Shown: positions 1 through 64,000 of the stretch, piece by piece
Layout: the number at the start of each line of letters is the position of its first letter
Numbering within the stretch: the stretch's first letter is position 1
Program-made: the position numbers and the translations under genes
DNA from: a virus
Reading direction: 5' to 3' (one strand)
IMG/VR virus record: IMGVR_UViG_3300024294_000597
Length of the DNA: 64,000 bases
Notes under the pieces: model-generated
Databases searched by the model: none
What the model saw: the letters and a program-made list of their open reading frames with translations, nothing else
Told to the model about the DNA's origin: nothing

Positions 1-706
1 TGTAGTTAAAAAGATTGCAGAGATAGAAGGGATACCAGCGGCGGACCCTTCATTAAAATTAAAAACAGATTCTACAGACATAGAAATAGACAAACTAAAT
101 GCATTACATTTATATTTTGAAGATGTGTCTAATGATCCTGTAATAACTAAAAGGGAAGATTACACCGCCGGCGATATATACAAATACCTAGAAGAAATTA
201 ACCAATTAGTTCACTCAATGGAAGATTGGAAATACCAAGATTGGGATGAATTTTTTGGAACATGCAGACTAGCTCCTAGACGCGGCGCTATGGCTTCTGA
301 ATTGACAGTACCACTAGATGCAGAAGACTATAAGAAGTTTACATGCGAAGCGTGGTATGGGGATTTAATGCTAGACTATTTTAGAGTTGGAAAAGATTTA
401 GATGCATGTAGGTCAACAAATGATACTGCATTAGTAAAAAATAAAGGACTGGCTCAGCAAAATACAGTACACACCTGTTTCTCATTTCAGTTTCATAATT
501 TTTTAGATGGAACACAAACAGGGTGGTTAGGTATTGATGACTGGATTAAAAATAATAACCTAGAGAAGTACTATGATTTTACTGCACCCGAATTTACTAA
601 TGGAAGAGTATGTTTAGGTAAATTAAATATGCAAGGTAAAACAAGAGAAGAAATTACATCTGAAATGATGAAAGCTACAAGTATATTAAATGTGGAATTA
701 GCATGA
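1..706 (+). CDS. Hypothetical protein, 5'-truncated by window
   Basis: Frame of the 125..706 ORF is open from position 2 (VVKKIAEIEG...LNALHLYFED), so the true start lies upstream. Confidence 0.75.
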   Translation, partial: VVKKIAEIEGIPAADPSLKLKTDSTDIEIDKLNALHLYFEDVSNDPVITKREDYTAGDIYKYLEEINQLVHSMEDWKYQDWDEFFGTCRLAPRRGAMASELTVPLDAEDYKKFTCEAWYGDLMLDYFRVGKDLDACRSTNDTALVKNKGLAQQNTVHTCFSFQFHNFLDGTQTGWLGIDDWIKNNNLEKYYDFTAPEFTNGRVCLGKLNMQGKTREEITSEMMKATSILNVELA

Positions 707-734
707 CAAATATTAAACAATTAGGATAGATATT

Positions 735-1922
735 ATGAGTGAAACTTTTTGCCCATTATTATTTCAACATCTTGCTACGCATCCGCATGGAGGCGTGACA
801 CATTGTTGTGTTGCAGACCATCGTAATTCATTGAGTAGTTCACGTGATGGTGATAGATTTTATAATCTTAATCGTGACACTGTATTCGATACTATGAATA
901 GCGAAAGCTATAGGAAAGCAAGATTAGAAGTACTAGATGGCAAAAAACCTAAAGCATGTATGCGTTGTTATTCAGAAGAAGCTAAAGGTATGGCTTCTAA
1001 AAGATTAGAAGAAATAAAGAACTATCCTGAGTATACTGTGGGAGTTGCTAGGGACGCCACTGAGAGCGACGGCTCAATGAAAGACGTTCAGCTTGAGTTC
1101 GTTGAGTTAAGATTAGGTAATGTTTGCAATGTTGCGTGTCGTACTTGTAATCCTGCTTCTAGTAGCAAATGGCGAAATGATTATGATAAATTACAAAAGA
1201 AAACGACATTTACTCTTACTACATATGATACAATGGAAGGATTCAGATGGCCTGAACGTGAAGGATTTTGGGATGACTTGTTACAACATTGTGATAACGT
1301 AAAGACATTCTACATCAATGGTGGTGAACCAACACTTATTAAAGAACATTTTAGATTTTTAGAAAGACTAGTAGAGTTAGGCAAGACTGACATTAAACTG
1401 TGGTATAACATAAACATGACAAACATGAATGATAAAGTCATAGACTTGTGGAAAAAGTTTGACCATGTAAAAGTAAGTTGCAGTATAGATGATTTGGGTG
1501 ATAGAAATCATTATATAAGATACCCTACAAAATGGAATGATGTTGAAAAGAACTTCTTAAGATTAAAGAAAGAAGGCTTTGAGATTGATGTAACACAGAC
1601 TGTATCATGGATGAACTATAGCACTCTAGGTGATTTTTATAACTTCTTCCATAGAGAACATGGGGTATGGGTTCATCATAATTATGTATATGATCCTGAT
1701 ATATTATCTCCAGCAGTATTGCCCAAAGCAATGCGTGATGCGATACATAATAAGTTTTCTAATGTATTTGATGATTGGAAAATGCAAGAATTTAAGAAAA
1801 TGTTTGGAGGACCAGACAACCCAGCCAAATGGGAAAAAGCAAAAGAGTATACTAGAAATCTTGATGAGATTAGAGAACAGAATATACTAGACTTCTTACC
1901 GGAGTTTGAAGGACATTTTTAA
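735..1922 (+). CDS. Radical SAM protein with N-terminal SPASM/twitch-like Cys domain (type A)
   Basis: LRLGNVCNVACRTC (CxxxCxxC), GGEP, N-terminal FC..CC..CxxC. Confidence 0.9.
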   Translation: MSETFCPLLFQHLATHPHGGVTHCCVADHRNSLSSSRDGDRFYNLNRDTVFDTMNSESYRKARLEVLDGKKPKACMRCYSEEAKGMASKRLEEIKNYPEYTVGVARDATESDGSMKDVQLEFVELRLGNVCNVACRTCNPASSSKWRNDYDKLQKKTTFTLTTYDTMEGFRWPEREGFWDDLLQHCDNVKTFYINGGEPTLIKEHFRFLERLVELGKTDIKLWYNINMTNMNDKVIDLWKKFDHVKVSCSIDDLGDRNHYIRYPTKWNDVEKNFLRLKKEGFEIDVTQTVSWMNYSTLGDFYNFFHREHGVWVHHNYVYDPDILSPAVLPKAMRDAIHNKFSNVFDDWKMQEFKKMFGGPDNPAKWEKAKEYTRNLDEIREQNILDFLPEFEGHF

Positions 1923-3118
1923 TGTATAGATATGATTTAATAAAAAATATACATTTAGAAGTAAGCAGTCTGTGTAATGCAGAATGTTCTATATGCAATC
2001 GGCGTGTGAACGGTGGACCAAAGAACCCAACAATGATTGAAAGATTTATTAGTTTAAAAGAATACAAAGAGTGGTTTGATGCTGACCTAATAAAACAGTT
2101 AGAGTCGATAACTTTGTGTGGCAACTACGGCGATCCAATGACCAATCCAGAGTTAATTCCAATAATGAGATATACAAAAGAATTAAATCCGGATATTACT
2201 TTTCATATGAATACAAACGCCAGCGGCAGAGATAAACAGTTTTGGACAGACTTAGCAGATGTTATAGGAAAATCAGGAAATGTTGTTTTCAGTGTTGACG
2301 GATTAGAAGATACAAACCATATATACAGAAAAGGTACAAACTGGAAAAAAATAATGAATGCTATGGAATGGTTTACTGCGGAGAACAAATCACATGCAGT
2401 ATGGGAATTCTTAGTATTCAAACACAATCAACACCAGATACAAGAAGCAAGATTACTTTCTGAGAGTTTGGGCTTTACAAGTTTTCATGCCAAAAAAGCT
2501 ATGGGATTTTCTGACAAACATGGTTTAGAAATGAAATCTCTTAAACATGATGGCACACTTGACTATTATATGCAGGCACCAGACGATGAATGGAGAAATG
2601 AAAAAGTAAAGAAAAAACAAATTGTTAGAAAACACGGTGCATCTCCGGCAGTAATTACTAAAAAAACATTATCATTTATGTTTGACCATACTCGTACTCC
2701 TGTTATCGATGAAGACCCAAAAGAACTAGAAGGATATGATAATTGTAAAATCAACTGTACAGCAATACGTTGGTCTGGCAAAGACCTAAGAAGTATATTC
2801 GTTGCGTCAACTGGATTAGTATTCCCTTGTTGTTTTACAGCAAGTAAATATTATGGAGTAGGGGTATTTGAAACGTTGCAACTGAGAAATTTTATAAAAG
2901 AATATGGTGAAGAAACAATAGACCTATCAAAAGGCAATACAGTAAAAAGCATTACAGATAGTGAACTATTTCAAATTGGATACAATAAAAGTTGGCTTAA
3001 GTCTACAACCGAATTAGGAAAGCTATTGACATGTAGTAAATTTTGTGGATCAAATGTAAACACTGAAATTCTTAGCACGAAAAAAAGTGTACAGAGAAGC
3101 GGAGAATACAATGTATAA
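1922..3118 (+). CDS. Radical SAM protein with C-terminal SPASM-like Cys cluster (type B)
   Basis: CNAECSIC, CGNYGDP, VDGLEDTNHIYR, C-terminal PCC...CxxxC. Confidence 0.9.
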   Translation: MYRYDLIKNIHLEVSSLCNAECSICNRRVNGGPKNPTMIERFISLKEYKEWFDADLIKQLESITLCGNYGDPMTNPELIPIMRYTKELNPDITFHMNTNASGRDKQFWTDLADVIGKSGNVVFSVDGLEDTNHIYRKGTNWKKIMNAMEWFTAENKSHAVWEFLVFKHNQHQIQEARLLSESLGFTSFHAKKAMGFSDKHGLEMKSLKHDGTLDYYMQAPDDEWRNEKVKKKQIVRKHGASPAVITKKTLSFMFDHTRTPVIDEDPKELEGYDNCKINCTAIRWSGKDLRSIFVASTGLVFPCCFTASKYYGVGVFETLQLRNFIKEYGEETIDLSKGNTVKSITDSELFQIGYNKSWLKSTTELGKLLTCSKFCGSNVNTEILSTKKSVQRSGEYNV

Positions 3119-4340
3119 GCATGATGAAATACTTCATTTAGATTTTGAAAGTAGTAGCCTGTGCAATGCTCTCTGTCCTGTATGCAACCGCAGAGAACAG
3201 GGTGGGAAAAAGAACCCAAGATACAAAGAGACTTATATTTCATTAGAACAATTTAAGAAGTATTTTAGTGTAAAATTCTTAACACAGTTATATGGCATGT
3301 CTTTGTGTGGTAACTACGGTGACGCTATGACTAATCCAGAACTAATTGATATTCTAAAGTATACAAAATCTATAAATCCTAATATTAGAATTACAATGAA
3401 TTCAAATGCTAGTGGTCGTAACGCAACCTTCTGGTACGAATTAGGACAGATAATCGGAACTAATGGACACATGACATTTAGTGTTGATGGACTTGAGGAT
3501 ACAAATTGGATATATCGTAGAGGAACTCATTGGAATAAAATTATGACTGCTATGGAAAACTATATCGCTGGTGGTGGCCATGCTAGATGGGAATTCTTAG
3601 TATTCAAACATAATCAGCATCAAATAGAAGAGGCAAAGATATTAGCAAAAAAAATAGGCATACAAGATTTCTTTTCAAAGAAAGCATTGGGATTTGTTGA
3701 CAGTGTGGTCGAAGGAAATGCACAATCATCTTTAGCAGTATTTAATGAAAGCGGAACAAAGGACTATGAATTGCATCCTCCATCTGATGGTAACTCTAAT
3801 GAAATCATTAATAAATATATTAAACAATCATCATTTAAACGAATCGACGGCGAAGACACAGACAGTCCAGAAAAGATTTTACAAACAATTCGATTTGCTA
3901 AAACAAACCCATCGGGTGAGTATACACACAAATATGAATTAGATGAAAACAGACCACTAACTGAACACGAAAAGAAGTTAGGAAATACAAGAATAGATTG
4001 TATGGTTATCAAGCCTAAAAGTATTTTCGTGTCTAGTGAAGGATTAGTTTTCCCATGTTGTATGACTGCTAGTAAACTATATGCATTCCCAGATGAGGAA
4101 ACTGTGCAGTTACAAAAATTTATAGATGACTTTGGTAAGGAAAGAATAAGTTTAGAACATACTAAACTAGAAGACATAATTAATGGTCCAATGTTTCAAA
4201 CGCACTGGCCTGATAATTGGAAAGATAATAATATCAATAATAAAAGATTGAGAACGTGTTCAATCTTTTGTGGTAAAGATACTAATCAAGAATTCAATGC
4301 AACCATGAAAAGTATTAAGAAGAAAGAAAGCTATGCATAG
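3111..4340 (+). CDS. Radical SAM protein (type B), tandem paralog of 1922..3118
   Basis: CNALCPVC, CGNYGD, VDGLEDTN, PCC; start moved to ATG 3111 by alignment with paralog (MYKHDEILHL). Confidence 0.9.
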   Translation: MYKHDEILHLDFESSSLCNALCPVCNRREQGGKKNPRYKETYISLEQFKKYFSVKFLTQLYGMSLCGNYGDAMTNPELIDILKYTKSINPNIRITMNSNASGRNATFWYELGQIIGTNGHMTFSVDGLEDTNWIYRRGTHWNKIMTAMENYIAGGGHARWEFLVFKHNQHQIEEAKILAKKIGIQDFFSKKALGFVDSVVEGNAQSSLAVFNESGTKDYELHPPSDGNSNEIINKYIKQSSFKRIDGEDTDSPEKILQTIRFAKTNPSGEYTHKYELDENRPLTEHEKKLGNTRIDCMVIKPKSIFVSSEGLVFPCCMTASKLYAFPDEETVQLQKFIDDFGKERISLEHTKLEDIINGPMFQTHWPDNWKDNNINNKRLRTCSIFCGKDTNQEFNATMKSIKKKESYA

Positions 4341-6975
4341 AATGTTTTACAATAAGTGGACAACTGTCCGTTCTGATAGAATTCAACAGATACACACAGA
4401 GCCACAACACTATGACCTATATCAAAACTTTGTTGATGAGTTACACCCTGACGTAAGATTTGAAAAGTATTATTTTATTTCTCCATGGATTGCATGTATG
4501 TGGGCAGAGGAGCATGGCAACTATCTTACGCACACAGATAATCTAATTGAAGATGTTATCAAAGACAAATCTATAACGAAAGATTTAGAAGATGGGATTG
4601 CTTGTATTGTATTTGATATGGGTGCAGAATTTATACCACTGGACTATTATTATAAAATAGATAAATTTTATTCTAATAAAAAGAATCACAAAAATGTTAA
4701 GTATTGGACTATGTTTGAAAACTCTGCAAAGCTAATAAAAGATGGCACAGTTCAATGTATTACAGTTTCCACAAGTACTTTGAGGTTTGCTGATTATGAA
4801 AAGGGAAAAATAAAAACAGATACATCACATTATAAAGATATATCAAAGAAACATTTACTGTTTCTTAATAAAAGAATTAGACCTCATCGTCTTGATGTCC
4901 TTGCCAAGTTTATTGAGAAAGATTGCAACTTGCATAAAAATTCCTACTTTAGTTTACTAGGTGAAGAATTTGATGGAGATAAAAATAATCCGTTATATCT
5001 AGGAGACGTTGCGGCTATCAAAAATTGTAATAGTACAAAAGACATACATGAAGAAATAGTTAATAGATATTTAGGTAATAAATTACCATATAGTATAGAA
5101 ACCGGAAGAGACGATTGGTTATCAGGATCGAACCTTAATAGAATAGAAGAACTAGAAATATACAGAAGAAGGACATATGTAGAAGTAATTACAGAGTTTA
5201 CTGCTAGTGATGAGTTTGTTTCATTAAGTGAAAAAATTTCACAGGCGATAATATCGCACCAGCCATTTATTATAGTAGGAGATAAAGGATATCTTGCACA
5301 ACTAAAAAATCTTGGGTTCAAAACATTTGATACTTTTTGGGACGAGAAATATGATGAGTTGCCTTACAATGAACGAATAGAAGAAATCTCAAATGTAGTC
5401 AAAGGCATTGTTGACAATGTACAGATAATTCGCGGTAAGACAGAGTTTACATATTCTAAGAAAATGCAAGAGGTGTTAGATTTTAATTATCATCATTATA
5501 AAAATCAATATGCTCCTAGAGTATACAACGATGCATTTCAAAGTATTAGTGTAGGAGATTATGTTCCGCAAATACAAATTGATCCAACAGATGCACACGG
5601 ACGAAATGTGTTTGATGATGACTCACGTATGAGAGGATATGTTTGGTATAATGAAAATACTAATACACTAATTCAACCAATATCAGGATGCTTAGAAAAT
5701 GAGATAGAAGAAATCATTGCACCTAATTTGGGATATAGATTGCGTAGAAGGGATGAGTTGCCAGATATCTCTAATATTCCAGCAATTATATTTACCAGAA
5801 GACCTGACAAGAGACTATCTGCATATTTGAAAAAAACAGGTAAGAAACTAGAAGAAGTCAAATTACTATCACAATCTGCATATCATTATGAATTAAATTG
5901 TAAATGTGTAATTGATATAGATAATATGAGTGGTACTGGTAATTATAAAAGAACATTAGATTGGATTGAAGATTTTGGACAGCGTGATATTGCCAGACGC
6001 ATTTGCGAGTTGTTAGAGACAGTTGAAGTAAAGACTCCTGCTAAGTTGACTAAAAAGCAAATGAAATATTGCGATGAGAATTACGAATGGGATTGGCATA
6101 TGTATAATGAGTGGGGTTCTTGGCGTTTTAGAAAACCACACAATATATCCAGAATTGGGGTTGAATTCGGAAAGTACATTGATACTTTTACTGATGTATA
6201 TAAAAAAGAATTCAAAAAGATAACAAAAAATTCTGTATCTCATAGAGAGTATTTCAAAGGCTCGTTAGTTCCGGGTTATTGGGCTAACCATTCTATGATA
6301 CTTGATAACATCGGACTTAACTATGCACCAAAAGATATTAAGATACTTGATGTGGGCACTCACTTTGGTTTTATGCCACACTTTCTAAAAAGCCAAGGTT
6401 ATACCAATGTACATTCGACCAATTCATATAAAGAAGCAGGTGATTCGATAGATGAACTTAAAGAGATTTGGAAGACGTTGGATATTAAACCTCCAGCAGA
6501 TGTACACATTTATCCATGTAGAGACTTTGATTTGTTGAATAATATTAATAATTGTTACGGAAAAGACTTTAATCCTAACGAGAAATATGATATAATATTA
6601 ATTAACATGTCAAATATATTTTGGAAAACTGATAAAATAATTAGACTACATGATGGAAATCTGTCACAGTCTTGGGAAATACGTGATAAGAACGATAGCC
6701 CAAATACTTTCTTTGCACCGTATGAAAGCCACGATATCATGTCATTTATAGAATGCATTAAGAAATTCCTTAACATGGGAGGCATAGCAGTAGTTCAACC
6801 TTACCCATGGGCTTACACAGATTTCGAAGGCTTTGTGGAAGAAAAGAATTTACTGATGCATTGGCAAAATCCTCATAGAGGACATGAGGCACCAAAGTCA
6901 ACTGCACATTCTCCCAACGCATCTGTTAATGATTATTTTATTGTACAAAAGGAGATAACAGATGGACGAGATTAA
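4333..6975 (+). CDS. Multidomain protein: putative glycosyltransferase-like N-terminus, C-terminal class I SAM methyltransferase
   Basis: N-terminal LNKRIRPHR/ITE..SEK..PFIIVG..LGFKTF..DE.YD pattern; C-terminal KILDVGTHFG SAM motif I. Confidence 0.55.
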   Translation: MHRMFYNKWTTVRSDRIQQIHTEPQHYDLYQNFVDELHPDVRFEKYYFISPWIACMWAEEHGNYLTHTDNLIEDVIKDKSITKDLEDGIACIVFDMGAEFIPLDYYYKIDKFYSNKKNHKNVKYWTMFENSAKLIKDGTVQCITVSTSTLRFADYEKGKIKTDTSHYKDISKKHLLFLNKRIRPHRLDVLAKFIEKDCNLHKNSYFSLLGEEFDGDKNNPLYLGDVAAIKNCNSTKDIHEEIVNRYLGNKLPYSIETGRDDWLSGSNLNRIEELEIYRRRTYVEVITEFTASDEFVSLSEKISQAIISHQPFIIVGDKGYLAQLKNLGFKTFDTFWDEKYDELPYNERIEEISNVVKGIVDNVQIIRGKTEFTYSKKMQEVLDFNYHHYKNQYAPRVYNDAFQSISVGDYVPQIQIDPTDAHGRNVFDDDSRMRGYVWYNENTNTLIQPISGCLENEIEEIIAPNLGYRLRRRDELPDISNIPAIIFTRRPDKRLSAYLKKTGKKLEEVKLLSQSAYHYELNCKCVIDIDNMSGTGNYKRTLDWIEDFGQRDIARRICELLETVEVKTPAKLTKKQMKYCDENYEWDWHMYNEWGSWRFRKPHNISRIGVEFGKYIDTFTDVYKKEFKKITKNSVSHREYFKGSLVPGYWANHSMILDNIGLNYAPKDIKILDVGTHFGFMPHFLKSQGYTNVHSTNSYKEAGDSIDELKEIWKTLDIKPPADVHIYPCRDFDLLNNINNCYGKDFNPNEKYDIILINMSNIFWKTDKIIRLHDGNLSQSWEIRDKNDSPNTFFAPYESHDIMSFIECIKKFLNMGGIAVVQPYPWAYTDFEGFVEEKNLLMHWQNPHRGHEAPKSTAHSPNASVNDYFIVQKEITDGRD

Positions 6976-7348
6976 AGAAGAAATAACAAATCAATTTGAG
7001 CATAGCCAGATGACCAAGGCAGGAAAACTTGCTATGGAACTAGGTGCAGAAAAGAAAAGATTAAAAAAAGAATTAGCAGAACTACAGACAGAAGTAGAAG
7101 ACTTAACTCCTACTACGCCAGTCGGAACAGTTGACTGGTATATCAAATGGGCGGCCATGGCATTGGCAGTGTCTGGTGTATTTCTAATGAGTGCGGGACT
7201 AATATTTTGGGGACAAGTTGCATATATTATTAGTAGCATAGGATGGGTAGCAGTAGGTATGGCATGGGGAGATAGAGCGATTATGATAGGTAGTGCTATC
7301 ACTGGTACCGCAGTTATGATGAATTTCGTGCAGGGATATATAGTATGA
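6962..7348 (+). CDS. Small membrane protein with N-terminal coiled coil
   Basis: About three hydrophobic segments after DWYIKW; overlapping operon context. Confidence 0.7.
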   Translation: MDEIKEEITNQFEHSQMTKAGKLAMELGAEKKRLKKELAELQTEVEDLTPTTPVGTVDWYIKWAAMALAVSGVFLMSAGLIFWGQVAYIISSIGWVAVGMAWGDRAIMIGSAITGTAVMMNFVQGYIV

Positions 7349-8235
7349 AATATTATATAGCAGGAGACAGAGGACTTGTCGGTACTTGGTATAAGAAACT
7401 TATAACTGATGCAGATGGAGGTAACACCCAGACTGCAAATTATAGTTCACGCATATCTACTAAACAAGATATACAAATGCGAAAGCCCACACACGTAATT
7501 ATAAATGCGGCTACTGTTGGTGGCCTGCAAGAAGACTTAGACAAGAGTTTTGAATTAATGATTAAGAACTTAACAATTCAAAATAACTTATTTGAAGCAT
7601 GTCGTTTCGCAAGAACAGACAGAGTACTACTACAAGGAAGCACATGTAGTTATCCAGAGATTGGCGAACAACCCTATAATGAAACTCAGTTACTACAAGG
7701 CGAACCTTTCGCTACATACTTTCCTACTGCATTACCTAAACTCATGGGTATGTATCAATGTAGAGCAAGTAATGAAAAGTACAATACTAATTGGCGTACA
7801 GCAATAAACACAAATATGTTCGGACCGCATGATAGGACAGGAGAACATGCACACGTAATAGGTGCGTTGATGCAAAAGTTTGTAGACGCATGTAAAAGCA
7901 ATGCAGACAGTATTGAGATATGGGGTTCTGGAAATCAAAGTAGAGATATACTTTACATTGAAGACGCAGTTGCGGCCATGGATATAATATTAAATAATGA
8001 CAAGTATGATACAGTCAACGTAGCAAGTGGCTATGAAATTTCTATCAGAGAAATAGCTGAACTATTAATTAAAGTCAGTGGTTACAAAGGTAATCTTTGG
8101 TTCAATACGGATAGACCTGAAGGAATTAAGAATAGAGCGATAGATAATTCTCGCTTAAAGGAATTAGGTTGGAAGCCAGAGTATAGTATGGAAGAAGCAT
8201 TTGCTAAAACATACAAGTGGTATTATGACTTATAA
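7345..8235 (+). CDS. GDP-L-fucose synthase-like NAD-dependent epimerase/reductase
   Basis: IAGDRGLVG, AATVGG, STCSYP, NMFGPHD, IWGSG..SRD motifs of the Fcl/WcaG family. Confidence 0.8.
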   Translation: MKYYIAGDRGLVGTWYKKLITDADGGNTQTANYSSRISTKQDIQMRKPTHVIINAATVGGLQEDLDKSFELMIKNLTIQNNLFEACRFARTDRVLLQGSTCSYPEIGEQPYNETQLLQGEPFATYFPTALPKLMGMYQCRASNEKYNTNWRTAINTNMFGPHDRTGEHAHVIGALMQKFVDACKSNADSIEIWGSGNQSRDILYIEDAVAAMDIILNNDKYDTVNVASGYEISIREIAELLIKVSGYKGNLWFNTDRPEGIKNRAIDNSRLKELGWKPEYSMEEAFAKTYKWYYDL

Positions 8236-9214
8236 TTATCAGTCTCAAACAAAAACAGATATACCAATACAAAGTTTTGATAATGATTTTGTTTATACTG
8301 GTCCTAGTTGGGCTGTACAAAGTTATTCATCTCCATTAGGAGATAAAAGTGATGAGCCAAACATAAACATAGGTGATATGTTTGCAAAAGAATTTAAACA
8401 TAGTCTAGGAACACACAACCATGCATGGTTGCCTAGACATGGCAACAGTAATACAAAATGTGTACTAGAAATAAAAAAATGGCAAAAGAGAAAAGAGTAT
8501 GGAGTTGAACCATTCAGTGGACCAGTAATATGGGTCTTGTGCGATCCGTTAGCTAGATTATATTTTGATCCTGAGACAGGCCAACAGACATGGCCATTAT
8601 ATAAGAAAGAAACAATACTTTATAAATCAATCACGTATAATAAATTTATTGAAAACTTACTTTGCAGTAATGATTGGCTATCGTACAGACATCAACTATT
8701 ACATATGGATTTAAAAGAAATGAATGAATTAAACATGCCTATAGGAATTATAGGATCTCATTCAGATATTACATATGTAGATGTTGAACCATATGAAAAT
8801 CTTACAGTCATAGAACCTAGTTGGCAAAATGTATTATGTGAACATGCAGGCATTAAAGGCATGTCTCCTAATCTAGGCGCAGACTTTGTACATCAAACAA
8901 TAAAAGCATACGCAAGTGAAGACGAAATTCATGCCTATATAGAAAAACATAATATAGATAAATACAGATGGGCACTGAATGAAAAGGTTGGAAAACTCAT
9001 GGCAATGTTAATGTCACAAGTTTTTGACCCTAAGATAACGAAATTTGTTCATCCCAATGTTGTAGACTATGTACACGGTCAATATGATTGTTGGAAACAA
9101 TTAGAAGAAAAACAATTATTTAACTGGGTACACCCAAGTATTGAGGGCAATTTAGTTTTCTATGAGCATGTAAAATATAAGATGGAGAAATTTGTAAATG
9201 CTAACAAAAAATAG
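8225..9214 (+). CDS. Hypothetical protein, possible degenerate SGNH-fold
   Basis: Long ORF in operon; GPSW, GNSN, C-terminal HP; start moved to ATG 8225. Confidence 0.55.
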   Translation: MTYNYQSQTKTDIPIQSFDNDFVYTGPSWAVQSYSSPLGDKSDEPNINIGDMFAKEFKHSLGTHNHAWLPRHGNSNTKCVLEIKKWQKRKEYGVEPFSGPVIWVLCDPLARLYFDPETGQQTWPLYKKETILYKSITYNKFIENLLCSNDWLSYRHQLLHMDLKEMNELNMPIGIIGSHSDITYVDVEPYENLTVIEPSWQNVLCEHAGIKGMSPNLGADFVHQTIKAYASEDEIHAYIEKHNIDKYRWALNEKVGKLMAMLMSQVFDPKITKFVHPNVVDYVHGQYDCWKQLEEKQLFNWVHPSIEGNLVFYEHVKYKMEKFVNANKK

Positions 9215-10271
9215 TCATATGAACCCAGTGTATGGGAAAGAAGAAATAGAAAGCGTATACGACTATGTTAACTCTGGTGGTTGGATTATGGAACATACCA
9301 AAACTAGAGAGTTAGAATCTCTTATATGTGACTATACTGGCGCCAAGTATGCACACATGGTAACAAGTGCTACTACAGGTCTCCTGTGTGCTTCTATGAT
9401 AGCTAAAATACAGCCAGGAGAAAAGTTTGCCGTAAGTGCGTATACACAAGCGGCTACATGTAACGGCGCAATACTAATGGGAGGCATACCAGTGATAGTT
9501 GATGTTGACCCATTTAGCTACTGTATAAACTTCGATAAGATACCATCTGATTGTAGAGTTATATTTGTATCAGCAATCAATGGAAGATACCCAAAAGATG
9601 TTCAAGAACAAATCAAATCTTTAAGAGAAAGTGGTAGAGTCGTAATTGAAGACTCTGCACAAGCACTAGGTAGTAGAACAGTAAACGATATACACTGTGG
9701 TACTATGGGTGACATGGGCGTATTCAGTTTTGGAGCACCAAAGATTATTACTACAGGACAAGGTGGTTGCATCATTACTAATGATAAAGGTATTAGTGAT
9801 GAGATTGTAGCAATCAAAAACTTTGGCAGAACGGTCAAGGTTGGAGAAGTATATAATGTCATGGGTTCTAATTTTAAGTTTACAGATTTACAAGCATCTT
9901 TCGGTGTACCACAGATGAAGAAACTGCCATTTATTGTCGAGCATAAGAAACATTTGTTTAAGTGGTATCGTAAACATCTTAAGGGTGTAGTAGATTTTAT
10001 TCCTACAGATTTAGAATTTGCAACGCCAACGTATCCTGAAATATTAGTAAGCAAACGTGATGAACTTGTATTAGAATTACGAGAAGAAGGCATAGGATGC
10101 CGTGCAGTATATGATAGTCTATGTAATCAACCCTTTCATAAACAATGGAAAACCCCTACACCAATTGCAGACGAATTAGCAAGTAGAGGCCTACATTTAC
10201 CAGGTCAGTTTGATTTACGTGAAGAAGACGTAAAGAAGATTGCAAGTGTTATTAAAAATCACGCGGCGTGA
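9198..10271 (+). CDS. DegT/DnrJ/EryC1/StrS sugar aminotransferase
   Basis: IEDSAQALG, FSFGAPKIITTGQGG (PLP Lys), GSNFKFTDLQA. Confidence 0.92.
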   Translation: MLTKNSHMNPVYGKEEIESVYDYVNSGGWIMEHTKTRELESLICDYTGAKYAHMVTSATTGLLCASMIAKIQPGEKFAVSAYTQAATCNGAILMGGIPVIVDVDPFSYCINFDKIPSDCRVIFVSAINGRYPKDVQEQIKSLRESGRVVIEDSAQALGSRTVNDIHCGTMGDMGVFSFGAPKIITTGQGGCIITNDKGISDEIVAIKNFGRTVKVGEVYNVMGSNFKFTDLQASFGVPQMKKLPFIVEHKKHLFKWYRKHLKGVVDFIPTDLEFATPTYPEILVSKRDELVLELREEGIGCRAVYDSLCNQPFHKQWKTPTPIADELASRGLHLPGQFDLREEDVKKIASVIKNHAA

Positions 10272-11152
10272 TATAACTTAACTAAACTATCAATACCATC
10301 TTCAAGAGTTTCGGTAGCAGTGAATCCGATGTTTCTAATTTTTGAATAGTCAACAAAATAGTCTCTGCCATCTTTATCGTGAGATAATTCATCGTTAATA
10401 ATTAATTCATAATCGACTTTGCTTTTAATAATTTGTGCAATGTCTAACTTAGTATGATTTAATGTTTCATCACCGACATTCCATATCTCGCCTTTCATAA
10501 TATCGTATTTCTCTAACGCCCATCTGAATGAACGTGCCAAGTCGTTAATGCTTAAGAAAGTACGTTTGAAGTGCTTTTCAAATAAGACCAATTTCTTTTC
10601 AGCTATTGCTTTGTAAGTAAAGTCATTAACAAGTAAGTCTTGTCTTAATCTATTACTCACACCAAATGCAGTTGCTGGTCTTAGTATAACCGCATCAGTT
10701 CCTTCTAATTTCTTTTCACCATCAAGTTTGTAAACACTGTATGTACTGATTGGATTAGTCTCACATGTTTCGTCACATGTCTTGCCTAACTCACCGTATA
10801 CACTTCCTGTACTTGCATATACAAAAGGCTTATCAATAGAAGCATCAATAACTCTATTAGTTCCTTCTACATTAATTCTGTATGCTAAGTCTGGTTCACG
10901 TTCACATGCAGGATATCCTACAATGCCTGCTAGATGTATTACTGCATCTGCACTTTTTAGAATAGGCTCAACTGCTGGATCACAGATATCCATCTTATGT
11001 AGATGAAATCCTTTTCTATCTAAGATATTTAATATAGGTTGTACCCCATACTTTAACCAATCTATACAAATAACTTCATGTCCGTTATTCAGTAATTGTT
11101 CACTTAATCTACAACCAACATATCCTGCCCCGCCTGTTATTGCAATTTTCAT
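10259..11152 (-). CDS. NAD-dependent epimerase/dehydratase (extended SDR)
   Basis: ITGGAGYVG, HLAGIVG, YxxxK (YSVYK). Confidence 0.92.
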   Translation of the reverse strand: MKIAITGGAGYVGCRLSEQLLNNGHEVICIDWLKYGVQPILNILDRKGFHLHKMDICDPAVEPILKSADAVIHLAGIVGYPACEREPDLAYRINVEGTNRVIDASIDKPFVYASTGSVYGELGKTCDETCETNPISTYSVYKLDGEKKLEGTDAVILRPATAFGVSNRLRQDLLVNDFTYKAIAEKKLVLFEKHFKRTFLSINDLARSFRWALEKYDIMKGEIWNVGDETLNHTKLDIAQIIKSKVDYELIINDELSHDKDGRDYFVDYSKIRNIGFTATETLEDGIDSLVKLYHAA

Positions 11153-11739
11153 TTTATGTTCTCCTTGAATAATTTATAATCTTCTAAGTAATATTCCTTA
11201 ATTTGTGCTTTATATTTTTTTAATTGTAATTTTAATTCTTCTTTCTGTTTAGAAATATCATTATAACGTGTTGTATTTTGAATGGTCTCTAATACATTAT
11301 CTATATGTTTATGTCCTATAGGTCTTATGTTGTCTGCATCTATATAATGCAAAGGTACATCTTCAAGCCCTTCTAAAAAACTACACTGAGTTTTCATGTG
11401 AACATCGTCTTCCCTGTTGCTTAACCACCATTCTATGCTTTCTTCTATTGTACAATTATATATTTTTGATACTACTGATAGCTGTCCTAAAAATCGTTCA
11501 CTAGGGTATCGTATAAATGTATAACCTGTATAAGAAAGTGTCCATGAATCATTTTTTGGCAGTGATACAAGTTTATAATCATATTGTTCTGCTATATTGA
11601 ACAAGAAACTTGAACTAGCATTTCTCCAAATAGGAACAAAGTACGTATGGTGTTTATGATTTATCCATATGGCGTCTTCCCATAACTTGACTGACCCGTT
11701 CTGTGCAATCACTTCTTTGGCAGTATATTCTCTAATCAT
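11149..11739 (-). CDS. Sulfotransferase family 2-like protein
   Basis: FVPIWRNASSS, FIRYPSERF, D.H..TQ, YYLEDYKLF; start moved to ATG 11739. Confidence 0.6.
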   Translation of the reverse strand: MIREYTAKEVIAQNGSVKLWEDAIWINHKHHTYFVPIWRNASSSFLFNIAEQYDYKLVSLPKNDSWTLSYTGYTFIRYPSERFLGQLSVVSKIYNCTIEESIEWWLSNREDDVHMKTQCSFLEGLEDVPLHYIDADNIRPIGHKHIDNVLETIQNTTRYNDISKQKEELKLQLKKYKAQIKEYYLEDYKLFKENIK

Positions 11740-12922
11740 CTGATTTATTTTCTGCAATATGTACTATGGGCATTGCAAATAACATTCTACCGCCTTGCTC
11801 AATCCATTCACTTTCTTTTTCTGTAAACATATCTTTAAACCCAAAGTTAGGAACAAAGAACAAGTCTGCATCTTTCTTTGCATCATCTTCGTGTACAATG
11901 GGTATACCTGTGCCGACTGTGAATCTGCCTACTTTGTCTGGATGTATTTCTGCCGCACCATCAAACAACCCATGTAGTTTCCAAAATTGCAACATTGTAT
12001 TTCCTTTTGTACTAGCGCCGTAAACATAATTCTTACCGCCGTTTTTCTTGTTGTCTGTCAATACGGTTCTTAATAACGCACCGTTGCGTTCTACATCATT
12101 AAAGAATGTTTTCAATGAAGATAAGTCTTCGTAGTGTTCAATACTGCCTTCATTCTTTTTTCTAGCCCACAGTTGATAACTACCGCCTTGTATATCGTTC
12201 TCTACTACTTTGTAAATCTCAAGACCATTAGTTTCATATAATTCTACAAGACTTTTATAGCTGTAGTATTCTAAATGTTCATGACATACATTGCCTAAGT
12301 CTTTCATTTTAAGCATAGGAGCAAGTGTCATTAACTGAGCAATAAAAATGCCATCATCGGTCATCGCCTCATTTACGCTATAAATGAAATCATTTGGATT
12401 ATCCATATCATAAAACATACCAATAGCAGTAATAACTTTTGCTTTCTTACCTTGCATCAGTTTGTAATGCCACATGTCATTAATTGTTGCTTCGCAATTC
12501 TTTACTAACTTCTTAATTAGATTAGGTGCTGGTTCGCATCCTATCCTATATCTATCTGAGTTAACTGCACTAAGTAGTGTACCGTCATTTGCACCGATAT
12601 CTAATACAACATCACCTTTAGTAGTGTTGTCATTTATATATCCTGCAATGTCGAATAGGTTATCTTTTAGTTTCTTGTTAAGTCCACTTTCATACCAATA
12701 GTGTTCACCATATAATACTTTTGGATTAACTGTATGTCTAAGTTGAACCAAATCACAATTCACACATTGGTCCAGAACCATGGGCGCTTCTCCCGGAGTA
12801 TGATTTGGGTCTAAAGGAAAATCATTTATGTGTATAGAACCAAAGTCTACAACCTTTTTAACCTCAGAACCACAAACTCTACAGTCCGTTCGTTCATTTA
12901 TAATCATAGGATAATTACTCAT
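11732..12922 (-). CDS. NDP-hexose C-methyltransferase family protein
   Basis: N-terminal CRVC...CVNC Zn site, LDIGANDG, HEHLEYYS, YGASTKGN. Confidence 0.88.
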   Translation of the reverse strand: MSNYPMIINERTDCRVCGSEVKKVVDFGSIHINDFPLDPNHTPGEAPMVLDQCVNCDLVQLRHTVNPKVLYGEHYWYESGLNKKLKDNLFDIAGYINDNTTKGDVVLDIGANDGTLLSAVNSDRYRIGCEPAPNLIKKLVKNCEATINDMWHYKLMQGKKAKVITAIGMFYDMDNPNDFIYSVNEAMTDDGIFIAQLMTLAPMLKMKDLGNVCHEHLEYYSYKSLVELYETNGLEIYKVVENDIQGGSYQLWARKKNEGSIEHYEDLSSLKTFFNDVERNGALLRTVLTDNKKNGGKNYVYGASTKGNTMLQFWKLHGLFDGAAEIHPDKVGRFTVGTGIPIVHEDDAKKDADLFFVPNFGFKDMFTEKESEWIEQGGRMLFAMPIVHIAENKSDD

Positions 12923-13298
12923 TAGTATCTACCCTAGTCAAAGGCTCATCACAGTCGTCCCATTTCTTCGTTATGAGTGCGATTGCTTTTGAGTCTGATG
13001 TTGGATAGAATGTATGAGGTGTCAGTCTAGGAATAAAGATACAGTCTCCTGTTGCAACGGGAGTTACTAATTCTTTTCCTTCTGATAACTCAGTATACAC
13101 ACCGCTTCCTTCTACAAACATAATGTATTCATCAAACTCTTTGTGTAGATGATGTCCTCTCACAGAACCTTTTAGAGTTACTATATAACTCCATTCTTTA
13201 ATATCAGTTGTTTGAGGATAGTATGTGCTTATTATACCTCTGCCATCTTTAACTGTTATTGGATTGATATCTGGGTCTAGTTTAATAATTCTTTTCAT
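12915..13298 (-). CDS. Cupin, NDP-sugar isomerase/epimerase-like
   Basis: DGRG, RGHHLH..E, PH cupin motifs; sugar operon context. Confidence 0.7.
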   Translation of the reverse strand: MKRIIKLDPDINPITVKDGRGIISTYYPQTTDIKEWSYIVTLKGSVRGHHLHKEFDEYIMFVEGSGVYTELSEGKELVTPVATGDCIFIPRLTPHTFYPTSDSKAIALITKKWDDCDEPLTRVDTNE

Positions 13299-13336
13299 AT
13301 TTTAATTCTCTATTAACTACATACTTATTTATCTAT

Positions 13337-13363
13337 AAAAAAAGCCCGACATTGAGCCGGGCT
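13337..13363 (-). terminator. Intrinsic terminator
   Basis: agcccg/cgggct stem followed by T-run on minus strand, downstream of 13389..15146. Confidence 0.7.
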
Positions 13364-13388
13364 AATTTAGTTTAAAAATAGTTAATTA

Positions 13389-15146
13389 TTAGAAATCTGA
13401 CTTATATTTCCAATAGCCTCCGGGCGCCATCATATCAGCATCTGGGAATCCTGTGAACTTTCTGTTCTGTCCACCGTACTCGCTTTTGTAAAAGTCAACC
13501 CATTCATTCTCCCATGCTTGGTAAGGAGATACTTTCTTAAACTCTAAGTTACCTTGATTTACAAAGAACCAACCACTATGTACATCTTGAGGAGATCCTT
13601 GGCACATAATATCCATCAGCCCATCATTGTTTACATCAATCAAAACATTTCTCGTACAAAATGAGTTGTATGCATTTGTTTCCATGTTGATGCCTTTCTT
13701 AAATCCTTTTCTTGTTTTAACAAAGTCAGGAGAAGGAATAAGTGGAGTTTGGTCTGCGACAGTAAAGTTACCTTTGCCATCATTAGCCCAAATAGTTGTT
13801 GTACCACCAACATATAGTGGACCAATATTTGAACCTGCGATATCTACATCGCCATCATTATCAAAGTCCCATGATACTGGACCAATAACATCAGTTAACA
13901 AGAACCCAGAACCAAAGATATCATTTGCTGATTCCATAGAAGTTCTTTTCTTCTTGCCGAAATAACCTGAACTATCACCAAATAGAATTACAGTTTGTTG
14001 TTGAGGCAAAGAACTATCGTGCTTGTAAGCTGGACTCTGATGCCATCCGCCTGATGCCATTAAGTCTACATGTCCATCACCGTTGTAATCACCTGTTGTA
14101 AGAGCATGAGCCCACTGGTCACCGCATTTCTTTACAGTAAAAATACCTTTACCATCATTCACATGACACCAGATATTACCACCACCTTTAGACCTAGACC
14201 ATTGCACATCTGATACGATAACATCAATGTCACCATCGTTGTCAATATCTGCCGCAGTGGCACCGTGACTAAAGTTATGGAATGTTCCGTTCTTATCTAT
14301 CTTCACACCCTTTTCAGCAGTTTCTATCCATTGTCCTTTTCCATTAGAAAGAAATACTAAGTCAGCGCCTCCGTACTGATGTTTGCCATTGACTTTGGCT
14401 TTATATGCACTAGGAGAATAGATATCATCAATACCGTCACCATTGAAGTCTGCCGTAATAGTTCTAATACTATTCCTTGGCGAGACATGATTATTTACAA
14501 CGATTTGTTCTACTAAATCTTTTCTACTCATGCTACCAATTTCAAACAATGCGAAAGGGAGTCTTTGTTGTATGTCTGACATTTTTTCGTCACCACACTT
14601 CCAAGTACCAATGTTACCATCTGATTCAAATTTACCTCTACATTGATTATGTAGTTCGAACCCCATTACTAAGTCAGGAGTATTGTCGCCATTAAGATTT
14701 GCGAATGCACCAGTAATAGTCCAGAAGATTTCTTGATTATCTCCTTGATATTCTCTCATGTAAAAATCACCTGGTAGAAAGTATCTTTTTGTTCTCCATG
14801 TTCCCGGAGATACCATGTTGTCAGGAGAAATATAATTACCAAATGTTGTAATCATACCATTCTTTTTTTGTGTTTCAAAATCTAATGCAGGCATTTCTGA
14901 CACTGCTAGTTTCAAATCTGTAATCTCATTAGCATCTATTGTGCCGTCAAATACTTTGCCACTATCAGCATAGAAATTTTCTATAGCCGTTGTTGTAAGA
15001 TTTCCAGTTAACCCATCTGTTGGGCCTGCTTGATAGCCTAACTGATTAAGCATCTGTTGACTAGCCATTACATTGGGTGATGCAAATGACATTGTACCTA
15101 TAGCTACAACCATTGATGTAGTAGCAAGTAACTTTTTCATATTCAT
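13389..15146 (-). CDS. Secreted protein: peptidoglycan-binding domain plus FG-GAP/VCBS repeats
   Basis: Signal peptide; QQMLNQLGY..GPTDG..G..T..AI; repeated DxN/DxDG motifs (ADFNGDG, DIDNDGD, DYNGDG, DFDNDGD, DVNNDG). Confidence 0.8.
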   Translation of the reverse strand: MNMKKLLATTSMVVAIGTMSFASPNVMASQQMLNQLGYQAGPTDGLTGNLTTTAIENFYADSGKVFDGTIDANEITDLKLAVSEMPALDFETQKKNGMITTFGNYISPDNMVSPGTWRTKRYFLPGDFYMREYQGDNQEIFWTITGAFANLNGDNTPDLVMGFELHNQCRGKFESDGNIGTWKCGDEKMSDIQQRLPFALFEIGSMSRKDLVEQIVVNNHVSPRNSIRTITADFNGDGIDDIYSPSAYKAKVNGKHQYGGADLVFLSNGKGQWIETAEKGVKIDKNGTFHNFSHGATAADIDNDGDIDVIVSDVQWSRSKGGGNIWCHVNDGKGIFTVKKCGDQWAHALTTGDYNGDGHVDLMASGGWHQSPAYKHDSSLPQQQTVILFGDSSGYFGKKKRTSMESANDIFGSGFLLTDVIGPVSWDFDNDGDVDIAGSNIGPLYVGGTTTIWANDGKGNFTVADQTPLIPSPDFVKTRKGFKKGINMETNAYNSFCTRNVLIDVNNDGLMDIMCQGSPQDVHSGWFFVNQGNLEFKKVSPYQAWENEWVDFYKSEYGGQNRKFTGFPDADMMAPGGYWKYKSDF

Positions 15147-15177
15147 AATTAACCTCTCTATTGTTGATTATGTATAT

Positions 15178-15206
15178 ACTATAACACGATTCGATAGTTT
15201 GTCAAG
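15178..15206 (-). promoter_or_regulatory. Sigma70-type promoter with GANTC in spacer
   Basis: CTTGAC-N17-TATAGT; CGATTCG at 15187-15193 (+). Confidence 0.8.
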
Positions 15207-15209
15207 TTT

Positions 15210-15992
15210 TTAGCTATTATTTTTTCTTTGTATGTCTGTTTCTTCACATAATTCACCATATTGTACTTCAATTATGTGTGCTGGTTCATCACCGATATTT
15301 GTTGTTTTATGCCAGCATTCCTTAGGTATTAAGAATGTGTCATGTGGACGCAGATAGATTGCTTCTTTTTTCTTACCAAATTCTAGTTCAATCATGATAT
15401 CTCCTTCTAAGACATACCAATATTCGTTTCTATATCTATGTTTCTGATTTGATAAACTCTTGCGTGGGTTGATAACTAGTTCTTTGACTTTTTGCCCAAC
15501 CTTAGGTTGCTTATCATCAAGTACTCGCCAGTAGCCCCATGTTCTATGTGTTCTCTGTGTTTTCCAATCATCAAGTATCCAACTACTAGAGTTACGTTTG
15601 TTTGTACCACCTACACCAAATTCAAATCTGACCCATGGCATTTCTGCGTATTGTTTGTATTCGGGTGTTGTAGCATTACCTCTATCTCCGCCATTTGCGA
15701 ATATAAACTTAGTACCAATTGGATACATAGATTGTATCTTGTATAATGCGTAACTGGCTGTATCGTCACTATCATCAAAGTCAATAACCTTGTCAACTAC
15801 TTCTAGTGCTTCGATGATTGCTTTGCGTTCAGCAAAGTTCATAAATGCTCTGCCTTTTTTACGGGTAAGCCATTCGTCTGAATTTATCCCTACGACTAAT
15901 TCATCACCGAGTTCTTTTGCTGATTTAAAATACTCTATATGTCCAGAGTGTAGTGGGTCGAACCCACCCGTTACTAAAACTACTTCTTTCAT
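15210..15992 (-). CDS. Cytidylyltransferase-like domain fused to mannose-6-P isomerase-type cupin
   Basis: TGGFDPLHSGH, FANGGDR, SSS; RTWG..SLSNQKH..RNEYW..WH..IEVQ; start moved to ATG 15992. Confidence 0.85.
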   Translation of the reverse strand: MKEVVLVTGGFDPLHSGHIEYFKSAKELGDELVVGINSDEWLTRKKGRAFMNFAERKAIIEALEVVDKVIDFDDSDDTASYALYKIQSMYPIGTKFIFANGGDRGNATTPEYKQYAEMPWVRFEFGVGGTNKRNSSSWILDDWKTQRTHRTWGYWRVLDDKQPKVGQKVKELVINPRKSLSNQKHRYRNEYWYVLEGDIMIELEFGKKKEAIYLRPHDTFLIPKECWHKTTNIGDEPAHIIEVQYGELCEETDIQRKNNS

Positions 15993-16038
15993 GTTAATAC
16001 TTATCTTCTTGGGATTTAGTAATTTGTATACGTTTGAA

Positions 16039-16422
16039 TTATTTACTTGAGTATATTTCTTCAAACTTGCTTTCTCTGTCTAAGAATTTATATTCTACTT
16101 TCGTAGGTTCCATTACTTCTAAGAAAGGTAGAACCTGATTAGGATCCATTTCAGAACAAGTATATACATCTAACTGACACAATGCAGGACTCACTTCGTC
16201 CCAGATATGCATAGCGATATGTGATGTTTCTATAATTGCAAAGGCTGTTAACCCTCTGTTGCCTTCCATCTTACAATACGTGGCAGTAGGACCATACATC
16301 GGTTTCATGCCGATTGCTTTAATCATCTTTCGCAAATACTTAATTGCCTTATTTTTATTTTGTAAAGGCTTATTAACCTCTGCACGAATTAATAGGTGCT
16401 TGTGTACTAGTAACTTATTCAT
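16039..16422 (-). CDS. speD: S-adenosylmethionine decarboxylase proenzyme
   Basis: H.LI, IIETSHIAMHIW (self-cleavage SH motif), LDVYTC. Confidence 0.85.
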   Translation of the reverse strand: MNKLLVHKHLLIRAEVNKPLQNKNKAIKYLRKMIKAIGMKPMYGPTATYCKMEGNRGLTAFAIIETSHIAMHIWDEVSPALCQLDVYTCSEMDPNQVLPFLEVMEPTKVEYKFLDRESKFEEIYSSK

Positions 16423-16430
16423 AATCGTAT

Positions 16431-16535
16431 TTAGTCTTTCATTGGTGGTTCTTCATTATTCCATAAGACAAGCATTAAAATAATGCCGGCAAATATACCG
16501 GCAGTAAGTAATAAGGATATAAGTATAGGACTCAT
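16431..16535 (-). CDS. 34-aa single-TM peptide (not in ORF track)
   Basis: MSPILISLLLTAGIFAGIILMLVLWNNEEPPMKD; ATGA overlap with upstream stop. Confidence 0.55.
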   Translation of the reverse strand: MSPILISLLLTAGIFAGIILMLVLWNNEEPPMKD

Positions 16536-17359
16536 ATAGCTTTAACGTAATTTAATCTTGTCTCTGCAATGTGGTCTTGATTCCAAACAGTACCGTGGCT
16601 TTTTACTTTAGCACTAATTGTAAAATCTTTATCAACTTCCCATATTTCTTTTGTACTAAAGAAACTAATACGGTTGCCGTCACTAGTGATAGCTGATACA
16701 TTTAGTCCTGGATAACTCTGACTACTGTTTGCTTTGAGAACAGTAATGTCTGCGAACACAAGTCCATCTTTGCGGGTTGATGTTAAGTGTACTGAATTTT
16801 CACTACGGTCAGTAACTTCCCGTTCCCATACTTTTTTAACTGCATAAGTCGGTAGATAAGCGGCAACACCCCAATATTGCTTTGGTAATTTATCTGTAGT
16901 TGCAAGAATAGTTGCAATGCCACTTTCAAATTCATTCATGTTCTCTGACATAATCTTAAACATGAAATCCATTTCAAGTTCTTTAATAATTTCTTTTGCC
17001 GCATTCATATGCTTTGGTTGTATTAAGTGTGGATAAAGATGCAACACGCCGACTAGAATTTCTTTGTTAGGTAATTTCATTTGTAGATAACGACTACCCT
17101 CTGGAGTCTCGGCAAAACTATAAACTCCTTGGTCAACTTTTATATACTCACCTTCATTCATTTCGTTTGCAACTAGGGATGCCGCAATAACAGTTTCACG
17201 GTTCCAACCATTTTCTTCACGTTCCTTAATATCTTTATAGTCAACGCCCGAGTTGTCTAGTTGAAAGTTGTACTTGTGATGATAGAGTACGTTACGTTCA
17301 AAATGAGTGTGCTTATCACCTACATGTTCCATACTATATACCTCTGCTGAATTAATCAT
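16532..17359 (-). CDS. Hypothetical phage protein, possible C-terminal OB-fold
   Basis: Long ORF with own promoter; C-terminal beta-rich AKVKSH...TRLNYVK. Confidence 0.7.
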   Translation of the reverse strand: MINSAEVYSMEHVGDKHTHFERNVLYHHKYNFQLDNSGVDYKDIKEREENGWNRETVIAASLVANEMNEGEYIKVDQGVYSFAETPEGSRYLQMKLPNKEILVGVLHLYPHLIQPKHMNAAKEIIKELEMDFMFKIMSENMNEFESGIATILATTDKLPKQYWGVAAYLPTYAVKKVWEREVTDRSENSVHLTSTRKDGLVFADITVLKANSSQSYPGLNVSAITSDGNRISFFSTKEIWEVDKDFTISAKVKSHGTVWNQDHIAETRLNYVKAI

Positions 17360-17365
17360 AATATT

Positions 17366-17394
17366 ATATTAACACCTTTTTCATAGTTGTCAAG
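17366..17394 (-). promoter_or_regulatory. Sigma70-type promoter without GANTC, probably leaderless
   Basis: CTTGAC-N17-TAATAT, 6 nt before ATG 17359. Confidence 0.7.
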
Positions 17395-17395
17395 T

Positions 17396-17794
17396 TTATG
17401 GGTGTAGCGGAAACAAACCCAAGATTGCATTAATAACAGGATCATCCTTATCACCAAATACATAACCACATGTATCAAGTGGTATGTGATGCACTACGTC
17501 TCCGTCTTGAATAGGATATGTTGGGTCGTGTACTATTCCACAATGTGATAGATGTTTCTCTGCCATCATAATAGAAGATTGTAATTGGGCTTCATTGACA
17601 CTTAGAACAAGAACTGTTCCGAAACCCTGCGTAGTCTCATTAGACCACATATTAAACAATTCGTAATCAATCATTCCTCCCTCTTTTATATTGTGAACAA
17701 ACTGATTACTGGCATGTGATGCCTGCGCCATTGCTTTACCAGGGTTAAGACTATCTAAGTCATTACGCATTAGTATATAAAGTACCGGTGTCAT
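17396..17794 (-). CDS. Peptidyl-tRNA hydrolase 2 (Pth2)-like protein
   Basis: MRNDL...GKAMAQASHA signature, VLVL, IVHD, T..VFG. Confidence 0.75.
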   Translation of the reverse strand: MTPVLYILMRNDLDSLNPGKAMAQASHASNQFVHNIKEGGMIDYELFNMWSNETTQGFGTVLVLSVNEAQLQSSIMMAEKHLSHCGIVHDPTYPIQDGDVVHHIPLDTCGYVFGDKDDPVINAILGLFPLHP

Positions 17795-17826
17795 TTAGAT
17801 TCCCTTTTAACTACGAACATAAATAT

Positions 17827-17856
17827 AGTATATAGTGATTCGAACTATTTGTCAAG
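17827..17856 (-). promoter_or_regulatory. Sigma70-type promoter with GANTC in spacer
   Basis: CTTGAC-N18-TATACT; TGATTCG at 17836-17842 (+). Confidence 0.75.
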
Positions 17857-17865
17857 GAATTTAAT

Positions 17866-19104
17866 ATGAGCAAAGACTGGTTACCAAAGCATAAGAAACT
17901 ACAGCGATGGCAATATATGCGGGTAGATGATTGGGATGCTGAATGGAAAGCTCCAATGAGTGATTTTGAATTAGGGTTTTGGACAGTGAATGGATTTCAT
18001 ACGTTAGAAGATTCTCATGAACCCATTACAGACTTAAGACCGTCAATACCTAGGCTAACGGGTATAATAGACTACGACACTCAAATAGGATGGCAAGTTG
18101 CTGAACCACCTGGAAAAAACCCGTACTGGTATTCTAATTGGAACGGTAGCGACCATCCAAAAAGATTTGATGATATGGCTTCTGTTATACCTGAAGGTTG
18201 GCGTTGGCATAACCAAAAAATAAAATACCGCAACAACAAGCAAGGCTTTCGATGTAATAAAGATTTTGATGAAATTGATTGGAAGAATAGTTATGTCATA
18301 ACTGGCTGTTCGCATATTTATGGTATAGGACAACAACTGAATGAAACTATCGGAGAAATGATTAGTGAAAAAATTAAAGCACCAGTTATCAATCTCGCAA
18401 TCGGTGGAACAGGCAACGGAGTTATATTACATAACTTAGTTCATTTAATTCGCAAGTATGGTAAACCAAAAGGCATATTCGTCTATTGGACATACCCAAC
18501 TAGGTTCACACGGGTTCTTGGTTATGTAAAAGAAACTAAGGATGCATGGGGAATTGATATATCTCGTACTTGGTTACGTAGAGATATATTACCCGGAACA
18601 GACACACCAACAAATATAATAGAACCAGGTGAAAAAGTTGGACCGCTGATGAGAGAATTAGTTATTCCAGATGTAGATATGGTAAGCAATTCTAGGAGTT
18701 TCTATCAAAGAACCATAGCACAAGAAACGTTGTTTGCTATAATGGGTGAAGAAAATGTATATCAACTACGTTGTGATAATCCCGGAAAAGTAACAGAAGA
18801 AGATGATCCTATCGATACAGATTTAACTACTATGTGTCCTAGCTGGACACATGATGTAATAAGAAATTGTATACAGATACCAAAACACCAAGCAGACACA
18901 ACACTGCCGTGGGAAGAATTTAATAACAGTGATGGCTCATTAAGTGATGCACAACTCTATGTATTAAATAAAATAAAAGCCAGAGATATAGGAGCGTATG
19001 AGCCTGAAGGTAACGGACCTATAGGCGGACATTGGGGTCCCATAATGAATAAAAAAGTTGCATTAAGGTTTGTTAAAAAATGGAGACACATAAATGAAGG
19101 GTAA
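17866..19104 (+). CDS. SGNH/GDSL-like protein
   Basis: NKQGFR, GCSHIYGIG, INLAIGG, C-terminal ARD...HWG. Confidence 0.65.
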   Translation: MSKDWLPKHKKLQRWQYMRVDDWDAEWKAPMSDFELGFWTVNGFHTLEDSHEPITDLRPSIPRLTGIIDYDTQIGWQVAEPPGKNPYWYSNWNGSDHPKRFDDMASVIPEGWRWHNQKIKYRNNKQGFRCNKDFDEIDWKNSYVITGCSHIYGIGQQLNETIGEMISEKIKAPVINLAIGGTGNGVILHNLVHLIRKYGKPKGIFVYWTYPTRFTRVLGYVKETKDAWGIDISRTWLRRDILPGTDTPTNIIEPGEKVGPLMRELVIPDVDMVSNSRSFYQRTIAQETLFAIMGEENVYQLRCDNPGKVTEEDDPIDTDLTTMCPSWTHDVIRNCIQIPKHQADTTLPWEEFNNSDGSLSDAQLYVLNKIKARDIGAYEPEGNGPIGGHWGPIMNKKVALRFVKKWRHINEG

Positions 19105-20086
19105 TATAAATCCTGGTATAGATTTTTCAGATGCAAATCGTTATGTTAACTTAGGTATTGATTGGTTTTGTTGTAGATATAGTGAGAATGATTACCTAGA
19201 TTCCACTGAGGAGTTAAACCATAAACGATTTTCTGAAAAGTTAGGAACAAGTTGGAAATATCATATATCAAAAAGGCCATTACAATACATACATAATGAA
19301 ATAGGGTTCAGAGAAAAACCATTAAATACATTTGATATTGCTAATTCATTTGCAATATTTGGGTGTTCGCATATATATGGTACAGGTAATTACTACAATG
19401 ATACAGTAAGTCAATTTCTTAAACAATATCTAGGTCATGACTGTTTAAACTTTGGTGTAGGTGGGGCATCAACTACTACTGTATATAATAATTTATTAAA
19501 GTTCTTAAGTGTGAATGACACATGTAAAGGTATCGCAGTTGTATGGCCAAATGTTAATAGACTTACTAGTATATGGAGATATGCCGGAGATGAAGTTCAT
19601 CAACGTTGGAGAAGACATGATGTGGTACCCGGAACTAATAAACTAAACTACTGGTACCTTGACAAAGAGTTTAAGAGAAAACCAGAAGACGTTCATCCAT
19701 CCATGCCCAGGTCTCATCATATAGATAATCCGCATAACATTTATTTGATTAATTCATATCGTCTTGCAATACAGATGATTTGCAAAGAACGTAATATACC
19801 ATTAGCTGAAATGTTTATAGATGATATCTTTGATAGTTATCCGTGGCCTAATTGCGATATCAACGTGCCTCGAAGAACAGAACAAAATTTAACACAATGG
19901 TCTATGGGAGGCTATTGGCATGAAGTGCCTGAAAGGGATAGATGGTGGTTTGTAAACAATATGTATGCTAGAGATATATCAAGGATGGATACGAATGAAA
20001 TACATAGGTTGTTAGCACATAGAGGGTGTGCAGTGAACCGAGGTATAGCAAAGTCGCTGAGTAATATATTTAATGAAGTGTCTTAG
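19094..20086 (+). CDS. SGNH/GDSL-like protein, paralog of 17866..19104
   Basis: NEIGFR, GCSHIYGTG, NFGVGG, RR.D..PGT, ARDI...HRG. Confidence 0.65.
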   Translation: MKGNINPGIDFSDANRYVNLGIDWFCCRYSENDYLDSTEELNHKRFSEKLGTSWKYHISKRPLQYIHNEIGFREKPLNTFDIANSFAIFGCSHIYGTGNYYNDTVSQFLKQYLGHDCLNFGVGGASTTTVYNNLLKFLSVNDTCKGIAVVWPNVNRLTSIWRYAGDEVHQRWRRHDVVPGTNKLNYWYLDKEFKRKPEDVHPSMPRSHHIDNPHNIYLINSYRLAIQMICKERNIPLAEMFIDDIFDSYPWPNCDINVPRRTEQNLTQWSMGGYWHEVPERDRWWFVNNMYARDISRMDTNEIHRLLAHRGCAVNRGIAKSLSNIFNEVS

Positions 20087-20288
20087 GGTCTCGTTCTATA
20101 TACTTGTCAATGTAATCGTATTCGTCAAGTCCTTCTTCAATAAAACCTAACTCAACACAACGATAGAACCCAGGTGAAGCCCACCCAGGAAACCCAAATA
20201 CTTCTATTAACTGTATCAATTCATCAGAGGTCATTGCACCACTTAGTTCATCAACATCTAATAACTTATTATTGTAAAGAATTTTCAT
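20070..20288 (-). CDS. Hypothetical protein
   Basis: ORF track 20070..20303; ATG 20288 overlaps upstream stop (ATGA). Confidence 0.6.
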   Translation of the reverse strand: MKILYNNKLLDVDELSGAMTSDELIQLIEVFGFPGWASPGFYRCVELGFIEEGLDEYDYIDKYIERDPKTLH

Positions 20289-20710
20289 TGTACTATTGTA
20301 CATCTACCACCTTGGATCATTTTCTTTCCAGTCATATCGATTGACTGTACTACTGAATATTCCAAAGTTTGTCTATTAACTGTGAATACCATGTATCCGT
20401 TTTGTATATCTACCCAGAAACTATATTCTGTTGGACTTGGTTGCACGTGTACTGGTATCCAATCTGTCCATTCGCCATTTGGTTTGCGTATCAATGGTCG
20501 TATAGATGCACGTTGTTGCACTGGTAACATGTAAACAGCTATTGCATAATCCATTGTTTCATCAAAGCCACACAACAGTTTAATTTCGGTTATGCTCTTT
20601 TTGTCTGGTAATTCTTCTGCACGTGCCATTGAGACAGTGCCACTTATAATCATAGCCCATACAGCCAGGACTAGGAGACCAGCAAATAAATTTCTAATTA
20701 TGTGTTTCAT
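20285..20710 (-). CDS. Hypothetical exported protein
   Basis: N-terminal signal peptide ending ARA. Confidence 0.65.
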   Translation of the reverse strand: MKHIIRNLFAGLLVLAVWAMIISGTVSMARAEELPDKKSITEIKLLCGFDETMDYAIAVYMLPVQQRASIRPLIRKPNGEWTDWIPVHVQPSPTEYSFWVDIQNGYMVFTVNRQTLEYSVVQSIDMTGKKMIQGGRCTIVQ

Positions 20711-20722
20711 TCTAGTGCTTAT

Positions 20723-20884
20723 TTATTTTAGGAATAAAATTAATAGTCCTAATGCGACAATCCAGGGCGCATATCGCCAACCGAATTTAACGGAGCCGAC
20801 TATAACTGCTAGTACAACACCAACAGTTATCCCGGTAATGATTAAGGGTTGAAGTGTATCCCAAAAAACTTGAAGTGAATCCAT
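20723..20884 (-). CDS. 53-aa two-TM membrane protein (not in ORF track)
   Basis: MDSLQVFWDTLQPLIITGITVGVVLAVIVGSVKFGWRYAPWIVALGLLILFLK; fills the gap exactly. Confidence 0.65.
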   Translation of the reverse strand: MDSLQVFWDTLQPLIITGITVGVVLAVIVGSVKFGWRYAPWIVALGLLILFLK

Positions 20885-21082
20885 TTAGTGAATCCAATCA
20901 TACACGGCTTCGTGCAAGAACGAACCGTTCTCATTGATTACTTCTAACTGTTCTTCGGTAGCTTCAACGCCATCGATTTCAGCCTCTGAGATATATGCAT
21001 CACAGAATTTAGGAGCATCAGCATAATCGATGCCCTCTACACTCATTACATCTACCTTACTAAAGTCTATTTTTATTTTCAT
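20885..21082 (-). CDS. Small acidic hypothetical phage protein
   Basis: AGGAGG RBS; DAPKFCDAYI..A. Confidence 0.75.
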   Translation of the reverse strand: MKIKIDFSKVDVMSVEGIDYADAPKFCDAYISEAEIDGVEATEEQLEVINENGSFLHEAVYDWIH

Positions 21083-21092
21083 ATGTGCCTCC

Positions 21093-21389
21093 TTAAGCTA
21101 CTTTACGTGTTATCATTGATTTGTGCAATCGAGTACTACCTCGAAAGATTGGGTTATTACCAGCATTAGATACGTCTACTGTTGAACGATTGTTCTTGGT
21201 AATGACACCTTGCTTTAGTACCCCACCGTATTCCCATTCGATAGTATCACCAATCTTAAGTCCTGCGGCTTTTTGTTTACCTAGAAACGTTTGGTGTCTA
21301 CGAAAATGGTCTGCTAGTACTGACAACTCACCACTAGATTGTATACGGCTCAGAGCCACGATTGCATTTTCTAATTCTTTACTCATCAT
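21093..21389 (-). CDS. Small hypothetical protein, SH3-like C-terminus
   Basis: LKIGDTIEW...G.I.K.N; GAGAGG RBS and own promoter. Confidence 0.7.
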   Translation of the reverse strand: MMSKELENAIVALSRIQSSGELSVLADHFRRHQTFLGKQKAAGLKIGDTIEWEYGGVLKQGVITKNNRSTVDVSNAGNNPIFRGSTRLHKSMITRKVA

Positions 21390-21422
21390 AGTATTAACCT
21401 CTCTTTTATTAACTATACTTAC

Positions 21423-21451
21423 AGTATAACACTGATTCGATATTTGTCAAG
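21423..21451 (-). promoter_or_regulatory. Sigma70-type promoter with GANTC in spacer
   Basis: CTTGAC-N17-TATACT; TGATTCG at 21433-21439 (+). Confidence 0.8.
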
Positions 21452-21454
21452 TTT

Positions 21455-21754
21455 TTACAACATATCCAATATAGGAGACTTCAACCAAGCACGTAAACCC
21501 TTTTCATACTGTATTGAATCAGCAAACTTCTGTTTGTCAAATGGTTTGACAATCGTTTGTTCTAGGGCTTTCATCTTCTTGGCTTGTACTAGTGTTACAC
21601 GTACACGTTTGTTATCATCAGTAAGCACTGACGTAAGCGGTTTAGGGTTCCCTTGCGAGTCTTCTATCTTAGAAAACTGTAGGAACATCTTCGCTTGTTT
21701 ATACGACGGACCGTATTCATCTTCTTCTGTTCTGTTATAACTTTCTTTGCTCAT
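21455..21754 (-). CDS. Hypothetical protein
   Basis: GAGAGG RBS; cassette orientation. Confidence 0.7.
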   Translation of the reverse strand: MSKESYNRTEEDEYGPSYKQAKMFLQFSKIEDSQGNPKPLTSVLTDDNKRVRVTLVQAKKMKALEQTIVKPFDKQKFADSIQYEKGLRAWLKSPILDML

Positions 21755-21864
21755 AATACTACCTCTCTGTTAGTTTGTTATTTGCGTGTCCTCCGAAAAA
21801 GGCGTCGCGGAAACTCTTTCTCTTTCGGAAAATTTTTCTCATATAGATAAACTACTCATATAAT

Positions 21865-22011
21865 CTATTGTTGTCTAGTCCTCCGAAGTTCACGTTTAAC
21901 CCGTTTCATTTCACGATACATGTGCCAACGGTATTGCAAGTATTCAGACCCTATAATAACGGCTGAGACAATGATTGACGCTATCCCAATGATAATCCAA
22001 TCAGAATACAT
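21865..22011 (-). CDS. 48-aa single-TM peptide with basic tail (not in ORF track)
   Basis: MYSDWIIIGIASIIVSAVIIGSEYLQYRWHMYREMKRVKRELRRTRQQ; TAATG coupling. Confidence 0.6.
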   Translation of the reverse strand: MYSDWIIIGIASIIVSAVIIGSEYLQYRWHMYREMKRVKRELRRTRQQ

Positions 22012-22391
22012 TATGATACCGCCATCAATTCTATCTTACCACTTGCTGAGTTAGGTACTAGTTCCATGTGTACATTCTGCTCAACAGCCGCATCAAGGAT
22101 AATCTGTTCCATAATCGGTTCTACTATCTCTGTAATACGATCCCACTGACCTTCATAGTAATACCCGTGACGATATTCAGGTAATGGTAATTGATCCCGG
22201 CGTAAGCCTAACACACGTAACTGCCTACCCCTATTACCCAATCCGTTATTGAATATGTCATGTACTACATTCCCTGCTTTACGTAGTCGCTCTAAACACT
22301 TATTCTTATTCACTGAATGTACAGAACCCTCTAGTGGAATACTTTCATCTAGTTTATATACTACTGATTCTAAATCTTTACATACCCACAT
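22011..22391 (-). CDS. Hypothetical phage protein
   Basis: LERLRKA.N.VHDIFNNGLGN; RBS and promoter. Confidence 0.7.
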   Translation of the reverse strand: MWVCKDLESVVYKLDESIPLEGSVHSVNKNKCLERLRKAGNVVHDIFNNGLGNRGRQLRVLGLRRDQLPLPEYRHGYYYEGQWDRITEIVEPIMEQIILDAAVEQNVHMELVPNSASGKIELMAVS

Positions 22392-22419
22392 GTTTAAACC
22401 TTTCTTTGACTATAGATAT

Positions 22420-22448
22420 AATATATCACTGATTCTTTATTTGTCAAG
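22420..22448 (-). promoter_or_regulatory. Sigma70-type promoter with GANTC in spacer
   Basis: CTTGAC-N17-TATATT; TGATTCT at 22430-22436 (+). Confidence 0.75.
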
Positions 22449-22451
22449 TTT

Positions 22452-22781
22452 TTATTGATAGTATTTTGGATTATTATATATCTCATCAGCAATCATATTA
22501 TTCTCATGTAGAATAGCTAACTGAGTATGTGGATGAAACGCAACACACATAAATCCATCTTCTTCGTATAGCTTAATGTTCTCTTGATACTCATGTTCAG
22601 TTAAACAATCAGCATACTCTAAGTGAGTTAATCCTGGTTCTAATACTAGATAGTCATGCTTGAAGTTGACAAATTCGGTATCGGGTTCTAAATCATGCTT
22701 AGATAAAAAGTTCTCATACATAGTAGTAGCAAATGAGTTAGAGGCAGAACTTATATAGTTAGACATATTAGTAACAATCAT
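22452..22781 (-). CDS. Acidic hypothetical protein
   Basis: AAGGAG RBS and upstream promoter. Confidence 0.65.
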   Translation of the reverse strand: MIVTNMSNYISSASNSFATTMYENFLSKHDLEPDTEFVNFKHDYLVLEPGLTHLEYADCLTEHEYQENIKLYEEDGFMCVAFHPHTQLAILHENNMIADEIYNNPKYYQ

Positions 22782-22810
22782 AGGGGAGACTCCTTAATTA
22801 AGATATACGT

Positions 22811-22840
22811 AGTATACACGATTATACACGGTTTGTCAAG
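22811..22840 (-). promoter_or_regulatory. Sigma70-type promoter, near-miss GANTC (CGATTA)
   Basis: CTTGAC-N18-TATACT. Confidence 0.65.
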
Positions 22841-23153
22841 TTTTGGCACCCTATACATGACACGGTGGTAAAAATATTCTGCGTATTTTTTTGGAATGTG
22901 GATCCAATATAAAAAAGTGGTAAACACTGTATAGGGAAACCCTATATGGAAATAGAGGCAAAAAATGGTCTGCGACCAAACGCCACCTCCAGGCCAAACA
23001 CTTTCCTACTATATATACAAAAGTTCCGATTCGCAAGGCCTTTTATTTTATTTTTTATTTTTACCTGAATCTTTTTGTTTTTCTTTCCATGCACGGTAAC
23101 CATCAAGCCACGCTGTTTCCATAGTAGTAGGAGTCTTACTCTTAGACTTCTTA

Positions 23154-23498
23154 CTATGCTTGTGCTTTGCCGTTATGTTCTTTTTTCCATTCCCATTCAT
23201 CTGTACTCCATTCGTAATCATCATAGTCTACCCCATCCTCATAGTCTATGGGTATGCACTCTGCTATCTTATGAGTAGTATACAAGTCACCAGTATAGTC
23301 TGAGTTCCAGTCCTGTGCTGATACTTCTACTTCCTCTCCCTTATAGAACCCATCCTTATATACGACACGCTCTATGCCTCCACACTCCAGTACGGCTTCT
23401 TCTGCCTGCTCTGGAGAGTCCGCTACTACATCATACTCTACCCATGTAGTGTACGCTGTCTTAACCCTGAACTTCTGCTTACCTATATCTTTATGCAT
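23154..23498 (-). CDS. Acidic hypothetical protein
   Basis: V.ADSPEQAEE motif; overlaps upstream gene. Confidence 0.7.
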   Translation of the reverse strand: MHKDIGKQKFRVKTAYTTWVEYDVVADSPEQAEEAVLECGGIERVVYKDGFYKGEEVEVSAQDWNSDYTGDLYTTHKIAECIPIDYEDGVDYDDYEWSTDEWEWKKEHNGKAQA

Positions 23499-23712
23499 TG
23501 TTATCCTTTATTACAGTTGCTTGATACTTCCCGTTAACAGTATATAATATCTTATACCTATCATAGTATGTCTTAGGGTCCCATGCTATGTTCTGTAGCT
23601 TCTGTTCCCACATAGCACGATAGTTCGGGTCTATGTTGTCTGGTAAACGATGTATAAACTGTTTTAGTTTATTAGCACGTTCCCATTGAGTATTGAAATC
23701 AAATGGACCCAA
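23491..23712 (-). CDS. Hypothetical protein
   Basis: GGAGG RBS before TTG start. Confidence 0.65.
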   Translation of the reverse strand: MGPFDFNTQWERANKLKQFIHRLPDNIDPNYRAMWEQKLQNIAWDPKTYYDRYKILYTVNGKYQATVIKDNNA

Positions 23713-23880
23713 TTAGTCCTCCTGTGATAGCAACACTGAACGTAGCATTAATACAATGCCAGACACAGTGAATATACCAAACCCTAGCCAGTTATTTGAT
23801 TCGTAACCGGTTGGACCATCGATGCATCCTACTGCTAATATCATACAGATGATGCCGGTTATACCATAGAATGTACTCAT
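23713..23880 (-). CDS. 55-aa two-TM membrane protein (not in ORF track)
   Basis: MSTFYGITGIICMILAVGCIDGPTGYESNNWLGFGIFTVSGIVLMLRSVLLSQED; ATGA overlap. Confidence 0.65.
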   Translation of the reverse strand: MSTFYGITGIICMILAVGCIDGPTGYESNNWLGFGIFTVSGIVLMLRSVLLSQED

Positions 23881-24086
23881 TGATACTTACTCCAATATTC
23901 GTTCCACATTTCTGACACTGTTTCTTCAATATCGTTTTCATCAAGGCTTAAGTAAAGGCTTTCCTTGTTATACTGTACTGCATCAGCAGTTGCTTCTGAA
24001 ACGGTATCATTACTCTTAATAAACTCTGCACACTTATCCCAGAACTGTTCTTCCAGTTCCATTACCCATGCTCCTGTCTTAGACAT
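23877..24086 (-). CDS. Small acidic hypothetical phage protein
   Basis: MSKTGAWVMELEE...WNEYWSKY; TAATG coupling. Confidence 0.75.
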   Translation of the reverse strand: MSKTGAWVMELEEQFWDKCAEFIKSNDTVSEATADAVQYNKESLYLSLDENDIEETVSEMWNEYWSKYQ

Positions 24087-24313
24087 TATTTGCTCACTTT
24101 CTGTTTGTTTATGTGTGAGGCAACCAGTGCATCAAACCTTGTCATGTAATCTACCATACTCAGACTGTTACCGTCAGCGTCCATGAAACAATCAGCATCA
24201 ACATAGTTCCAGTTGACCGAACCATCTGAATTAAGGTTCTCTGGGTTAACAACTGCGGTTGCGAATACTGATTCTAAATTTGTCATACTTGTTTCTCTCA
24301 CTTTATTTCTCAT
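24086..24313 (-). CDS. Small hypothetical phage protein (alternative start 24286)
   Basis: PENLNSDGSVNWNYVDAD; own promoter. Confidence 0.75.
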   Translation of the reverse strand: MRNKVRETSMTNLESVFATAVVNPENLNSDGSVNWNYVDADCFMDADGNSLSMVDYMTRFDALVASHINKQKVSK

Positions 24314-24322
24314 TATGTATAT

Positions 24323-24351
24323 ACTATAACATGATTCGCTATATTGTCAAG
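24323..24351 (-). promoter_or_regulatory. Sigma70-type promoter with GANTC in spacer
   Basis: CTTGAC-N17-TATAGT; TGATTCG at 24332-24338 (+). Confidence 0.8.
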
Positions 24352-24419
24352 TTTTTAATACCGGAGGCCAAACATATATATGATATAATATATATGATTA
24401 AAAAGGTTTAATGTTAAAC

Positions 24420-24667
24420 CATTACCGGGCGGTTTTGCATACGTATGCAAGGTTTCCCGGATAACCGTAACAGTACAGGTTCAGGGAGGCCAAAGGCCTC
24501 CCGTCACCGTTCTCTACAGTATTGCTTAATTGCCTGATACCCTACGTATCCCAGCCTAGGTTTAAGCTACCCGAACTATGGGTTTTGTTTGTTTAATGAC
24601 GTAAAAACCAGGGCAACCCTTAAAACTCGTCATAGTCGTATACTTTCCCATCGTAGCCCATTAGACA
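24420..24667. ncRNA. Candidate structured non-coding RNA or cis-element
   Basis: No ORF of 60 aa or more; several GC-rich stems (24435-24450, 24484-24502, 24596-24633). Confidence 0.35.
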
Positions 24668-25036
24668 TTAGTTCAAGTAAAGAGGACCTGTCCATTGTAT
24701 AGTGTAATCATCATCGAAGATATTACCTCGAGCGGCGTTTAGAGCAGGAGCCTGCCATCCAGCGGCTTTAAGGATATCACCTTTGTTGAAACACTTACTT
24801 CCTTTATTAAAATCATCTTTAGCGATAAAGCCCCATACTGAACTTCCGCTAATGACTTTGATATACTTTTGTCCCTCTTTAAGGGTAATCTTTGAATTGA
24901 ATTCAGCAATCATGGATTTATTAACTTCCGATAACTCTTTCGTACCATTACGTGAAGTCCAACGGTAATAATCGTCTTTGATATTCTGAATTAAATTATC
25001 TAACTGTTGTTGCATATTTGTTCCCTCATCTTTCAT
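24668..25036 (-). CDS. Hypothetical phage protein (alternative start 25015)
   Basis: KYIKVI..SVWGFI...GDILKAAGWQAPALNAARGNIF. Confidence 0.8.
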   Translation of the reverse strand: MKDEGTNMQQQLDNLIQNIKDDYYRWTSRNGTKELSEVNKSMIAEFNSKITLKEGQKYIKVISGSSVWGFIAKDDFNKGSKCFNKGDILKAAGWQAPALNAARGNIFDDDYTIQWTGPLYLN

Positions 25037-25047
25037 TCTATACTTAT

Positions 25048-25077
25048 AGTATACACTTGATTCGCGGTTTTGTCAAG
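25048..25077 (-). promoter_or_regulatory. Sigma70-type promoter with GANTC in spacer
   Basis: CTTGAC-N18-TATACT; TGATTCG at 25058-25064 (+). Confidence 0.8.
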
Positions 25078-25078
25078 T

Positions 25079-25258
25079 TTAATCGAAAAAGTTACCCAAC
25101 ACCCAAACGAACTTAGTATCACTTACTTGACTCCATACTCCATCAGACCAATTATTCCACAATATAGCTTTATTGGCATCTTCCATAACATCAAGGCCGT
25201 TCTCTGCTTGTGCAGTAAATACGTCACCTAAATGATTTTCAAATGTAAATGTTTTCAT
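25079..25258 (-). CDS. 59-aa hypothetical protein (not in ORF track)
   Basis: MKTFTFENHLGDVFTAQAENGLDVMEDANKAILWNNWSDGVWSQVSDTKFVWVLGNFFD; own promoter. Confidence 0.7.
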   Translation of the reverse strand: MKTFTFENHLGDVFTAQAENGLDVMEDANKAILWNNWSDGVWSQVSDTKFVWVLGNFFD

Positions 25259-25286
25259 ATTCTCACTCTCTTGTTAGTATGTATAT

Positions 25287-25315
25287 ACTATAACACGATT
25301 CGCTGTATTGTCAAG
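25287..25315 (-). promoter_or_regulatory. Sigma70-type promoter with GANTC in spacer
   Basis: CTTGAC-N17-TATAGT; CGATTCG at 25296-25302 (+). Confidence 0.8.
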
Positions 25316-25350
25316 TTTATGGCAAAACTATTTCCCACGTAGGGCACGGT

Positions 25351-25596
25351 TTTAATTCACTATAGGGGAACAGTATAGGGTAACTGTAGAGCATAGTTGT
25401 GGAATACGCTATATAATTCATCCAGAATGGTGGCGAATCACGCTGTAACACGCTCTAAGGCGCTCTAAAGGTACATTTAGCCCATATGTTGCAGGAAAAT
25501 AAAATAATTACCGCTAGGAAGAGGACGTTGTTCCTAAAAGGAATTATGAATATACCATTAATTAAATTAATTAATTATTTAATTCACTATAGGGGA
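25351..25596. repeat. 19-bp direct repeat TTTAATTCACTATAGGGGA (25351, 25578) flanking 3x10-bp tandem CGCTSTAA (25441-25470)
   Basis: Read directly from sequence. Confidence 0.85.
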
Positions 25597-26099
25597 TACT
25601 TATCTTCTGAGAACCGTAACCAGAATGCCCATAACCGTTTAAGCACTGATACCTTTATCGTGGGTTCATTGTGTTCACCATGTATCTCTGGGAAGTATTT
25701 CTTATAGTTCTCGTTATAGTCTGGTTGATTACTTAAATCATCACTGGGTAGTATCTTCACTTTGAGTTTCCCTATTTCTGGATTGTTTCGATGGTTCATC
25801 ACTGTGTGACGTTCTGTTAGTAATGTACTTGTATGTAATATACCTGTCCCGGACTGTGATATCACTATCTTTAGGCCCTAGTGAGTGTAAGAATCTATAA
25901 AGCAGTGGGAGAGAATGAGTAATCATAACTACTATACCACGCACGTATGCAGTATGTTTATACCCACTACTGCTATGTTCTGTAATAATCTTGAACCGTC
26001 TGTATATAGTATAATCCCGTGAATAGGTTGTTTTCATAGTCTGTCTCAGTTATGTTATTTAGCTCTGTTTATTACTATTACCTTTATCGTTATCTAGTG

Positions 26100-26315
26100 T
26101 TATCTGTATTTAACCAAAGTTATGAATTCTCTTTCGGTAATATCATGCCCACTTCTAGCACGATATACTTTATAAGCTGTAGTACGGTCTGGAGTATCTA
26201 TTATGGACATTGCACCGTTCATAATAGAATAAGTTCCCCATAGGCTACTGTATTCTATCGTTAGGTTATTGTAGCGTAGGTTTGTGGTGTCAGCGGGATT
26301 AGGTTTATCGCTCAT
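26100..26315 (-). CDS. Hypothetical protein
   Basis: ORF track only; no motif. Confidence 0.4.
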   Translation of the reverse strand: MSDKPNPADTTNLRYNNLTIEYSSLWGTYSIMNGAMSIIDTPDRTTAYKVYRARSGHDITEREFITLVKYR

Positions 26316-26421
26316 TTAATTTAATCAGTTGTTAATTAGTTCAAAAAAATTTACCGAAGAAGTCGCTACGCTCCGGGCTTCGCCCTTGTTTTCTCTTTTA
26401 TATCTAACTCTGAGTTGCGTT

Positions 26422-26655
26422 TTACTCGAATGTCCGCAAGTAGTCAGCTAAGTCTCGTAAGTTGTCTAGCTTGTCTAGTTCATCATCTGAGAATTCGCAT
26501 CCCATTATATCTTCTATTGAGACTAGTAGTTCTATAGAATCTAAGCTATCAATACCTTTATCTTTAAGAGAAATGCCTGCATTAATATCCTCATCTGTAA
26601 CTGTTATGTCTAATCGCTTGAGTATTTCGTCTTTGAGTATTTGTGTGCTATCCAT
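26422..26655 (-). CDS. acpP: Acyl carrier protein
   Basis: Acidic 77 aa; LKDKGIDSLDSIELLVSIED (phosphopantetheine Ser). Confidence 0.88.
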   Translation of the reverse strand: MDSTQILKDEILKRLDITVTDEDINAGISLKDKGIDSLDSIELLVSIEDIMGCEFSDDELDKLDNLRDLADYLRTFE

Positions 26656-27581
26656 TAGTATTCACCTTCGTTTAATTTAATATGTTCATATAGTGGGGCA
26701 ACAGTCCAGTTTTCTGTTATTCTTCCGCGTCTACGTGAATTTGGGTCAGGTATTCCTGAGTCATTGTCTGTGTCCCAGTTTGTTATTTTAACCCAGTGTC
26801 CACGATTAACTAATTTATTACCTTCTTTGAGTGGGAATAATATAGTATTGGGTTCATCATTATATATTCCGTACATTGGATTATCGTGATGACTCCAGAT
26901 ATAGTCTTCTGATATGTTCATTTGTTCTGAGCATAACTTAACTAACTGATTTAATTTAACATTATCTGCGACTTCTGTTTGATATCTACCTAATTGTCCT
27001 ACGTTTTTAATTCTCATAAAAGCATGACGTATTGATTCACGTTCAAAGAGTTCTAATAACTGACCGGGTGCTGTTTCATTTACATCTGGAACAATGATTG
27101 TACCTGTGTCTAGTATCATTTTACGTGCTTTAATATTACGCAGGGCTTTTATTTTCTTTTCGGCACAGCGTAGTTCATCAATCTTTTCATACCAATCATC
27201 ATTATCTACTCCATTGAGTGATAGGTAAACATGTCGTAAACCTGTATCATGTAATTCATCAACGTATCTGCGTGATGATAATCTTAATCCGTTTGTAAGT
27301 AAAATGCAACGATGTCCGAATTCAAATACTGAACGAATAAATTCACCACACTGTGGGTTCATTGTAGGTTCAGCACCAACTATTCGTATCATGCAACGAC
27401 CATTTAAACGTGATAAGAAATCACGAAACTTTTCTAAGTTCATGTCTGGGATTTCACGATTTGGTATGTAACAATTCTTGCAAGACATATTACATTTGTG
27501 TGTGATATCAGCCATGATATCCATAAATGTGTTTTCTTCTGGGAGTTGTTCGTGATAATTAAGTAAGATGTTATCTATCAT
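26655..27581 (-). CDS. Radical SAM protein (type D), translationally coupled to ACP
   Basis: THKCNMSCKNC, GAEPT, LTNG; TAATG overlap with ACP start. Confidence 0.88.
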   Translation of the reverse strand: MIDNILLNYHEQLPEENTFMDIMADITHKCNMSCKNCYIPNREIPDMNLEKFRDFLSRLNGRCMIRIVGAEPTMNPQCGEFIRSVFEFGHRCILLTNGLRLSSRRYVDELHDTGLRHVYLSLNGVDNDDWYEKIDELRCAEKKIKALRNIKARKMILDTGTIIVPDVNETAPGQLLELFERESIRHAFMRIKNVGQLGRYQTEVADNVKLNQLVKLCSEQMNISEDYIWSHHDNPMYGIYNDEPNTILFPLKEGNKLVNRGHWVKITNWDTDNDSGIPDPNSRRRGRITENWTVAPLYEHIKLNEGEY

Positions 27582-27594
27582 AAATAGTATTTAT
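27580..27594. promoter_or_regulatory. Back-to-back ATAAATA elements (putative late-type promoters)
   Basis: ATAAATA-G-TATTTAT palindrome between divergent genes; resembles the T4 late promoter TATAAATA. Confidence 0.45.
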
Positions 27595-27608
27595 CAGGGA
27601 GTAAATTC

Positions 27609-28241
27609 ATGGATAAAAGAAGCGTAGCACGTAACCGAATTGATAAGCCATTATTTAATTGTCTTGGACATATGAGTTCGATGAACCTAGAATTAATTAA
27701 TGAATTATATGATACCCAACCAGAAGAAGATGTACTGGATGTAAGTATTGGTTTGCGTAAGTCAGTTAACTTAGATGCATATAATATGAGTGATGAATTT
27801 ATGACCTTGGTTAATACTCGTAACTATCATCAGAAATTAATATCTAAACCCGCAGTTGCAGAACCTGTTAATGAATATGATTGGACTGTTCATAATGTAA
27901 AATATATACCTGTTATAAATGAATTACGTGATATATTGTCTGTACCTGAGTTATATAGATTACGTATGGGATGGATGAAGTCAACAGAAAGAATAGAACC
28001 ACATATAGACCAACCACATATCGATAGGTTTACTATGATTATGCGTGGGGAACATAGATTTGTTATTACTAAACGTGGGGTTGAACATGAGAGAATAATG
28101 AAGCCCGGAGAAGTTTGGTATATAAATACTAATTGGGATCATTCAGTATATATTGATACTGATGAGCCAAGAATAGCACTACTTGGATGTTTTAAATACG
28201 AGAAAACACTTGCTATTTCAGACGATTTGAGTTATAATTAA
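27609..28241 (+). CDS. Aspartyl/asparaginyl beta-hydroxylase-like 2OG-Fe(II) oxygenase
   Basis: IEPHID, GEVWYINT..HSV....PRIAL. Confidence 0.78.
   Translation: MDKRSVARNRIDKPLFNCLGHMSSMNLELINELYDTQPEEDVLDVSIGLRKSVNLDAYNMSDEFMTLVNTRNYHQKLISKPAVAEPVNEYDWTVHNVKYIPVINELRDILSVPELYRLRMGWMKSTERIEPHIDQPHIDRFTMIMRGEHRFVITKRGVEHERIMKPGEVWYINTNWDHSVYIDTDEPRIALLGCFKYEKTLAISDDLSYN
28210..28238 (+). promoter_or_regulatory. Sigma70-type promoter
   Basis: TTGCTA-N17-TATAAT upstream of 28265. Confidence 0.6.
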
Positions 28242-28264
28242 GTTAATTAAAAAGGGAATATTAT

Positions 28265-28984
28265 ATGTTATATGCAAACGGATGCAGTTTCACATATGGA
28301 ACTGGTCTAGCCCATAAAGACAGGGCATGGCCTTTTGTACTTGCAGAAAAGTTAAACATTTCTGATGTAGAAACAGAGGCACAGCGTGGAGTATCGAATA
28401 ATTATATTGTTCGTAATACTATTACTACTGTAAGCGAGAAGCTATCAGCAGGTGAAAAAGTTGATTTTGTTGCTATTGGTATGACCGCTCCTACTCGTAG
28501 AGAGCATTTTATTGAGAGCAAGAATTTATTAATTCATAATATTCCATCGCATGAGTATCATGGGAATATTAATTTAGATGAGCAAACTAACCGTGATTTA
28601 GATTTATTTAATCAATTATATATGAAGAACTTTTGGTCTCCTATATATGATTTTCATTGTTATCTAATTCATTTAATTACGTTACAGAGTTTCTTTAAGG
28701 CAAATAATATACCTTATTTAATATTTAATTCACTTAATTTAACTCCTAATTTATTAGAGCCAACTAAGTTCACAGAGTTATGTGAGCAAAGTGATATGGT
28801 TTCAGTGTATAAACAATTAGATATGAGTAAAATTTACGAAGACCAAACGTTTTTTACTTATATGTATGAAAAGAAAATGTTCTTTCCTGTAGAAGGAGAT
28901 GAACGTTATATGCATCCAGATGAAGATGCTCACGCCGAATGGGCTGAGATATTACATCAGGATATCAAAGGAAGAAAATCATGA
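28265..28984 (+). CDS. SGNH-like protein
   Basis: LYANGCSFTYG, GVSN, C-terminal HPDEDAH. Confidence 0.7.
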   Translation: MLYANGCSFTYGTGLAHKDRAWPFVLAEKLNISDVETEAQRGVSNNYIVRNTITTVSEKLSAGEKVDFVAIGMTAPTRREHFIESKNLLIHNIPSHEYHGNINLDEQTNRDLDLFNQLYMKNFWSPIYDFHCYLIHLITLQSFFKANNIPYLIFNSLNLTPNLLEPTKFTELCEQSDMVSVYKQLDMSKIYEDQTFFTYMYEKKMFFPVEGDERYMHPDEDAHAEWAEILHQDIKGRKS

Positions 28985-29097
28985 TTAAAAGAATAGTCGA
29001 TATTATTCTTTACCCTTGGACAGAGTTCAAAAGACGTAGAGAAATGAAAAAAAGATTAGAGGAATTAAAGAAGCGTGATCCATTCATTTATAAATAG
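28981..29097 (+). CDS. 38-aa basic peptide (not in ORF track)
   Basis: MIKRIVDIILYPWTEFKRRREMKKRLEELKKRDPFIYK; ATGA overlap. Confidence 0.65.
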   Translation: MIKRIVDIILYPWTEFKRRREMKKRLEELKKRDPFIYK

Positions 29098-30640
29098 GCG
29101 TGAGCCTGTTATAATGGGTATCAGTGGTGCGATTAACCACGATGCCGCTGTATCAATCGTCCATGATGGCGAGATTTTATTTGCCGGGCATGCCGAACGA
29201 TACTCTAAAAAGAAAAATGACTCTGATTTAAATGATGCATTATTAAATGATGCTATTAATTATGGCGGTAAGCCTGATATAATTGCTTGGTATGAGAAGC
29301 CAATGCTTAAAAAATTACGTCAATTACGTGCAGGTCAATGGCAATTAAGTTTAGATACCAGTGAATTACCGAGTCAATACTTAGAAAAATTCCCACAATT
29401 AAAACATATTCCAATTAAATATCAAAAGCATCATTATACCCATGCCGCAAGTGGTTATTTCACTTCGCCATATGATGAAGCTACGATAGTTGTTATCGAT
29501 TCAATAGGTGAATTCGAAACACTTACGTTCTGGAAGGGACGTGGAATGAGATTAGAGAAGGTATATTCTCAGAGTTATCCAAGTTCAATAGGTTTATTTT
29601 ATTCAGCAATGACACAACGTCTTGGATTAAAGCCTCAAGAAGATGAATATATTTTAATGGGTATGGCCGCTTATGGTGATCCACACAGATTATATGAAGG
29701 CAAAGAATTAATTCAACATATATATGATGAGTTTGGTATTCTACATGAGTCTGGGTTAGTTGGTTACGGTATGGAGTCGAGTACTCTAATAAGATTTACA
29801 GAGAATTTGCATCGTGGTTGTCGATGGTTCTTACCTGAATTAAAAGAGGAACAAGACTTATTCGACTTAGCCGCCGCAACGCAATATGTTTATGAAATGA
29901 TATTATCTGAAATATTAATTAAAGCAAAATTAAAATGTCATTCAGAGAATTTAGTTCTGATGGGCGGTTGTGCTTTGAATTGTAGTGCAAATAGTATAAT
30001 AAAAGATTATTTCAAATCAGTATGGATTATGCCTAATCCAGGTGATGCAGGTAGTTGTATCGGTGTCACTCAAAAATATTCACGTGAAAGAATTAAATGG
30101 AACAGCCCATATCTTGGACATGACATACCTGGAGAGTATCCTGTCGAAGATGTTTACAATGCATTAATCAAAGGTTCAATTTGTGGCATTGCATCGGGTC
30201 GTGCAGAGTTCGGTCCACGTGCATTAGGCAATAGAACATTAACAGCAGACCCACGTGGTGATGATATTAAAGATAGAATGAATGAGATTAAACGTAGACA
30301 GAAGTTTAGACCATTTGCTCCTATGATATTAGAAGAATATGTCGATGAATACTTTGACGGTCCTTCGGGTCCTTACATGCAATTTATTGCAAAGTGTAAG
30401 CATCCAAAAGACTTCCCAGCAATTATTCACAAAGACGGTACTTCACGTGTGCAAACAGTTAACAAAGAACAACATGCAGGCCTACATGAATTATTAACAC
30501 GATTTCATGATAAAACTGGTTGTCCTATGTTAGTTAATACATCACTCAATATCAAGGGTATGCCAATCGTCAATGATGTTAAAGATGCAACAGATTTTGC
30601 TAACTTTTATCAAACTTTGGTCTTTACAAGCAAGACGTAA
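29075..30640 (+). CDS. Carbamoyltransferase (NodU/CmcH family)
   Basis: HDAA, ERYSKKK, HHYTHAA, GGCALNC, EFGPRALGNR, FRPFAP, DGTSRVQTV, NTSLN. Confidence 0.95.
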   Translation: MIHSFINRREPVIMGISGAINHDAAVSIVHDGEILFAGHAERYSKKKNDSDLNDALLNDAINYGGKPDIIAWYEKPMLKKLRQLRAGQWQLSLDTSELPSQYLEKFPQLKHIPIKYQKHHYTHAASGYFTSPYDEATIVVIDSIGEFETLTFWKGRGMRLEKVYSQSYPSSIGLFYSAMTQRLGLKPQEDEYILMGMAAYGDPHRLYEGKELIQHIYDEFGILHESGLVGYGMESSTLIRFTENLHRGCRWFLPELKEEQDLFDLAAATQYVYEMILSEILIKAKLKCHSENLVLMGGCALNCSANSIIKDYFKSVWIMPNPGDAGSCIGVTQKYSRERIKWNSPYLGHDIPGEYPVEDVYNALIKGSICGIASGRAEFGPRALGNRTLTADPRGDDIKDRMNEIKRRQKFRPFAPMILEEYVDEYFDGPSGPYMQFIAKCKHPKDFPAIIHKDGTSRVQTVNKEQHAGLHELLTRFHDKTGCPMLVNTSLNIKGMPIVNDVKDATDFANFYQTLVFTSKT

Positions 30641-30651
30641 TCTGCTATAAT
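30623..30651 (+). promoter_or_regulatory. Sigma70-type promoter
   Basis: TTTACA-N17-TATAAT with TG extension, upstream of 30678. Confidence 0.6.
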
Positions 30652-30677
30652 AATAGTATGAACATGACAGGACAACA

Positions 30678-33600
30678 ATGGCTTACGATGGATTCTTTCT
30701 AACCTATAAGAACGATAGAGAAACCAATGAACGATATGATAAGATACAGAAAAAGTATCCTAACTTTCGTATGGTTAAAATCAATTTAGAAGATTGGAAT
30801 GACCCTAAGATAACGTCAGCAATCAAGAAAATTGGTAGTGTCGCTAACACTAAACACTTCTGGGTTATTGATCCAGATGTTGAGGTTGATTTATCTTTTG
30901 ATTATGATTTTCAGACTAATGAATGGGATGAAGATATCATTCACGTATGGAATGCAGAAGAAAGAAATGTATGGCGTTCAGTTGTTGGTGTCAAATTATT
31001 TAAGACAAGCGAAGTTCTTAAGCAGTCCGAAGCATATATCAAAGATGCTTATTATTTGACTGGCGAGTTCAAATCGCATGACTCAAATAATGTTGTGTAT
31101 AAGCCTACTACAGAAACATATGACATATTTTATTGGGAGAAAGACTTTGGAGTCGATAACCTCAATAAATTACGTGAACGTTTTCCTGAAATTAAGACAG
31201 TAACTGGCGAAACTAATATCGATGTGCATAGCAAGTGCAGAGAATTAGCCCGCACAGATTTTTATTATTTAATTCATCCAAACACAGAAGTATTTGATAC
31301 ATTTAAATTCGATTATTCTTTTGCATTTGGACTTGATAAAGAAAAACAAAAGGTTGTTGTCTGGCAAAAGCAAAATCCAATGACTAATTTGACACGTGAA
31401 TATCATGGACTAGGATTATTCCCTAAAGAAGGACCTATGTTCAAGGAACGTGAGTATGAAATATTTAATTTCAGAAAGAAAGCAGTCTATGAGAAAGATG
31501 CTATATGCAAAGACTTAGAGTTTCCGATTATCAGAACACGTGACATGCATGATTTGAGTCACAAAGTTGATACGGATATGTACTGGCTAATTCATGAGGA
31601 TGTCGAAGAATTTACTACTGAATATTATCCATTTAGTTATGATAGAGAATTCATTCATAACTTTAGAGTCATGTCTGGTAATAATGAAGTGCGTAATGGC
31701 ATCCGTCTCGTCCCTAATAAACCCGATGAGGACAAACAAAAAGATATGCCAGATTGTATAGGTACAATCAAGCAAGTACCTATTATATCAGCAAGTACAT
31801 TACAGGGAGGAATAGATTCAGTTGAAACTTTTCCTGCTCTTATTGTTGATCCAGCAGTTGAGTTAGATAGCAATTATTCATTCTATCCTGACTTGTATGA
31901 TTTGGCAACTGCTCATGCATTAGGTAAAGGTGTAGTATTCGTTGCAGGTGATTATGATGAATACAATATGCAGTTTTATGAAGATGCGGCAGAGATATCA
32001 CATGTTCCTGACTATGATATATATTTCTGGGATCGTGGGTTTGGTAATAATAACTTTACTGAATTACAGCAACGTTTCCCACGTATTCAATCAATGAATA
32101 CAGAAACATTAACAGAGTTGCATGAACATGCACAGAAGAATTCTACATATAACTATTACTACGTTATCACAAGTGATACGACCGTAACCGATTTTAACTT
32201 TGATTATGAGTTTGATTTTTCTTTAACAGAGGCAAGCCGTCAGCAAATTGTTGTATGGCAGAAAACAGACTATAAGAATAATGTACTTGAATATCAAGGC
32301 GTAGGCTTATTCAGAAAAGATTTTAATCTATTCACTGAAAATAAGTATCAGCGTTTTGATTTTAGACGCAAAGCATTATATATTCCTTCAGAAGTTATTA
32401 AGCCGGTTGAATATGATTTAGTTCGCACAGATAATCTAATGGATTTATCGCAAATTAAATCATGTGATACTGAAATGGTTTGGTTAGTAAGTAATGATGT
32501 TGATGATTTTGTCACTGATTATTATCCTATGAGTTATGACAAAGATAATATTCATAACTTTAAAGTCACTATCGGTACTACAGAAGTTCGTAATGGAATT
32601 AGATTAGTTCCAAGAAATTACGATGAAGAAAAGCAGAAAGATGTTGACAAAGTACTTGGTACTTTGAAACGTATTCCTGTAATTCATTCAAGCACATTAA
32701 AAGGTGGGCTCTCACGTATTGAAACATATCCTACTATTATAGTGGATCCAGCAATAGAATCTAAATTTAATTTAGAACATACATTTGGTTGGTATCCTGA
32801 TTTATATGACATGGTATCTGCCCATGTCCTAAGTAAGGGGTTAATTTATATTGCATCCGAATACGATGAATATAATATTAAAGAGCATGAATTAGACATG
32901 ACATATATTCCAGACTATGATATATTTTTCTGGGATAAAGGTTGGGGTGAAAGCAATTTCAAAGAATTGCAAGATAAATTTGAACACAGAATTAAAAAAC
33001 TATCTGGCAATGCCTTAGAAGTTCACGAACAAGCAAGAGAACAAAGTAAATATAATTATTATTATATTATTACACCAGATACTGCAATATGGGATTTTAA
33101 ATTCGATTATGAGTTTGAATTTTCTATGACAGAAGAAGCTAGACAGCAAATAGTTGTTTGGCAACGAACAAATAAAGATGGCACACCTAGAGAATACTAT
33201 GGGTTAGGATTATTCAGAAAAGATATTAATTTATTCACAGAAAGTCAATATGAAAAGTTTAACTTTAAACGTAAAGCTATCTATGAAACTGATGAACAAG
33301 TTCGTGATGTAGAATTTCCTATTATTAAAACGACTAATCTATTAGATTTAAATTACGAAGTCGATACAGCAATGTACTGGTTAGTACACGAAGATGTAAA
33401 AGATTTTGACTGTAGTTATTATCCTATGTTATATGATAGTGACGCAATTCATAACTTTAAAGTTAATACATCAACTGGTATGCCTGTGCGTAACGGTATA
33501 AGACTTGTACCTCGTAATCCTAACGAAGAAAAACAAAAAGATGTAGATTTAATCGTAGGTACATTAAAAGAAATAGAAATAGTAGAAGCAAGAACACTAG

Positions 33601-35246
33601 AAGAAGCAGTGGAACTTGCAAATAATTATACTTTCTGGATGGTCAATCCTGACTTAAAACTTATTAATCCAATGATAGATGATTATTATCCTGACTTATA
33701 TAATTTAGGTCCAAGTCATATTTGGAAACAACGTTCAAGAAAAGGCAAAGATTTAGGTCATGGCGGACTAGCATTTAGTAATAAAGATTATCATTCAGAA
33801 AATGTTAATCTACATGATGAGTATGGTATGAGAGTGCCGGACAAACATAATATTAAAAAGTATTTCACACGTGATCCTTTCAAAGCGTATAAGCAATCAA
33901 AAGGTAGGGTGTTTTATTGGGTAATAGATACCGCGGTAGAGTTATTAGATACATTTGAATTTGATTACTATCCTGATATCTTTTCTATTGAAAATGTGTT
34001 TGCATTTAAAAGCGAAGAAGGAAAAGAAGCTGGAGTATATCTAGTTCATAGACCTCATCTTGAAAAATTTAATCCAAGTGAAGAAGACTTCTCATTCGAT
34101 AGATTTAAAAATATTATCCGAGTTGATGAGATAGCAAGTAGAGTTGTAGGACATCCTGCATTCTATTTTGATGAAGGTATGTACAAAGAACATGCCAAGT
34201 ATTTTAATGAACATACGAATATCGATGTAATTGATGCAAGTAAAGGACTTGATAAAGCATATATGAAAGCCGCAGGTATGACCAAATCGGGTTACTTCTG
34301 GGCTATCAATAATGATGTAGAATTAACAGAAGATTTCAGTAGAACATATTATGTAGACAGGCATCACAAGTCACACTTTCATGTATGGCCAAAAGAAAAT
34401 CCCTACACTGGTTACGTTCATCAATATGGTGGACTAAGCCTTATACCCACTGCCGCTCTAAAAGAGTTGAAGCCCGATGATGACAAACTTAGAAAAATGA
34501 ATTTCAAGAATAAGAAACCAGTTAAGTCTAAGAAAGCGTCTTCAAAAGATATTGCCTTTGATGTAGTGTTTCTTTCCTATCGTGAAAAAGAAGCAGAAGA
34601 AAATTATGCTAAATTACTTTCACGTGTACCAAATGCAAAACGAGTTCACGGAGTTAAAGGTATCTTTAATGCTCATAAACGTGCGGCTGAAATTGCAGAT
34701 ACTAAAATGTTTTATGTACTGGATGCTGATGCGATAATTACAGATGAATTCGAATTCGAATATTTCCCGACAGTATGGGACGAAGATGCAGTTCATGTTT
34801 GGAAGTCTAAAAATCCTATTAATGGATTGATATATGGTTTCGGTGGACTAAAACTATTCCCAACACAATTAGTGCGTGATGCAAAAGATTGGAACATTGA
34901 CTTTACAACGTCAATTTCAGATAAATTTAAACCAATGCCAGTTGTTGCAAACTACACAGCATTTAATACCAATCCATATGACACATGGAAGTCTGCATTC
35001 AGAGAATGTACTAAATTAAGTTCAAGCATTATTCACAATCGTAAAGAGGGTGATGATAATGAAAGACTTAATATTTGGTGTACGGTTGCTGATGAGAATG
35101 TTCCCTATGGTAAGTATTCAATAGCAGGTGCAAACGCAGGCAGAAAGTTTGGAAGTGAAAATGCGGGCAACCCAGAAAAATTAGGACTAATCAATGACTA
35201 TGATTGGTTGACTAAACAATTTAAACAGGACTTTAACGATGAGTAA
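30678..35246 (+). CDS. 1522-aa protein of tandem glycosyltransferase(GT-A)-like modules
   Basis: Three ~300-aa repeats (YDIF/YFW at aa 148, 446, 747); C-terminal module with FYVLDADA (DxD). Confidence 0.7.
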   Translation: MAYDGFFLTYKNDRETNERYDKIQKKYPNFRMVKINLEDWNDPKITSAIKKIGSVANTKHFWVIDPDVEVDLSFDYDFQTNEWDEDIIHVWNAEERNVWRSVVGVKLFKTSEVLKQSEAYIKDAYYLTGEFKSHDSNNVVYKPTTETYDIFYWEKDFGVDNLNKLRERFPEIKTVTGETNIDVHSKCRELARTDFYYLIHPNTEVFDTFKFDYSFAFGLDKEKQKVVVWQKQNPMTNLTREYHGLGLFPKEGPMFKEREYEIFNFRKKAVYEKDAICKDLEFPIIRTRDMHDLSHKVDTDMYWLIHEDVEEFTTEYYPFSYDREFIHNFRVMSGNNEVRNGIRLVPNKPDEDKQKDMPDCIGTIKQVPIISASTLQGGIDSVETFPALIVDPAVELDSNYSFYPDLYDLATAHALGKGVVFVAGDYDEYNMQFYEDAAEISHVPDYDIYFWDRGFGNNNFTELQQRFPRIQSMNTETLTELHEHAQKNSTYNYYYVITSDTTVTDFNFDYEFDFSLTEASRQQIVVWQKTDYKNNVLEYQGVGLFRKDFNLFTENKYQRFDFRRKALYIPSEVIKPVEYDLVRTDNLMDLSQIKSCDTEMVWLVSNDVDDFVTDYYPMSYDKDNIHNFKVTIGTTEVRNGIRLVPRNYDEEKQKDVDKVLGTLKRIPVIHSSTLKGGLSRIETYPTIIVDPAIESKFNLEHTFGWYPDLYDMVSAHVLSKGLIYIASEYDEYNIKEHELDMTYIPDYDIFFWDKGWGESNFKELQDKFEHRIKKLSGNALEVHEQAREQSKYNYYYIITPDTAIWDFKFDYEFEFSMTEEARQQIVVWQRTNKDGTPREYYGLGLFRKDINLFTESQYEKFNFKRKAIYETDEQVRDVEFPIIKTTNLLDLNYEVDTAMYWLVHEDVKDFDCSYYPMLYDSDAIHNFKVNTSTGMPVRNGIRLVPRNPNEEKQKDVDLIVGTLKEIEIVEARTLEEAVELANNYTFWMVNPDLKLINPMIDDYYPDLYNLGPSHIWKQRSRKGKDLGHGGLAFSNKDYHSENVNLHDEYGMRVPDKHNIKKYFTRDPFKAYKQSKGRVFYWVIDTAVELLDTFEFDYYPDIFSIENVFAFKSEEGKEAGVYLVHRPHLEKFNPSEEDFSFDRFKNIIRVDEIASRVVGHPAFYFDEGMYKEHAKYFNEHTNIDVIDASKGLDKAYMKAAGMTKSGYFWAINNDVELTEDFSRTYYVDRHHKSHFHVWPKENPYTGYVHQYGGLSLIPTAALKELKPDDDKLRKMNFKNKKPVKSKKASSKDIAFDVVFLSYREKEAEENYAKLLSRVPNAKRVHGVKGIFNAHKRAAEIADTKMFYVLDADAIITDEFEFEYFPTVWDEDAVHVWKSKNPINGLIYGFGGLKLFPTQLVRDAKDWNIDFTTSISDKFKPMPVVANYTAFNTNPYDTWKSAFRECTKLSSSIIHNRKEGDDNERLNIWCTVADENVPYGKYSIAGANAGRKFGSENAGNPEKLGLINDYDWLTKQFKQDFNDE

Positions 35247-36183
35247 AATACAAGAAAGACGGAAGGCCAGATTTGATAAAAGTAAAATAACAAAGTCAGA
35301 CGACCTTTATGATAGCAAAGACCCATCAGTGGATATTAGTTCAGAAGTAGTACAAGATATACCTGAAAGCGAAGCTATTAAAATAACATCTACACCTGGA
35401 AAACGTAGAAAGATTAAACGAGATATACTTGCAAAAGATTATGATTATCAAACTATGGCAGTCGATTATTCAAAAGAAAACGTCAGCCAGCAATTATATA
35501 ATTATAGATGTGCAATGGAGTTTTTAGCACATGTCAAGTTAACGGATAATGATGCAATCGTAGATAGATTTAAAGATATGATTTATAGTTATCCGAATGT
35601 AGATATCAGTTCGTTTGCTAATAAAGAAAATGCACAGTTGTATAGTTGGATTATACAGCAAATGATTTATGTATATGGTCAGAAATACATTGGCGTAGTA
35701 TATCTACTAGGTGGTGGTATAGGCCTATTGGCTTCTATGCTATTAGATACGAAGATGCGTTTTGAAAATATTCGTTCATTTGATATCAATGGTACTGGCC
35801 AATTCTTGGCAGATGAATTACATAAGAAAGAATTACTACAAGACTGGAGGTTCAAAGCAAACACTCAGGATTTATTTGATATTAATTACATTGAAAATGA
35901 ATTTCAAACACGTTTGCAGAGTGGAAAACTTTCAGCACCTTACAAAGAGATACCAGGTACTATTATTAATTGTAGTGTTAGTCATTTAACTAATTTCCAG
36001 GATTGGTATGAAATGATTCCAGATACAAAAAGAGTAATAGTAGTTGGTGAAACTGGTGATGTGCCAAGGCCGTTTCCAAGTTCACAAAATTTCAACTTAA
36101 GATTTCCGATGTCATTTGAACAATACAGCGGAGTGATTACAGTTGGAGATAAACAATTCTTTATGAAAATGGGGCTTAAGTAA
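35239..36183 (+). CDS. Class I SAM methyltransferase-like protein, diverged paralog of next gene
   Basis: LLGGGIG, IRSFDIN, IINCSVSH. Confidence 0.6.
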   Translation: MSKIQERRKARFDKSKITKSDDLYDSKDPSVDISSEVVQDIPESEAIKITSTPGKRRKIKRDILAKDYDYQTMAVDYSKENVSQQLYNYRCAMEFLAHVKLTDNDAIVDRFKDMIYSYPNVDISSFANKENAQLYSWIIQQMIYVYGQKYIGVVYLLGGGIGLLASMLLDTKMRFENIRSFDINGTGQFLADELHKKELLQDWRFKANTQDLFDINYIENEFQTRLQSGKLSAPYKEIPGTIINCSVSHLTNFQDWYEMIPDTKRVIVVGETGDVPRPFPSSQNFNLRFPMSFEQYSGVITVGDKQFFMKMGLK

Positions 36184-37595
36184 TGAAGCCATATGAAATT
36201 GCAGATAGACTAAATCTACTTTATGGGAATAGTAGACCGATGCTATCTGAGTTAGAAAGAATTGTCAATACTGAGGAACTCAGTAGCGTGTTTACTTTAT
36301 CTTCTTACTTCTTAGGTAAGAAACATAGAGCAAACATGAATGCTCTAATGAATCTTGTTTATGAGAGACAAGTTTGTGATAACACATTCGTCCTGTTCAA
36401 AGTGTTAGACAAAATATCTCAAGACAAAGATTCATTGGATGCATTACGTAACTTCATGGCATGTGAAACTATTGATAGAAAATCAATGTATCTTGTTTTC
36501 AGAGTTTTAAATGGGATGTACCCAAATGAAACAGATGCCTTGGACGATTTAAAAAATATCGTTTGTGCCGAAGATGGCGAGTTTGATAGAGATTTAATAT
36601 TCTTATTGTTTAATATATTAGAGAAATTAATCGATGATGAGGAAGGGTTAGGTGCATTAAAAAATGTATGTGGTAATCATAACTTTATTAAATCACAAAC
36701 TGAATTATTATTCAGAGTAATAATGAATATTGAATATCCTGATGATGAAATATTTAGTGCATTAAAAAATATTATTGCAGTTGATACAGACCCAGACTTA
36801 TTTTTATTGTTCAAAGTTATTCAAGGGTTCGATGAATCAAATGAAGAAATTGCACAAGTTAAAAGTGCAACAATATTTAAGACAAAGATATTTGAATTAG
36901 CACATACCATCACTGAGGGAAAGTATACTATTCCTATGAACATGAAAAAGATGATTAATCGTTTTGAAGGCGATGCATTAACTGATGCATTCAGTAGAGG
37001 GCAATTACAATCTAAATTATGGTTAACAGATATAGTAAATAATTATGAAATTGATTTGGGTAAAACAATATATACATGTGCAGGATGGTATGGTGTTCTA
37101 CCAGCGTTGCTATTTGAACGTTGCAAGATTGAAGGAAATATATACAGTTTTGATATAGATCCAAGTACGGACAATCCAGCAGACACACTTAATAAAGAAT
37201 ATATCATTGACCAAATGAAATTCAAAGCATTTGTTAAAGATGTCGCAGACTTAAAATTCTCAGAAGAAACACTACCGATAAAACATTATAAATACAGTGA
37301 TGCAGTAAAGTTCGAAGTTATGGATACGACACATACAATTGGACAACCAACATGTGTTATCAATACTAGTTGTGAGCATATTGCAGAATTTGATAAATGG
37401 TGGAATGCTATTCCAAAAGGAACGCTAGTGATATTACAAAATAATGATTTTATTGAACATGATGACGAAACTGTTGTTAATACTAAAACAGATGTTGATA
37501 GTTGGGCTAAAGAACTAAACATGTCAAAAGAATTATTCAGAGGAACATTAGCATTAGAGTATTATAACCGTTATATGATTATCGGAGAGAAATAA
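36183..37595 (+). CDS. Helical-repeat N-terminus plus class I SAM methyltransferase-like domain
   Basis: Repeats LF(K/R)V...ALKN; DAFSRGQLQSKLWL, CAGWYG, SFDID, INTSCEH. Confidence 0.65.
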   Translation: MKPYEIADRLNLLYGNSRPMLSELERIVNTEELSSVFTLSSYFLGKKHRANMNALMNLVYERQVCDNTFVLFKVLDKISQDKDSLDALRNFMACETIDRKSMYLVFRVLNGMYPNETDALDDLKNIVCAEDGEFDRDLIFLLFNILEKLIDDEEGLGALKNVCGNHNFIKSQTELLFRVIMNIEYPDDEIFSALKNIIAVDTDPDLFLLFKVIQGFDESNEEIAQVKSATIFKTKIFELAHTITEGKYTIPMNMKKMINRFEGDALTDAFSRGQLQSKLWLTDIVNNYEIDLGKTIYTCAGWYGVLPALLFERCKIEGNIYSFDIDPSTDNPADTLNKEYIIDQMKFKAFVKDVADLKFSEETLPIKHYKYSDAVKFEVMDTTHTIGQPTCVINTSCEHIAEFDKWWNAIPKGTLVILQNNDFIEHDDETVVNTKTDVDSWAKELNMSKELFRGTLALEYYNRYMIIGEK

Positions 37596-38903
37596 GTGAA
37601 AAATGCTCGGGTCAGAGACTACATAAACAAAGAAAAGGTAGAAGCAAGGCAAGCCTTGAAGAAATTGCTAATGGAACACCAAGATGGCAAGAGCGACACT
37701 AGTAATTTTTGTGCGGCTCCATTTGCTCATATGTATGTTCACAGTAATGAAGGCCAACGAGTTTGTTGTATGTCTGGTGAAAATAGTTTAGTAACAGATG
37801 ACTTAGATTTAGATTTAGAAAAACGTTGGGGCAATGATTACTACCAAGAGTTTAGAAAACGATTTCTACGTAATGAGAGACCTAGTACTTGTGCGAAGTG
37901 TTATGACATAGAAGATGCAGGTGGCAGAAGCGATAGAATGAATTTCAATGCTATGTATAATCCAAAGATTCAACCAAATGTTGAAACAGGAAATCAATAC
38001 AATGCTCCTTTGGATTTAGATATTAGACCAGGCAATTTATGTAATCTAAAATGTCGTATGTGTGGACCTATATCAAGTTCACAGATGGAGAAAGAAATAA
38101 AAGATAATAGAGTAATACTGAAACCAATGTTAGGTGATGGTATTATAAGAAAATCAAATGTGTTAGAGAATGAATACAATATTGAGTTCTTGTTACAAGC
38201 GGCTGATAAAGGAGAGAGAATTAAGTTCCTAGGTGGTGAGCCAACAATTATGCCAGAAGTAGATAAATTTTTAGATATTCTTATTGATAAAGAATACTTT
38301 GATGTTCCAATACATTTTACAACAAACTGTACGAATAATAATAAAAGGTTCTTAGATAAATTATCTAAGTTCTCAAGGATATCATTTAATTATAGTATCG
38401 ACGGTATAGGCAAAGTAGTAGAATATATTAGAACACCAGTGAAGTTCTCAACAATAAATAAAACTATAAAGATATATCACAATATTGCACGTGGAGATAA
38501 ATTAAAATCACGTAAAAACGTATCAGAAATAAGTTTTACGTTGCAAGCCTACAATCTATTTAATTTATATGATACAGTCGTGTGGGCAAAAGAATTAGGG
38601 GTCACAGTTAGACCAGAAGTTTTAAGAGTTCCTGAATGGGATTCGATACGAAGCATTCCTCTTAGTATAAGAATACCATACTTAGAAGAATTGATTGAGA
38701 GATTTAATAAATGGGATGACGTATATGCTGAACGAGTTATGCCTGCATTGATTTATGCCCAGTCAGACGATAAAGAATATTCTCCATTGCATCTTGCAAG
38801 AGCAACTAAAAGATTTGATAAAGTTAGAGAACAGCATATCAAAGATTTTGTACCAGAAGTTTGGGAAGTTATTAAAAAGGATTATAATGATTTACAGTTA
38901 TGA
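37596..38903 (+). CDS. Radical SAM protein (type A)
   Basis: FCAAPF..CC..CAKC; IRPGNLCNLKCRMC; GGEP. Confidence 0.9.
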   Translation: MKNARVRDYINKEKVEARQALKKLLMEHQDGKSDTSNFCAAPFAHMYVHSNEGQRVCCMSGENSLVTDDLDLDLEKRWGNDYYQEFRKRFLRNERPSTCAKCYDIEDAGGRSDRMNFNAMYNPKIQPNVETGNQYNAPLDLDIRPGNLCNLKCRMCGPISSSQMEKEIKDNRVILKPMLGDGIIRKSNVLENEYNIEFLLQAADKGERIKFLGGEPTIMPEVDKFLDILIDKEYFDVPIHFTTNCTNNNKRFLDKLSKFSRISFNYSIDGIGKVVEYIRTPVKFSTINKTIKIYHNIARGDKLKSRKNVSEISFTLQAYNLFNLYDTVVWAKELGVTVRPEVLRVPEWDSIRSIPLSIRIPYLEELIERFNKWDDVYAERVMPALIYAQSDDKEYSPLHLARATKRFDKVREQHIKDFVPEVWEVIKKDYNDLQL

Positions 38904-39975
38904 TGATGTAAGAGTAATACACTTGGAAATTACTGAGAAGTGCCAAGCGGCATGTCCTATGTGTGATAGAAATATACACGGTGGGGCTGATAATCCTAAC
39001 CTTGGACTACATGAATTAACATTAAAAGATATCAGAAAGATGATGCCTCCAGAGTTTGTGAAGCAGTTAGATAGAATTTATATGTGTGGCAACTTTGGAG
39101 ATCCAATTGTTGCAAAAGAAACACTGGAAGTATTTCAATACTTTCGTTCATGCAAGAAAGAACTTACTCTTGGTATGAATACAAATGCCGGAGCGAAGAA
39201 GCCAGAGTGGTGGAGAGAGTTAGCCAAGACATTGGGTAACTGGAGTTATGTTAAGTTTTCATTTGATGGATTGGGTGACACTAATCATTTATATAGACAG
39301 AATGTTAATTGGGATATAGCGTGGGAAAATGCAGTAGCATTTATCGAAGCAGGTGGCAAAGCACATTGGGATTATTTAATCTTTGAACACAACGAACATC
39401 AGGTAGAAGAGGCAAGAGCATTAGCAGAGAAGACAGGGTTTAAGAAGTTTATTCCTAAAAAGACCGGACGTTTCTTTTCAACGATGAAACAAGTTGGCAA
39501 AGATGAACACCAAGCTATGAATAGAAAAGGCGGAACAACGCAGTTACTACAGAAACCTAAGGAAGTTAAGTATCAAAATAAAGCACTAGAAAAGATTGAA
39601 GTGCTTAAAAAAGAACATGGGTCATTAGAAAACTATTTCGATAATGTAGAAATAAGTTGCAAAGTAGCCGCAGAGAAAAGCATATATGTTAGTGCAGAGG
39701 GTTTAATTTTGCCCTGTTGTTGGGTAGCAGGCAGTATGTATAAATGGTGGCAGAAGCCTGGCGAGAACCAAGTATGGGAATTGATACAACAATCAGGCGG
39801 CAAAGATGAGTTCAATGCAAAGGAACATGGAGTCAAACAGGTATTGGGCAATGAATACTTTTCTAAAAGACTTGTTGATAGTTGGGGTAAACCAAATACA
39901 CATGCAGGTAAACCAATGGTATGTTCACAAAAATGTGGAAAACAGTTTGATGCATTTGCGGAGCAGTTTAAATAA
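38887..39975 (+). CDS. Radical SAM protein (type B)
   Basis: HLEITEKCQAACPMC, CGNFGDP, PCC; start moved to ATG 38887. Confidence 0.9.
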   Translation: MIYSYDDVRVIHLEITEKCQAACPMCDRNIHGGADNPNLGLHELTLKDIRKMMPPEFVKQLDRIYMCGNFGDPIVAKETLEVFQYFRSCKKELTLGMNTNAGAKKPEWWRELAKTLGNWSYVKFSFDGLGDTNHLYRQNVNWDIAWENAVAFIEAGGKAHWDYLIFEHNEHQVEEARALAEKTGFKKFIPKKTGRFFSTMKQVGKDEHQAMNRKGGTTQLLQKPKEVKYQNKALEKIEVLKKEHGSLENYFDNVEISCKVAAEKSIYVSAEGLILPCCWVAGSMYKWWQKPGENQVWELIQQSGGKDEFNAKEHGVKQVLGNEYFSKRLVDSWGKPNTHAGKPMVCSQKCGKQFDAFAEQFK

Positions 39976-41045
39976 TGGCTGAATTAAAACTCAGGATGAA
40001 AGCAGATACTTCATACCACGATATGTATGACAGATACGAGCCTATTGCTGGGAATGATTATATTATCGTTGATTGGATGATGGGGAATACTTGTAACTAT
40101 GCCTGTACTTATTGTGATGATTACTTTCATGACGGCAGTCAGCCTTGGCCTGAGGTAGATGTATTTCTAAAGTTCACTAAAAGATTAACAGACCATTATA
40201 GAGTTGTTGCTCCTGGTAAGAGAATACTATGGAACTTGTTAGGTGGTGAACCTACTGTCTGGCCTAAGTTTGAGGAAGTATTTCATAAGATGAAAGCATA
40301 CGACCCAAATGCTAGTGTAAGAATATTGACTAACGGTTCAAGAACCCTACGATGGTGGGAGAAGAATGCAAACATATTCGATGAAGTTATTATAAGTTAT
40401 CATCCACAAAGTGCAGACTATAAACATATAACAGAGGTATCAAACATACTTACTGACAAGGGAACGATATGTTCTATTCAGTCAGCTATATATCCTCCGT
40501 TAATAGAATTAAATTATGAAGCGGCTCAATATTACCATGAGAATTCTAAGTGCATAGTTCATAATTCGAAAGCATTACAAGAAACATTAGGCAGTGATAA
40601 TACATTTGTATATCCAGAAGGTGCGTTTGATAAATTAAGACAATGGGATGGACAGACAAAGTATCGGCAAGAGATAGATGACGCAGTTGAAAATGAATAT
40701 GAGCATATAATGACAATAAAGAAGTTCAAAAGAAAGAACTTTGGTAAGCAAATGCGATATATAAACACTAAGACGGGCAAATCAGAAGTGTTCGATAATG
40801 CAAATCACATAATGGAACAAGGACATAACTCTTGGAAGGGCTGGAAATGTATGATTGGAATAGAAGCATTGGTTGTTAATTTAAATGGAACAGTAACAAG
40901 TGGTAACAGTTGTTTCTTACACTTGTCTCATGGTAACATAAACAAACCAGACGAAATAGTATTTCCAACTGATGGCAGAATATGTCCACAAACGTGGTGC
41001 AGTTGCGTATCTGACACAGAAGTAACGAAATTTAAGGTGAAATAA
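39975..41045 (+). CDS. Radical SAM protein (type C)
   Basis: GNTCNYACTYC, GGEPT, C-terminal KGWKC..G...C...C.C. Confidence 0.9.
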   Translation: MAELKLRMKADTSYHDMYDRYEPIAGNDYIIVDWMMGNTCNYACTYCDDYFHDGSQPWPEVDVFLKFTKRLTDHYRVVAPGKRILWNLLGGEPTVWPKFEEVFHKMKAYDPNASVRILTNGSRTLRWWEKNANIFDEVIISYHPQSADYKHITEVSNILTDKGTICSIQSAIYPPLIELNYEAAQYYHENSKCIVHNSKALQETLGSDNTFVYPEGAFDKLRQWDGQTKYRQEIDDAVENEYEHIMTIKKFKRKNFGKQMRYINTKTGKSEVFDNANHIMEQGHNSWKGWKCMIGIEALVVNLNGTVTSGNSCFLHLSHGNINKPDEIVFPTDGRICPQTWCSCVSDTEVTKFKVK

Positions 41046-41052
41046 ATACAGT

Positions 41053-42612
41053 ATGACCAAGAAAAACAATCCAGAATTAGAGAAAAACCTAGAAGAATTT
41101 CAACGTAGAACAGGTGCTCCAACAAAGACATTCTGCCTTTTGCCTTGGGTACATCTAAGCACACGACCTAATGGACATATGCGTGTTTGTTGTACAGCTA
41201 ATGCGAGTTCAGTTGGTCCTACTAATGACAAAGAACACGGCGGAGAAGTTGGTGTTCTAAAAAATGCTGATGGTAAACCTGCAAACTTAAATCACAGCGA
41301 CTTGATGTCAAGTTGGAATAATGATTACATGAAGAATGTGCGTAAGCAAATGCTTAATAACGAAATGCCTCCTAGTTGTATGAAATGTTACAAAGAGGAA
41401 GACGCAGGCCACATGTCAAAAAGATATTGGGAAACAGAATACTGGTCACGCAGAGTAGATATGGAAGAGGTTATCGCCGAGACGGCAGAAGATGGTTCTA
41501 TCCCTCCAAAGATTCGTTACTTGGATTTGCGACTTGGGTCGAAGTGTAACTTGAAATGTATCATGTGTTCACCACACGACAGTTCAATGTGGGTAAAAGA
41601 TTGGATTAAATTACATCCTAGTATTGAAAATGAGTCATTGAAAGAAACTATGCAATGGGGCAATAAAGGCCAGATTGATGGTGCAAGTTATAACTGGCAT
41701 AAAAAGAATGATGCATTCTGGGATCAGTTGTATGACCAAATACCACACATGAAACAATTATACTTTGCTGGTGGAGAAGCAACAATTATTGAAGAACATT
41801 ACACGTTGCTAGAAGAAGTTGTCGAAAGAGGATATGCTCCTGGTATTGAGTTGCGTTATAATTCAAATGGACTTGAAATGCCACAGCGTTTATTTGATTT
41901 GTGGAAACAGTTCAAGCGTGTACGTTTTCATTATTCAGTAGATAGTATTGGTGTAATGAATGATTATATTCGTTATCCAAGTGAATGGGAACACACAGTA
42001 AAGCAGTTTCATCTATTAGACAACACAGGACCTAATGTAGAAGTTACAGTAGCATGTGCAGTTCAGGCTCTAAACATTTATTACTTACCAGACTTTGTTA
42101 AGTGGAAACTAGAACAAAACTTTAAGAAGATTAACTTATGGCCGCTAGGTGCAGGTATGATTAACTATCACTTTGTTTATCACCCACCTCATCTAAACGT
42201 TAAAGTTCTTCCTAACTGGTTCAAAGAAATGACACATAAGAAATATGATATCTTCATCAAATGGTTAGAAGAAAACTGGGAGTTATGTACTAAAGGTTCA
42301 CTAACACCAGTAACATATGAAGATTGGCGCCAAGCATCATATGGTGTGAAAAGATTACAAGGTATGTTGCAGTTCTCAGAGAGCGGTGACTGGTCACGAC
42401 AGCGTATGCCAGAGTTTATTGAATATATTAACAAAATGGATGGGATACGTGAGACTAATTTCAGAGATGTATTCCCAGAGATGGCACCATTGCTAGATTG
42501 GACTCCAGATGACGGAGAAGATTGGGATGGTGAGTTTGATGACAGACTATTAAAAGAATTAGAAGACAACGGTTTTCACGTAAATCAGCAGGAGTTGGAC
42601 ATTGACAATTAA
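41053..42612 (+). CDS. Radical SAM protein (type A)
   Basis: FCLLPW..RVCC..CMKC; LRLGSKCNLKCIMC; GGE. Confidence 0.9.
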   Translation: MTKKNNPELEKNLEEFQRRTGAPTKTFCLLPWVHLSTRPNGHMRVCCTANASSVGPTNDKEHGGEVGVLKNADGKPANLNHSDLMSSWNNDYMKNVRKQMLNNEMPPSCMKCYKEEDAGHMSKRYWETEYWSRRVDMEEVIAETAEDGSIPPKIRYLDLRLGSKCNLKCIMCSPHDSSMWVKDWIKLHPSIENESLKETMQWGNKGQIDGASYNWHKKNDAFWDQLYDQIPHMKQLYFAGGEATIIEEHYTLLEEVVERGYAPGIELRYNSNGLEMPQRLFDLWKQFKRVRFHYSVDSIGVMNDYIRYPSEWEHTVKQFHLLDNTGPNVEVTVACAVQALNIYYLPDFVKWKLEQNFKKINLWPLGAGMINYHFVYHPPHLNVKVLPNWFKEMTHKKYDIFIKWLEENWELCTKGSLTPVTYEDWRQASYGVKRLQGMLQFSESGDWSRQRMPEFIEYINKMDGIRETNFRDVFPEMAPLLDWTPDDGEDWDGEFDDRLLKELEDNGFHVNQQELDIDN

Positions 42613-43408
42613 TTATCCAAATATAATTAACGAAGAATTTAAGGATAGGCATAGTTATAGTTTTGATACAGTACCAGATACATTTGTAGATGCATTGATG
42701 AATGAACCTAGATTTCCAGAGTCAGCAAGATTCAGAAAAGTAAAATGGATTTCACATGAGTCAGGTATCCCTTGGTTAGTATTAGATGTACCGAAGTTTG
42801 ACTGGAAAGCATGTTACGATGAAGCAATGGCAGTATACGATGAAGCTATTCAACATAGAAAAAATGATTACGATGAAAGTAACCCTGATGATTACGGACA
42901 CAGAGGCTGGCGTAGTTTAACATTACATGGTTTAGGTAAACATGTATCTCAGCATTGGGATAGTAAAGATGTTAAAGCTATGGGTTTCGATTTTAAAAGT
43001 GAAGAAGAAGTAAGAGAAGCATATCATTGGACAGAGATTGCAGATAAATGTCCTAAGACAGTAGAAATGATTAAGTCTATCCCAGGTTATATGTCATTCG
43101 ATAGAGTTCGTTATATGTACTTAGAACCAGGAGGATACATTACTCCTCACAATGATTATGAACACAATAAGCTAGGACCATTGAATATATCGCTAAACAA
43201 TCCTGAGCATTGTTATTTTAAAATGATTGATGATAATGCATATGTTCCGTGGAAGCCCGGTAAGATGATTAAGATGAATGTAGGACACCAACATGCAGTG
43301 ATGAATGATACAGATGAAGTTAGAGTTCATATGATTGTTCATGGGCAGTATGGTGGTAGAGGTTATGAAGATATTATGTTAAACAGTTGGAATAAAATTA
43401 ATGAATAA
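42602..43408 (+). CDS. AspH-like 2OG-Fe(II) oxygenase
   Basis: WRSLTLHG, ITPHND, HAVMN....RVHMIVHG. Confidence 0.8.
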   Translation: MTINYPNIINEEFKDRHSYSFDTVPDTFVDALMNEPRFPESARFRKVKWISHESGIPWLVLDVPKFDWKACYDEAMAVYDEAIQHRKNDYDESNPDDYGHRGWRSLTLHGLGKHVSQHWDSKDVKAMGFDFKSEEEVREAYHWTEIADKCPKTVEMIKSIPGYMSFDRVRYMYLEPGGYITPHNDYEHNKLGPLNISLNNPEHCYFKMIDDNAYVPWKPGKMIKMNVGHQHAVMNDTDEVRVHMIVHGQYGGRGYEDIMLNSWNKINE

Positions 43409-45002
43409 ACACACAGACCATCAACGCTCAACCAATTTTATTAAAGCAATACGATGTGCAGTATTAGATACATCTAAAACTATTGGCGATGAAGAAGTAT
43501 CAAACTATAATAGACAAATTACTTACAATTTTCTTAGAAATAATTATAGTCATTATCGACATAAGATTTACGAAGAAGATTCAGTTGATAAGATATTAGC
43601 AGACTTAGCCAACGATCCAAACGAAGAAGATATTGTCCTTCTAGTAGTTCAGGCATATGGTAATATACTATATGACACGTGGCAACCATTGGAGCATGGA
43701 TATAGTTTATTCAGAGAGTATTGTAACTATGATTGGTTAGAAGATGCAAAGGCAAATAAATTCCTATTGATGGGACATATTCTTGACGAACAACACAAAG
43801 ACCGATGGTTTAGATTACACGAACAATGCTTTGTTATCAATTATCCTATGTGGAAAGCTATGGGTAGACCAGCGTTTGGGGACTTTGGAGTTAAACAACA
43901 CGAAGTTAGACAAGCTATTCGTAGCATGGAAAACTTCCACGACGGTCATACACCTAAATATTTGGCACCGGGGCCCGCACAAGAGACAATTAACAGAACA
44001 GGCTTTGGTTGGAACTTAATTGCAAAGAGTTTAGAGGCAGGACTACCAGTAAGAAACTTTGATGAACAGGCACGTAAGACTAAGACATACTTGTATCCAG
44101 AGATTAAAGAGGAACAGGAAGAGTTCAAAAAATTCTTTAGAGAAGGATGTGCAGAGTTTAAACCAGAGGAAAGCAACCTAGGAGATAGCAAAAAAGAATT
44201 CTTACAATATCAGAGTTACACAGTTAAACGCTCACCAGATGCTATATGGGTTATGAATACAGAATCAGTTAATGATGTATACTTTGTTCCTAGAAAGTTT
44301 CCACTAAAGAATATCTATAGCGTAGCCGCAGGATTTAAAACATTTGCATTCTTAAATGGTTGGAACCCTGATACTGATGTAGAGACTGTAGGGATTAATT
44401 ACTTTGATATATCAGCAAACAGTTTAGAAGCAAGAAAGTGGATGCACAATGAATGGGATCCGCAAGACTTTAATCAATACTTAGATTACTTGCATGACGA
44501 ATGGTATAAAACTGATAAAGCGTTGATATCAATATACGAAGACTTTAACTTTGAAGCTCCTAACTGGGATAGTGAAAGAGAAAAGGCAAAAGAGGCATAT
44601 CAGAAAAGTATTCTAAGAATATTTGATACGATGGAAGACTTCTACGCAATGCATGAAAAGGTAAAACATAATCCTAACATCACATATGGTGTTGCTGATT
44701 TATGTAGAAATGCACAGCCTCTTATAGATAGAATTAAACCACACGAAGAAGGATATGACAGTGTGGTGTGGAGTAGTAATTATATTACTACAAGATATAC
44801 AACATGGTTGCTATCATACGAAGAACGTAGAGCAGGCTACAAAGATGTAGTCAATAAAATGTGCGAGAAAAACAAACATCTTAGATTGCATAGTGCAGAT
44901 TGGGATGGGTCTCCTACTAGGGGAATGAAACTAGAAGAAATTAATCATGCGTATGGATATCCGGAAGAGTTATTTTTAAAATGGCGAAGCAAAAAGAACT
45001 AA
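43401..45002 (+). CDS. Hypothetical protein, possibly two-domain transferase
   Basis: Long ORF with overlaps on both sides; GHILD..RLHEQC, NFHDGHTP, YFDIS. Confidence 0.7.
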   Translation: MNKHTDHQRSTNFIKAIRCAVLDTSKTIGDEEVSNYNRQITYNFLRNNYSHYRHKIYEEDSVDKILADLANDPNEEDIVLLVVQAYGNILYDTWQPLEHGYSLFREYCNYDWLEDAKANKFLLMGHILDEQHKDRWFRLHEQCFVINYPMWKAMGRPAFGDFGVKQHEVRQAIRSMENFHDGHTPKYLAPGPAQETINRTGFGWNLIAKSLEAGLPVRNFDEQARKTKTYLYPEIKEEQEEFKKFFREGCAEFKPEESNLGDSKKEFLQYQSYTVKRSPDAIWVMNTESVNDVYFVPRKFPLKNIYSVAAGFKTFAFLNGWNPDTDVETVGINYFDISANSLEARKWMHNEWDPQDFNQYLDYLHDEWYKTDKALISIYEDFNFEAPNWDSEREKAKEAYQKSILRIFDTMEDFYAMHEKVKHNPNITYGVADLCRNAQPLIDRIKPHEEGYDSVVWSSNYITTRYTTWLLSYEERRAGYKDVVNKMCEKNKHLRLHSADWDGSPTRGMKLEEINHAYGYPEELFLKWRSKKN

Positions 45003-46216
45003 AATATATTAAGTTTGATGTTGGTGTGTTACACCTAGAGTTAACCTCAAGATGTAATGCCCTTTGTCCTATGTGTGCGAGAACCACAGGACTAGACCAT
45101 GACGGAGTTGTGTTAAAGAAACGTGATGATTTGCAATTGGTTGATACAGATCCGCAGTTGCTTTATAATATGCTAGAAGAAATGAAACCTTTCTTGCCTA
45201 ATCATGTTTTTATCAATGGCAACTTTGGTGATCCAATTATGTATCCTCACTTACAAGAGGTTATTAAGATGTACATTGATGCTGGTGTTCCACAAGTAAC
45301 GCTTAGTACAAATGGTGGGGTGCATCCAGCAGAGTGGTGGGTTAAACTTGCTAAGATGATGCGTAAACAAGATAAAGTTATTTTTGCTATTGATGGATTA
45401 GAAGATACTAATCACTTATACAGAGTTAACACTAAATGGGATATTATCATGCGTAATGCGAAAGCATTTATAGGAGCAGGAGGATTTGCTAGATGGGATT
45501 ATATTGCATTTGCACACAATGAACATCAGATTGAAGAAGCAAGACAGTTAGCAGATGAAATGGGTTTTATAAAATTTAGATATAAAAAATCAAATCGTTA
45601 TGTAATACCTAAAGATTATAGTGCAGATCCAGATACTCCTAGAGAAGATGAGTCAATAGAAAAGAAAACAACGATTAAGTTTGTATCAAAGCAACACCAG
45701 AAGAAAGACCCAATGCAAAAAGAAACAGTATTAGAAGCACCAAAGAAAACAGATGCATCTAATACTACAAAGAATTTTGAAGCAATACTAAAAGAACATA
45801 AGACATTTGATAACTATGTAAAGACAACACAAATTGATTGTCAAACAGCTAGAGATAAAAGTATCTTTGTAGATTATAAAGGCAAAGTGTGGCCATGTTG
45901 TTGGCAGGGGCATTACTATAGTACAGTAGGCGAAGATAAAGGTACGCAGAAAAGAATAGATGACAGAATTGAGTTAGAAAATAAGTACGGAAAAGACTTT
46001 AATGACTTGTCAAAGCACTCAATTTTTGATATACTTAATACAGAATACTATGCAAAAGACCTAGTTGATAGCTGGCGTAACGAGAGCAAACGTCTATTCA
46101 TATGTGGTAAAACATGTGGCAAAGATTTAGACTTTAGAGGCAATAGCAAGAAGAATTATGAGGACACAGAAATGAAAGATAACGAAGAAAAACAAACGAG
46201 CGTTCATCATGTCTGA
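44981..46216 (+). CDS. Radical SAM protein (type B)
   Basis: HLELTSRCNALCPMC, GNFGDP, IDGLEDTNHLYR, PCC. Confidence 0.9.
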   Translation: MAKQKELKYIKFDVGVLHLELTSRCNALCPMCARTTGLDHDGVVLKKRDDLQLVDTDPQLLYNMLEEMKPFLPNHVFINGNFGDPIMYPHLQEVIKMYIDAGVPQVTLSTNGGVHPAEWWVKLAKMMRKQDKVIFAIDGLEDTNHLYRVNTKWDIIMRNAKAFIGAGGFARWDYIAFAHNEHQIEEARQLADEMGFIKFRYKKSNRYVIPKDYSADPDTPREDESIEKKTTIKFVSKQHQKKDPMQKETVLEAPKKTDASNTTKNFEAILKEHKTFDNYVKTTQIDCQTARDKSIFVDYKGKVWPCCWQGHYYSTVGEDKGTQKRIDDRIELENKYGKDFNDLSKHSIFDILNTEYYAKDLVDSWRNESKRLFICGKTCGKDLDFRGNSKKNYEDTEMKDNEEKQTSVHHV

Positions 46217-47630
46217 TACATTTTGTATCTTACCTTGGATAAACATATCAACACGTGCCAATGGCGATTTGCGTGTTTGTTGTCATGCCAATCAAGGGCC
46301 TACAAGAGGTATATATAAAAAAGAGAATGGTGAAAATTATAATCTTAAACAAGATAAGATTACAGATGCAATCAATTCTCCTCTTGCAAAAGATATTCGT
46401 AAGACAATGCTTGAAGGCAAATGGCATGCAGAATGCATTAGATGTTTACGTGAAGAAAAAGCAGGCATGAAGTCCAGACGTATCAATGATGGTGAAAGAT
46501 TTGCTCAACATATAACATTAGAACAAGCACAAACACATACCTCAGAAGATGGCAAGATTGATTTAAATCATATTAAACAGACTTACTATGATATTAGATT
46601 GGGTAACTTCTGTAATCTTAAATGTCGCATGTGTTCTCCTATGGATAGTAGTTCTTGGTATGATGATTATGTTAAGATGTGGGGTACAAATAAGTTTAAA
46701 GATACTCATGGTATTGTTGAAATGTACAAAAACAATAAAGGCAGATTTGTTGCACACGATTATGATTGGGTTAAGAAAGACCATTTCTGGGAGAACCTAA
46801 AAGAAAATGTATCAGGTATGCAACATGTATATCTAGTTGGTGGTGAACCTCTTATCATTGAAGAACATTATGATTTCTTAAAGTATTGTGTTGAAGTAGA
46901 TAAAGCAAAAGAAATGACACTTGAATACAATACTAACTTAACTAACATTCAGCCTAGAGCATTAGAGTTATGGAAACAATTTAAGCAAGTTCAGTTTGGT
47001 ATATCAATGGACGGAATAGGGGAGACATTAGAATATGTACGTAACCCACTTAAATCAAAACTGATGGAAAAGAATTTAAAGAGGCTAGATGAAGTTGGAT
47101 TAGAGAAAATGAATTTCAGAGCCTGGATAGCATTTACTATTGGTGCCCTGAATGCTTTTCATTTTACAGATTTCTTAAAGTGGAAGATAGAACAAGACTT
47201 TGCAGTTATATCTCCTATGTTAAAGAATAATCCTAAGCCATTTATTAACGCACACCCAATACATAGACCACATGAATTAGCAACAAGATTTCTACCATTA
47301 GAAGTAAAAGACCAAGTACGAGACAAATGGGAAGAATTTAGAACAGAGTTCAAAACAGAAATAGTAAATAACATTGACTATCATTCACTTGCTAAGAAGA
47401 ACCCTATGGCAATGGGAATGATTAAGCCTGCAAATAAAGAGTGGGCTATAATGAAGATGGACCAATTACTTGATAATAATATTAAGTTCATGTATGATGA
47501 AGATTGGTTCACAGAAGAAAATAATAAGAAGTTCTGGCAATACAATGAAAAACTTGATGGAATCAGAAACGAAAACATGGAAAAACAATTACCAGAGTTG
47601 TATAATGCAATGAAGAAATATAAGGTTTAA
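46209..47630 (+). CDS. Radical SAM protein (type A)
   Basis: FCILPW..RVCC..CIRC; IRLGNFCNLKCRMC; GGEP. Confidence 0.9.
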   Translation: MSDTFCILPWINISTRANGDLRVCCHANQGPTRGIYKKENGENYNLKQDKITDAINSPLAKDIRKTMLEGKWHAECIRCLREEKAGMKSRRINDGERFAQHITLEQAQTHTSEDGKIDLNHIKQTYYDIRLGNFCNLKCRMCSPMDSSSWYDDYVKMWGTNKFKDTHGIVEMYKNNKGRFVAHDYDWVKKDHFWENLKENVSGMQHVYLVGGEPLIIEEHYDFLKYCVEVDKAKEMTLEYNTNLTNIQPRALELWKQFKQVQFGISMDGIGETLEYVRNPLKSKLMEKNLKRLDEVGLEKMNFRAWIAFTIGALNAFHFTDFLKWKIEQDFAVISPMLKNNPKPFINAHPIHRPHELATRFLPLEVKDQVRDKWEEFRTEFKTEIVNNIDYHSLAKKNPMAMGMIKPANKEWAIMKMDQLLDNNIKFMYDEDWFTEENNKKFWQYNEKLDGIRNENMEKQLPELYNAMKKYKV

Positions 47631-47631
47631 T

Positions 47632-48798
47632 ATGGATAATATAGATAAAGACTCTCTCAAGTGGTCACAATATGACTTTACTCAGATACCATTTGATGAT
47701 ATTGTCAAAGTAGGACAACGTACTCTATTATATAGAGATTTGTTTTCAGTATCTTGGTTACTAGGTCGTTTCTGTAACTACAAGTGTAGTTATTGTTGGC
47801 CTTATGCTAGGTCAGATAGAAAAGACCATAGACCTACAGAATTGTGTTTAGCAACTATTGATGAAATAAAGAGACAAGCACGTGCTAATGGATTTAATAG
47901 TTTTCACTTTAGTTTAAGTGGAGGTGAGCCTACATTCCATCCAGGATACCTTGACATGTTGGAGCATCTGGCTAATGACGTTCCTAACTGTAATTATACT
48001 AGTGTACACATGACCTCAAATATATCTCGTAAAATGGATTGGTTTAAAAAGTATTGCGAGATTGTAGGCAAAGTACACCGTGCCAGTATTACTGCATCAT
48101 TTCATAGAGAGTTTGCGGACAAAGTAGAGTTTGCAGATAAACTATTGTTATGCATGGAATATGATGTACAAGTAACAATCAATATGGTTTTAGTACCAGA
48201 TAGATTTGACGTTGATTGGGAGAATGCATTGTACTTTCATAATCGTGGTATAAACGTTACTCTAAAGCCACAGAGTGACCCTACAGCGTCTTTCGTTGTA
48301 AAGGGATATACAGAGAAGCAATTAGAAATTATGCAGAATGGTATGCCTCAACGTGCATACACAGATGATTTACAAAAGACAACAGGCAAAAAGATTATAA
48401 GACCTAAGCCAAAGAAAACTATGTGGAACCAAGACATAATGAATGGTGATGATAAAGGTGTCCCACCAATTATGCAAGTAGAGTTTGAAGACAGCAAGGG
48501 AAAGAAATGGTACATGGACCAAGCAGAACGTTTCAATGCTTTTAACTTTAATAAGTTCAAAGGTTGGGATTGTACGAGTGGGTTTAAAGGTATTATTATT
48601 AGAGAACCTGATGGCTCTATCAAGCGTTCATACAGTTGTTCGGATGAGCCTCTAGGATATGTAGAGAGTGGGTTCAAGTTGTTTGACGCACCTAAAGTAT
48701 GTATCAGTGAGAGTTGCGTATCAAGTGCGGATAGCAAGATACCTAAACGTGCACCAGGCTCAATGGTCAGGATATACCCTAATGAAAAGATTGGATAA
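47632..48798 (+). CDS. Radical SAM protein (type C)
   Basis: GRFCNYKCSYC, SGGEPT, KGWDCTSG...C...C...C. Confidence 0.9.
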   Translation: MDNIDKDSLKWSQYDFTQIPFDDIVKVGQRTLLYRDLFSVSWLLGRFCNYKCSYCWPYARSDRKDHRPTELCLATIDEIKRQARANGFNSFHFSLSGGEPTFHPGYLDMLEHLANDVPNCNYTSVHMTSNISRKMDWFKKYCEIVGKVHRASITASFHREFADKVEFADKLLLCMEYDVQVTINMVLVPDRFDVDWENALYFHNRGINVTLKPQSDPTASFVVKGYTEKQLEIMQNGMPQRAYTDDLQKTTGKKIIRPKPKKTMWNQDIMNGDDKGVPPIMQVEFEDSKGKKWYMDQAERFNAFNFNKFKGWDCTSGFKGIIIREPDGSIKRSYSCSDEPLGYVESGFKLFDAPKVCISESCVSSADSKIPKRAPGSMVRIYPNEKIG

Positions 48799-49702
48799 GA
48801 TAGATTTATTTACAAGACATTGTGAGAATAGACAACAGGCTATTCGTAAAGCAAAAGCTATTGTAGATGAAGATGTTATTAAAGTAGGAAGTTCAGTTAA
48901 TATCTTTAATGACTCTTATGACTTTTCAATACTACATGACCAAATGGCATTCATAGAACAATATGACAAGTGGATACATTCTAGTAAAAAGTTTAAGATA
49001 AAAGGGTTAGATAAGTTTCCTATACGATTAGTAACCAATGGTATTACTGATGCATTCACAGACTTCTATGAAAATGCAGTAGACTTAAACGTATTCAGAG
49101 GTGAGTACACGTATCATAAGGACTTAGGAATACCTGTATTAGAATCTTTCTCAGATATAGAAGAAAATATGTTTATTATCATAAGCTATCCATTTAGTGC
49201 TACAGGAAATGTACACCATGATTGGAGTAAGATTATGCGTATATGCGAGAAGAAAAATTGTGAAGTTTTTATAGACTGTTGCTTGTTTGGTGTCTCAGAA
49301 GTCGAGGCCTTGGATTTAAGCTACGATTGTATTACACATGTAGCTTTTAGCTTTAGTAAAACATTTTCAACTGGCGGCCTGCGTACAGGCATTCTATATA
49401 AGAAATTACGTGAACAGACACCATTGCAGTTACAGAATGAACATTACTATACACAAATGGCAGGAATGAAAATACATTCAGAATTAATGAAAGCGTTCAG
49501 TCCTGACTATATGTGTAATAAATACAGAGATAAGCAAGTTGAGTTATGCAAAAAACTAGAGATAGAACCAAGTGATAGTGTTATATTTGGCATAAGCAAC
49601 AAGGAAGAACACAAACACTTTGAAAGGGATGGGTATATTAATAGATTATGCCTGTCTTATGCATTGCAAGAACATGACAAGAAGTATGAGGATTTCGAAT
49701 GA
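48782..49702 (+). CDS. PLP-dependent (fold I) enzyme
   Basis: SYPFSATG, FIDC, FSFSKTF (PLP Lys), RTG; start moved to ATG 48782. Confidence 0.7.
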   Translation: MKRLDKIDLFTRHCENRQQAIRKAKAIVDEDVIKVGSSVNIFNDSYDFSILHDQMAFIEQYDKWIHSSKKFKIKGLDKFPIRLVTNGITDAFTDFYENAVDLNVFRGEYTYHKDLGIPVLESFSDIEENMFIIISYPFSATGNVHHDWSKIMRICEKKNCEVFIDCCLFGVSEVEALDLSYDCITHVAFSFSKTFSTGGLRTGILYKKLREQTPLQLQNEHYYTQMAGMKIHSELMKAFSPDYMCNKYRDKQVELCKKLEIEPSDSVIFGISNKEEHKHFERDGYINRLCLSYALQEHDKKYEDFE

Positions 49703-50319
49703 GTGTAGAAAAATTAGATATAGATTTTAATTACAAAAGACTTTTAGGTGAGTTTAAAGGATTAGGAATAGAACAGAAACTTATCGATAACGAAAAACAA
49801 ATAGCAGTTCAATGCAGAGAAGGCATTAAAGGGGAGAAGCAACTATTAGATAGTTGTGGTAGTTTGATATATGATTGGGATGATTATTTTCCTGAGAAAG
49901 ATTATGAAAACTCTGGTCCTAAAGTGCGTGACGTAATATTACAAGAGGAACAGTTTGATTTACTATGTGACCTATGGAAAGATACTTACATAGGGGAAGT
50001 AGTTAATGCGTTAAACGAGAAATATGGAGTCCTGAGAGGTAGATTTATGATGTTAGGTATGAAGACATGCTTAACTTATCATAAAGATAAGACGCCTAGA
50101 TTGCATATTCCTCTAGTAACACATGATGATTGCTTTATGGTTATAGATGATAAAGTATGTAGAATACCATATGGTGGTGTATATAAAGTTGATACAACTA
50201 AAGTACACACAGCCATAAATGCAAGTAAAATACTAAGAACCCATTTAGTGTTTTGTTTACCTAAACCTAAAATAGATAAATCAAAAAGATTACCTTGGGA
50301 AAATACTATACCTTTTTAA
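49699..50319 (+). CDS. AspH-like 2OG-Fe(II) oxygenase
   Basis: YHKD..RLHIPLVT, HTAINAS...RTHLV. Confidence 0.78.
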   Translation: MSVEKLDIDFNYKRLLGEFKGLGIEQKLIDNEKQIAVQCREGIKGEKQLLDSCGSLIYDWDDYFPEKDYENSGPKVRDVILQEEQFDLLCDLWKDTYIGEVVNALNEKYGVLRGRFMMLGMKTCLTYHKDKTPRLHIPLVTHDDCFMVIDDKVCRIPYGGVYKVDTTKVHTAINASKILRTHLVFCLPKPKIDKSKRLPWENTIPF

Positions 50320-51197
50320 ACAGCCATTGGTGCTTTTATAAACGGTTCCGGGTCATAACCAACAAGTTCAAAGTCTTCCATTTTAAAATCATCTATTGAT
50401 TCTACAGTTCTGTTGATTTTTAATTTAGGGTATGGTTTAGCAGTTCTACCTAATTGTGTTTTGATTGCATCACTATGATTGACATATACATGCACATCAC
50501 CAAAGATATGATTCAGTTCACCTACACCTAGTTTGCATACATGTGCAATCATATATGTTAATAAAGAATATGATGCAATGTTAAATGGAACTCCTAAGAA
50601 TAAATCTGCACTACGTTGGTACATGTTACAATGTAATCTATTATCATTGGATACATAAAACTGTGCCATAGTATGACATGGAGGTAAAGCCATCATATCT
50701 ATATCACTTGGATTCCATGCATTAAGAATATGCCTACGTGATTGTGGATTCTCTTTAATACCTTTTATTAGTTCAGCTATCTGGTCAACTCTACGTCTAG
50801 CACCGTTGTATGAGCGCCATTGGACGCCATATACGGGTCCTAAGTTCTTTTCTGTATCAGTGTTAGTAAAGCCTAAGTCTTTGCCTTGATTATCTGCATT
50901 AGCAGTCCAGATAGTATTCTTGTCTATAAGTTCTTCTCTAGGTTTACCATAATGAATTTCTGCTAGTCTACGTTCATCACTGGAACCTTCTAAGAACCAA
51001 AGTAGTTCACTGAGTACTGCTTTAAAGTTTACTTTCTTTGTAGTTAGTAGGGGATATCCAGCTTCTAATTCAAAGTTTAAATGTGAAAAAAACTTACTAC
51101 GAGTTCCGGTACCAGTTCTTTCTTGGTCTCTTAGTTCTCCTTGGTTGATAACATAGTATAGCAGTTCTAAATATTCTTCTTCACTCCAATTAGACAT
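50316..51197 (-). CDS. thyA: Thymidylate synthase
   Basis: RTGTGT, ELLWF, GPVYG.QWR, MALPPCH, YQRSAD, GVPFN. Confidence 0.97.
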   Translation of the reverse strand: MSNWSEEEYLELLYYVINQGELRDQERTGTGTRSKFFSHLNFELEAGYPLLTTKKVNFKAVLSELLWFLEGSSDERRLAEIHYGKPREELIDKNTIWTANADNQGKDLGFTNTDTEKNLGPVYGVQWRSYNGARRRVDQIAELIKGIKENPQSRRHILNAWNPSDIDMMALPPCHTMAQFYVSNDNRLHCNMYQRSADLFLGVPFNIASYSLLTYMIAHVCKLGVGELNHIFGDVHVYVNHSDAIKTQLGRTAKPYPKLKINRTVESIDDFKMEDFELVGYDPEPFIKAPMAV

Positions 51198-51660
51198 TCT
51201 TATTCCTCATTTTACTTTTTCTATTTACTCTTTCAACATATACAACAGCCCGTTTTAACATATCGATATCGTCATAAAATCCACCAAGTGTTCTGTTACA
51301 TTTATGACATAGCCAACCTTTGAATTCATCTGTATCATGGTCATGGTCTACACACCAAACACTGCGATTCTTTCCGCCTATCCCTTGTAACTCTTGTTCG
51401 TTCTTTAAACATATAGGACAACAAAAATCTTTAGCAGGTCTTACGTGTTGTTTTCTAAGTCTGGCTCTGACTGTTTGTAAATGCTTTTCGCATTTTTTAC
51501 ATTCATGTCTTTGTTTTCGTATACCAAAGTTTATTCCCCAACTAAAATTGTCAGATTCCAATATCTCATTGCATTTGGAACATTGTTTAAAAGTTGTTTC
51601 TGGTTCTTTATCACCATCGAAAAGATTATTAAAGCTATTCAATTCTCTGCCACACTTCAA
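51190..51660 (-). CDS. Endonuclease VII-family (putative homing) endonuclease
   Basis: CxxC pairs, CPIC, VDHDH..G.LC..CN..LG. Confidence 0.85.
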   Translation of the reverse strand: MKCGRELNSFNNLFDGDKEPETTFKQCSKCNEILESDNFSWGINFGIRKQRHECKKCEKHLQTVRARLRKQHVRPAKDFCCPICLKNEQELQGIGGKNRSVWCVDHDHDTDEFKGWLCHKCNRTLGGFYDDIDMLKRAVVYVERVNRKSKMRNKNV

Positions 51661-52159
51661 ATGTACAATGGGGTTCCGGGTGTGGGTTTAATTCTTTACT
51701 TGCTGTTAATTGTGTATAATCTTTTAAATAAGTTGTTATATCACATGTAGTATCCACTGAATGAACACCATCTATCCTTGTCAAATAAATCTTATCACAA
51801 AATTTATAAGCATCATCGTATAAGTGTTTACCACCAATGATGAATATTTCTTTACTAGGGTGTCTTGATTGAATTGCAGTAACAATATTTTCTAATGAAT
51901 ATTCTGTATGGTCATATAAATCATGGGCACCTGTGAATTCATCCATACTCTTAGATGTTATTACGTAATTAATTCTATTCTTAAGTGGGGCTATTTTGCC
52001 TAAACTTTTCCATGTATTTGAACCCATAACAACTACATTATCTGTAGTATGTTCCGAAAACCATTTCAAGTCTCGTTTGATTTTAGCCCAAGGTAAATCG
52101 TTGTTATAACCAATGCCACCGTAACTATCAGCGGCGAGAATCATATTAGTCGCCATCAT
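51635..52159 (-). CDS. folA: Dihydrofolate reductase
   Basis: GIGYNNDLPW, DLKWF, VVMGSNTWKS, LKNR, IIGG. Confidence 0.93.
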   Translation of the reverse strand: MMATNMILAADSYGGIGYNNDLPWAKIKRDLKWFSEHTTDNVVVMGSNTWKSLGKIAPLKNRINYVITSKSMDEFTGAHDLYDHTEYSLENIVTAIQSRHPSKEIFIIGGKHLYDDAYKFCDKIYLTRIDGVHSVDTTCDITTYLKDYTQLTASKELNPHPEPHCTFEVWQRIE

Positions 52160-52490
52160 CCTTCTCCTGTTTCTTATTGGACTTAGTTTCTAAGTACTCT
52201 ATGAAATGATTATTTAGTATCTTTTTCACATTCATTACTACGTTTTGCCTAATAGCAGGCATATCAATGAATACTTGGATATCTTCTATTGCATCGAATT
52301 GCTCTACAAGTCTATCCCAACTAAAATCATTAGCAACAGGTAAAGGATTTAGTAACTCATCGCCTTTGAGGACGACATGCTGACCGTTCGCTAGTTTAAC
52401 ACTTATGCTTTTAACAAAAGCTGAAGGAATACTTACTGGAAATATCTCTTCCATTACTCGGTCGAATTCTCCTTCTCTATCAAATTCCAT
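52146..52490 (-). CDS. Hypothetical phage protein
   Basis: ORF in tightly coupled minus-strand run. Confidence 0.7.
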   Translation of the reverse strand: MEFDREGEFDRVMEEIFPVSIPSAFVKSISVKLANGQHVVLKGDELLNPLPVANDFSWDRLVEQFDAIEDIQVFIDMPAIRQNVVMNVKKILNNHFIEYLETKSNKKQEKDDGD

Positions 52491-52759
52491 TATGATAATT
52501 CGTCCTTGTCTTTCATAGAATCAATATGCTCTATTGCGGCTAAGATTACTGCACCTGCTTTAATGAGGTTTTCTTTATAATCATCCGCTGTTGGTGGAGT
52601 AAGCATAGTGGCTCTCCGGGTGTTCTGTACAAGATAGTAAGAAGCTATTGCAACCCAATCATTGGGTGTGTTCTTAATATCTAATTCTGAACCTGGCATA
52701 TCTGTATGCTTTTCACGTTCACGTGTAATTGCATCTAATATTTCACTACGCTTACTCAT
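52490..52759 (-). CDS. Small all-alpha protein, possible MazG-like fold
   Basis: I..ERE..., W, ENLIKAGAVILAAIE; start moved to ATG 52759. Confidence 0.5.
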   Translation of the reverse strand: MSKRSEILDAITREREKHTDMPGSELDIKNTPNDWVAIASYYLVQNTRRATMLTPPTADDYKENLIKAGAVILAAIEHIDSMKDKDELS

Positions 52760-52763
52760 AGTT

Positions 52764-53402
52764 TTACATCTCCGCTGAGGTTGTTTTTGCCGCGATAGCT
52801 TCCTTAGTAGTACCTTTTGGTCTACCTCTACCACGTTTAGGGGCTTCTGCCGCCTTTTGTGCCAGAGTTGGATCATATCTAACTGCCTCTGCACGTTTCT
52901 TTTCAGCTTCATTTTCTAATAGAATAGCCTGCTGTAAAAGATTTTGTGCGATTGATTTGTTATCTTGTTCACTATTTAGTGCAACTTGTTCATCAATCCT
53001 TTCGCCTGGCATTTCGCCAACATCTTCTGCTGGTCTTTCAGCACCATCGGCAATCCTTTCCATTTGTTCGAGAATATCTCCTAATGGAATTTGCTTTTGC
53101 GGAGTTGGTTGCATTATCACTGCATCCACTGGTACCTTTTTCAAGTGACCTCTGGTATGTAGTGATTCTAACATTGTTTCCCCATTCCAAAATGTTTTAC
53201 GTTGAAGTGCCTCATGCAATGAATTTGCCGCTTGGCCTTCTGGCGATACGATAGCCGCCATAAAATCATCATGGAATTTGTCTTGCAACATGTCCGAGTA
53301 AACTACTAGAGCATGTTCCTTGTCTTCTGGTATTTGCATAAAGACTACACTTAGGCGTTGACCTGTGCCTTTATGTCTACCAATGTGTTTAGTAATTGCC
53401 AT
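52764..53402 (-). CDS. Phage protein with C-terminal AT-hook
   Basis: KHIGR N-terminus; coiled coil; PKRGRGRPKG. Confidence 0.75.
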   Translation of the reverse strand: MAITKHIGRHKGTGQRLSVVFMQIPEDKEHALVVYSDMLQDKFHDDFMAAIVSPEGQAANSLHEALQRKTFWNGETMLESLHTRGHLKKVPVDAVIMQPTPQKQIPLGDILEQMERIADGAERPAEDVGEMPGERIDEQVALNSEQDNKSIAQNLLQQAILLENEAEKKRAEAVRYDPTLAQKAAEAPKRGRGRPKGTTKEAIAAKTTSAEM

Positions 53403-53696
53403 TTAACTAGCCGAACCTTCGCCCGTAGTTTCAGCAGGTTGTTCTCCTGCCGCCTCACCAGCCGCGTCCGCCGCCGCTTTTTGTTGTGCTTGGACATGGT
53501 CAACGAATGCCTTCACTTTGTTGGCGATTGCTCCAACTGATGATAATTCCGCGGCTTGAAAAGCGCCACGCTTTGATGCTAAGTCAATAATATTGTAAAT
53601 ATTAACCAAGTCATTTACTGTTACCGAAGGTTGTTCTGATTGAACTTCCTCTGGATTTTTGTTTGCTTCTGTCATTGTTGTATACTCCTTTGACAT
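53403..53696 (-). CDS. Hypothetical phage protein
   Basis: IIDLASKRGAF.A.E; Ala/Glu-rich tail. Confidence 0.75.
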   Translation of the reverse strand: MSKEYTTMTEANKNPEEVQSEQPSVTVNDLVNIYNIIDLASKRGAFQAAELSSVGAIANKVKAFVDHVQAQQKAAADAAGEAAGEQPAETTGEGSAS

Positions 53697-53739
53697 TAGA
53701 TTATTATATATAATAGAATAACTTAATTATTCAACTACT

Positions 53740-53768
53740 ATTATAACAAATTGAGGGAACGAAGTCAA
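53740..53768 (-). promoter_or_regulatory. Consensus sigma70 promoter
   Basis: TTGACT-N17-TATAAT with TG extension. Confidence 0.75.
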
Positions 53769-53782
53769 TACTTTATTTGAAA

Positions 53783-54325
53783 TTATGCTATAATTTTCAC
53801 GTATTCTTCCGGCCAATCCAGATATCTGAGCCAAACCTGGTGCCTGACTTTCATTGTAAAATTCTTTTGAGCCATTAAACTAAAGAAATTTGGTTTGATT
53901 GGTGTTTTGACTGGCTTAATATCAGTACGTGAGCCTTTAGTTGTATTACATTTTTTACATGCCGTCACCATATTTTCCCAACCAGACTTACCACCTTTGG
54001 ATCTAGGTTTAACATGGTCCAAAGTCAAGTCTTTATGATTAAAAGAATCCAAACAATATTGACAAGTGTAATGGTCACGTATGAATACATTTTTACGTGA
54101 AAAGTTTATACCTTCTCTATCTTGGGATACATATTCACGTACTGCAATTACGGCAGGAACTTTCATAGTATGACTAGGCGAATGTACTTCCCAATCATCA
54201 TGCCATTCTAATACATTAATTTTATCCAACCAAATGAGTTTAATACTTTCTTGCCATGTTAAAGTAGAAAGTGGCGAGAGGCATAAAGGTTTGTAGTCCG
54301 CATTTAGTAGTAAGGTATCGCTCAT
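53783..54325 (-). CDS. HNH endonuclease
   Basis: LLLNADY.P, RDHYTCQYC, TLDHVKPRSKGG..WEN.VTAC..CN..K. Confidence 0.92.
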   Translation of the reverse strand: MSDTLLLNADYKPLCLSPLSTLTWQESIKLIWLDKINVLEWHDDWEVHSPSHTMKVPAVIAVREYVSQDREGINFSRKNVFIRDHYTCQYCLDSFNHKDLTLDHVKPRSKGGKSGWENMVTACKKCNTTKGSRTDIKPVKTPIKPNFFSLMAQKNFTMKVRHQVWLRYLDWPEEYVKIIA

Positions 54326-54347
54326 TAATGATATTTATTCTCGTATG

Positions 54348-54368
54348 AAAAGGGAGTTTTATACTCCC
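54348..54368 (-). terminator. Intrinsic terminator
   Basis: gggagt/actccc stem plus T-run on minus strand after vWA gene. Confidence 0.6.
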
Positions 54369-54374
54369 TAGTAT

Positions 54375-55721
54375 TTATGCGGCTTCTTTGTGGTAGTAAG
54401 CGTGTTCACCGAACGGTGGGACGATTGAGTCACTGCCATGAATTACAAATAGTGTATCACAGTAATTTGGATTACCCCAACTACCAAATGGGTATCCATC
54501 AGTAAACATTACAAACTTATCAGGATTGATATCGTTTTGTTCCATGAAGTTAAAGTTACATTCAAAATCAGTACCACCTCCACCAACGATTTCATAATCT
54601 TTGATTTCTTCTTGGTTCATCGGAGTAAACTCCTTGAATGAAAATTCATTAACCTCAGTATCGAAAGTCCAAACTCTAAGTCTAAAGTCCTGAAACTGTT
54701 GCATGATGCCTCCAACTTCACCCATGAAGTCAGCTAACATTTTATTATCAATAGAACCTGAAACATCAAGTCCGATACCTAAGTCAACCATAGTATCATT
54801 GTCTTGACCTGGAAGATAAACACCCATAGACCTAGATTTCCTTGATTGACGCATCCATGTAAAATCTGATTTAAGTAAACTTAAAATAGATGTATTAAGT
54901 AACTGTCGCCAATCCATTTTAGGTTCTGTCATAGACTTAACAAGTCTTTTGATATCACCAGGCATATTACCAGCACCAGCAGTTTGAGCCGCTTGAATAA
55001 CAGCCTGTTTCATTTGGTCTTTAAGTTGTTTTGCTTCCTGTTTAGAAATTTTGATAGGCGCTTTACGTCCTGTAGGATCGTTACCACCTGTGCCACCTGT
55101 TTCATCATTGCCATTACCCATGATATGTTGGTCAAGTGTTTTTTTGTCTTCACCTTGACCTGTTTGTTTCAGATGTTGATAAATTTCCTCAGTGTATTTA
55201 CCATGATACTTAGGATCGAATAGTGCAGATTTTGGCATAACACCAATTCTACTTTCAACACAACCTTGATTAACTTTATAGTCAGCGGCTACATTCCAAA
55301 GTTGAGCATCACGATCCTCCTCTTCAAAATCGAATAGACGACCGCCCTCACCACAATGGTCATATACACAGTGAAGAACCTCATGACCTACTACAAAGTC
55401 AATCTCTTCCGGTGTTAAAGTTCTGAAAAAATCACAGTTATAATAAAAATGTTTGCCATCAACTGCGGCTGTTGGGCACCATTCTGCCTCAACTAGTTTT
55501 AATCGTGTAGCAAGTGTACCAAAGAACGGATGTTTGATAAGCATACGTACTCGACCGCCGACAATCATTTCTTTTACTTCTCGGTCAGTGTATTCGAATA
55601 CTACGGGTTCTTCTGAATTTTCATCTACTTCAATGCCTGCATCTTTCAATACATCATCTACTATTTCATCAACTGTTTTCTGATTTGATACTTGCATGTG
55701 AACGTTACCTTTATCTTTCAT
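54375..55721 (-). CDS. HExxH metallopeptidase-like plus vWA domain protein (MoxR partner; alternative start 55697)
   Basis: PFFG, TAAVDG, HEVLH, N.AAD..N; DVSGS MIDAS, GGGGTDF, FTDGY. Confidence 0.88.
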   Translation of the reverse strand: MKDKGNVHMQVSNQKTVDEIVDDVLKDAGIEVDENSEEPVVFEYTDREVKEMIVGGRVRMLIKHPFFGTLATRLKLVEAEWCPTAAVDGKHFYYNCDFFRTLTPEEIDFVVGHEVLHCVYDHCGEGGRLFDFEEEDRDAQLWNVAADYKVNQGCVESRIGVMPKSALFDPKYHGKYTEEIYQHLKQTGQGEDKKTLDQHIMGNGNDETGGTGGNDPTGRKAPIKISKQEAKQLKDQMKQAVIQAAQTAGAGNMPGDIKRLVKSMTEPKMDWRQLLNTSILSLLKSDFTWMRQSRKSRSMGVYLPGQDNDTMVDLGIGLDVSGSIDNKMLADFMGEVGGIMQQFQDFRLRVWTFDTEVNEFSFKEFTPMNQEEIKDYEIVGGGGTDFECNFNFMEQNDINPDKFVMFTDGYPFGSWGNPNYCDTLFVIHGSDSIVPPFGEHAYYHKEAA

Positions 55722-55730
55722 TATGTATAC

Positions 55731-55759
55731 ATATTAACACGATTCGCTGTATTGTCAAG
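55731..55759 (-). promoter_or_regulatory. Sigma70-type promoter with GANTC in spacer
   Basis: CTTGAC-N17-TAATAT; CGATTCG at 55740-55746 (+); -35 and spacer identical to the 25287 promoter. Confidence 0.8.
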
Positions 55760-55940
55760 TTTTCAATACTTCATTAATCGCATTACGTTCTTTAATTAGT
55801 TGTTCCCTGGTTAAAGCAAACTTAGTGTAATAATCCATATCACTTGTAGTAATCTTATGATATTTACCATCCCTATTGCCTTTTACGTATTTAACTGGCA
55901 ATGACACATTTGATAGACTAGACAATGTAAGCACTCCCAA
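55755..55940 (-). CDS. Small hypothetical protein (start uncertain)
   Basis: Fills gap in minus-strand run. Confidence 0.4.
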   Translation of the reverse strand: MGVLTLSSLSNVSLPVKYVKGNRDGKYHKITTSDMDYYTKFALTREQLIKERNAINEVLKT

Positions 55941-56202
55941 TATGAGCAGAAGGTCTATTATGCTCTACCGGCTTAGTAGCATATTCATCTGAACCAGGAA
56001 CATATACACTTTCCACCATATATTCTACATCTTTTCCTAACATAGGGACTCTAACACCTCTGTCCAATATCTTTTGTATGATATCTTTAGCATGGTCACT
56101 ATCATAAGCAAACACTGATAATTGGTCAACTTCTCCAGCTGGAGCATCAACAGGTCTAATGTTTACTATATAGTCATTTTTTAGCGATTTTAGTGTTATC
56201 AT
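55918..56202 (-). CDS. Hypothetical protein
   Basis: GAGAG RBS and own promoter. Confidence 0.65.
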   Translation of the reverse strand: MITLKSLKNDYIVNIRPVDAPAGEVDQLSVFAYDSDHAKDIIQKILDRGVRVPMLGKDVEYMVESVYVPGSDEYATKPVEHNRPSAHIGSAYIV

Positions 56203-56232
56203 TTGGTCTCTCTTTATTGTTAATATACTTAT

Positions 56233-56261
56233 ATTATACTACAGATTTACAACCTGTCAAC
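56233..56261 (-). promoter_or_regulatory. Sigma70-type promoter
   Basis: GTTGAC-N17-TATAAT. Confidence 0.65.
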
Positions 56262-56283
56262 CTTTTGAGAGATAAAAAACTAA

Positions 56284-57432
56284 TTATTTTATCAAAATAC
56301 TAGCATTTGTGCCACCAAAACCGAAAGAATTGCACAATACAGAGGTTATTTCTGCACGTTCTGACTTACTACGTATGTTTGGACTATAACCTTCTTCAAA
56401 CGCTTCTACGTTCACCGTAGGCGGTATAATAGCGTGTTTTAGAGACATAATAGACATAGCAAGTTCTACAGAACCAGCGGCGCCCATACAGTGTCCTAAC
56501 TGTGATTTGTTAGCAACTATGGGTACATCCTGTAATCCTAATCTATTGATAGCATCTAGTTCCGCATAATCTCCCATAGGTGTTGATGTTCCGTGTACAT
56601 TAATAAGACTAGGTGTTGTGTCTTTTAAAGCATCTTTCATGCATTCTTGTACAACCTTGCCGTCAGGATGAGGAGCAACAGTTTGATAGGCATCATTATT
56701 GATAGCATAACCATCAATCTCGCATATTGTATTGTCCGTCTTATGTTTACTCAATAAGAATAACGCACCGCCTTCACTTAATACTAATCCATCACGTTGA
56801 GTATCATAAGGTCTTGATGCTTTTTCTGGTGTATCATTATATTTGGTTGATAAGGCTCTGAGTTTTCCCATCTGTTTGAATGCATCTGGGTGTATAGTTT
56901 TATCTACAGAACCTGCTATTACATTATCTACCATACCCATTTCAATCATCATGGCCGCCCATATAACACTATAGATGCCTGTGCTACATGCAGTCAAGGT
57001 CATTGCACTAGCACCAGTTAAACCATATTTCATGTTTATATTATGTGCAATCATATCAGGACAATAGTGATAAATGTTATCAGCATTTTCCTTATTTGAC
57101 TGTAAAATTTCTAAGTACATAGAGAAGCCCGGAGATACAATAACACCTGTACGACTTTTATCTAATCCATCTAAGTTTATTTGACTTGCTAATGCTAAAG
57201 CCCATTGATTTGATTCTGGAAGTCTATCACGTTCTGACTCAGTTATGATAGGATATTCTTTTGCATCGAAATGAAACTCTCCAGCTACTTTGCTTCGTGT
57301 CCATCTACTTTCATTTGGGTCAAACTTTGTAATTGGCCCATATGCTACTTTGTTATTGGTAACTCCTTTCCATGTTTCCTGTAAATCACCGAAGGGCGTG
57401 AAACATGAAAGGTCGTTAATATATACGGTCAT
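56284..57432 (-). CDS. fabF: Beta-ketoacyl-ACP synthase II-like ketosynthase
   Basis: Cys-His-His triad: TACSTG, HGTSTPMGD, KSQLGHCMGAAG; NSFGFGGTN. Confidence 0.9.
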   Translation of the reverse strand: MTVYINDLSCFTPFGDLQETWKGVTNNKVAYGPITKFDPNESRWTRSKVAGEFHFDAKEYPIITESERDRLPESNQWALALASQINLDGLDKSRTGVIVSPGFSMYLEILQSNKENADNIYHYCPDMIAHNINMKYGLTGASAMTLTACSTGIYSVIWAAMMIEMGMVDNVIAGSVDKTIHPDAFKQMGKLRALSTKYNDTPEKASRPYDTQRDGLVLSEGGALFLLSKHKTDNTICEIDGYAINNDAYQTVAPHPDGKVVQECMKDALKDTTPSLINVHGTSTPMGDYAELDAINRLGLQDVPIVANKSQLGHCMGAAGSVELAMSIMSLKHAIIPPTVNVEAFEEGYSPNIRSKSERAEITSVLCNSFGFGGTNASILIK

Positions 57433-58204
57433 ATTTTAAATCCGTTGCTATAATGTATTTGATGATTAATCCTGTTGGATCAAATTGATACCACTTCTCT
57501 TGTGTAGTGTAACTTAAACTGTTATTATGATGGTTATTATGCCAACCTTCACCGAATGTGATTAATGCTAAGAACCAGTTATTCTTACTATCATCACCTG
57601 TATCGTGTTCTGGCTTACCAAATATGTGTAGTAAATGTACAATACCAAATGTACCTACCCAAAATTGATACACGCCTGTAATACCTAATACATATCCCGG
57701 TAAGATTGGATCGATAAGAAATAGAATAATCATAGCAACTGTAATAATTTGAAAATAATAACGTTGCATAAATCTTACTTGCGGATCCATATATAAGTCT
57801 TTAAAAATTCTACGTTCAGGAGGAAAGTCTTCATAGAAACCCATTAAGTTTTCCCACCATGATTTTTCTCTTGGACTATGTATGTCCATACCTTCTACAT
57901 CGGAATATTTGTGATGTAATCTATGTCCACCTATCGTTGCTAATGGTTTACCTGGAAAGCCTAATGCGCCCCACCAGAGCAATAGTACCTGACGTTTCCT
58001 TCCAGTCTGATAACTTCTATGTGCCCAATATCTGTGCCAACCTGCAAATCCACCTATCATAGTTGTTATACAACCCCATGCAAACGAGTACCAAAAATAC
58101 TCTGGTGCGGTTATAATACTAAAGAGTAATACCAGGTGCAAAACAATCCATAGTGTTCGCATCTTCCAACCATAAGTATATTTTTCTAGTAGACTTTTAA
58201 TCAT
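57416..58204 (-). CDS. Membrane fatty acid desaturase (delta9-like)
   Basis: His boxes HRYWAH, HRLHH, GEGWHNNHH; TM segments. Confidence 0.92.
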   Translation of the reverse strand: MIKSLLEKYTYGWKMRTLWIVLHLVLLFSIITAPEYFWYSFAWGCITTMIGGFAGWHRYWAHRSYQTGRKRQVLLLWWGALGFPGKPLATIGGHRLHHKYSDVEGMDIHSPREKSWWENLMGFYEDFPPERRIFKDLYMDPQVRFMQRYYFQIITVAMIILFLIDPILPGYVLGITGVYQFWVGTFGIVHLLHIFGKPEHDTGDDSKNNWFLALITFGEGWHNNHHNNSLSYTTQEKWYQFDPTGLIIKYIIATDLKYDRIY

Positions 58205-58811
58205 GTTTTTCTATCCTCTCTCCTGTTCTAAAGTTTCTCCAATTAAACTTCCAAACATCTTGCTTAATCCCATACAATGGGAAATCTTTATGTAATAGAG
58301 TTAGCTTATCTTCGTGTGGCCATGCCACATAAGCAAATCTCCATATCTTGTGCATCGTGCCACTTCTATCTTCACTGTGGTCTTGTGATGCTGTTGTAAC
58401 CACACAATCTGTGGCTCCTTGTTCATGTGCCCAATCTACCATAAAAGGAACTAATCTTGCAAATCCAAACTCATGATACATTCTTCTAGTATTCTGTCTA
58501 TCGTCTGCCATATTACGCCACTCAGGTAGTGTTGCCAATCTATAGTTTATCATATAACATGTATCATGTACATGTGGCAAGTAATGTGCACCTGCCATTG
58601 ATACTATCTTATCCTCGTGATAAACAAACCACCAGTTCTCTTGTGAACCCCATTTGCCAAACTTCAATGCTTTGAGACTAGCATTATTTAGTATACCTGC
58701 ATCACCACACTTATCGCAGAATTCTTCTAAGTCTGCTTTTAATGTGCTATCGTATTCTACTACTTTAAATTCGTAACCCTCTGCACCAGTGAATGTTTCT
58801 AATACTTTCAT
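58197..58811 (-). CDS. GNAT-like (acyltransferase-fold) protein
   Basis: WFVYHEDKIVSMAG...RLATLPEWR beta/alpha pattern; weak. Confidence 0.5.
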   Translation of the reverse strand: MKVLETFTGAEGYEFKVVEYDSTLKADLEEFCDKCGDAGILNNASLKALKFGKWGSQENWWFVYHEDKIVSMAGAHYLPHVHDTCYMINYRLATLPEWRNMADDRQNTRRMYHEFGFARLVPFMVDWAHEQGATDCVVTTASQDHSEDRSGTMHKIWRFAYVAWPHEDKLTLLHKDFPLYGIKQDVWKFNWRNFRTGERIEKHD

Positions 58812-59533
58812 TTCTTAGCCAATAACATTGGAATATAATATTTACCAGCCCAATCAGTTAGGTCATCACGTGACATATCAAGTCTTGCTGAATACTTGTG
58901 ATGTATGTCGTGACATCCCTCTCCCATCATCCAGATGTTTGAAAAGCCACCTAATCTAGCAGGCCCACCCTCTTTGTGTGCTGAGAAGTTTAACCAAGTA
59001 AGTGCTACCCACATGTGAGTAAAGTTAAATGCTTGCCATACAACTAACCACGGGCTGATTATTAAATGTATTAATGTGAATAATGCATATAGTTTCCAAT
59101 AGTTTCTATCAACATAAACTACATCACGTTTCTTTAATAGAAAACGTAAACTAATATAATCCTCTGGCGTCTTATAATGTCCTAACCACATTTTCCAGAA
59201 GCCTAGGTCAGCTGGATTATGCGTGTCCTTATCTGTATCTGAATTCTTATGATGATTTAAATGAGAGTACACATATTGTATTGGACTTCCATTTGCACTC
59301 ATAATAATACCATACAACATTGCATAGCGTCCTACGATATGAGGAACAAATTGGTCATGACATAACCATCGATGATATGCAATCTGTGACAATGCATTTG
59401 TTACACAACCATATAAGGTAAATGTTAATGCAAGTTGCCAAGATCCACCTGTAATAAAGTATGCCGGTATACCAATTAAGGTAATTGCTAACATGAAAAA
59501 TACTTTTACTGTTACTTTATTTTGATATGTCAT
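58808..59533 (-). CDS. Membrane fatty acid desaturase, diverged
   Basis: His boxes HRWLCH, HLNHH, GEGCHDIHH. Confidence 0.88.
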   Translation of the reverse strand: MTYQNKVTVKVFFMLAITLIGIPAYFITGGSWQLALTFTLYGCVTNALSQIAYHRWLCHDQFVPHIVGRYAMLYGIIMSANGSPIQYVYSHLNHHKNSDTDKDTHNPADLGFWKMWLGHYKTPEDYISLRFLLKKRDVVYVDRNYWKLYALFTLIHLIISPWLVVWQAFNFTHMWVALTWLNFSAHKEGGPARLGGFSNIWMMGEGCHDIHHKYSARLDMSRDDLTDWAGKYYIPMLLAKK

Positions 59534-61209
59534 TACTTCTTTAGTGATTCCTCTAATACTTCTTCGTGGCTTTTGCCATCAAACAAAAACTTTCTATGCC
59601 AATCGTATGCATGTGGAGCCAAATCGCCTTGTGCCTTACTTAATTTCTTGCAATACTCGAACATTATATCTGCTTTGTCTAACAGTTCTTTCTTAGTATT
59701 TAGTTCAACTGAATCATCAAAACACCCCATAGCAGTGGCTACATTCATCCACATATAATCAGGATATAAACTATTACCTATATGATTGTCAGGGTTTCTA
59801 TACTCTTCCCAACATGCTTTGGCATGATTGTGCTTCTTGCCATACTCTTTTTGTTTCTTCCAGAAATTAGTATCTTCTCTATTTGATAATGTATAATGAT
59901 ATGCAATAAAGTTTGCAGTATGGTCTTCTAATTTATTCATACTCTTATTATATGCATGTACACTTCCAGGTGATATAGTTTTATCCTCGTCCCATGCACG
60001 TTTTACTAATCTATCTAATATCTGTATGCCCCATTGTGTTATGTATAATGCATTACCTTCCATTGGTTCAATAAATGAATGACTCATTCCGATGCTTAGT
60101 ACGTTTTTATTCCAAGGAGTAACCATACGTCCTGCCTTCCATGAAATATGTTTTGGTGGTTTGATAAACTCATAACCTTCCCAATATTTCATAAACTTTG
60201 CTTTTGCATCTTCGACAGATATTTCAGTCTTATCAAAAATATAACCTGAACCCATTCTGTTATATAATGAAATAACAAAGTTCCAGCCTTCGTCTTGTGC
60301 ATACGTTTGTGTATACGGTTTGAATTCGTTATATATGTCCTTGTACTTTAGTGGACCAACAATAGCATCTTGTGTATGAATAAAATCGTAATCATGCCAT
60401 TCATTATTCATCCCATCCACTAATACTTTGTGGAAGCCTGAACAATCGATAAACAAATCACCTTCATGTTCTATGCCATCTTCCATTATTAGTTTTGTAA
60501 TGTATCCATCCTCATCTTTAATGATATCTTTGACATCACCAATGGAATGATTAACCCCTTTTGGTATGGCAACTTTATCTCTAATGATTTCTGGAAATCT
60601 ATTTGCATCTAAATGATATGTATATGCTGACCAGTCACCGACTAAGCAGTTATCATCCATATCAAATGGTGCCTTGTTACCTTTCATTAAATAATGTTGT
60701 TCATGCATATCCTCTGAAAGTTCATTAATGTTTTTTCTACCATCACGTACTAATTGCAACCAATAGTCGTTCCACTTATCATTTACTCCGGCTTCGCCTT
60801 TAGAATTAGTAAAGTAATCATCTGTAGTAAGTTGTCCATAAAAACTTCTGGTTAGATGTTTCTCAGGTAGTGCGAATGAAAATGAATAGTATTGTACATC
60901 TTCCTTTGGTGCATTCCAATGGTCTGTTACATGGTGTCGTTTACCTGGTGTACTCCAACCAACAAATTTGTTACCTAATTTATAAACTGAATTAGTATAA
61001 CTCATCCAGTCTCTTTCCTCAAGACCCATTGTTGATAATAAATCATTTACTTGAGGCACTACACTTTCACCTACACCTATTGTAGGAATGTTATCACTCT
61101 CAATTAAAGTAATGTCTAACCACGGGTGCTTATTTTTCATGTAACCTGCAGTGAACCAACCGTTTATTCCACCACCAACGATTACAAGTTTTTTTAGTTT
61201 GGCTTTCAT
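59533..61209 (-). CDS. Flavin-dependent tryptophan halogenase-family protein
   Basis: IVGGG.GW, TIGVGES, YKLGNKF..W, FIDCSGF, FIEPME. Confidence 0.88.
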   Translation of the reverse strand: MKAKLKKLVIVGGGINGWFTAGYMKNKHPWLDITLIESDNIPTIGVGESVVPQVNDLLSTMGLEERDWMSYTNSVYKLGNKFVGWSTPGKRHHVTDHWNAPKEDVQYYSFSFALPEKHLTRSFYGQLTTDDYFTNSKGEAGVNDKWNDYWLQLVRDGRKNINELSEDMHEQHYLMKGNKAPFDMDDNCLVGDWSAYTYHLDANRFPEIIRDKVAIPKGVNHSIGDVKDIIKDEDGYITKLIMEDGIEHEGDLFIDCSGFHKVLVDGMNNEWHDYDFIHTQDAIVGPLKYKDIYNEFKPYTQTYAQDEGWNFVISLYNRMGSGYIFDKTEISVEDAKAKFMKYWEGYEFIKPPKHISWKAGRMVTPWNKNVLSIGMSHSFIEPMEGNALYITQWGIQILDRLVKRAWDEDKTISPGSVHAYNKSMNKLEDHTANFIAYHYTLSNREDTNFWKKQKEYGKKHNHAKACWEEYRNPDNHIGNSLYPDYMWMNVATAMGCFDDSVELNTKKELLDKADIMFEYCKKLSKAQGDLAPHAYDWHRKFLFDGKSHEEVLEESLKK

Positions 61210-61211
61210 TT

Positions 61212-62576
61212 TTACTCCACAAATTGTTCTTTGACTACGTGTCTCTGAACTTTGCCCATAGGATTTCTAGGTAGTGGATCTTTGGTAATAACAATTTCTT
61301 TAGGTAATTCATACTGAAATAATTTATCTTTAACAAAGTCCATCAACTCAAGACTATTTATCTCACTGTCCGCACTGACTACTGCAACAATTTCTTTTTC
61401 CCCTAGTCCTCTATCACGATATGTAACACAAACTTCGTTAACCTCTTCATGAGGTAATAACATATTTTCAATTTTAATAGGCGATACATTGAAACTGTTT
61501 ACTTTTATTAAATCTGTTTTACGTGATTTATAAAATAAAAGATTATGCTGAGTTTCTAATACATCACCAGTACACCAATAGCCATCATCATCTATAGGTG
61601 TTTCTTGATTCAGATATCCTTCTGTAACACAACTACCTTTAATCCAAGCAACACCATATCTATCTAATTTGAAATCATAGTTATCAGTAATATGAATTTG
61701 TAAAGGATGTGGATCATCTGGAGTTGCCAAGTGTGTAAACATTGGTACATGTGTTTCAGTACAGCCATACAAGTTTCTTAATGCAGGTGCACCTTTATCA
61801 AATAGTTCTTGTAGCATTTCTTCCGGACAAACTGTACTACCAAAACCTAACTCACGCCAATGAGACAAGTCTGCGTCTTTCCAACCACGTGTCTTAGACA
61901 GGGCCAACATCATTGCAGGAACCATAATACCTATCGTAGGTTTCATTTCGTTACAAATCTTAATAAACTTTCTGGGATTAAACATTTCACAAATTACTGT
62001 ACACCCTTTCATTAAACCAGGAAGTGTATAAAGATACAGACCACCAATAGTCCAAGGAGGAAGTTGTGAGAGTATTACATCATCAGATGTTAAAGTTTGA
62101 ATTAGAATGTTTTGTATTGAGCCTTGGACACATGCCATTCTAGTATGTGGGACTGCCTTAGGCTCTCCTGTAGTACCGCTAGTAAATATAACAGTATATA
62201 AATCATCTGCACCTTTGGCAAATACTAATCCTTTGTTATGAGGTTTTAGATTAGATGCATCATCCTCATTTAGAATAATATGATTTGGTTTACTGGCATT
62301 CTCAATACGAGATACCATACCTTCAGTTAGATTTGGCATAGTGGGCATGAATGTGACTCCTAACATATCACAAGCTAATACCATTCTTACATAATGATAT
62401 TCTTTTTCACTTGAAAATAGTAGACGCTCACCAGGCCTGATGGCAGTAGACAACGTAGCACCTAGTTTTTCAACACTGGTGATTAGTTCGTTGTATGTAT
62501 AACTCTTATCGTGGCAAATCAGGGCAGTCTTGCTACCGTGATTCTTTGCCTGTGCTTTTATTGTTTCCCAAATCAT
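61212..62576 (-). CDS. Adenylate-forming acyl-CoA/acyl-AMP ligase
   Basis: FTSGTTGEPK, YGCTE, TGD, R..D.IK, LPRNPMGK. Confidence 0.92.
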   Translation of the reverse strand: MIWETIKAQAKNHGSKTALICHDKSYTYNELITSVEKLGATLSTAIRPGERLLFSSEKEYHYVRMVLACDMLGVTFMPTMPNLTEGMVSRIENASKPNHIILNEDDASNLKPHNKGLVFAKGADDLYTVIFTSGTTGEPKAVPHTRMACVQGSIQNILIQTLTSDDVILSQLPPWTIGGLYLYTLPGLMKGCTVICEMFNPRKFIKICNEMKPTIGIMVPAMMLALSKTRGWKDADLSHWRELGFGSTVCPEEMLQELFDKGAPALRNLYGCTETHVPMFTHLATPDDPHPLQIHITDNYDFKLDRYGVAWIKGSCVTEGYLNQETPIDDDGYWCTGDVLETQHNLLFYKSRKTDLIKVNSFNVSPIKIENMLLPHEEVNEVCVTYRDRGLGEKEIVAVVSADSEINSLELMDFVKDKLFQYELPKEIVITKDPLPRNPMGKVQRHVVKEQFVE

Positions 62577-62581
62577 ATCTA

Positions 62582-62610
62582 ATTATAACAAAAAAAGGGA
62601 GAGAAGTCAA
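62582..62610 (-). promoter_or_regulatory. Consensus sigma70 promoter for ligase operon, probably leaderless
   Basis: TTGACT-N17-TATAAT, 5 nt before ATG 62576. Confidence 0.75.
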
Positions 62611-62624
62611 CACCTCTCTCCCTT
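62590..62624 (-). terminator. Intrinsic terminator of MoxR gene, overlapping the promoter
   Basis: aagggagaga/tctctccctt stem with T-run on minus strand. Confidence 0.8.
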
Positions 62625-62647
62625 AAAACGCAATAAAGTGTCTGCTC

Positions 62648-63802
62648 TTATGCGTTATGAGCCTCGATAATTAGCTTACCGTATTTCTTAAAGAACTCCT
62701 CGATACAAGGAACCTTCCTAGGCTCAAGTGGAAGTTTGTAAACTTTTAGTGCAGTACGACCACCTAGAACAATCATTTCAGTTTCAAAGTTATCCATCAT
62801 GAACCTGAAAAAGTTATCAGCCATTTTGTACAACTCATCCATTTTGCCTTTGTTTTTCTCTGCATGTTCTTTCAACTCATAACATAGTGAAGCAGTTAGT
62901 GAGAACATAGCTGAGATTTCCTTAGCTTCCCTAGACACCGTTTTTACCTTACCATTTAAGATATCAGTTGGATTAGGAAGTTTACCAGAAATTGCTCGGT
63001 GAGCCATAAACTTAGTAGCAACACCATCACCAACAGTACCAGCAATTAAGTCATGCAGTTTACTATCATCGATATTTTCATCTTTCATTGGCATCAACTG
63101 TGATGCAAAAGTCCATGAACGAGGAGTTGCGAAAGCCCGTGATGCAGTTCGTGGGTCAAAGTTAAACAAGTCCATCTTATTAGATGTTAAGTAACCAACA
63201 ACATCAGAATGGATTTTGTTTTCAAGAGCCCAAGTCTGCCAATCTTCAAAGTCAACACCCATTTCTAAGTGAACGAAACGGTTAGCAAGTGGGCTTGGCA
63301 TACGATAAGCAACACCTCTATCACTCTCACGGTTACCAGCGGCAACAATAAGAACATTATCAGGTAGAGTGTAATTACCTAGACGCCTGTTAAGAATAAG
63401 TTGATAAGCCGCCGCTTGTACTGATTGCGGTGCTTGGTTCATTTCATCTAAAAACAATACAATGTTTTCAAACTGGTCAGCAAGTTCCTGACTAGGCAAA
63501 TCAGACGGTGTCGCCCAATCCATAGTATTTGTTTTCTCATTATAGTATGGGATACCTCGTAAATCAGTAGGTTCCATAAGAGCAAGTCGTAAGTCAATCA
63601 TATAACCTGAACGCTCTTGTGTGATTGAATCAACAATCTCAGATTTACCTACTCCCGGAGGACCCCAAATAAAGACGGGTCGTTGACGATTAAAAGCATA
63701 ATTAATTTCAGCTTTAATATCACTCGGACGTACAATTCGTACATCCATATCATTCATTGAAACTTGTGCAGACATATTTTCATTTCCTTTGTTTTGTATC
63801 AT
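62648..63802 (-). CDS. MoxR-type AAA+ ATPase (alternative start 63775)
   Basis: GPPGVGKS Walker A, LFLDE Walker B, AAGN, LANRF, TPRSW. Confidence 0.92.
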   Translation of the reverse strand: MIQNKGNENMSAQVSMNDMDVRIVRPSDIKAEINYAFNRQRPVFIWGPPGVGKSEIVDSITQERSGYMIDLRLALMEPTDLRGIPYYNEKTNTMDWATPSDLPSQELADQFENIVLFLDEMNQAPQSVQAAAYQLILNRRLGNYTLPDNVLIVAAGNRESDRGVAYRMPSPLANRFVHLEMGVDFEDWQTWALENKIHSDVVGYLTSNKMDLFNFDPRTASRAFATPRSWTFASQLMPMKDENIDDSKLHDLIAGTVGDGVATKFMAHRAISGKLPNPTDILNGKVKTVSREAKEISAMFSLTASLCYELKEHAEKNKGKMDELYKMADNFFRFMMDNFETEMIVLGGRTALKVYKLPLEPRKVPCIEEFFKKYGKLIIEAHNA

Positions 63803-63809
63803 TAACTAT

Positions 63810-63838
63810 ATAATAGCACGATTCGTGATTCTGTCAAG
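63810..63838 (-). promoter_or_regulatory. Sigma70-type promoter with two GANTC sites
   Basis: CTTGAC-N17-TATTAT; CGATTCG at 63819-63825 and GATTC at 63827-63831 (+). Confidence 0.8.
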
Positions 63839-63866
63839 TTTTTTGACCTAAATAAATGAAGTTTTT

Positions 63867-64000
63867 TTAAATTATATTGGAAATGCCATATATGGTGTGT
63901 TTTTGCTCAACCCAGTCTTGTAATCCAAGTAAGGATATCTCTGCGGCTATGCTTTCTTCAAACACTCGTAATCTATGGTTAGTAAGGATATATGGACTGT
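63867..64000 (-). CDS. C-terminus of hypothetical protein, truncated by window
   Basis: Open frame ...SPYILTNHRLRVFEESIAAEISLLGLQDWVEQKHTIYGISNII*. Confidence 0.55.
   Translation of the reverse strand, partial: SPYILTNHRLRVFEESIAAEISLLGLQDWVEQKHTIYGISNII

What the first reader, a model, noticed from the sequence alone, without database searches (positions are those of the whole stretch)
15178..63838. Promoter family with a position-fixed GANTC (YGATTCG) site: possible hijack of CcrM/GcrA epigenetic transcription
Seen: 12 minus-strand promoters of form (C/G)TTGAC-N17/18-TAnnnT. Nine carry GAATC 4-5 nt upstream of the -10 box (15178, 17827, 21423, 22420, 24323, 25048, 25287, 55731, 63810); eight read exactly YGATTCG on the other strand while the rest of the spacer varies. 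Known: GANTC is the CcrM m6A target of Alphaproteobacteria; the Caulobacter sigma70 cofactor GcrA prefers methylated YGAKTCG; CTTGAC-N17 matches the alphaproteobacterial RpoD consensus. Inference: alphaproteobacterial host, with early genes activated by host or phage GcrA in a methylation-dependent way. Replication outrunning methylation could then act as an early-to-late switch.
Basis: partly seen in the sequence, partly recalled or inferred. Interest (0 to 1): 0.82.

Follow-up and report, generated by a model that had tools for sequence, protein, structure and literature searches.

The report
GcrA-type GANTC box in phage promoters
An uncultured marine giant phage keeps the methylation word GANTC, which it otherwise avoids, at one fixed spot in most of its host-type promoters, exactly where the alphaproteobacterial RNA-polymerase cofactor GcrA reads it; the phage therefore probably borrows that host factor, but host, methylation and factor are all untested.

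Summary
Twelve minus-strand sigma70-type promoters (AAAACTTGACA-N16/17-TAnnnT) are the top hits of an independent scan. Nine carry GAATC 4-5 nt before the -10 box, centred at -19/-20. Eight read YGATTCG on the other strand.

The window is part of a ~340-kb uncultured marine jumbo myophage of the PA5oct/Rak2 type. That type uses host RNA polymerase.

New evidence:
- In 41 unique box promoters from the window and its relatives, the flanks are always M...R (YGAKTCK on the complement). The 5-6 bases between the -35 box and the GANTC box vary freely.
- GANTC is otherwise the most depleted interrupted palindrome in the window (O/E 0.57).
- Relatives with depleted GANTC have boxes (28 of 146 promoters). 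Relatives without depletion have none (0 of 187).
- In 24 cultured phages, GANTC depletion goes with alphaproteobacterial hosts (p = 0.0004). The window lies below all 12 non-alpha phages.
- The complete relative encodes no GcrA and no adenine methylase.

Against: the host is unknown, no cultured phage tested has this promoter class, and there are no methylation or RNA data. The "replication outruns methylation" switch is speculation.

This scan reported the same theme in other windows of this genome and in at least 137 other genomes. I found no published description. Verdict: a real, probably GcrA-type element; confidence about 0.5.

The parts
63810..63842 (-). Box promoter upstream of the MoxR-type AAA ATPase gene (62648-63802). 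TTGACA at 63837-63832, GAATC at 63820-63824 (G at -21), a second GAATC abutting the -35 box (G at -28), -10 TATTAT at 63815-63810.
   Evidence: the orthologous promoter in L001-L004 and L036 keeps GAATCG while the upstream site varies (GAATC, GATTC or lost)
55731..55763 (-). Box promoter upstream of the DUF2201 metallopeptidase/VWA gene (54375-55721). CGAATCG at 55740-55746, -10 TAATAT at 55736-55731, then the palindrome TATGTATACATA.
   Evidence: the box is conserved at the orthologous site in the five closest relatives while the 7 nt upstream of it differ
25287..25319 (-). Box promoter (CGAATCG, spacer 16, TGt-TATAGT) upstream of a small ORF starting at 25258.
25048..25081 (-). Box promoter (CGAATCA, spacer 17, 5-nt gap, TATACT) upstream of the 122-aa ORF 24668-25036.
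24323..24355 (-). Box promoter (CGAATCA, spacer 16, TGt-TATAGT) upstream of a small ORF.
22420..22452 (-). Box promoter (AGAATCA, which is TGATTCT on the plus strand; 5-nt gap; TATATT) upstream of the 126-aa ORF 22011-22391.
21423..21455 (-). Box promoter (CGAATCA, 5-nt gap, TGt-TATACT) upstream of the 98-aa ORF 21093-21389.
17827..17860 (-). Box promoter (CGAATCA, spacer 17, TATACT, CC instead of AA before TTGACA) upstream of the PTH2-type peptidyl-tRNA hydrolase gene 17396-17794.
15178..15210 (-). Box promoter (CGAATCG, spacer 16, TGt-TATAGT) upstream of the secreted FG-GAP / peptidoglycan-binding protein gene 13389-15146.
56233..56265 (-). Same promoter family without GANTC (TAAATCTG at the box position; -10 TATAAT), upstream of the 94-aa ORF 55918-56202.
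22811..22844 (-). Same promoter family with a degenerate box (TAATCGTG, G replaced by T), upstream of the 109-aa ORF 22452-22781.
17366..17398 (-). Same promoter family without a box (GAAAAAGGTG), upstream of the 275-aa ORF 16532-17359.
62582..62610 (-). Second promoter class: TTGACT, pyrimidine-rich 17-nt spacer, TGt-TATAAT, no GANTC. Upstream of the AMP-binding enzyme gene 61212-62576.
   Evidence: conserved in L001-L004 and L036
53740..53768 (-). Second promoter class, second copy, upstream of ORF 53403-53696.

Best explanation
These are host-RNA-polymerase (sigma70) promoters of an uncultured marine jumbo myophage. Shown: the sequence anatomy and its conservation.

Most of them carry a cofactor site, M-GA(A/T)TC-R (YGAKTCK on the complement), in the spacer and centred at -19/-20.

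Inferred: the host is a low-GC marine alphaproteobacterium. Its GcrA rides on sigma70 region 2, and its DNA-binding domain docks on this box. That stabilises polymerase binding and open-complex formation, as at Caulobacter PcsM. The box would then raise the firing of this promoter subset above the phage's box-less promoters.

Inferred: any m6A mark on the box comes from the host's CcrM-type methylase, because the phage encodes none.

Whether methylation is needed, and whether it sets timing, is unknown.
For: 1. Sequence. In 41 unique box promoters from the window and related loci, the 5' flank is only C or A (28/13) and the 3' flank only A or G. The centre is A (39) or T (2). 40 of 41 fit YGAKTCK. 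The bases between -35 and the box carry 0.2-0.5 bits each. The complete relative G001 has 20 such promoters against 0 in the mirrored control: 16 GAATC and 4 GATTC, including TGATTCG. The central base is therefore free, as expected for GANTC.

2. Position. G lies at -21/-22. In 81 unique extended -10 promoters, GANTC occurs only at -21/-22 (15 times) or -28/-27 (10 times). It is the commonest interrupted palindrome there: 25 against at most 7 for any other. Published GcrA boxes centre at -20 +/- 1, and PcsM has GAATC at -22..-18 (PMC4647560, PMC9976885).

3. GANTC is otherwise avoided. Its O/E is 0.57, the lowest of 16 interrupted palindromes.

4. Across 79 related loci, the GANTC-depleted groups (O/E 0.51, 0.66, 0.66) hold 28 boxes in 146 promoters. 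The non-depleted groups (1.15, 1.29, 0.98) hold 0 in 187. Within the depleted group, Spearman rho is -0.63.

5. Cultured phages: GANTC O/E has a median of 0.70 for 12 alphaproteobacterial phages and 0.98 for 12 others (one-sided Mann-Whitney p = 0.0004). The window lies below all 12 non-alpha phages.

6. GcrA is found in 199 of 301 sampled Alphaproteobacteria. Five small genomes with 31-34% GC have GcrA plus a 354-387-aa N6_N4 methylase.

7. Orthologous promoters keep the box while their neighbouring bases change.

8. Precedents. A prophage-like operon of Brevundimonas is GcrA-dependent (PMC7987155). The nearest cultured relative, PA5oct, depends on host polymerase and has TTGAC/TATAATA promoters (PMC7318152).
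Against: - The host is not identified. The capsid protein is equally close to phages of Pseudomonas, Vibrio, Salicola and Sinorhizobium. The genome-collection scan found only mis-binned phage contigs. An auxiliary gene gave no taxonomic signal.
- No cultured phage of an alphaproteobacterium in the panel has this promoter class. Phosso shows 4 against 0 and phiM12 2 against 0 with the strict pattern. The T4-type SAR11 phage HTVC008M and the Caulobacter phages show 0. The looser pattern shows no excess anywhere.
- The 3' R flank is also position -16 of the extended -10 element, which box-less relatives share. Only the 5' flank is therefore independent support for GcrA specificity.
- The second preferred site (centre about -26) does not match the published -30 +/- 2 and lies on another helix face.
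- The box is gained and lost among orthologous promoters of 70%-identity relatives, so it is not essential.
- Box presence and GANTC depletion mostly separate one large clade from three distant ones, so the number of independent events is small.
Confidence: 0.5

Rival explanations
1. The box is the site of another sequence-specific protein, not GcrA. One candidate is a phage-encoded activator or early-shut-off repressor. Another is a different host factor that reads CGA-N-TCG.
For: The box is an island of conservation in a variable spacer. It overlaps the region a repressor would need to occlude. CGAATCG is a 7-bp interrupted palindrome. Box promoters also share a conserved +1 region and, in some, a 12-bp palindrome, TATGTATACATA, which suggests additional regulators. 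Each phage clade has its own spacer signature just upstream of the extended -10: TTGR in the 46-48% GC clade and TTTTG in other low-GC promoters.
Against: It does not explain why GANTC is avoided across the rest of the genome, nor why that avoidance tracks box presence. It does not explain why the free central base and the 5' flank coincide with the GcrA/CcrM word. Seven base pairs is short for a dimeric phage repressor. No candidate protein is known.
Confidence: 0.2
2. No extra factor is involved. The box is a lineage-specific spacer element that host RNA polymerase contacts directly (a beta'-zipper / sigma region 3 type contact at -17 to -21). It simply makes strong promoters.
For: The box sits directly against the extended -10 TGn. 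Related clades have other conserved words at the same place. In one low-GC alphaproteobacterial genome (G112), near-identical TTGACA-N5/6-TGCGAATCTGTGT promoters precede tuf and rpsP, which are strong housekeeping genes.
Against: The strongest-looking promoters in the window (TTGACT...TGTTATAAT) lack the box. Only 1 of 13 extended -10 promoters in 410 kb of the low-GC alphaproteobacterium G086 has it. A polymerase contact would not leave the central base free, and would not select against GANTC elsewhere in the genome.
Confidence: 0.13
3. The promoter is methylation-sensitive without GcrA. m6A at GANTC (from CcrM or another GANTC methylase) changes polymerase affinity directly. Dam does this at some E. 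coli and IS10 promoters. The fully methylated injected DNA and the newly replicated DNA would then fire differently.
For: The same GANTC evidence applies: a free central base, genome-wide avoidance, and the association with alphaproteobacterial hosts. There is no phage methylase.
Against: The constrained 5' flank (C/A only, 41 of 41) is a GcrA preference, not a known CcrM requirement. The fixed -20 position on the face away from polymerase is the GcrA geometry.
Confidence: 0.1
4. The box is a relic of promoter duplication or of recombinational homogenisation, as in the promoter-stem-loop cassettes of T4-type phages. It has no function of its own.
For: Several promoters share long identical stretches, including the +1 region ATATACATAATG. 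Two box-less family members look like decayed copies (TAATCGTG, AAATCTG).
Against: The 5-6 bases between the -35 box and the GANTC box are nearly random while the box is invariant. Orthologous promoters in relatives keep the box while their flanks change. GATTC replaces GAATC at the same position. The word is retained against genome-wide depletion.
Confidence: 0.04

Closest known systems
GcrA-activated, CcrM-methylated sigma70 promoters of Caulobacter crescentus with the box in the -35/-10 spacer (PcsM type; Haakonsen 2015, PMC4647560; Wu 2023, PMC9976885)
   Same: The core word GANTC, the extended word YGAKTCK/YGAKTCG, and one box per promoter in most cases. The centre is at -20 +/- 1 (PcsM: GAATC at -22..-18; here -21..-17 or -22..-18). 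The setting is a sigma70-type -35/-10.
   Different: Here the promoters belong to a lytic jumbo phage with 35% GC and near-consensus TTGACA, extended -10 and TAnnnT. The second preferred site is centred near -26, not -30 +/- 2. No downstream (+5..+30) boxes were seen. Host, GcrA binding and methylation are untested.
GcrA homologues encoded by phiCbK-like Caulobacter phages (Gill 2012, PMC3556154), and the GcrA-dependent prophage-like operon of Brevundimonas subvibrioides (Adhikari 2021, PMC7987155)
   Same: Phage or prophage genes tied to the GcrA module of an alphaproteobacterial host.
   Different: Those phages carry the factor, or the operon is chromosomal. This phage carries only the cis site: GcrA (PF07750) was not found in the complete relative. 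No promoter-box class was described in those papers.
Host-polymerase promoters of the related jumbo phage PA5oct (Lood 2020, PMC7318152), and T4 early promoters
   Same: Dependence on host sigma70 holoenzyme. Conserved TTGAC and TATAAT(A) motifs with extra conserved positions beyond the hexamers.
   Different: PA5oct and all eleven other non-alphaproteobacterial phages tested show no GANTC at the fixed spacer position beyond the mirrored control, and no GANTC depletion.
MotA-box middle promoters of phage T4
   Same: A short fixed-position word inside a sigma70 promoter defines a phage promoter class and is read by an accessory factor.
   Different: The MotA box replaces the -35 element and needs the phage proteins MotA and AsiA. 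Here the -35 box is intact, the word lies at -20, and it matches a host factor's site.

Membership tests
GcrA-dependent (CcrM-methylated) sigma70 promoters | A GANTC core with the extended context YGAKTCK/YGAKTCG | tested here: met
   9 of 9 boxes in the window fit YGAKTCK and 8 of 9 fit YGATTCG. 40 of 41 unique box promoters in the window plus relatives fit. The 3' R is shared with the extended -10 motif, so only the 5' flank is independent.
GcrA-dependent (CcrM-methylated) sigma70 promoters | Box centred at -20 +/- 1 or -30 +/- 2 in the spacer, or at +5..+30 | tested here: met
   The box spans -21..-17 or -22..-18, assuming the -10 box lies at -12..-7. The secondary site, centred near -26, is off the published -30 +/- 2. 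The transcription start is inferred, not mapped.
GcrA-dependent (CcrM-methylated) sigma70 promoters | The host encodes GcrA and CcrM (Alphaproteobacteria) | tested here: inconclusive
   The host is unknown. Indirect support: the window's GANTC O/E of 0.57 lies below all 12 non-alpha phages and within the range of alpha phages. Low-GC alphaproteobacterial genomes have both genes. The capsid-protein and genome-collection searches gave no host.
GcrA-dependent (CcrM-methylated) sigma70 promoters | The adenines of the box are N6-methylated | not testable with these tools
   No long-read kinetic or signal data were available. No adenine methylase of PF01555, PF02086 or PF05869 is present in the complete relative, so any mark must come from the host.
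GcrA-dependent (CcrM-methylated) sigma70 promoters | GcrA binds the box and raises transcription | not testable with these tools
   This needs in-vitro transcription, ChIP or reporters.
Sigma70-type promoters used by host RNA polymerase | -35 TTGACA, a 16-18 nt spacer, -10 TAnnnT, intergenic position upstream of a gene with a ribosome-binding site | tested here: met
   Matches of 10-11 out of 12, top-ranked in the scan. All lie 30-45 nt upstream of start codons that have GA-rich ribosome-binding sites. Transcripts could not be examined.
Phage-encoded GcrA or CcrM (self-supplied module) | A PF07750 protein or a GANTC-type N6_N4 methylase in the phage genome | tested here: not met
   No PF07750 match in 5 related contigs, including one complete and one 92% complete. 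The only PF01555 hits fall below the cut-off, in a 475-aa open frame that by position probably corresponds to the window's radical-SAM/SPASM gene 46209-47630 (correspondence inferred, not aligned).

The most novel reading that the evidence does not exclude
A widespread group of marine jumbo phages reads the epigenetic state of its own DNA. Promoters with a GcrA box would fire from the fully CcrM-methylated injected genome and fall silent on newly replicated, under-methylated copies. Host cell-cycle machinery would thus supply both the activator and the early-to-late timer, with no phage-encoded regulator.
Probability: 0.12. Interest if true: 0.88.

Novelty: new variant of a known kind. Interest (0 to 1): 0.62.

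Why it matters
GcrA/CcrM is the textbook example of bacterial epigenetic transcription control, but it is known only for cellular cell-cycle genes. A lytic phage that keeps only the cis site, against its own genome-wide avoidance of that word, would show that viruses exploit this cofactor.

It would also give a sequence-only marker: a fixed-position GANTC box together with GANTC depletion. That marker could assign uncultured marine phages to alphaproteobacterial hosts.

The idea is directly testable with Caulobacter or Agrobacterium polymerase plus GcrA on synthetic templates. No phage isolate is needed.

Tried and rejected
- Megablast of a 4.6-kb gene against cultured phages: no match.
- No whole genome is held for the window.
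- Host by capsid protein: equidistant to phages of Gamma- and Alphaproteobacteria.
- Host by scanning 185,579 species genomes with the capsid protein: only jumbo-phage contigs binned into MAGs labelled with many different phyla.
- Host by auxiliary genes: the ketoacyl synthase in the ESM Atlas and the DegT aminotransferase in the 5.8-billion-protein set gave only phage or metagenome relatives, or mixed phyla.
- Strict box-promoter pattern in 301 alphaproteobacterial genomes: 177 hits against about 166 in the mirrored control (control summed by hand). The test has no power.
- rpsP upstream regions in 30 Alphaproteobacteria: mostly operon-internal and uninformative.
- Short patterns (GATC, GANTC) cannot be counted with the genome search, and taxon names are not accepted as a centre.
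- Looser pattern CTTGAC-N7-9-GANTC in 24 cultured phages: no excess over control in any of them.
- GATC depletion as a host marker: rejected, because it also occurs in T4, Pseudoalteromonas H105/1 and a Cellulophaga phage.


Full report
**What the window is.**
The 64-kb window has 35.4% GC. It encodes sugar-modifying enzymes, at least six radical-SAM proteins (several with SPASM domains), a halogenase, a carbamoyltransferase, a ketoacyl synthase, a desaturase, and a MoxR ATPase with a DUF2201 partner. The DUF2201 protein has 79 relatives in IMG/VR. The closest are 91% identical and include a complete 342.6-kb contig with terminal repeats (G001, locus L001). The major capsid protein of G001 is 65-69% identical to those of PA5oct, Sinorhizobium phage Phosso, a Vibrio jumbo phage, Salicola SCTP-2 and the GAP32/Rak2 group. 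PA5oct depends on host RNA polymerase and has conserved TTGAC / TATAATA promoters (PMC7318152). The window is therefore part of an uncultured marine jumbo myophage that should use host sigma70 holoenzyme.

- Twelve minus-strand sites read AAAACTTGACA, a 16- or 17-nt spacer, then TAnnnT.
- In 13000-28000 they are the best-scoring sites of the independent consensus scan.
- Each lies in an intergenic gap upstream of a start codon with a GA-rich ribosome-binding site.
- Nine carry GAATC with a 4- or 5-nt gap to the -10 box.
- Eight read YGATTCG on the plus strand and the ninth reads TGATTCT.
- The (G/A)TG that follows the box is an extended -10 TGn element, found in every related clade.
They have no GANTC.

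**The box is under its own constraint.**
- I collected 41 unique box promoters from the window and the related loci and anchored them on the box.
- The core is invariant.
- The 5' neighbour is only C (28) or A (13), and the 3' neighbour only A or G.
- The centre is A (39) or T (2).
- The five or six bases between the -35 box and the GANTC box carry only 0.2-0.5 bits each.
- At the orthologous promoter of the DUF2201 gene, the five closest relatives keep GAATCGTG, while the seven bases upstream read ATACAGC, ATATCAA, ATATCAC or GATTCAA.
- G001 has 20 box promoters, all on one strand, against none in the mirrored control. Sixteen have GAATC and four have GATTC, including TGATTCG.
- In 81 unique extended -10 promoters of these clades, GANTC occurs at only two places: G at -21/-22 (15) and at -28/-27 (10). 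It is the commonest interrupted palindrome in the spacer, 25 against at most 7 for any other.
- Simple duplication relics would not give this pattern.

**Agreement with the known GcrA site.**
Haakonsen et al. define YGAKTCK and find sites narrowly centred around -20, or from +2 to +30 (PMC4647560). Wu et al. give -20 +/- 1 and -30 +/- 2, and solved a complex with GAATC at -22..-18 of PcsM (PMC9976885). With the -10 box at -12..-7, the boxes here span -21..-17 or -22..-18, and 40 of 41 fit YGAKTCK. There are two cautions. First, the 3' purine is also position -16 of the extended -10 element, which box-less relatives share, so only the 5' flank is independent support. Second, the secondary site, centred near -26, does not fit -30 +/- 2.

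**GANTC is otherwise avoided, and that tracks the box.**
- The window has 110 GANTC against 191-209 expected. This is O/E 0.57-0.58, the lowest of the 16 interrupted palindromes. GATC is at 0.21.
- Across the 79 related loci, the closest relatives (O/E 0.51), the 68-77%-identity low-GC group (0.66) and a 40%-GC group (0.66) together hold 28 boxes in 146 extended -10 promoters.
- Three more distant groups without depletion (1.15, 1.29, 0.98) hold none in 187. One of these groups has the same GC as the window.
- Within the depleted group, loci with a box have a median O/E of 0.59 against 0.72 without; Spearman rho is -0.63.
- These loci are not phylogenetically independent, so the number of separate events is small.
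- Still, a word that is purged everywhere yet kept at one promoter position points to a cellular system that reads GANTC. A private phage factor or a bare polymerase contact would not produce this.

**Host.**
- Direct approaches failed.
- Indirectly, I measured GANTC O/E in 24 cultured phages. Twelve infect Alphaproteobacteria: Sinorhizobium, Agrobacterium, Caulobacter, SAR11, SAR116, roseobacters and Rhodobacter. Their median is 0.70 (range 0.21-0.97).
- Twelve infect other hosts. Their median is 0.98 (range 0.74-1.18). One-sided Mann-Whitney p = 0.0004.
- The window, at 0.57, lies below every non-alpha phage.
- GATC depletion is not class-specific.
- A class-level genome sample centred on a MAG labelled Rickettsiales has GcrA in 199 of 301 genomes.
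- Five small genomes in that sample (1.1-1.7 Mb, 31-34% GC) have GcrA and one 354-387-aa N6_N4 methylase. Their own GANTC O/E is 0.5-0.76.
- One of them, G086 (33.6% GC), also has GATC at 0.38 and one phage-like promoter, TTGACATAAAATAAGAATCGTGTTATATT.
- Another, G112, has TTGACA-N5/6-TGCGAATCTGTGT before tuf and rpsP.
- These are leads, not host assignments. No claim here rests on the two unpublished genomes in the sample (G048, G241).

**What speaks against the reading.**
- No cultured phage has this promoter class. The strict pattern gives Phosso 4 against 0 and phiM12 2 against 0. The T4-type SAR11 phage HTVC008M, Cr30, phiCbK, the roseophages and all non-alpha phages give 0-3 hits (Aeh1 3, the others 0-1). 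The looser pattern shows no excess anywhere.
- The pattern has no power in megabase genomes.
- Among 70%-identity relatives, orthologous promoters gain and lose the box (cgaatcg / cgaattg; cgattcg / atattcg). It is therefore modulatory, not essential.
- The phage supplies neither GcrA nor an adenine methylase. Methylation of virion DNA would depend on host CcrM acting during the previous infection, which is unknown.
- 'Early' timing and the replication-coupled switch are conjecture.

**Comparison with what is known.**
- phiCbK-type phages encode GcrA homologues (PMC3556154).
- A prophage-like operon of Brevundimonas is GcrA-dependent (PMC7987155).
- Four literature searches found no description of a phage promoter class defined by a GcrA-type box.
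- This scan has reported the same theme in three other windows of this genome and in at least 137 other genomes. Those notes left the host untested.

**Verdict.**
The element is real and under selection. Its sequence, position, free central base, genome-wide counter-selection and host-class signature are best explained by a GcrA/CcrM-type host cofactor site (about 0.5). The rivals are another DNA-binding factor (0.2), a direct polymerase contact (0.13), methylation sensitivity without GcrA (0.1) and a duplication relic (0.04).

Noticed in passing
L124-L126 (Pelagibacter phage HTVC008M, NC_020484, 60 kb sampled): GANTC O/E is 0.21, and 18 of the 20 surviving sites read GANTCC. Sites with a 3' C are not depleted (O/E 0.78), while those with 3' A, G or T are at 0.03, 0.00 and 0.09. 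GANTCC/GGANTC cannot fit YGAKTCK on either strand, so this SAR11 phage seems to purge exactly the GcrA-readable contexts. Alternatively it may be avoiding a flank-sensitive enzyme.
   Followed up: partly
L010, L017-L023, L029, L031, L034, L038, L040, L041, L079; also window 1-64000: GATC is completely absent (O/E 0.00) from 15 related phage loci of 11-21 kb, and from 40 kb of the SAR116 phage HMO-2011. The window has O/E 0.21. The 46-48% GC relatives are enriched instead (1.5).
   Followed up: partly
window 62582-62610 and 53740-53768, minus strand: A second promoter class: TTGACT, pyrimidine-rich 17-nt spacer, TGTTATAAT. It has no GANTC and is conserved in the five closest relatives.
   Followed up: partly
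window 55716-55736 and the +1 regions of promoters 15205, 24350, 25314; L001, L002, L036: Box promoters share a conserved initial transcribed region, ATATACATAATG. In several it forms the perfect palindrome TATGTATACATA (up to ATTATGTATACATAAT in L001), overlapping the -10 box and +1. This could be an operator for a separate regulator.
   Followed up: no
L159 (G112:C57) about 3470-3498 and L160 (G112:C80) 3595-3623, minus strand: A 1.1-Mb, 31% GC alphaproteobacterial genome with GcrA has near-identical promoters, TTGACA-N5/6-TGCGAATCTGTGT, upstream of tuf and rpsP. A GANTC box at about -20 therefore also occurs on strong housekeeping promoters.
   Followed up: partly
L158, L197-L216 (G086, 410 kb sampled): An alphaproteobacterial MAG (33.6% GC, GcrA and two N6_N4 methylases) has genome-wide GATC O/E 0.38 and GANTC 0.73. 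It also has one promoter identical in style to the phage's (TTGACATAAAATAAGAATCGTGTTATATT) on a cellular contig. This is a candidate host-like lineage.
   Followed up: partly
L053-L078 (46-48% GC relatives): These relatives have 6-14 extended -10 promoters per ~20 kb with their own signature: GG-TTGACA ... TTGR-TG-n-TATAAT-a-t-a-c/g-a-c-a-t-a. None has GANTC.
   Followed up: no
L089-L106: Jumbo-phage capsid genes, and contigs of up to 335 kb, sit in public MAGs labelled Neomarinimicrobiota, Rickettsiales, Legionellales, Polynucleobacter, Fischerella, Bifidobacterium and others. These are likely binning errors.
   Followed up: no
window 30678-35246 and 4333-6975, plus strand: Proteins of 1522 aa and 880 aa have no PHROG or Pfam match. 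They sit inside clusters of radical-SAM and sugar-modifying enzymes.
   Followed up: no

Follow-up and report, generated by a model that had tools for sequence, protein, structure and literature searches.

A conserved ligase-halogenase-GNAT-ketosynthase cassette in large marine phages, with a possible role in a specialised acyl-amide pathway

The window considered here, a 64,000-nucleotide stretch of DNA from the IMG/VR virus record IMGVR_UViG_3300024294_000597, carries a cassette of six genes on its minus strand (56284-62576). The first-pass annotation, made from the sequence alone, had described these genes as co-oriented, abutting or overlapping, and served by one consensus promoter, and the ORF listing bears this out. 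Its enzyme calls, including that of a GNAT-like protein, likewise agree with the Pfam matches, the His boxes and a GNAT fold modelled at pLDDT 92. The cassette, its surroundings and a distant acyl carrier protein (ACP) are arranged as follows.

62648-63802, minus strand: upstream boundary gene, cobS-like / MoxR-type AAA ATPase (phrog_1297, 9e-101)
62595-62624, minus strand: terminator-like hairpin with a T-run, ending the upstream cobS-like gene (13-pair stem)
62582-62610, minus strand: sigma-70-type promoter, TTGACT-17-TATAAT (11 of 12 consensus positions)
61212-62576, minus strand: ANL ligase, 454 aa (Pfam AMP-binding, 6e-47, and AMP-binding_C)
59533-61209, minus strand: predicted flavin-dependent halogenase, Trp-halogenase family, 558 aa (PF04820, 4e-88)
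58808-59533, minus strand: membrane desaturase 1, accessory, divergent SCD/DesC type, 241 aa (three His boxes)
58197-58811, minus strand: GNAT-fold protein, phage-specific, presumed acyltransferase, 204 aa (AlphaFold model and Foldseek)
57416-58204, minus strand: membrane desaturase 2, accessory, SCD/DesC (delta-9) type, 262 aa (PF00487, 3e-11)
56284-57432, minus strand: FabF-like elongating ketosynthase (KS), 382 aa (ketoacyl-synt N and C domains, 1e-26)
54375-55721, minus strand: downstream boundary gene, cobT-like DUF2201 metallopeptidase/VWA protein (PF13203 and PF09967; phrog_1314, 5e-106)
26422-26655, minus strand: phage ACP, candidate carrier only, 77 aa (PP-binding, 41.6 bits; GIDSLDS motif)

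Read in gene order from ligase to KS, the junctions consist of a 2-nt gap followed by overlaps of 1, 4, 8 and 17 nt. A single promoter, graded strong, lies ahead of all six genes, and with 5 nt between the end of its -10 box and the ligase ATG, the cassette mRNA is probably leaderless or nearly so. The promoter is kept in eight diverged loci, each with TTGAC and a TATAAT-like box followed after 5-9 nt by an ATG. Its -35 box falls within the loop and 3' arm of the terminator-like hairpin, the stem of which shows compensatory changes among relatives.

The window DNA is viral, since a relative that is collinear with it over the compared stretch, a 342.6-kb IMG/VR genome, contains terminal repeats, a gp23 capsid gene and a terminase; the viral origin that the first-pass annotation had wished to see confirmed is thereby established. 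The carriers of the cassette are a lineage of large T4-like marine phages, with SAR11-like alphaproteobacteria as possible hosts. Fourteen distinct sequenced variants of the cassette are represented, all of them from marine metagenomes. In every locus the cassette is situated between the cobS-like AAA and cobT-like VWA genes, and where it is absent (L014, L015) the AAA gene directly adjoins the VWA gene. A core of ligase, halogenase, GNAT and KS genes, about 4.8 kb in all, stays intact in each of the 14 variants examined, including those with protein identity as low as 41-60%, and these four genes keep their order and are never apart across deep divergence. The conserved synteny that had been proposed as a check is thus present, with the cassette genes co-conserved as one unit, and its recurrence in many independent contigs rules out chance as the cause of their grouping. 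The desaturases, numbering zero, one or two per variant and shifting in position, are accessory to this core, because several variants without any (L034, L046-49, L054, L063) keep the halogenase. The halogenase gene itself has been swapped between cassettes that are otherwise near-identical, a pattern that reads as the modular diversification of a biosynthetic gene cluster. Between KS and VWA lies an insertion site of variable content, occupied by different genes of unknown kind in different phages; in the window this segment holds an extra pair of ORFs with a promoter of its own.

The ligase retains intact A3 (TSGTTGEPK), A5 (YGCTE), A7 (TGD), A8 (SRKTDLIK) and A10 (PMGK, with the A10 Lys) motifs, and its catalytic residues are invariant across orthologues. 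Identity is at least 51% within the phage clade and then falls to 29% for MenE and the aryl or fatty CoA ligases. The nearest cellular relatives, namely MenE and the benzoate-, 2-aminobenzoate- and fatty-acid-CoA ligases, share 25-29% identity, which is too distant for a substrate to be assigned. In NCBIfam, the ligase scores best with a generic subfamily of long-chain-fatty-acid-CoA ligases, reaching 208 bits where the cut-off is 476. Judged on these comparisons, the enzyme appears to be a short, generic ANL ligase and is not evidently of the FAAL type.

The KS is homologous over its full length to FabF of type II fatty acid synthesis (FAS). Its Cys-His-His triad, reported as intact by the first reading, is indeed so in alignment (Cys in TACSTG, His in HGTST, His in GHCMG); alignment with FabF 4jga places TACSTG, HGTST, KSQLGH and FGFGGTN, with the Lys of FabF also kept, and the catalytic residues are invariant across orthologues. 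Identity is at least 54% across about 90 phage-type clusters and then falls to 34% for alphaproteobacterial FabF. Unlike FabF, the N-terminal half is shortened, and the score of 256.8 bits lies below the TIGR03150 equivalog cut-off of 493.75. In further contrast to type II FAS, the phage genome has no FabD/G/Z/I partners.

Neither the window nor any variant has a PP-binding ORF between AAA and VWA, and the cassette contains no thioesterase, rubredoxin, KR/DH/ER or exporter. The ACP at 26422-26655, which the first-pass annotation had put forward as the partner of the operon, is a genuine PP-binding protein, but it is the ACP nearest to the cassette at a distance of 30 kb and is paired with an upstream radical SAM gene (26655-27581), the stop codon of which its start overlaps by one base. 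In the complete relative G001, three PP-binding genes and an ACPS-type PPTase are found elsewhere in the genome, and a search of this genome for FabD, FabA/Z and SDR homologues returned none, so it does not encode a self-sufficient type II FAS/PKS. Together with the missing functions of the cassette, this means that much would have to come from the host.

The halogenase scores 296.6 bits against PF04820 and matches PyrH, Thal, PrnA and RebH (1e-54 to 1e-57) as well as VirX1 (7e-49) among PDB entries. Invariant in 12 orthologues are the GxGxxG motif (reading GGGxxG), the catalytic Lys (YKLGNKF) and the Glu of EPME. The signature motifs of flavin-dependent halogenases are WxWxIP and Fx.Px.Sx.G (PMC12645471); the whole phage clade instead reads WxFxI[S/P/T] for the former and a degenerate [F/M]xEPMExNx for the latter. 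VirX1, from a cyanophage (Gkotsi et al. 2019, as cited in PMC12645471), is likewise a phage-encoded member of the Trp-halogenase family, and differs from the present clade in respect of the altered WxWxIP and the degenerate third motif. The phage enzyme keeps the family fold and catalytic pair but not the strict signatures, and with two of these degenerate, halogenating activity is not certain. We know of no report of VirX1 alongside a ligase, GNAT and KS.

The 204-aa protein gave no family match in profile searches, and across its family Acetyltransf_1 matches are weak and confined to 3 of 20 members. Its AlphaFold (AF2) model, however, is predicted to adopt a GNAT fold: Foldseek returns GNATs at probability 1.0 (E 1e-5), the structural matches include VIA (Z 11.7 over about 145-150 residues) and FeeM (Z 10.5), and the closest folds in the atlas belong to viral GNAT-like clusters (TM 0.75-0.85), although such fold matches do not tell donor or acceptor apart. 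The protein is presumed on this basis to act as an acyltransferase. After strand 4 the family consensus reads LATLxExRGMA and the window protein EWRNMA, a non-canonical match to Q/RxxGxG/A. Some ACP-using GNATs depart from this acyl-CoA pyrophosphate-binding motif. No member of the family came to light in 185,579 prokaryote genomes. Among its distant relatives, one is a ligase-GNAT fusion with a KS immediately after it (L067) and another is a GNAT-like protein overlapped by a mini Trp_halogenase (L076).

Transfer of ACP-bound or fatty acyl chains onto amines by GNATs is documented (PMC8784127, PMC11685415). It is exemplified by FeeM-type N-acyl amino acid synthases, goadvionin GdvG, selidamide KspN/PhaN and SbzI, which draw the acyl group from an ACP or the fatty-acid pool and in which, as here, a GNAT is combined with acyl-activating and chain-building enzymes. 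Unlike these systems, the cassette GNAT has no detectable sequence membership in their clades, neither a precursor peptide nor an ACP is included, a Trp-halogenase-type enzyme is the invariant partner, and the genes are virus-encoded. Release of an N-acyl amide by the GNAT nonetheless appears to be the most plausible part of the interpretation first offered for this locus.

Both desaturases display the HX4H, HX2HH and HX2HH boxes of SCD/DesC-type (delta-9) enzymes (PMC5776448, PMC8341276), and may act on acyl chains borne by lipid, CoA or ACP. In desaturase 1 these read HRWLCH, HLNHH and HDIHH, and in desaturase 2 HRYWAH, HRLHH and GEGWHNNHH. PF00487 exceeds its cut-off only for desaturase 2; desaturase 1 has no Pfam match but matches desaturase 2 by tblastn, consistent with paralogy. 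The cyanophage vFADs, which are functional, DesC-like delta-9 desaturases, are phage-borne and share the same three-box pattern (PMC5776448), and a survey of pelagimyophages, the T4-like phages of SAR11, names fabF and stearoyl-CoA desaturase only as lipid-biosynthesis genes (PMC7029224). Unlike either, the desaturases considered here are embedded in a ligase-halogenase-GNAT-KS core. In a tree, the in-cluster desaturases form four clades apart from the stand-alone phage desaturase pairs, with desaturase 1 in an in-cluster clade of its own (support 100) and desaturase 2 in another, also supported.

The reading we favour, with even confidence, is that the cassette encodes a dedicated, co-inherited small-molecule pathway, the product of which would likely be a halogenated, KS-extended and sometimes unsaturated acyl-amide; we infer its substrates, carrier, order of steps and product. 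During infection the cassette would be expressed from the promoter ahead of it, and its ANL ligase would adenylate an aryl or fatty carboxylic acid and pass it, as a thioester, to CoA or to an ACP of the host or phage. The KS would lengthen an acyl thioester with host malonyl-ACP, and the desaturases, where present, would add double bonds to the chain. The GNAT-fold enzyme would move the acyl group to an amine acceptor, be it an amino acid, an amine or a peptide, and the Trp-halogenase-type enzyme would halogenate an electron-rich position on the starter, acceptor or product. The unbroken core in 14 of 14 variants, always between AAA and VWA, argues for such a pathway, as do the overlapping start and stop codons, the conservation of the promoter and of the hairpin with its compensatory changes, and the invariant catalytic residues of ligase, halogenase and KS. 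Additional support comes from the independent ligase-GNAT-KS and GNAT-halogenase links of L067 and L076, the separation of in-cluster desaturases from stand-alone pairs, the three carrier proteins and ACPS PPTase of G001, the exchange of halogenases between cassettes, and the documented GNAT transfer of acyl groups to amines (PMC8784127, PMC11685415). Counting against it are the variable KS-to-VWA junction, owing to which some gene adjacency could be incidental, the functions that would have to be borrowed from the host, the two degenerate halogenase signatures, the distance of the ligase from its cellular relatives, and the want of a clear acyl-CoA P-loop motif in the GNAT. Literature searches found no characterised pathway of this composition, in keeping with the first-pass annotation.

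It is possible, though unlikely, that the cassette is instead a lipidation and halogenation module serving the peptide tailoring of the phage by radical SAM enzymes and hydroxylases, the acceptor being a ribosomal peptide or else a protein of the phage or its host. The GNAT would in this case acylate Lys, Orn or an N-terminus in the manner of selidamide and goadvionin, and the halogenase would act on peptidyl Trp. The window is rich in radical SAM/SPASM and Asp/Arg-hydroxylase genes, and remote GNAT members lie at the end of an array of five radical-SAM genes (L065) or are flanked by a hydroxylase, an SDR and a radical SAM gene (L074); GNAT-mediated fatty acylation of RiPPs and transfer from ACP to peptide are also documented (PMC8784127). 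However, neither the cassette nor its immediate surroundings yielded a gene for a precursor peptide, other genes separate the cassette from the radical-SAM arrays, it has its own promoter, and the radical-SAM region of the window contains no paralogue of its GNAT.

We likewise give little credence to the remodelling of host membrane lipids by auxiliary metabolic genes, in which the ligase would salvage fatty acids as an acyl-ACP/CoA synthetase, the KS would stand in for FabF to set chain length and the desaturases would adjust fluidity, leaving the halogenase and GNAT as unrelated passengers. The delta-9 type His boxes, shared with the functional vFADs (PMC5776448), the alphaproteobacterial FabF proteins as nearest cellular relatives of the KS, and the lipid-biosynthesis listing of the pelagimyophage genes (PMC7029224) would all suit this explanation. 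It is the desaturases that are dispensable, however, and the halogenase and GNAT that are invariant; with FabF the KS shares just 34% identity, its score being under the equivalog cut-off, and the ligase-GNAT fusion and GNAT-halogenase pairing are found elsewhere.

An accumulation of functionally unrelated morons at a cobS-cobT insertion hot spot is very unlikely. Relatives lacking the cassette do have AAA adjoining VWA, and the KS-VWA segment holds genes that differ between phages, including the separately promoted ORF pair of the window, but the four core genes are always found together, identically ordered, translationally overlapping and under one conserved promoter across deep divergence, and the same enzyme families associate in unrelated contexts too.

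The alkyne/polyyne logic (JamABC, caryoynencin) invoked by the first-pass annotation has fared worst. The jamABC cassette co-localises an ACP (JamC), a fatty acyl-AMP ligase (JamA/FAAL) and a membrane desaturase/acetylenase, and the bacterial polyyne core is a desaturase triad with a thioesterase and a rubredoxin (PMC8406139); the flavin halogenase JamD acts on terminal alkynes (PMC12645471). As in jamABC(D) and the cay, pgn, cepacin and collimonin clusters, a ligase, membrane desaturases and a flavin halogenase share one operon with a KS downstream, and the phage has ACPs and a PPTase elsewhere, such that the ligase might load a fatty acid onto an ACP, the desaturases form a terminal alkyne or polyyne, the halogenase act on the alkyne and the KS extend the chain. 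Because the desaturases number zero, one or two (two in the window) and move, and since the cassette lacks the defining ACP (in the window and every variant), thioesterase and rubredoxin, the ligase appears generic and not evidently a FAAL, and the halogenase resembles Trp/indole halogenases, we consider this highly improbable.

Returning to the dedicated acyl-amide pathway, we suggest more tentatively that it may be the first virus-encoded natural-product pathway to contain a KS, by which abundant T4-like phages would produce, while infecting their hosts, a halogenated acyl-amide that acts as a signal, an antibiotic or a membrane-active compound, and diversified by halogenase-allele swaps and by gain and loss of desaturases; the proposal relies on a GNAT family that went undetected in cellular genomes. 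The auxiliary genes of phages typically encode individual enzymes that stimulate the primary metabolism of the host. For a virus to carry a conserved cassette of several enzymes, among them a halogenase, a condensing enzyme and a presumed acyltransferase family of its own, is unusual. If the proposal is true, viruses of abundant marine bacteria make their own specialised, probably halogenated, metabolite, which would bear on where marine organohalogens come from and on the chemical warfare or signalling that accompanies infection. It would also be relevant to the discovery of enzymes, those of interest being the viral halogenases with their altered signature motif, the minimal ligase of 454 aa and the phage GNAT family. 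The cassette is spread over many contigs from ocean metagenomes, Tara Oceans samples included.

The cassette lies on the minus strand of the window at 56284-62576, between a cobS-like AAA gene upstream (62648-63802) and a cobT-like DUF2201/VWA gene downstream (54375-55721). Its six genes, from first to last, are as follows:

61212-62576, minus strand, ligase with Pfam AMP-binding and AMP-binding_C domains; ANL motifs A3, A5, A7, A8 and A10 kept
59533-61209, minus strand, halogenase, Pfam Trp_halogenase (4e-88)
58808-59533, minus strand, desaturase 1 (241 aa) with HX4H, HX2HH and HX2HH boxes
58197-58811, minus strand, GNAT-fold protein (204 aa), identified from its predicted structure
57416-58204, minus strand, desaturase 2 (262 aa), Pfam FA_desaturase, with boxes HRYWAH, HRLHH and GEGWHNNHH
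56284-57432, minus strand, FabF-like ketosynthase (KS) with both Pfam ketoacyl-synthase domains

All six open reading frames of the operon proposed in the first-pass annotation were confirmed on the minus strand with the same boundaries, the junctions consisting, in order, of a 2-nt gap and overlaps of 1, 4, 8 and 17 nt. Each of its enzyme assignments is likewise borne out by Pfam domains, His boxes, catalytic motifs or, for the GNAT, the fold. The KS aligns with FabF from end to end and retains the catalytic Cys (TACSTG), both His residues (HGTST and GHCMG), the Lys and the FGFGGTN motif. Desaturase 1 drew no family match from Pfam, NCBIfam or PHROGs; its His boxes are of the SCD/DesC type, and it is distantly paralogous to desaturase 2. 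Every enzyme of the cassette falls in a known superfamily.

The GNAT protein also matched nothing in Pfam, NCBIfam and PHROGs, and its assignment comes from an AlphaFold model built with 20 homologues as input (pLDDT 92), for which the GNAT fold was recovered with a Foldseek probability of 1.0 and a VIA Z of 11.7. Viral GNAT-like clusters of the ESM atlas match this model at TM 0.75-0.85, and whether ranked on fold or on language-model features, the nearest atlas clusters are viral. When a pattern from the GNAT alignment was scanned against 185,579 prokaryote genomes, with sensitivity limited to the two motifs used, no relative was returned; the family gave 15 viral loci. In structural searches, FeeM/LuxI-type and ordinary acetyltransferases are about equally near, all within approximately 1 Z unit. 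The acyl-homoserine-lactone synthase (LuxI) candidate was dropped, a LuxI-type match being absent from every search. The protein may instead have a CurA-type decarboxylase/loading role, but it has neither a fused nor an adjacent ACP. The predicted complex of ligase and GNAT scored 0.00 without a verdict, and was counted neither for nor against their pairing.

Among solved structures, the halogenase is closest to PyrH, Thal, PrnA and RebH (1e-54 to 1e-57), followed by VirX1 (7e-49) and BrvH (1e-48). Of the signature motifs as defined previously (PMC12645471), GxGxxG, together with the catalytic Lys and Glu, is invariant across 12 orthologues; the WxWxIP position reads WxFxI[S/P/T], and the third motif is degenerate. 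Similarity to the Trp halogenases fades beyond approximately residue 456, and thus the substrate module is the enzyme's own. The halogenases are of two types that share about 65% identity and are told apart by the WxFxI motif and the sequence context of GxGxxG. The halogenase of one relative (L001) shares 96% identity with that of a second (L012) and only 64% with that of a third (L002), and the other L001 cassette genes, ligase, GNAT and KS among them, share 93-94% with L002 and 58-79% with L012; on these identities, cassettes have swapped halogenase alleles. A CmlS/CmlK-like α-halogenation of a β-keto thioester was rejected, as the only CmlS match was to the generic FAD-binding N-terminus.

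A blastn search of 50,697 deposited phage genomes with the cassette found no match. The six-gene set recurs in identical order on five distinct contigs of IMG/VR, one of which, the relative G001, is a genome of 342,607 bp bounded by direct terminal repeats, with a CheckV completeness of 100%. G001 is collinear with positions 20-40 kb of the window at 70-87% nucleotide identity; its genes include a large terminase (Terminase_6N) and a major capsid protein of the T4 gp23 type (277 bits). The genes flanking the cassette are themselves phage families (AAA, phrog_1297, 9e-101; VWA, phrog_1314, 5e-106). On this evidence, the window DNA is viral, as the first-pass annotation had presumed. It resembles published T4-like pelagimyophages (PMC7029224) in its Asp/Asn hydroxylases and many radical SAM genes, and in the thymidylate synthase and DHFR genes found nearby in its relatives.

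The anatomy of the cassette was compared by tblastn and gene calls over 14 distinct variants. Each one keeps the gene order ligase-halogenase-GNAT-KS and has the block placed between AAA and VWA, so that the expected co-conservation in viral metagenomes is found for the core. In two more distant relatives (L014 and L015) the cassette is absent and AAA adjoins VWA. The desaturases vary: none is present in L034 (a 166-kb NCBI metagenome contig), L046-49, L054 and L063; one lies between halogenase and GNAT in L036, L050-53 and L062, or after the KS in L045, L038 and L064; and the window has two, as do its closest relatives. In a tree, the in-cluster desaturases form four well-supported clades, none of which includes the tandem pairs that stand alone in other phages. 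This variation in number and position indicates that the desaturases are accessory tailoring modules rather than its central part. The KS clade comprises approximately 90 clusters at ≥54% identity, on contigs of up to 338 kb, beyond which identity falls to 34% (alphaproteobacterial FabF). The ligase clade comprises approximately 74 clusters at ≥51%, beyond which lie MenE (29%) and the fatty-acid, benzoate and 2-aminobenzoate CoA ligases (25-28%).

A 13-pair hairpin followed by a T-run separates the AAA gene from the ligase. The cassette promoter reads TTGACT, a 17-nt spacer and TATAAT; its −35 box lies in the 3' half of this hairpin, the terminator of the cobS-like gene (within 62570-62650), and its −10 box ends 5 nt short of the ATG of the ligase. 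Eight loci with proteins diverged to approximately 60% identity all conserve TTGAC, a TATAAT-like box and, 5-9 nt beyond it, an ATG, and they retain the hairpin via compensatory changes. The conserved promoter and hairpin thus mark the cassette as its own transcription unit, the first gene of which is probably leaderless or nearly so; a coupling of termination and initiation at this site is possible. Directly after the KS, a perfect 12/12 promoter (TTGACA-16-TATAAT, 56260-56233) begins the next unit. Behind it, within 55755-56260, lie two overlapping ORFs of 94 and 61 aa. These small ORFs (55755-56202) found no family match in Pfam, NCBIfam or PHROGs, and the closest relatives, with KS directly against VWA, have neither of them. 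Other phages carry different unknown genes at this junction, with no informative family among them. Elements of approximately 45-60 nt from about 24295-24360 and 25250-25320 of the window recur some 20 times, scattered across G001 at 75-94% identity, and are probably a promoter family.

Searched with a profile, 1.84 billion representatives yielded 136 remote GNAT relatives, mostly of approximately 180-200 aa, of which two join parts of the cassette:

L067:903-3878, ligase-GNAT fusion, then KS
L067:7530-8588, T4_deiodinase-family gene
L076:7001-10369, GNAT-like fusion (414 aa; N-terminal half without known identity), mini Trp_halogenase and class IV aminotransferase

In the first (P0237), an AMP-binding ligase is fused to a GNAT domain of the cassette family, with a KS immediately downstream that shares 24% identity with the cassette KS and reads Cys-His-Leu, with Leu at the second catalytic His. 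On the same 23-kb contig, the T4_deiodinase-family gene lies approximately 3.6 kb downstream. In the second (P0196), the GNAT domain is C-terminal and the gene is overlapped by that of a 351-aa mini Trp_halogenase, which keeps GxGxxG, the Lys, WMWNIF and FLEPLE and is missing the C-terminal substrate module; the aminotransferase gene comes next, on a phage-like contig with Mtd_N. Another relative comes after five radical SAM genes in an array, and yet another has hydroxylase, SDR and radical SAM genes around it. Such Rosetta-stone-type contexts argue that ligase, GNAT, KS and halogenase work jointly.

Elsewhere in the window, 26422-26655 encodes a true PP-binding protein (ACP), at most a candidate carrier for the cassette; the start of its gene overlaps by one base the stop codon of an upstream 308-aa radical SAM gene (minus strand, pair 26422-27581). 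The closest DNA match to this pair in G001 is not at the collinear position but is a second such pair at 245 kb, and the two genes may form a radical SAM system that depends on a carrier protein. Three PP-binding genes occur in G001, one beside a radical SAM gene, one adjoining a gene with a cupin domain and one surrounded by Fe-S and nitroreductase genes, along with an ACPS-type PPTase; hence the carrier chemistry is phage-equipped. No FabD, FabA/Z or SDR was found in G001, and thus malonyl loading and any reduction must be host-supplied. The region 29075-50319 encodes a Nol-type carbamoyltransferase (phrog_1601), at least five radical SAM/SPASM genes, an Asp/Arg hydroxylase and a 1522-aa ORF without family match. 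By its gene complement, the phage invests heavily in tailoring chemistry.

The cassette is given about an even chance of being a dedicated acyl-amide pathway, in which the ligase would activate an acid, the KS would extend the acyl thioester using host malonyl-ACP, the optional desaturases would add double bonds to the chain, the GNAT would move the acyl group onto an amine, and the halogenase would act at an electron-rich position. GNATs that transfer fatty or ACP-bound acyl groups to amines are precedented (PMC8784127, PMC11685415). Lipidation of a peptide or protein is unlikely, and the same low probability is given to host lipid remodelling, for which there are the cyanophage vFADs (PMC5776448) and the assumption made for pelagimyophages (PMC7029224), set beside desaturases that are accessory here. 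Unrelated genes gathered at a hot spot are improbable, given loci where AAA and VWA adjoin on the one side and an invariant core order on the other. Less probable still is the Jam-like haloalkyne or polyyne pathway, since the JamABC logic of the first-pass annotation is weakened by defining features that are missing from the cassette (ACP, thioesterase and rubredoxin; PMC8406139) and by the accessory nature of the desaturases.

Single halogenases (VirX1) and single desaturases (vFAD) are already known from phages, and a pelagimyophage survey mentions fabF and a stearoyl-CoA desaturase in passing (PMC7029224). In the literature searched, no characterised pathway matched the invariant ligase-halogenase-GNAT-KS unit, the GNAT family or the conserved promoter. 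In kind, the cassette would rank among thiotemplate-style cassettes for acyl-amide biosynthesis or among phage auxiliary gene clusters. Approximately 3-4 kb upstream of AAA, a position that would fall past the 3' end of the window, an SbmA/BacA-type inner-membrane transporter gene is conserved in five relatives (L034:967-2004 and L036:619-1653, and also L039, L062 and L064); its protein could transport a peptide or lipid product.
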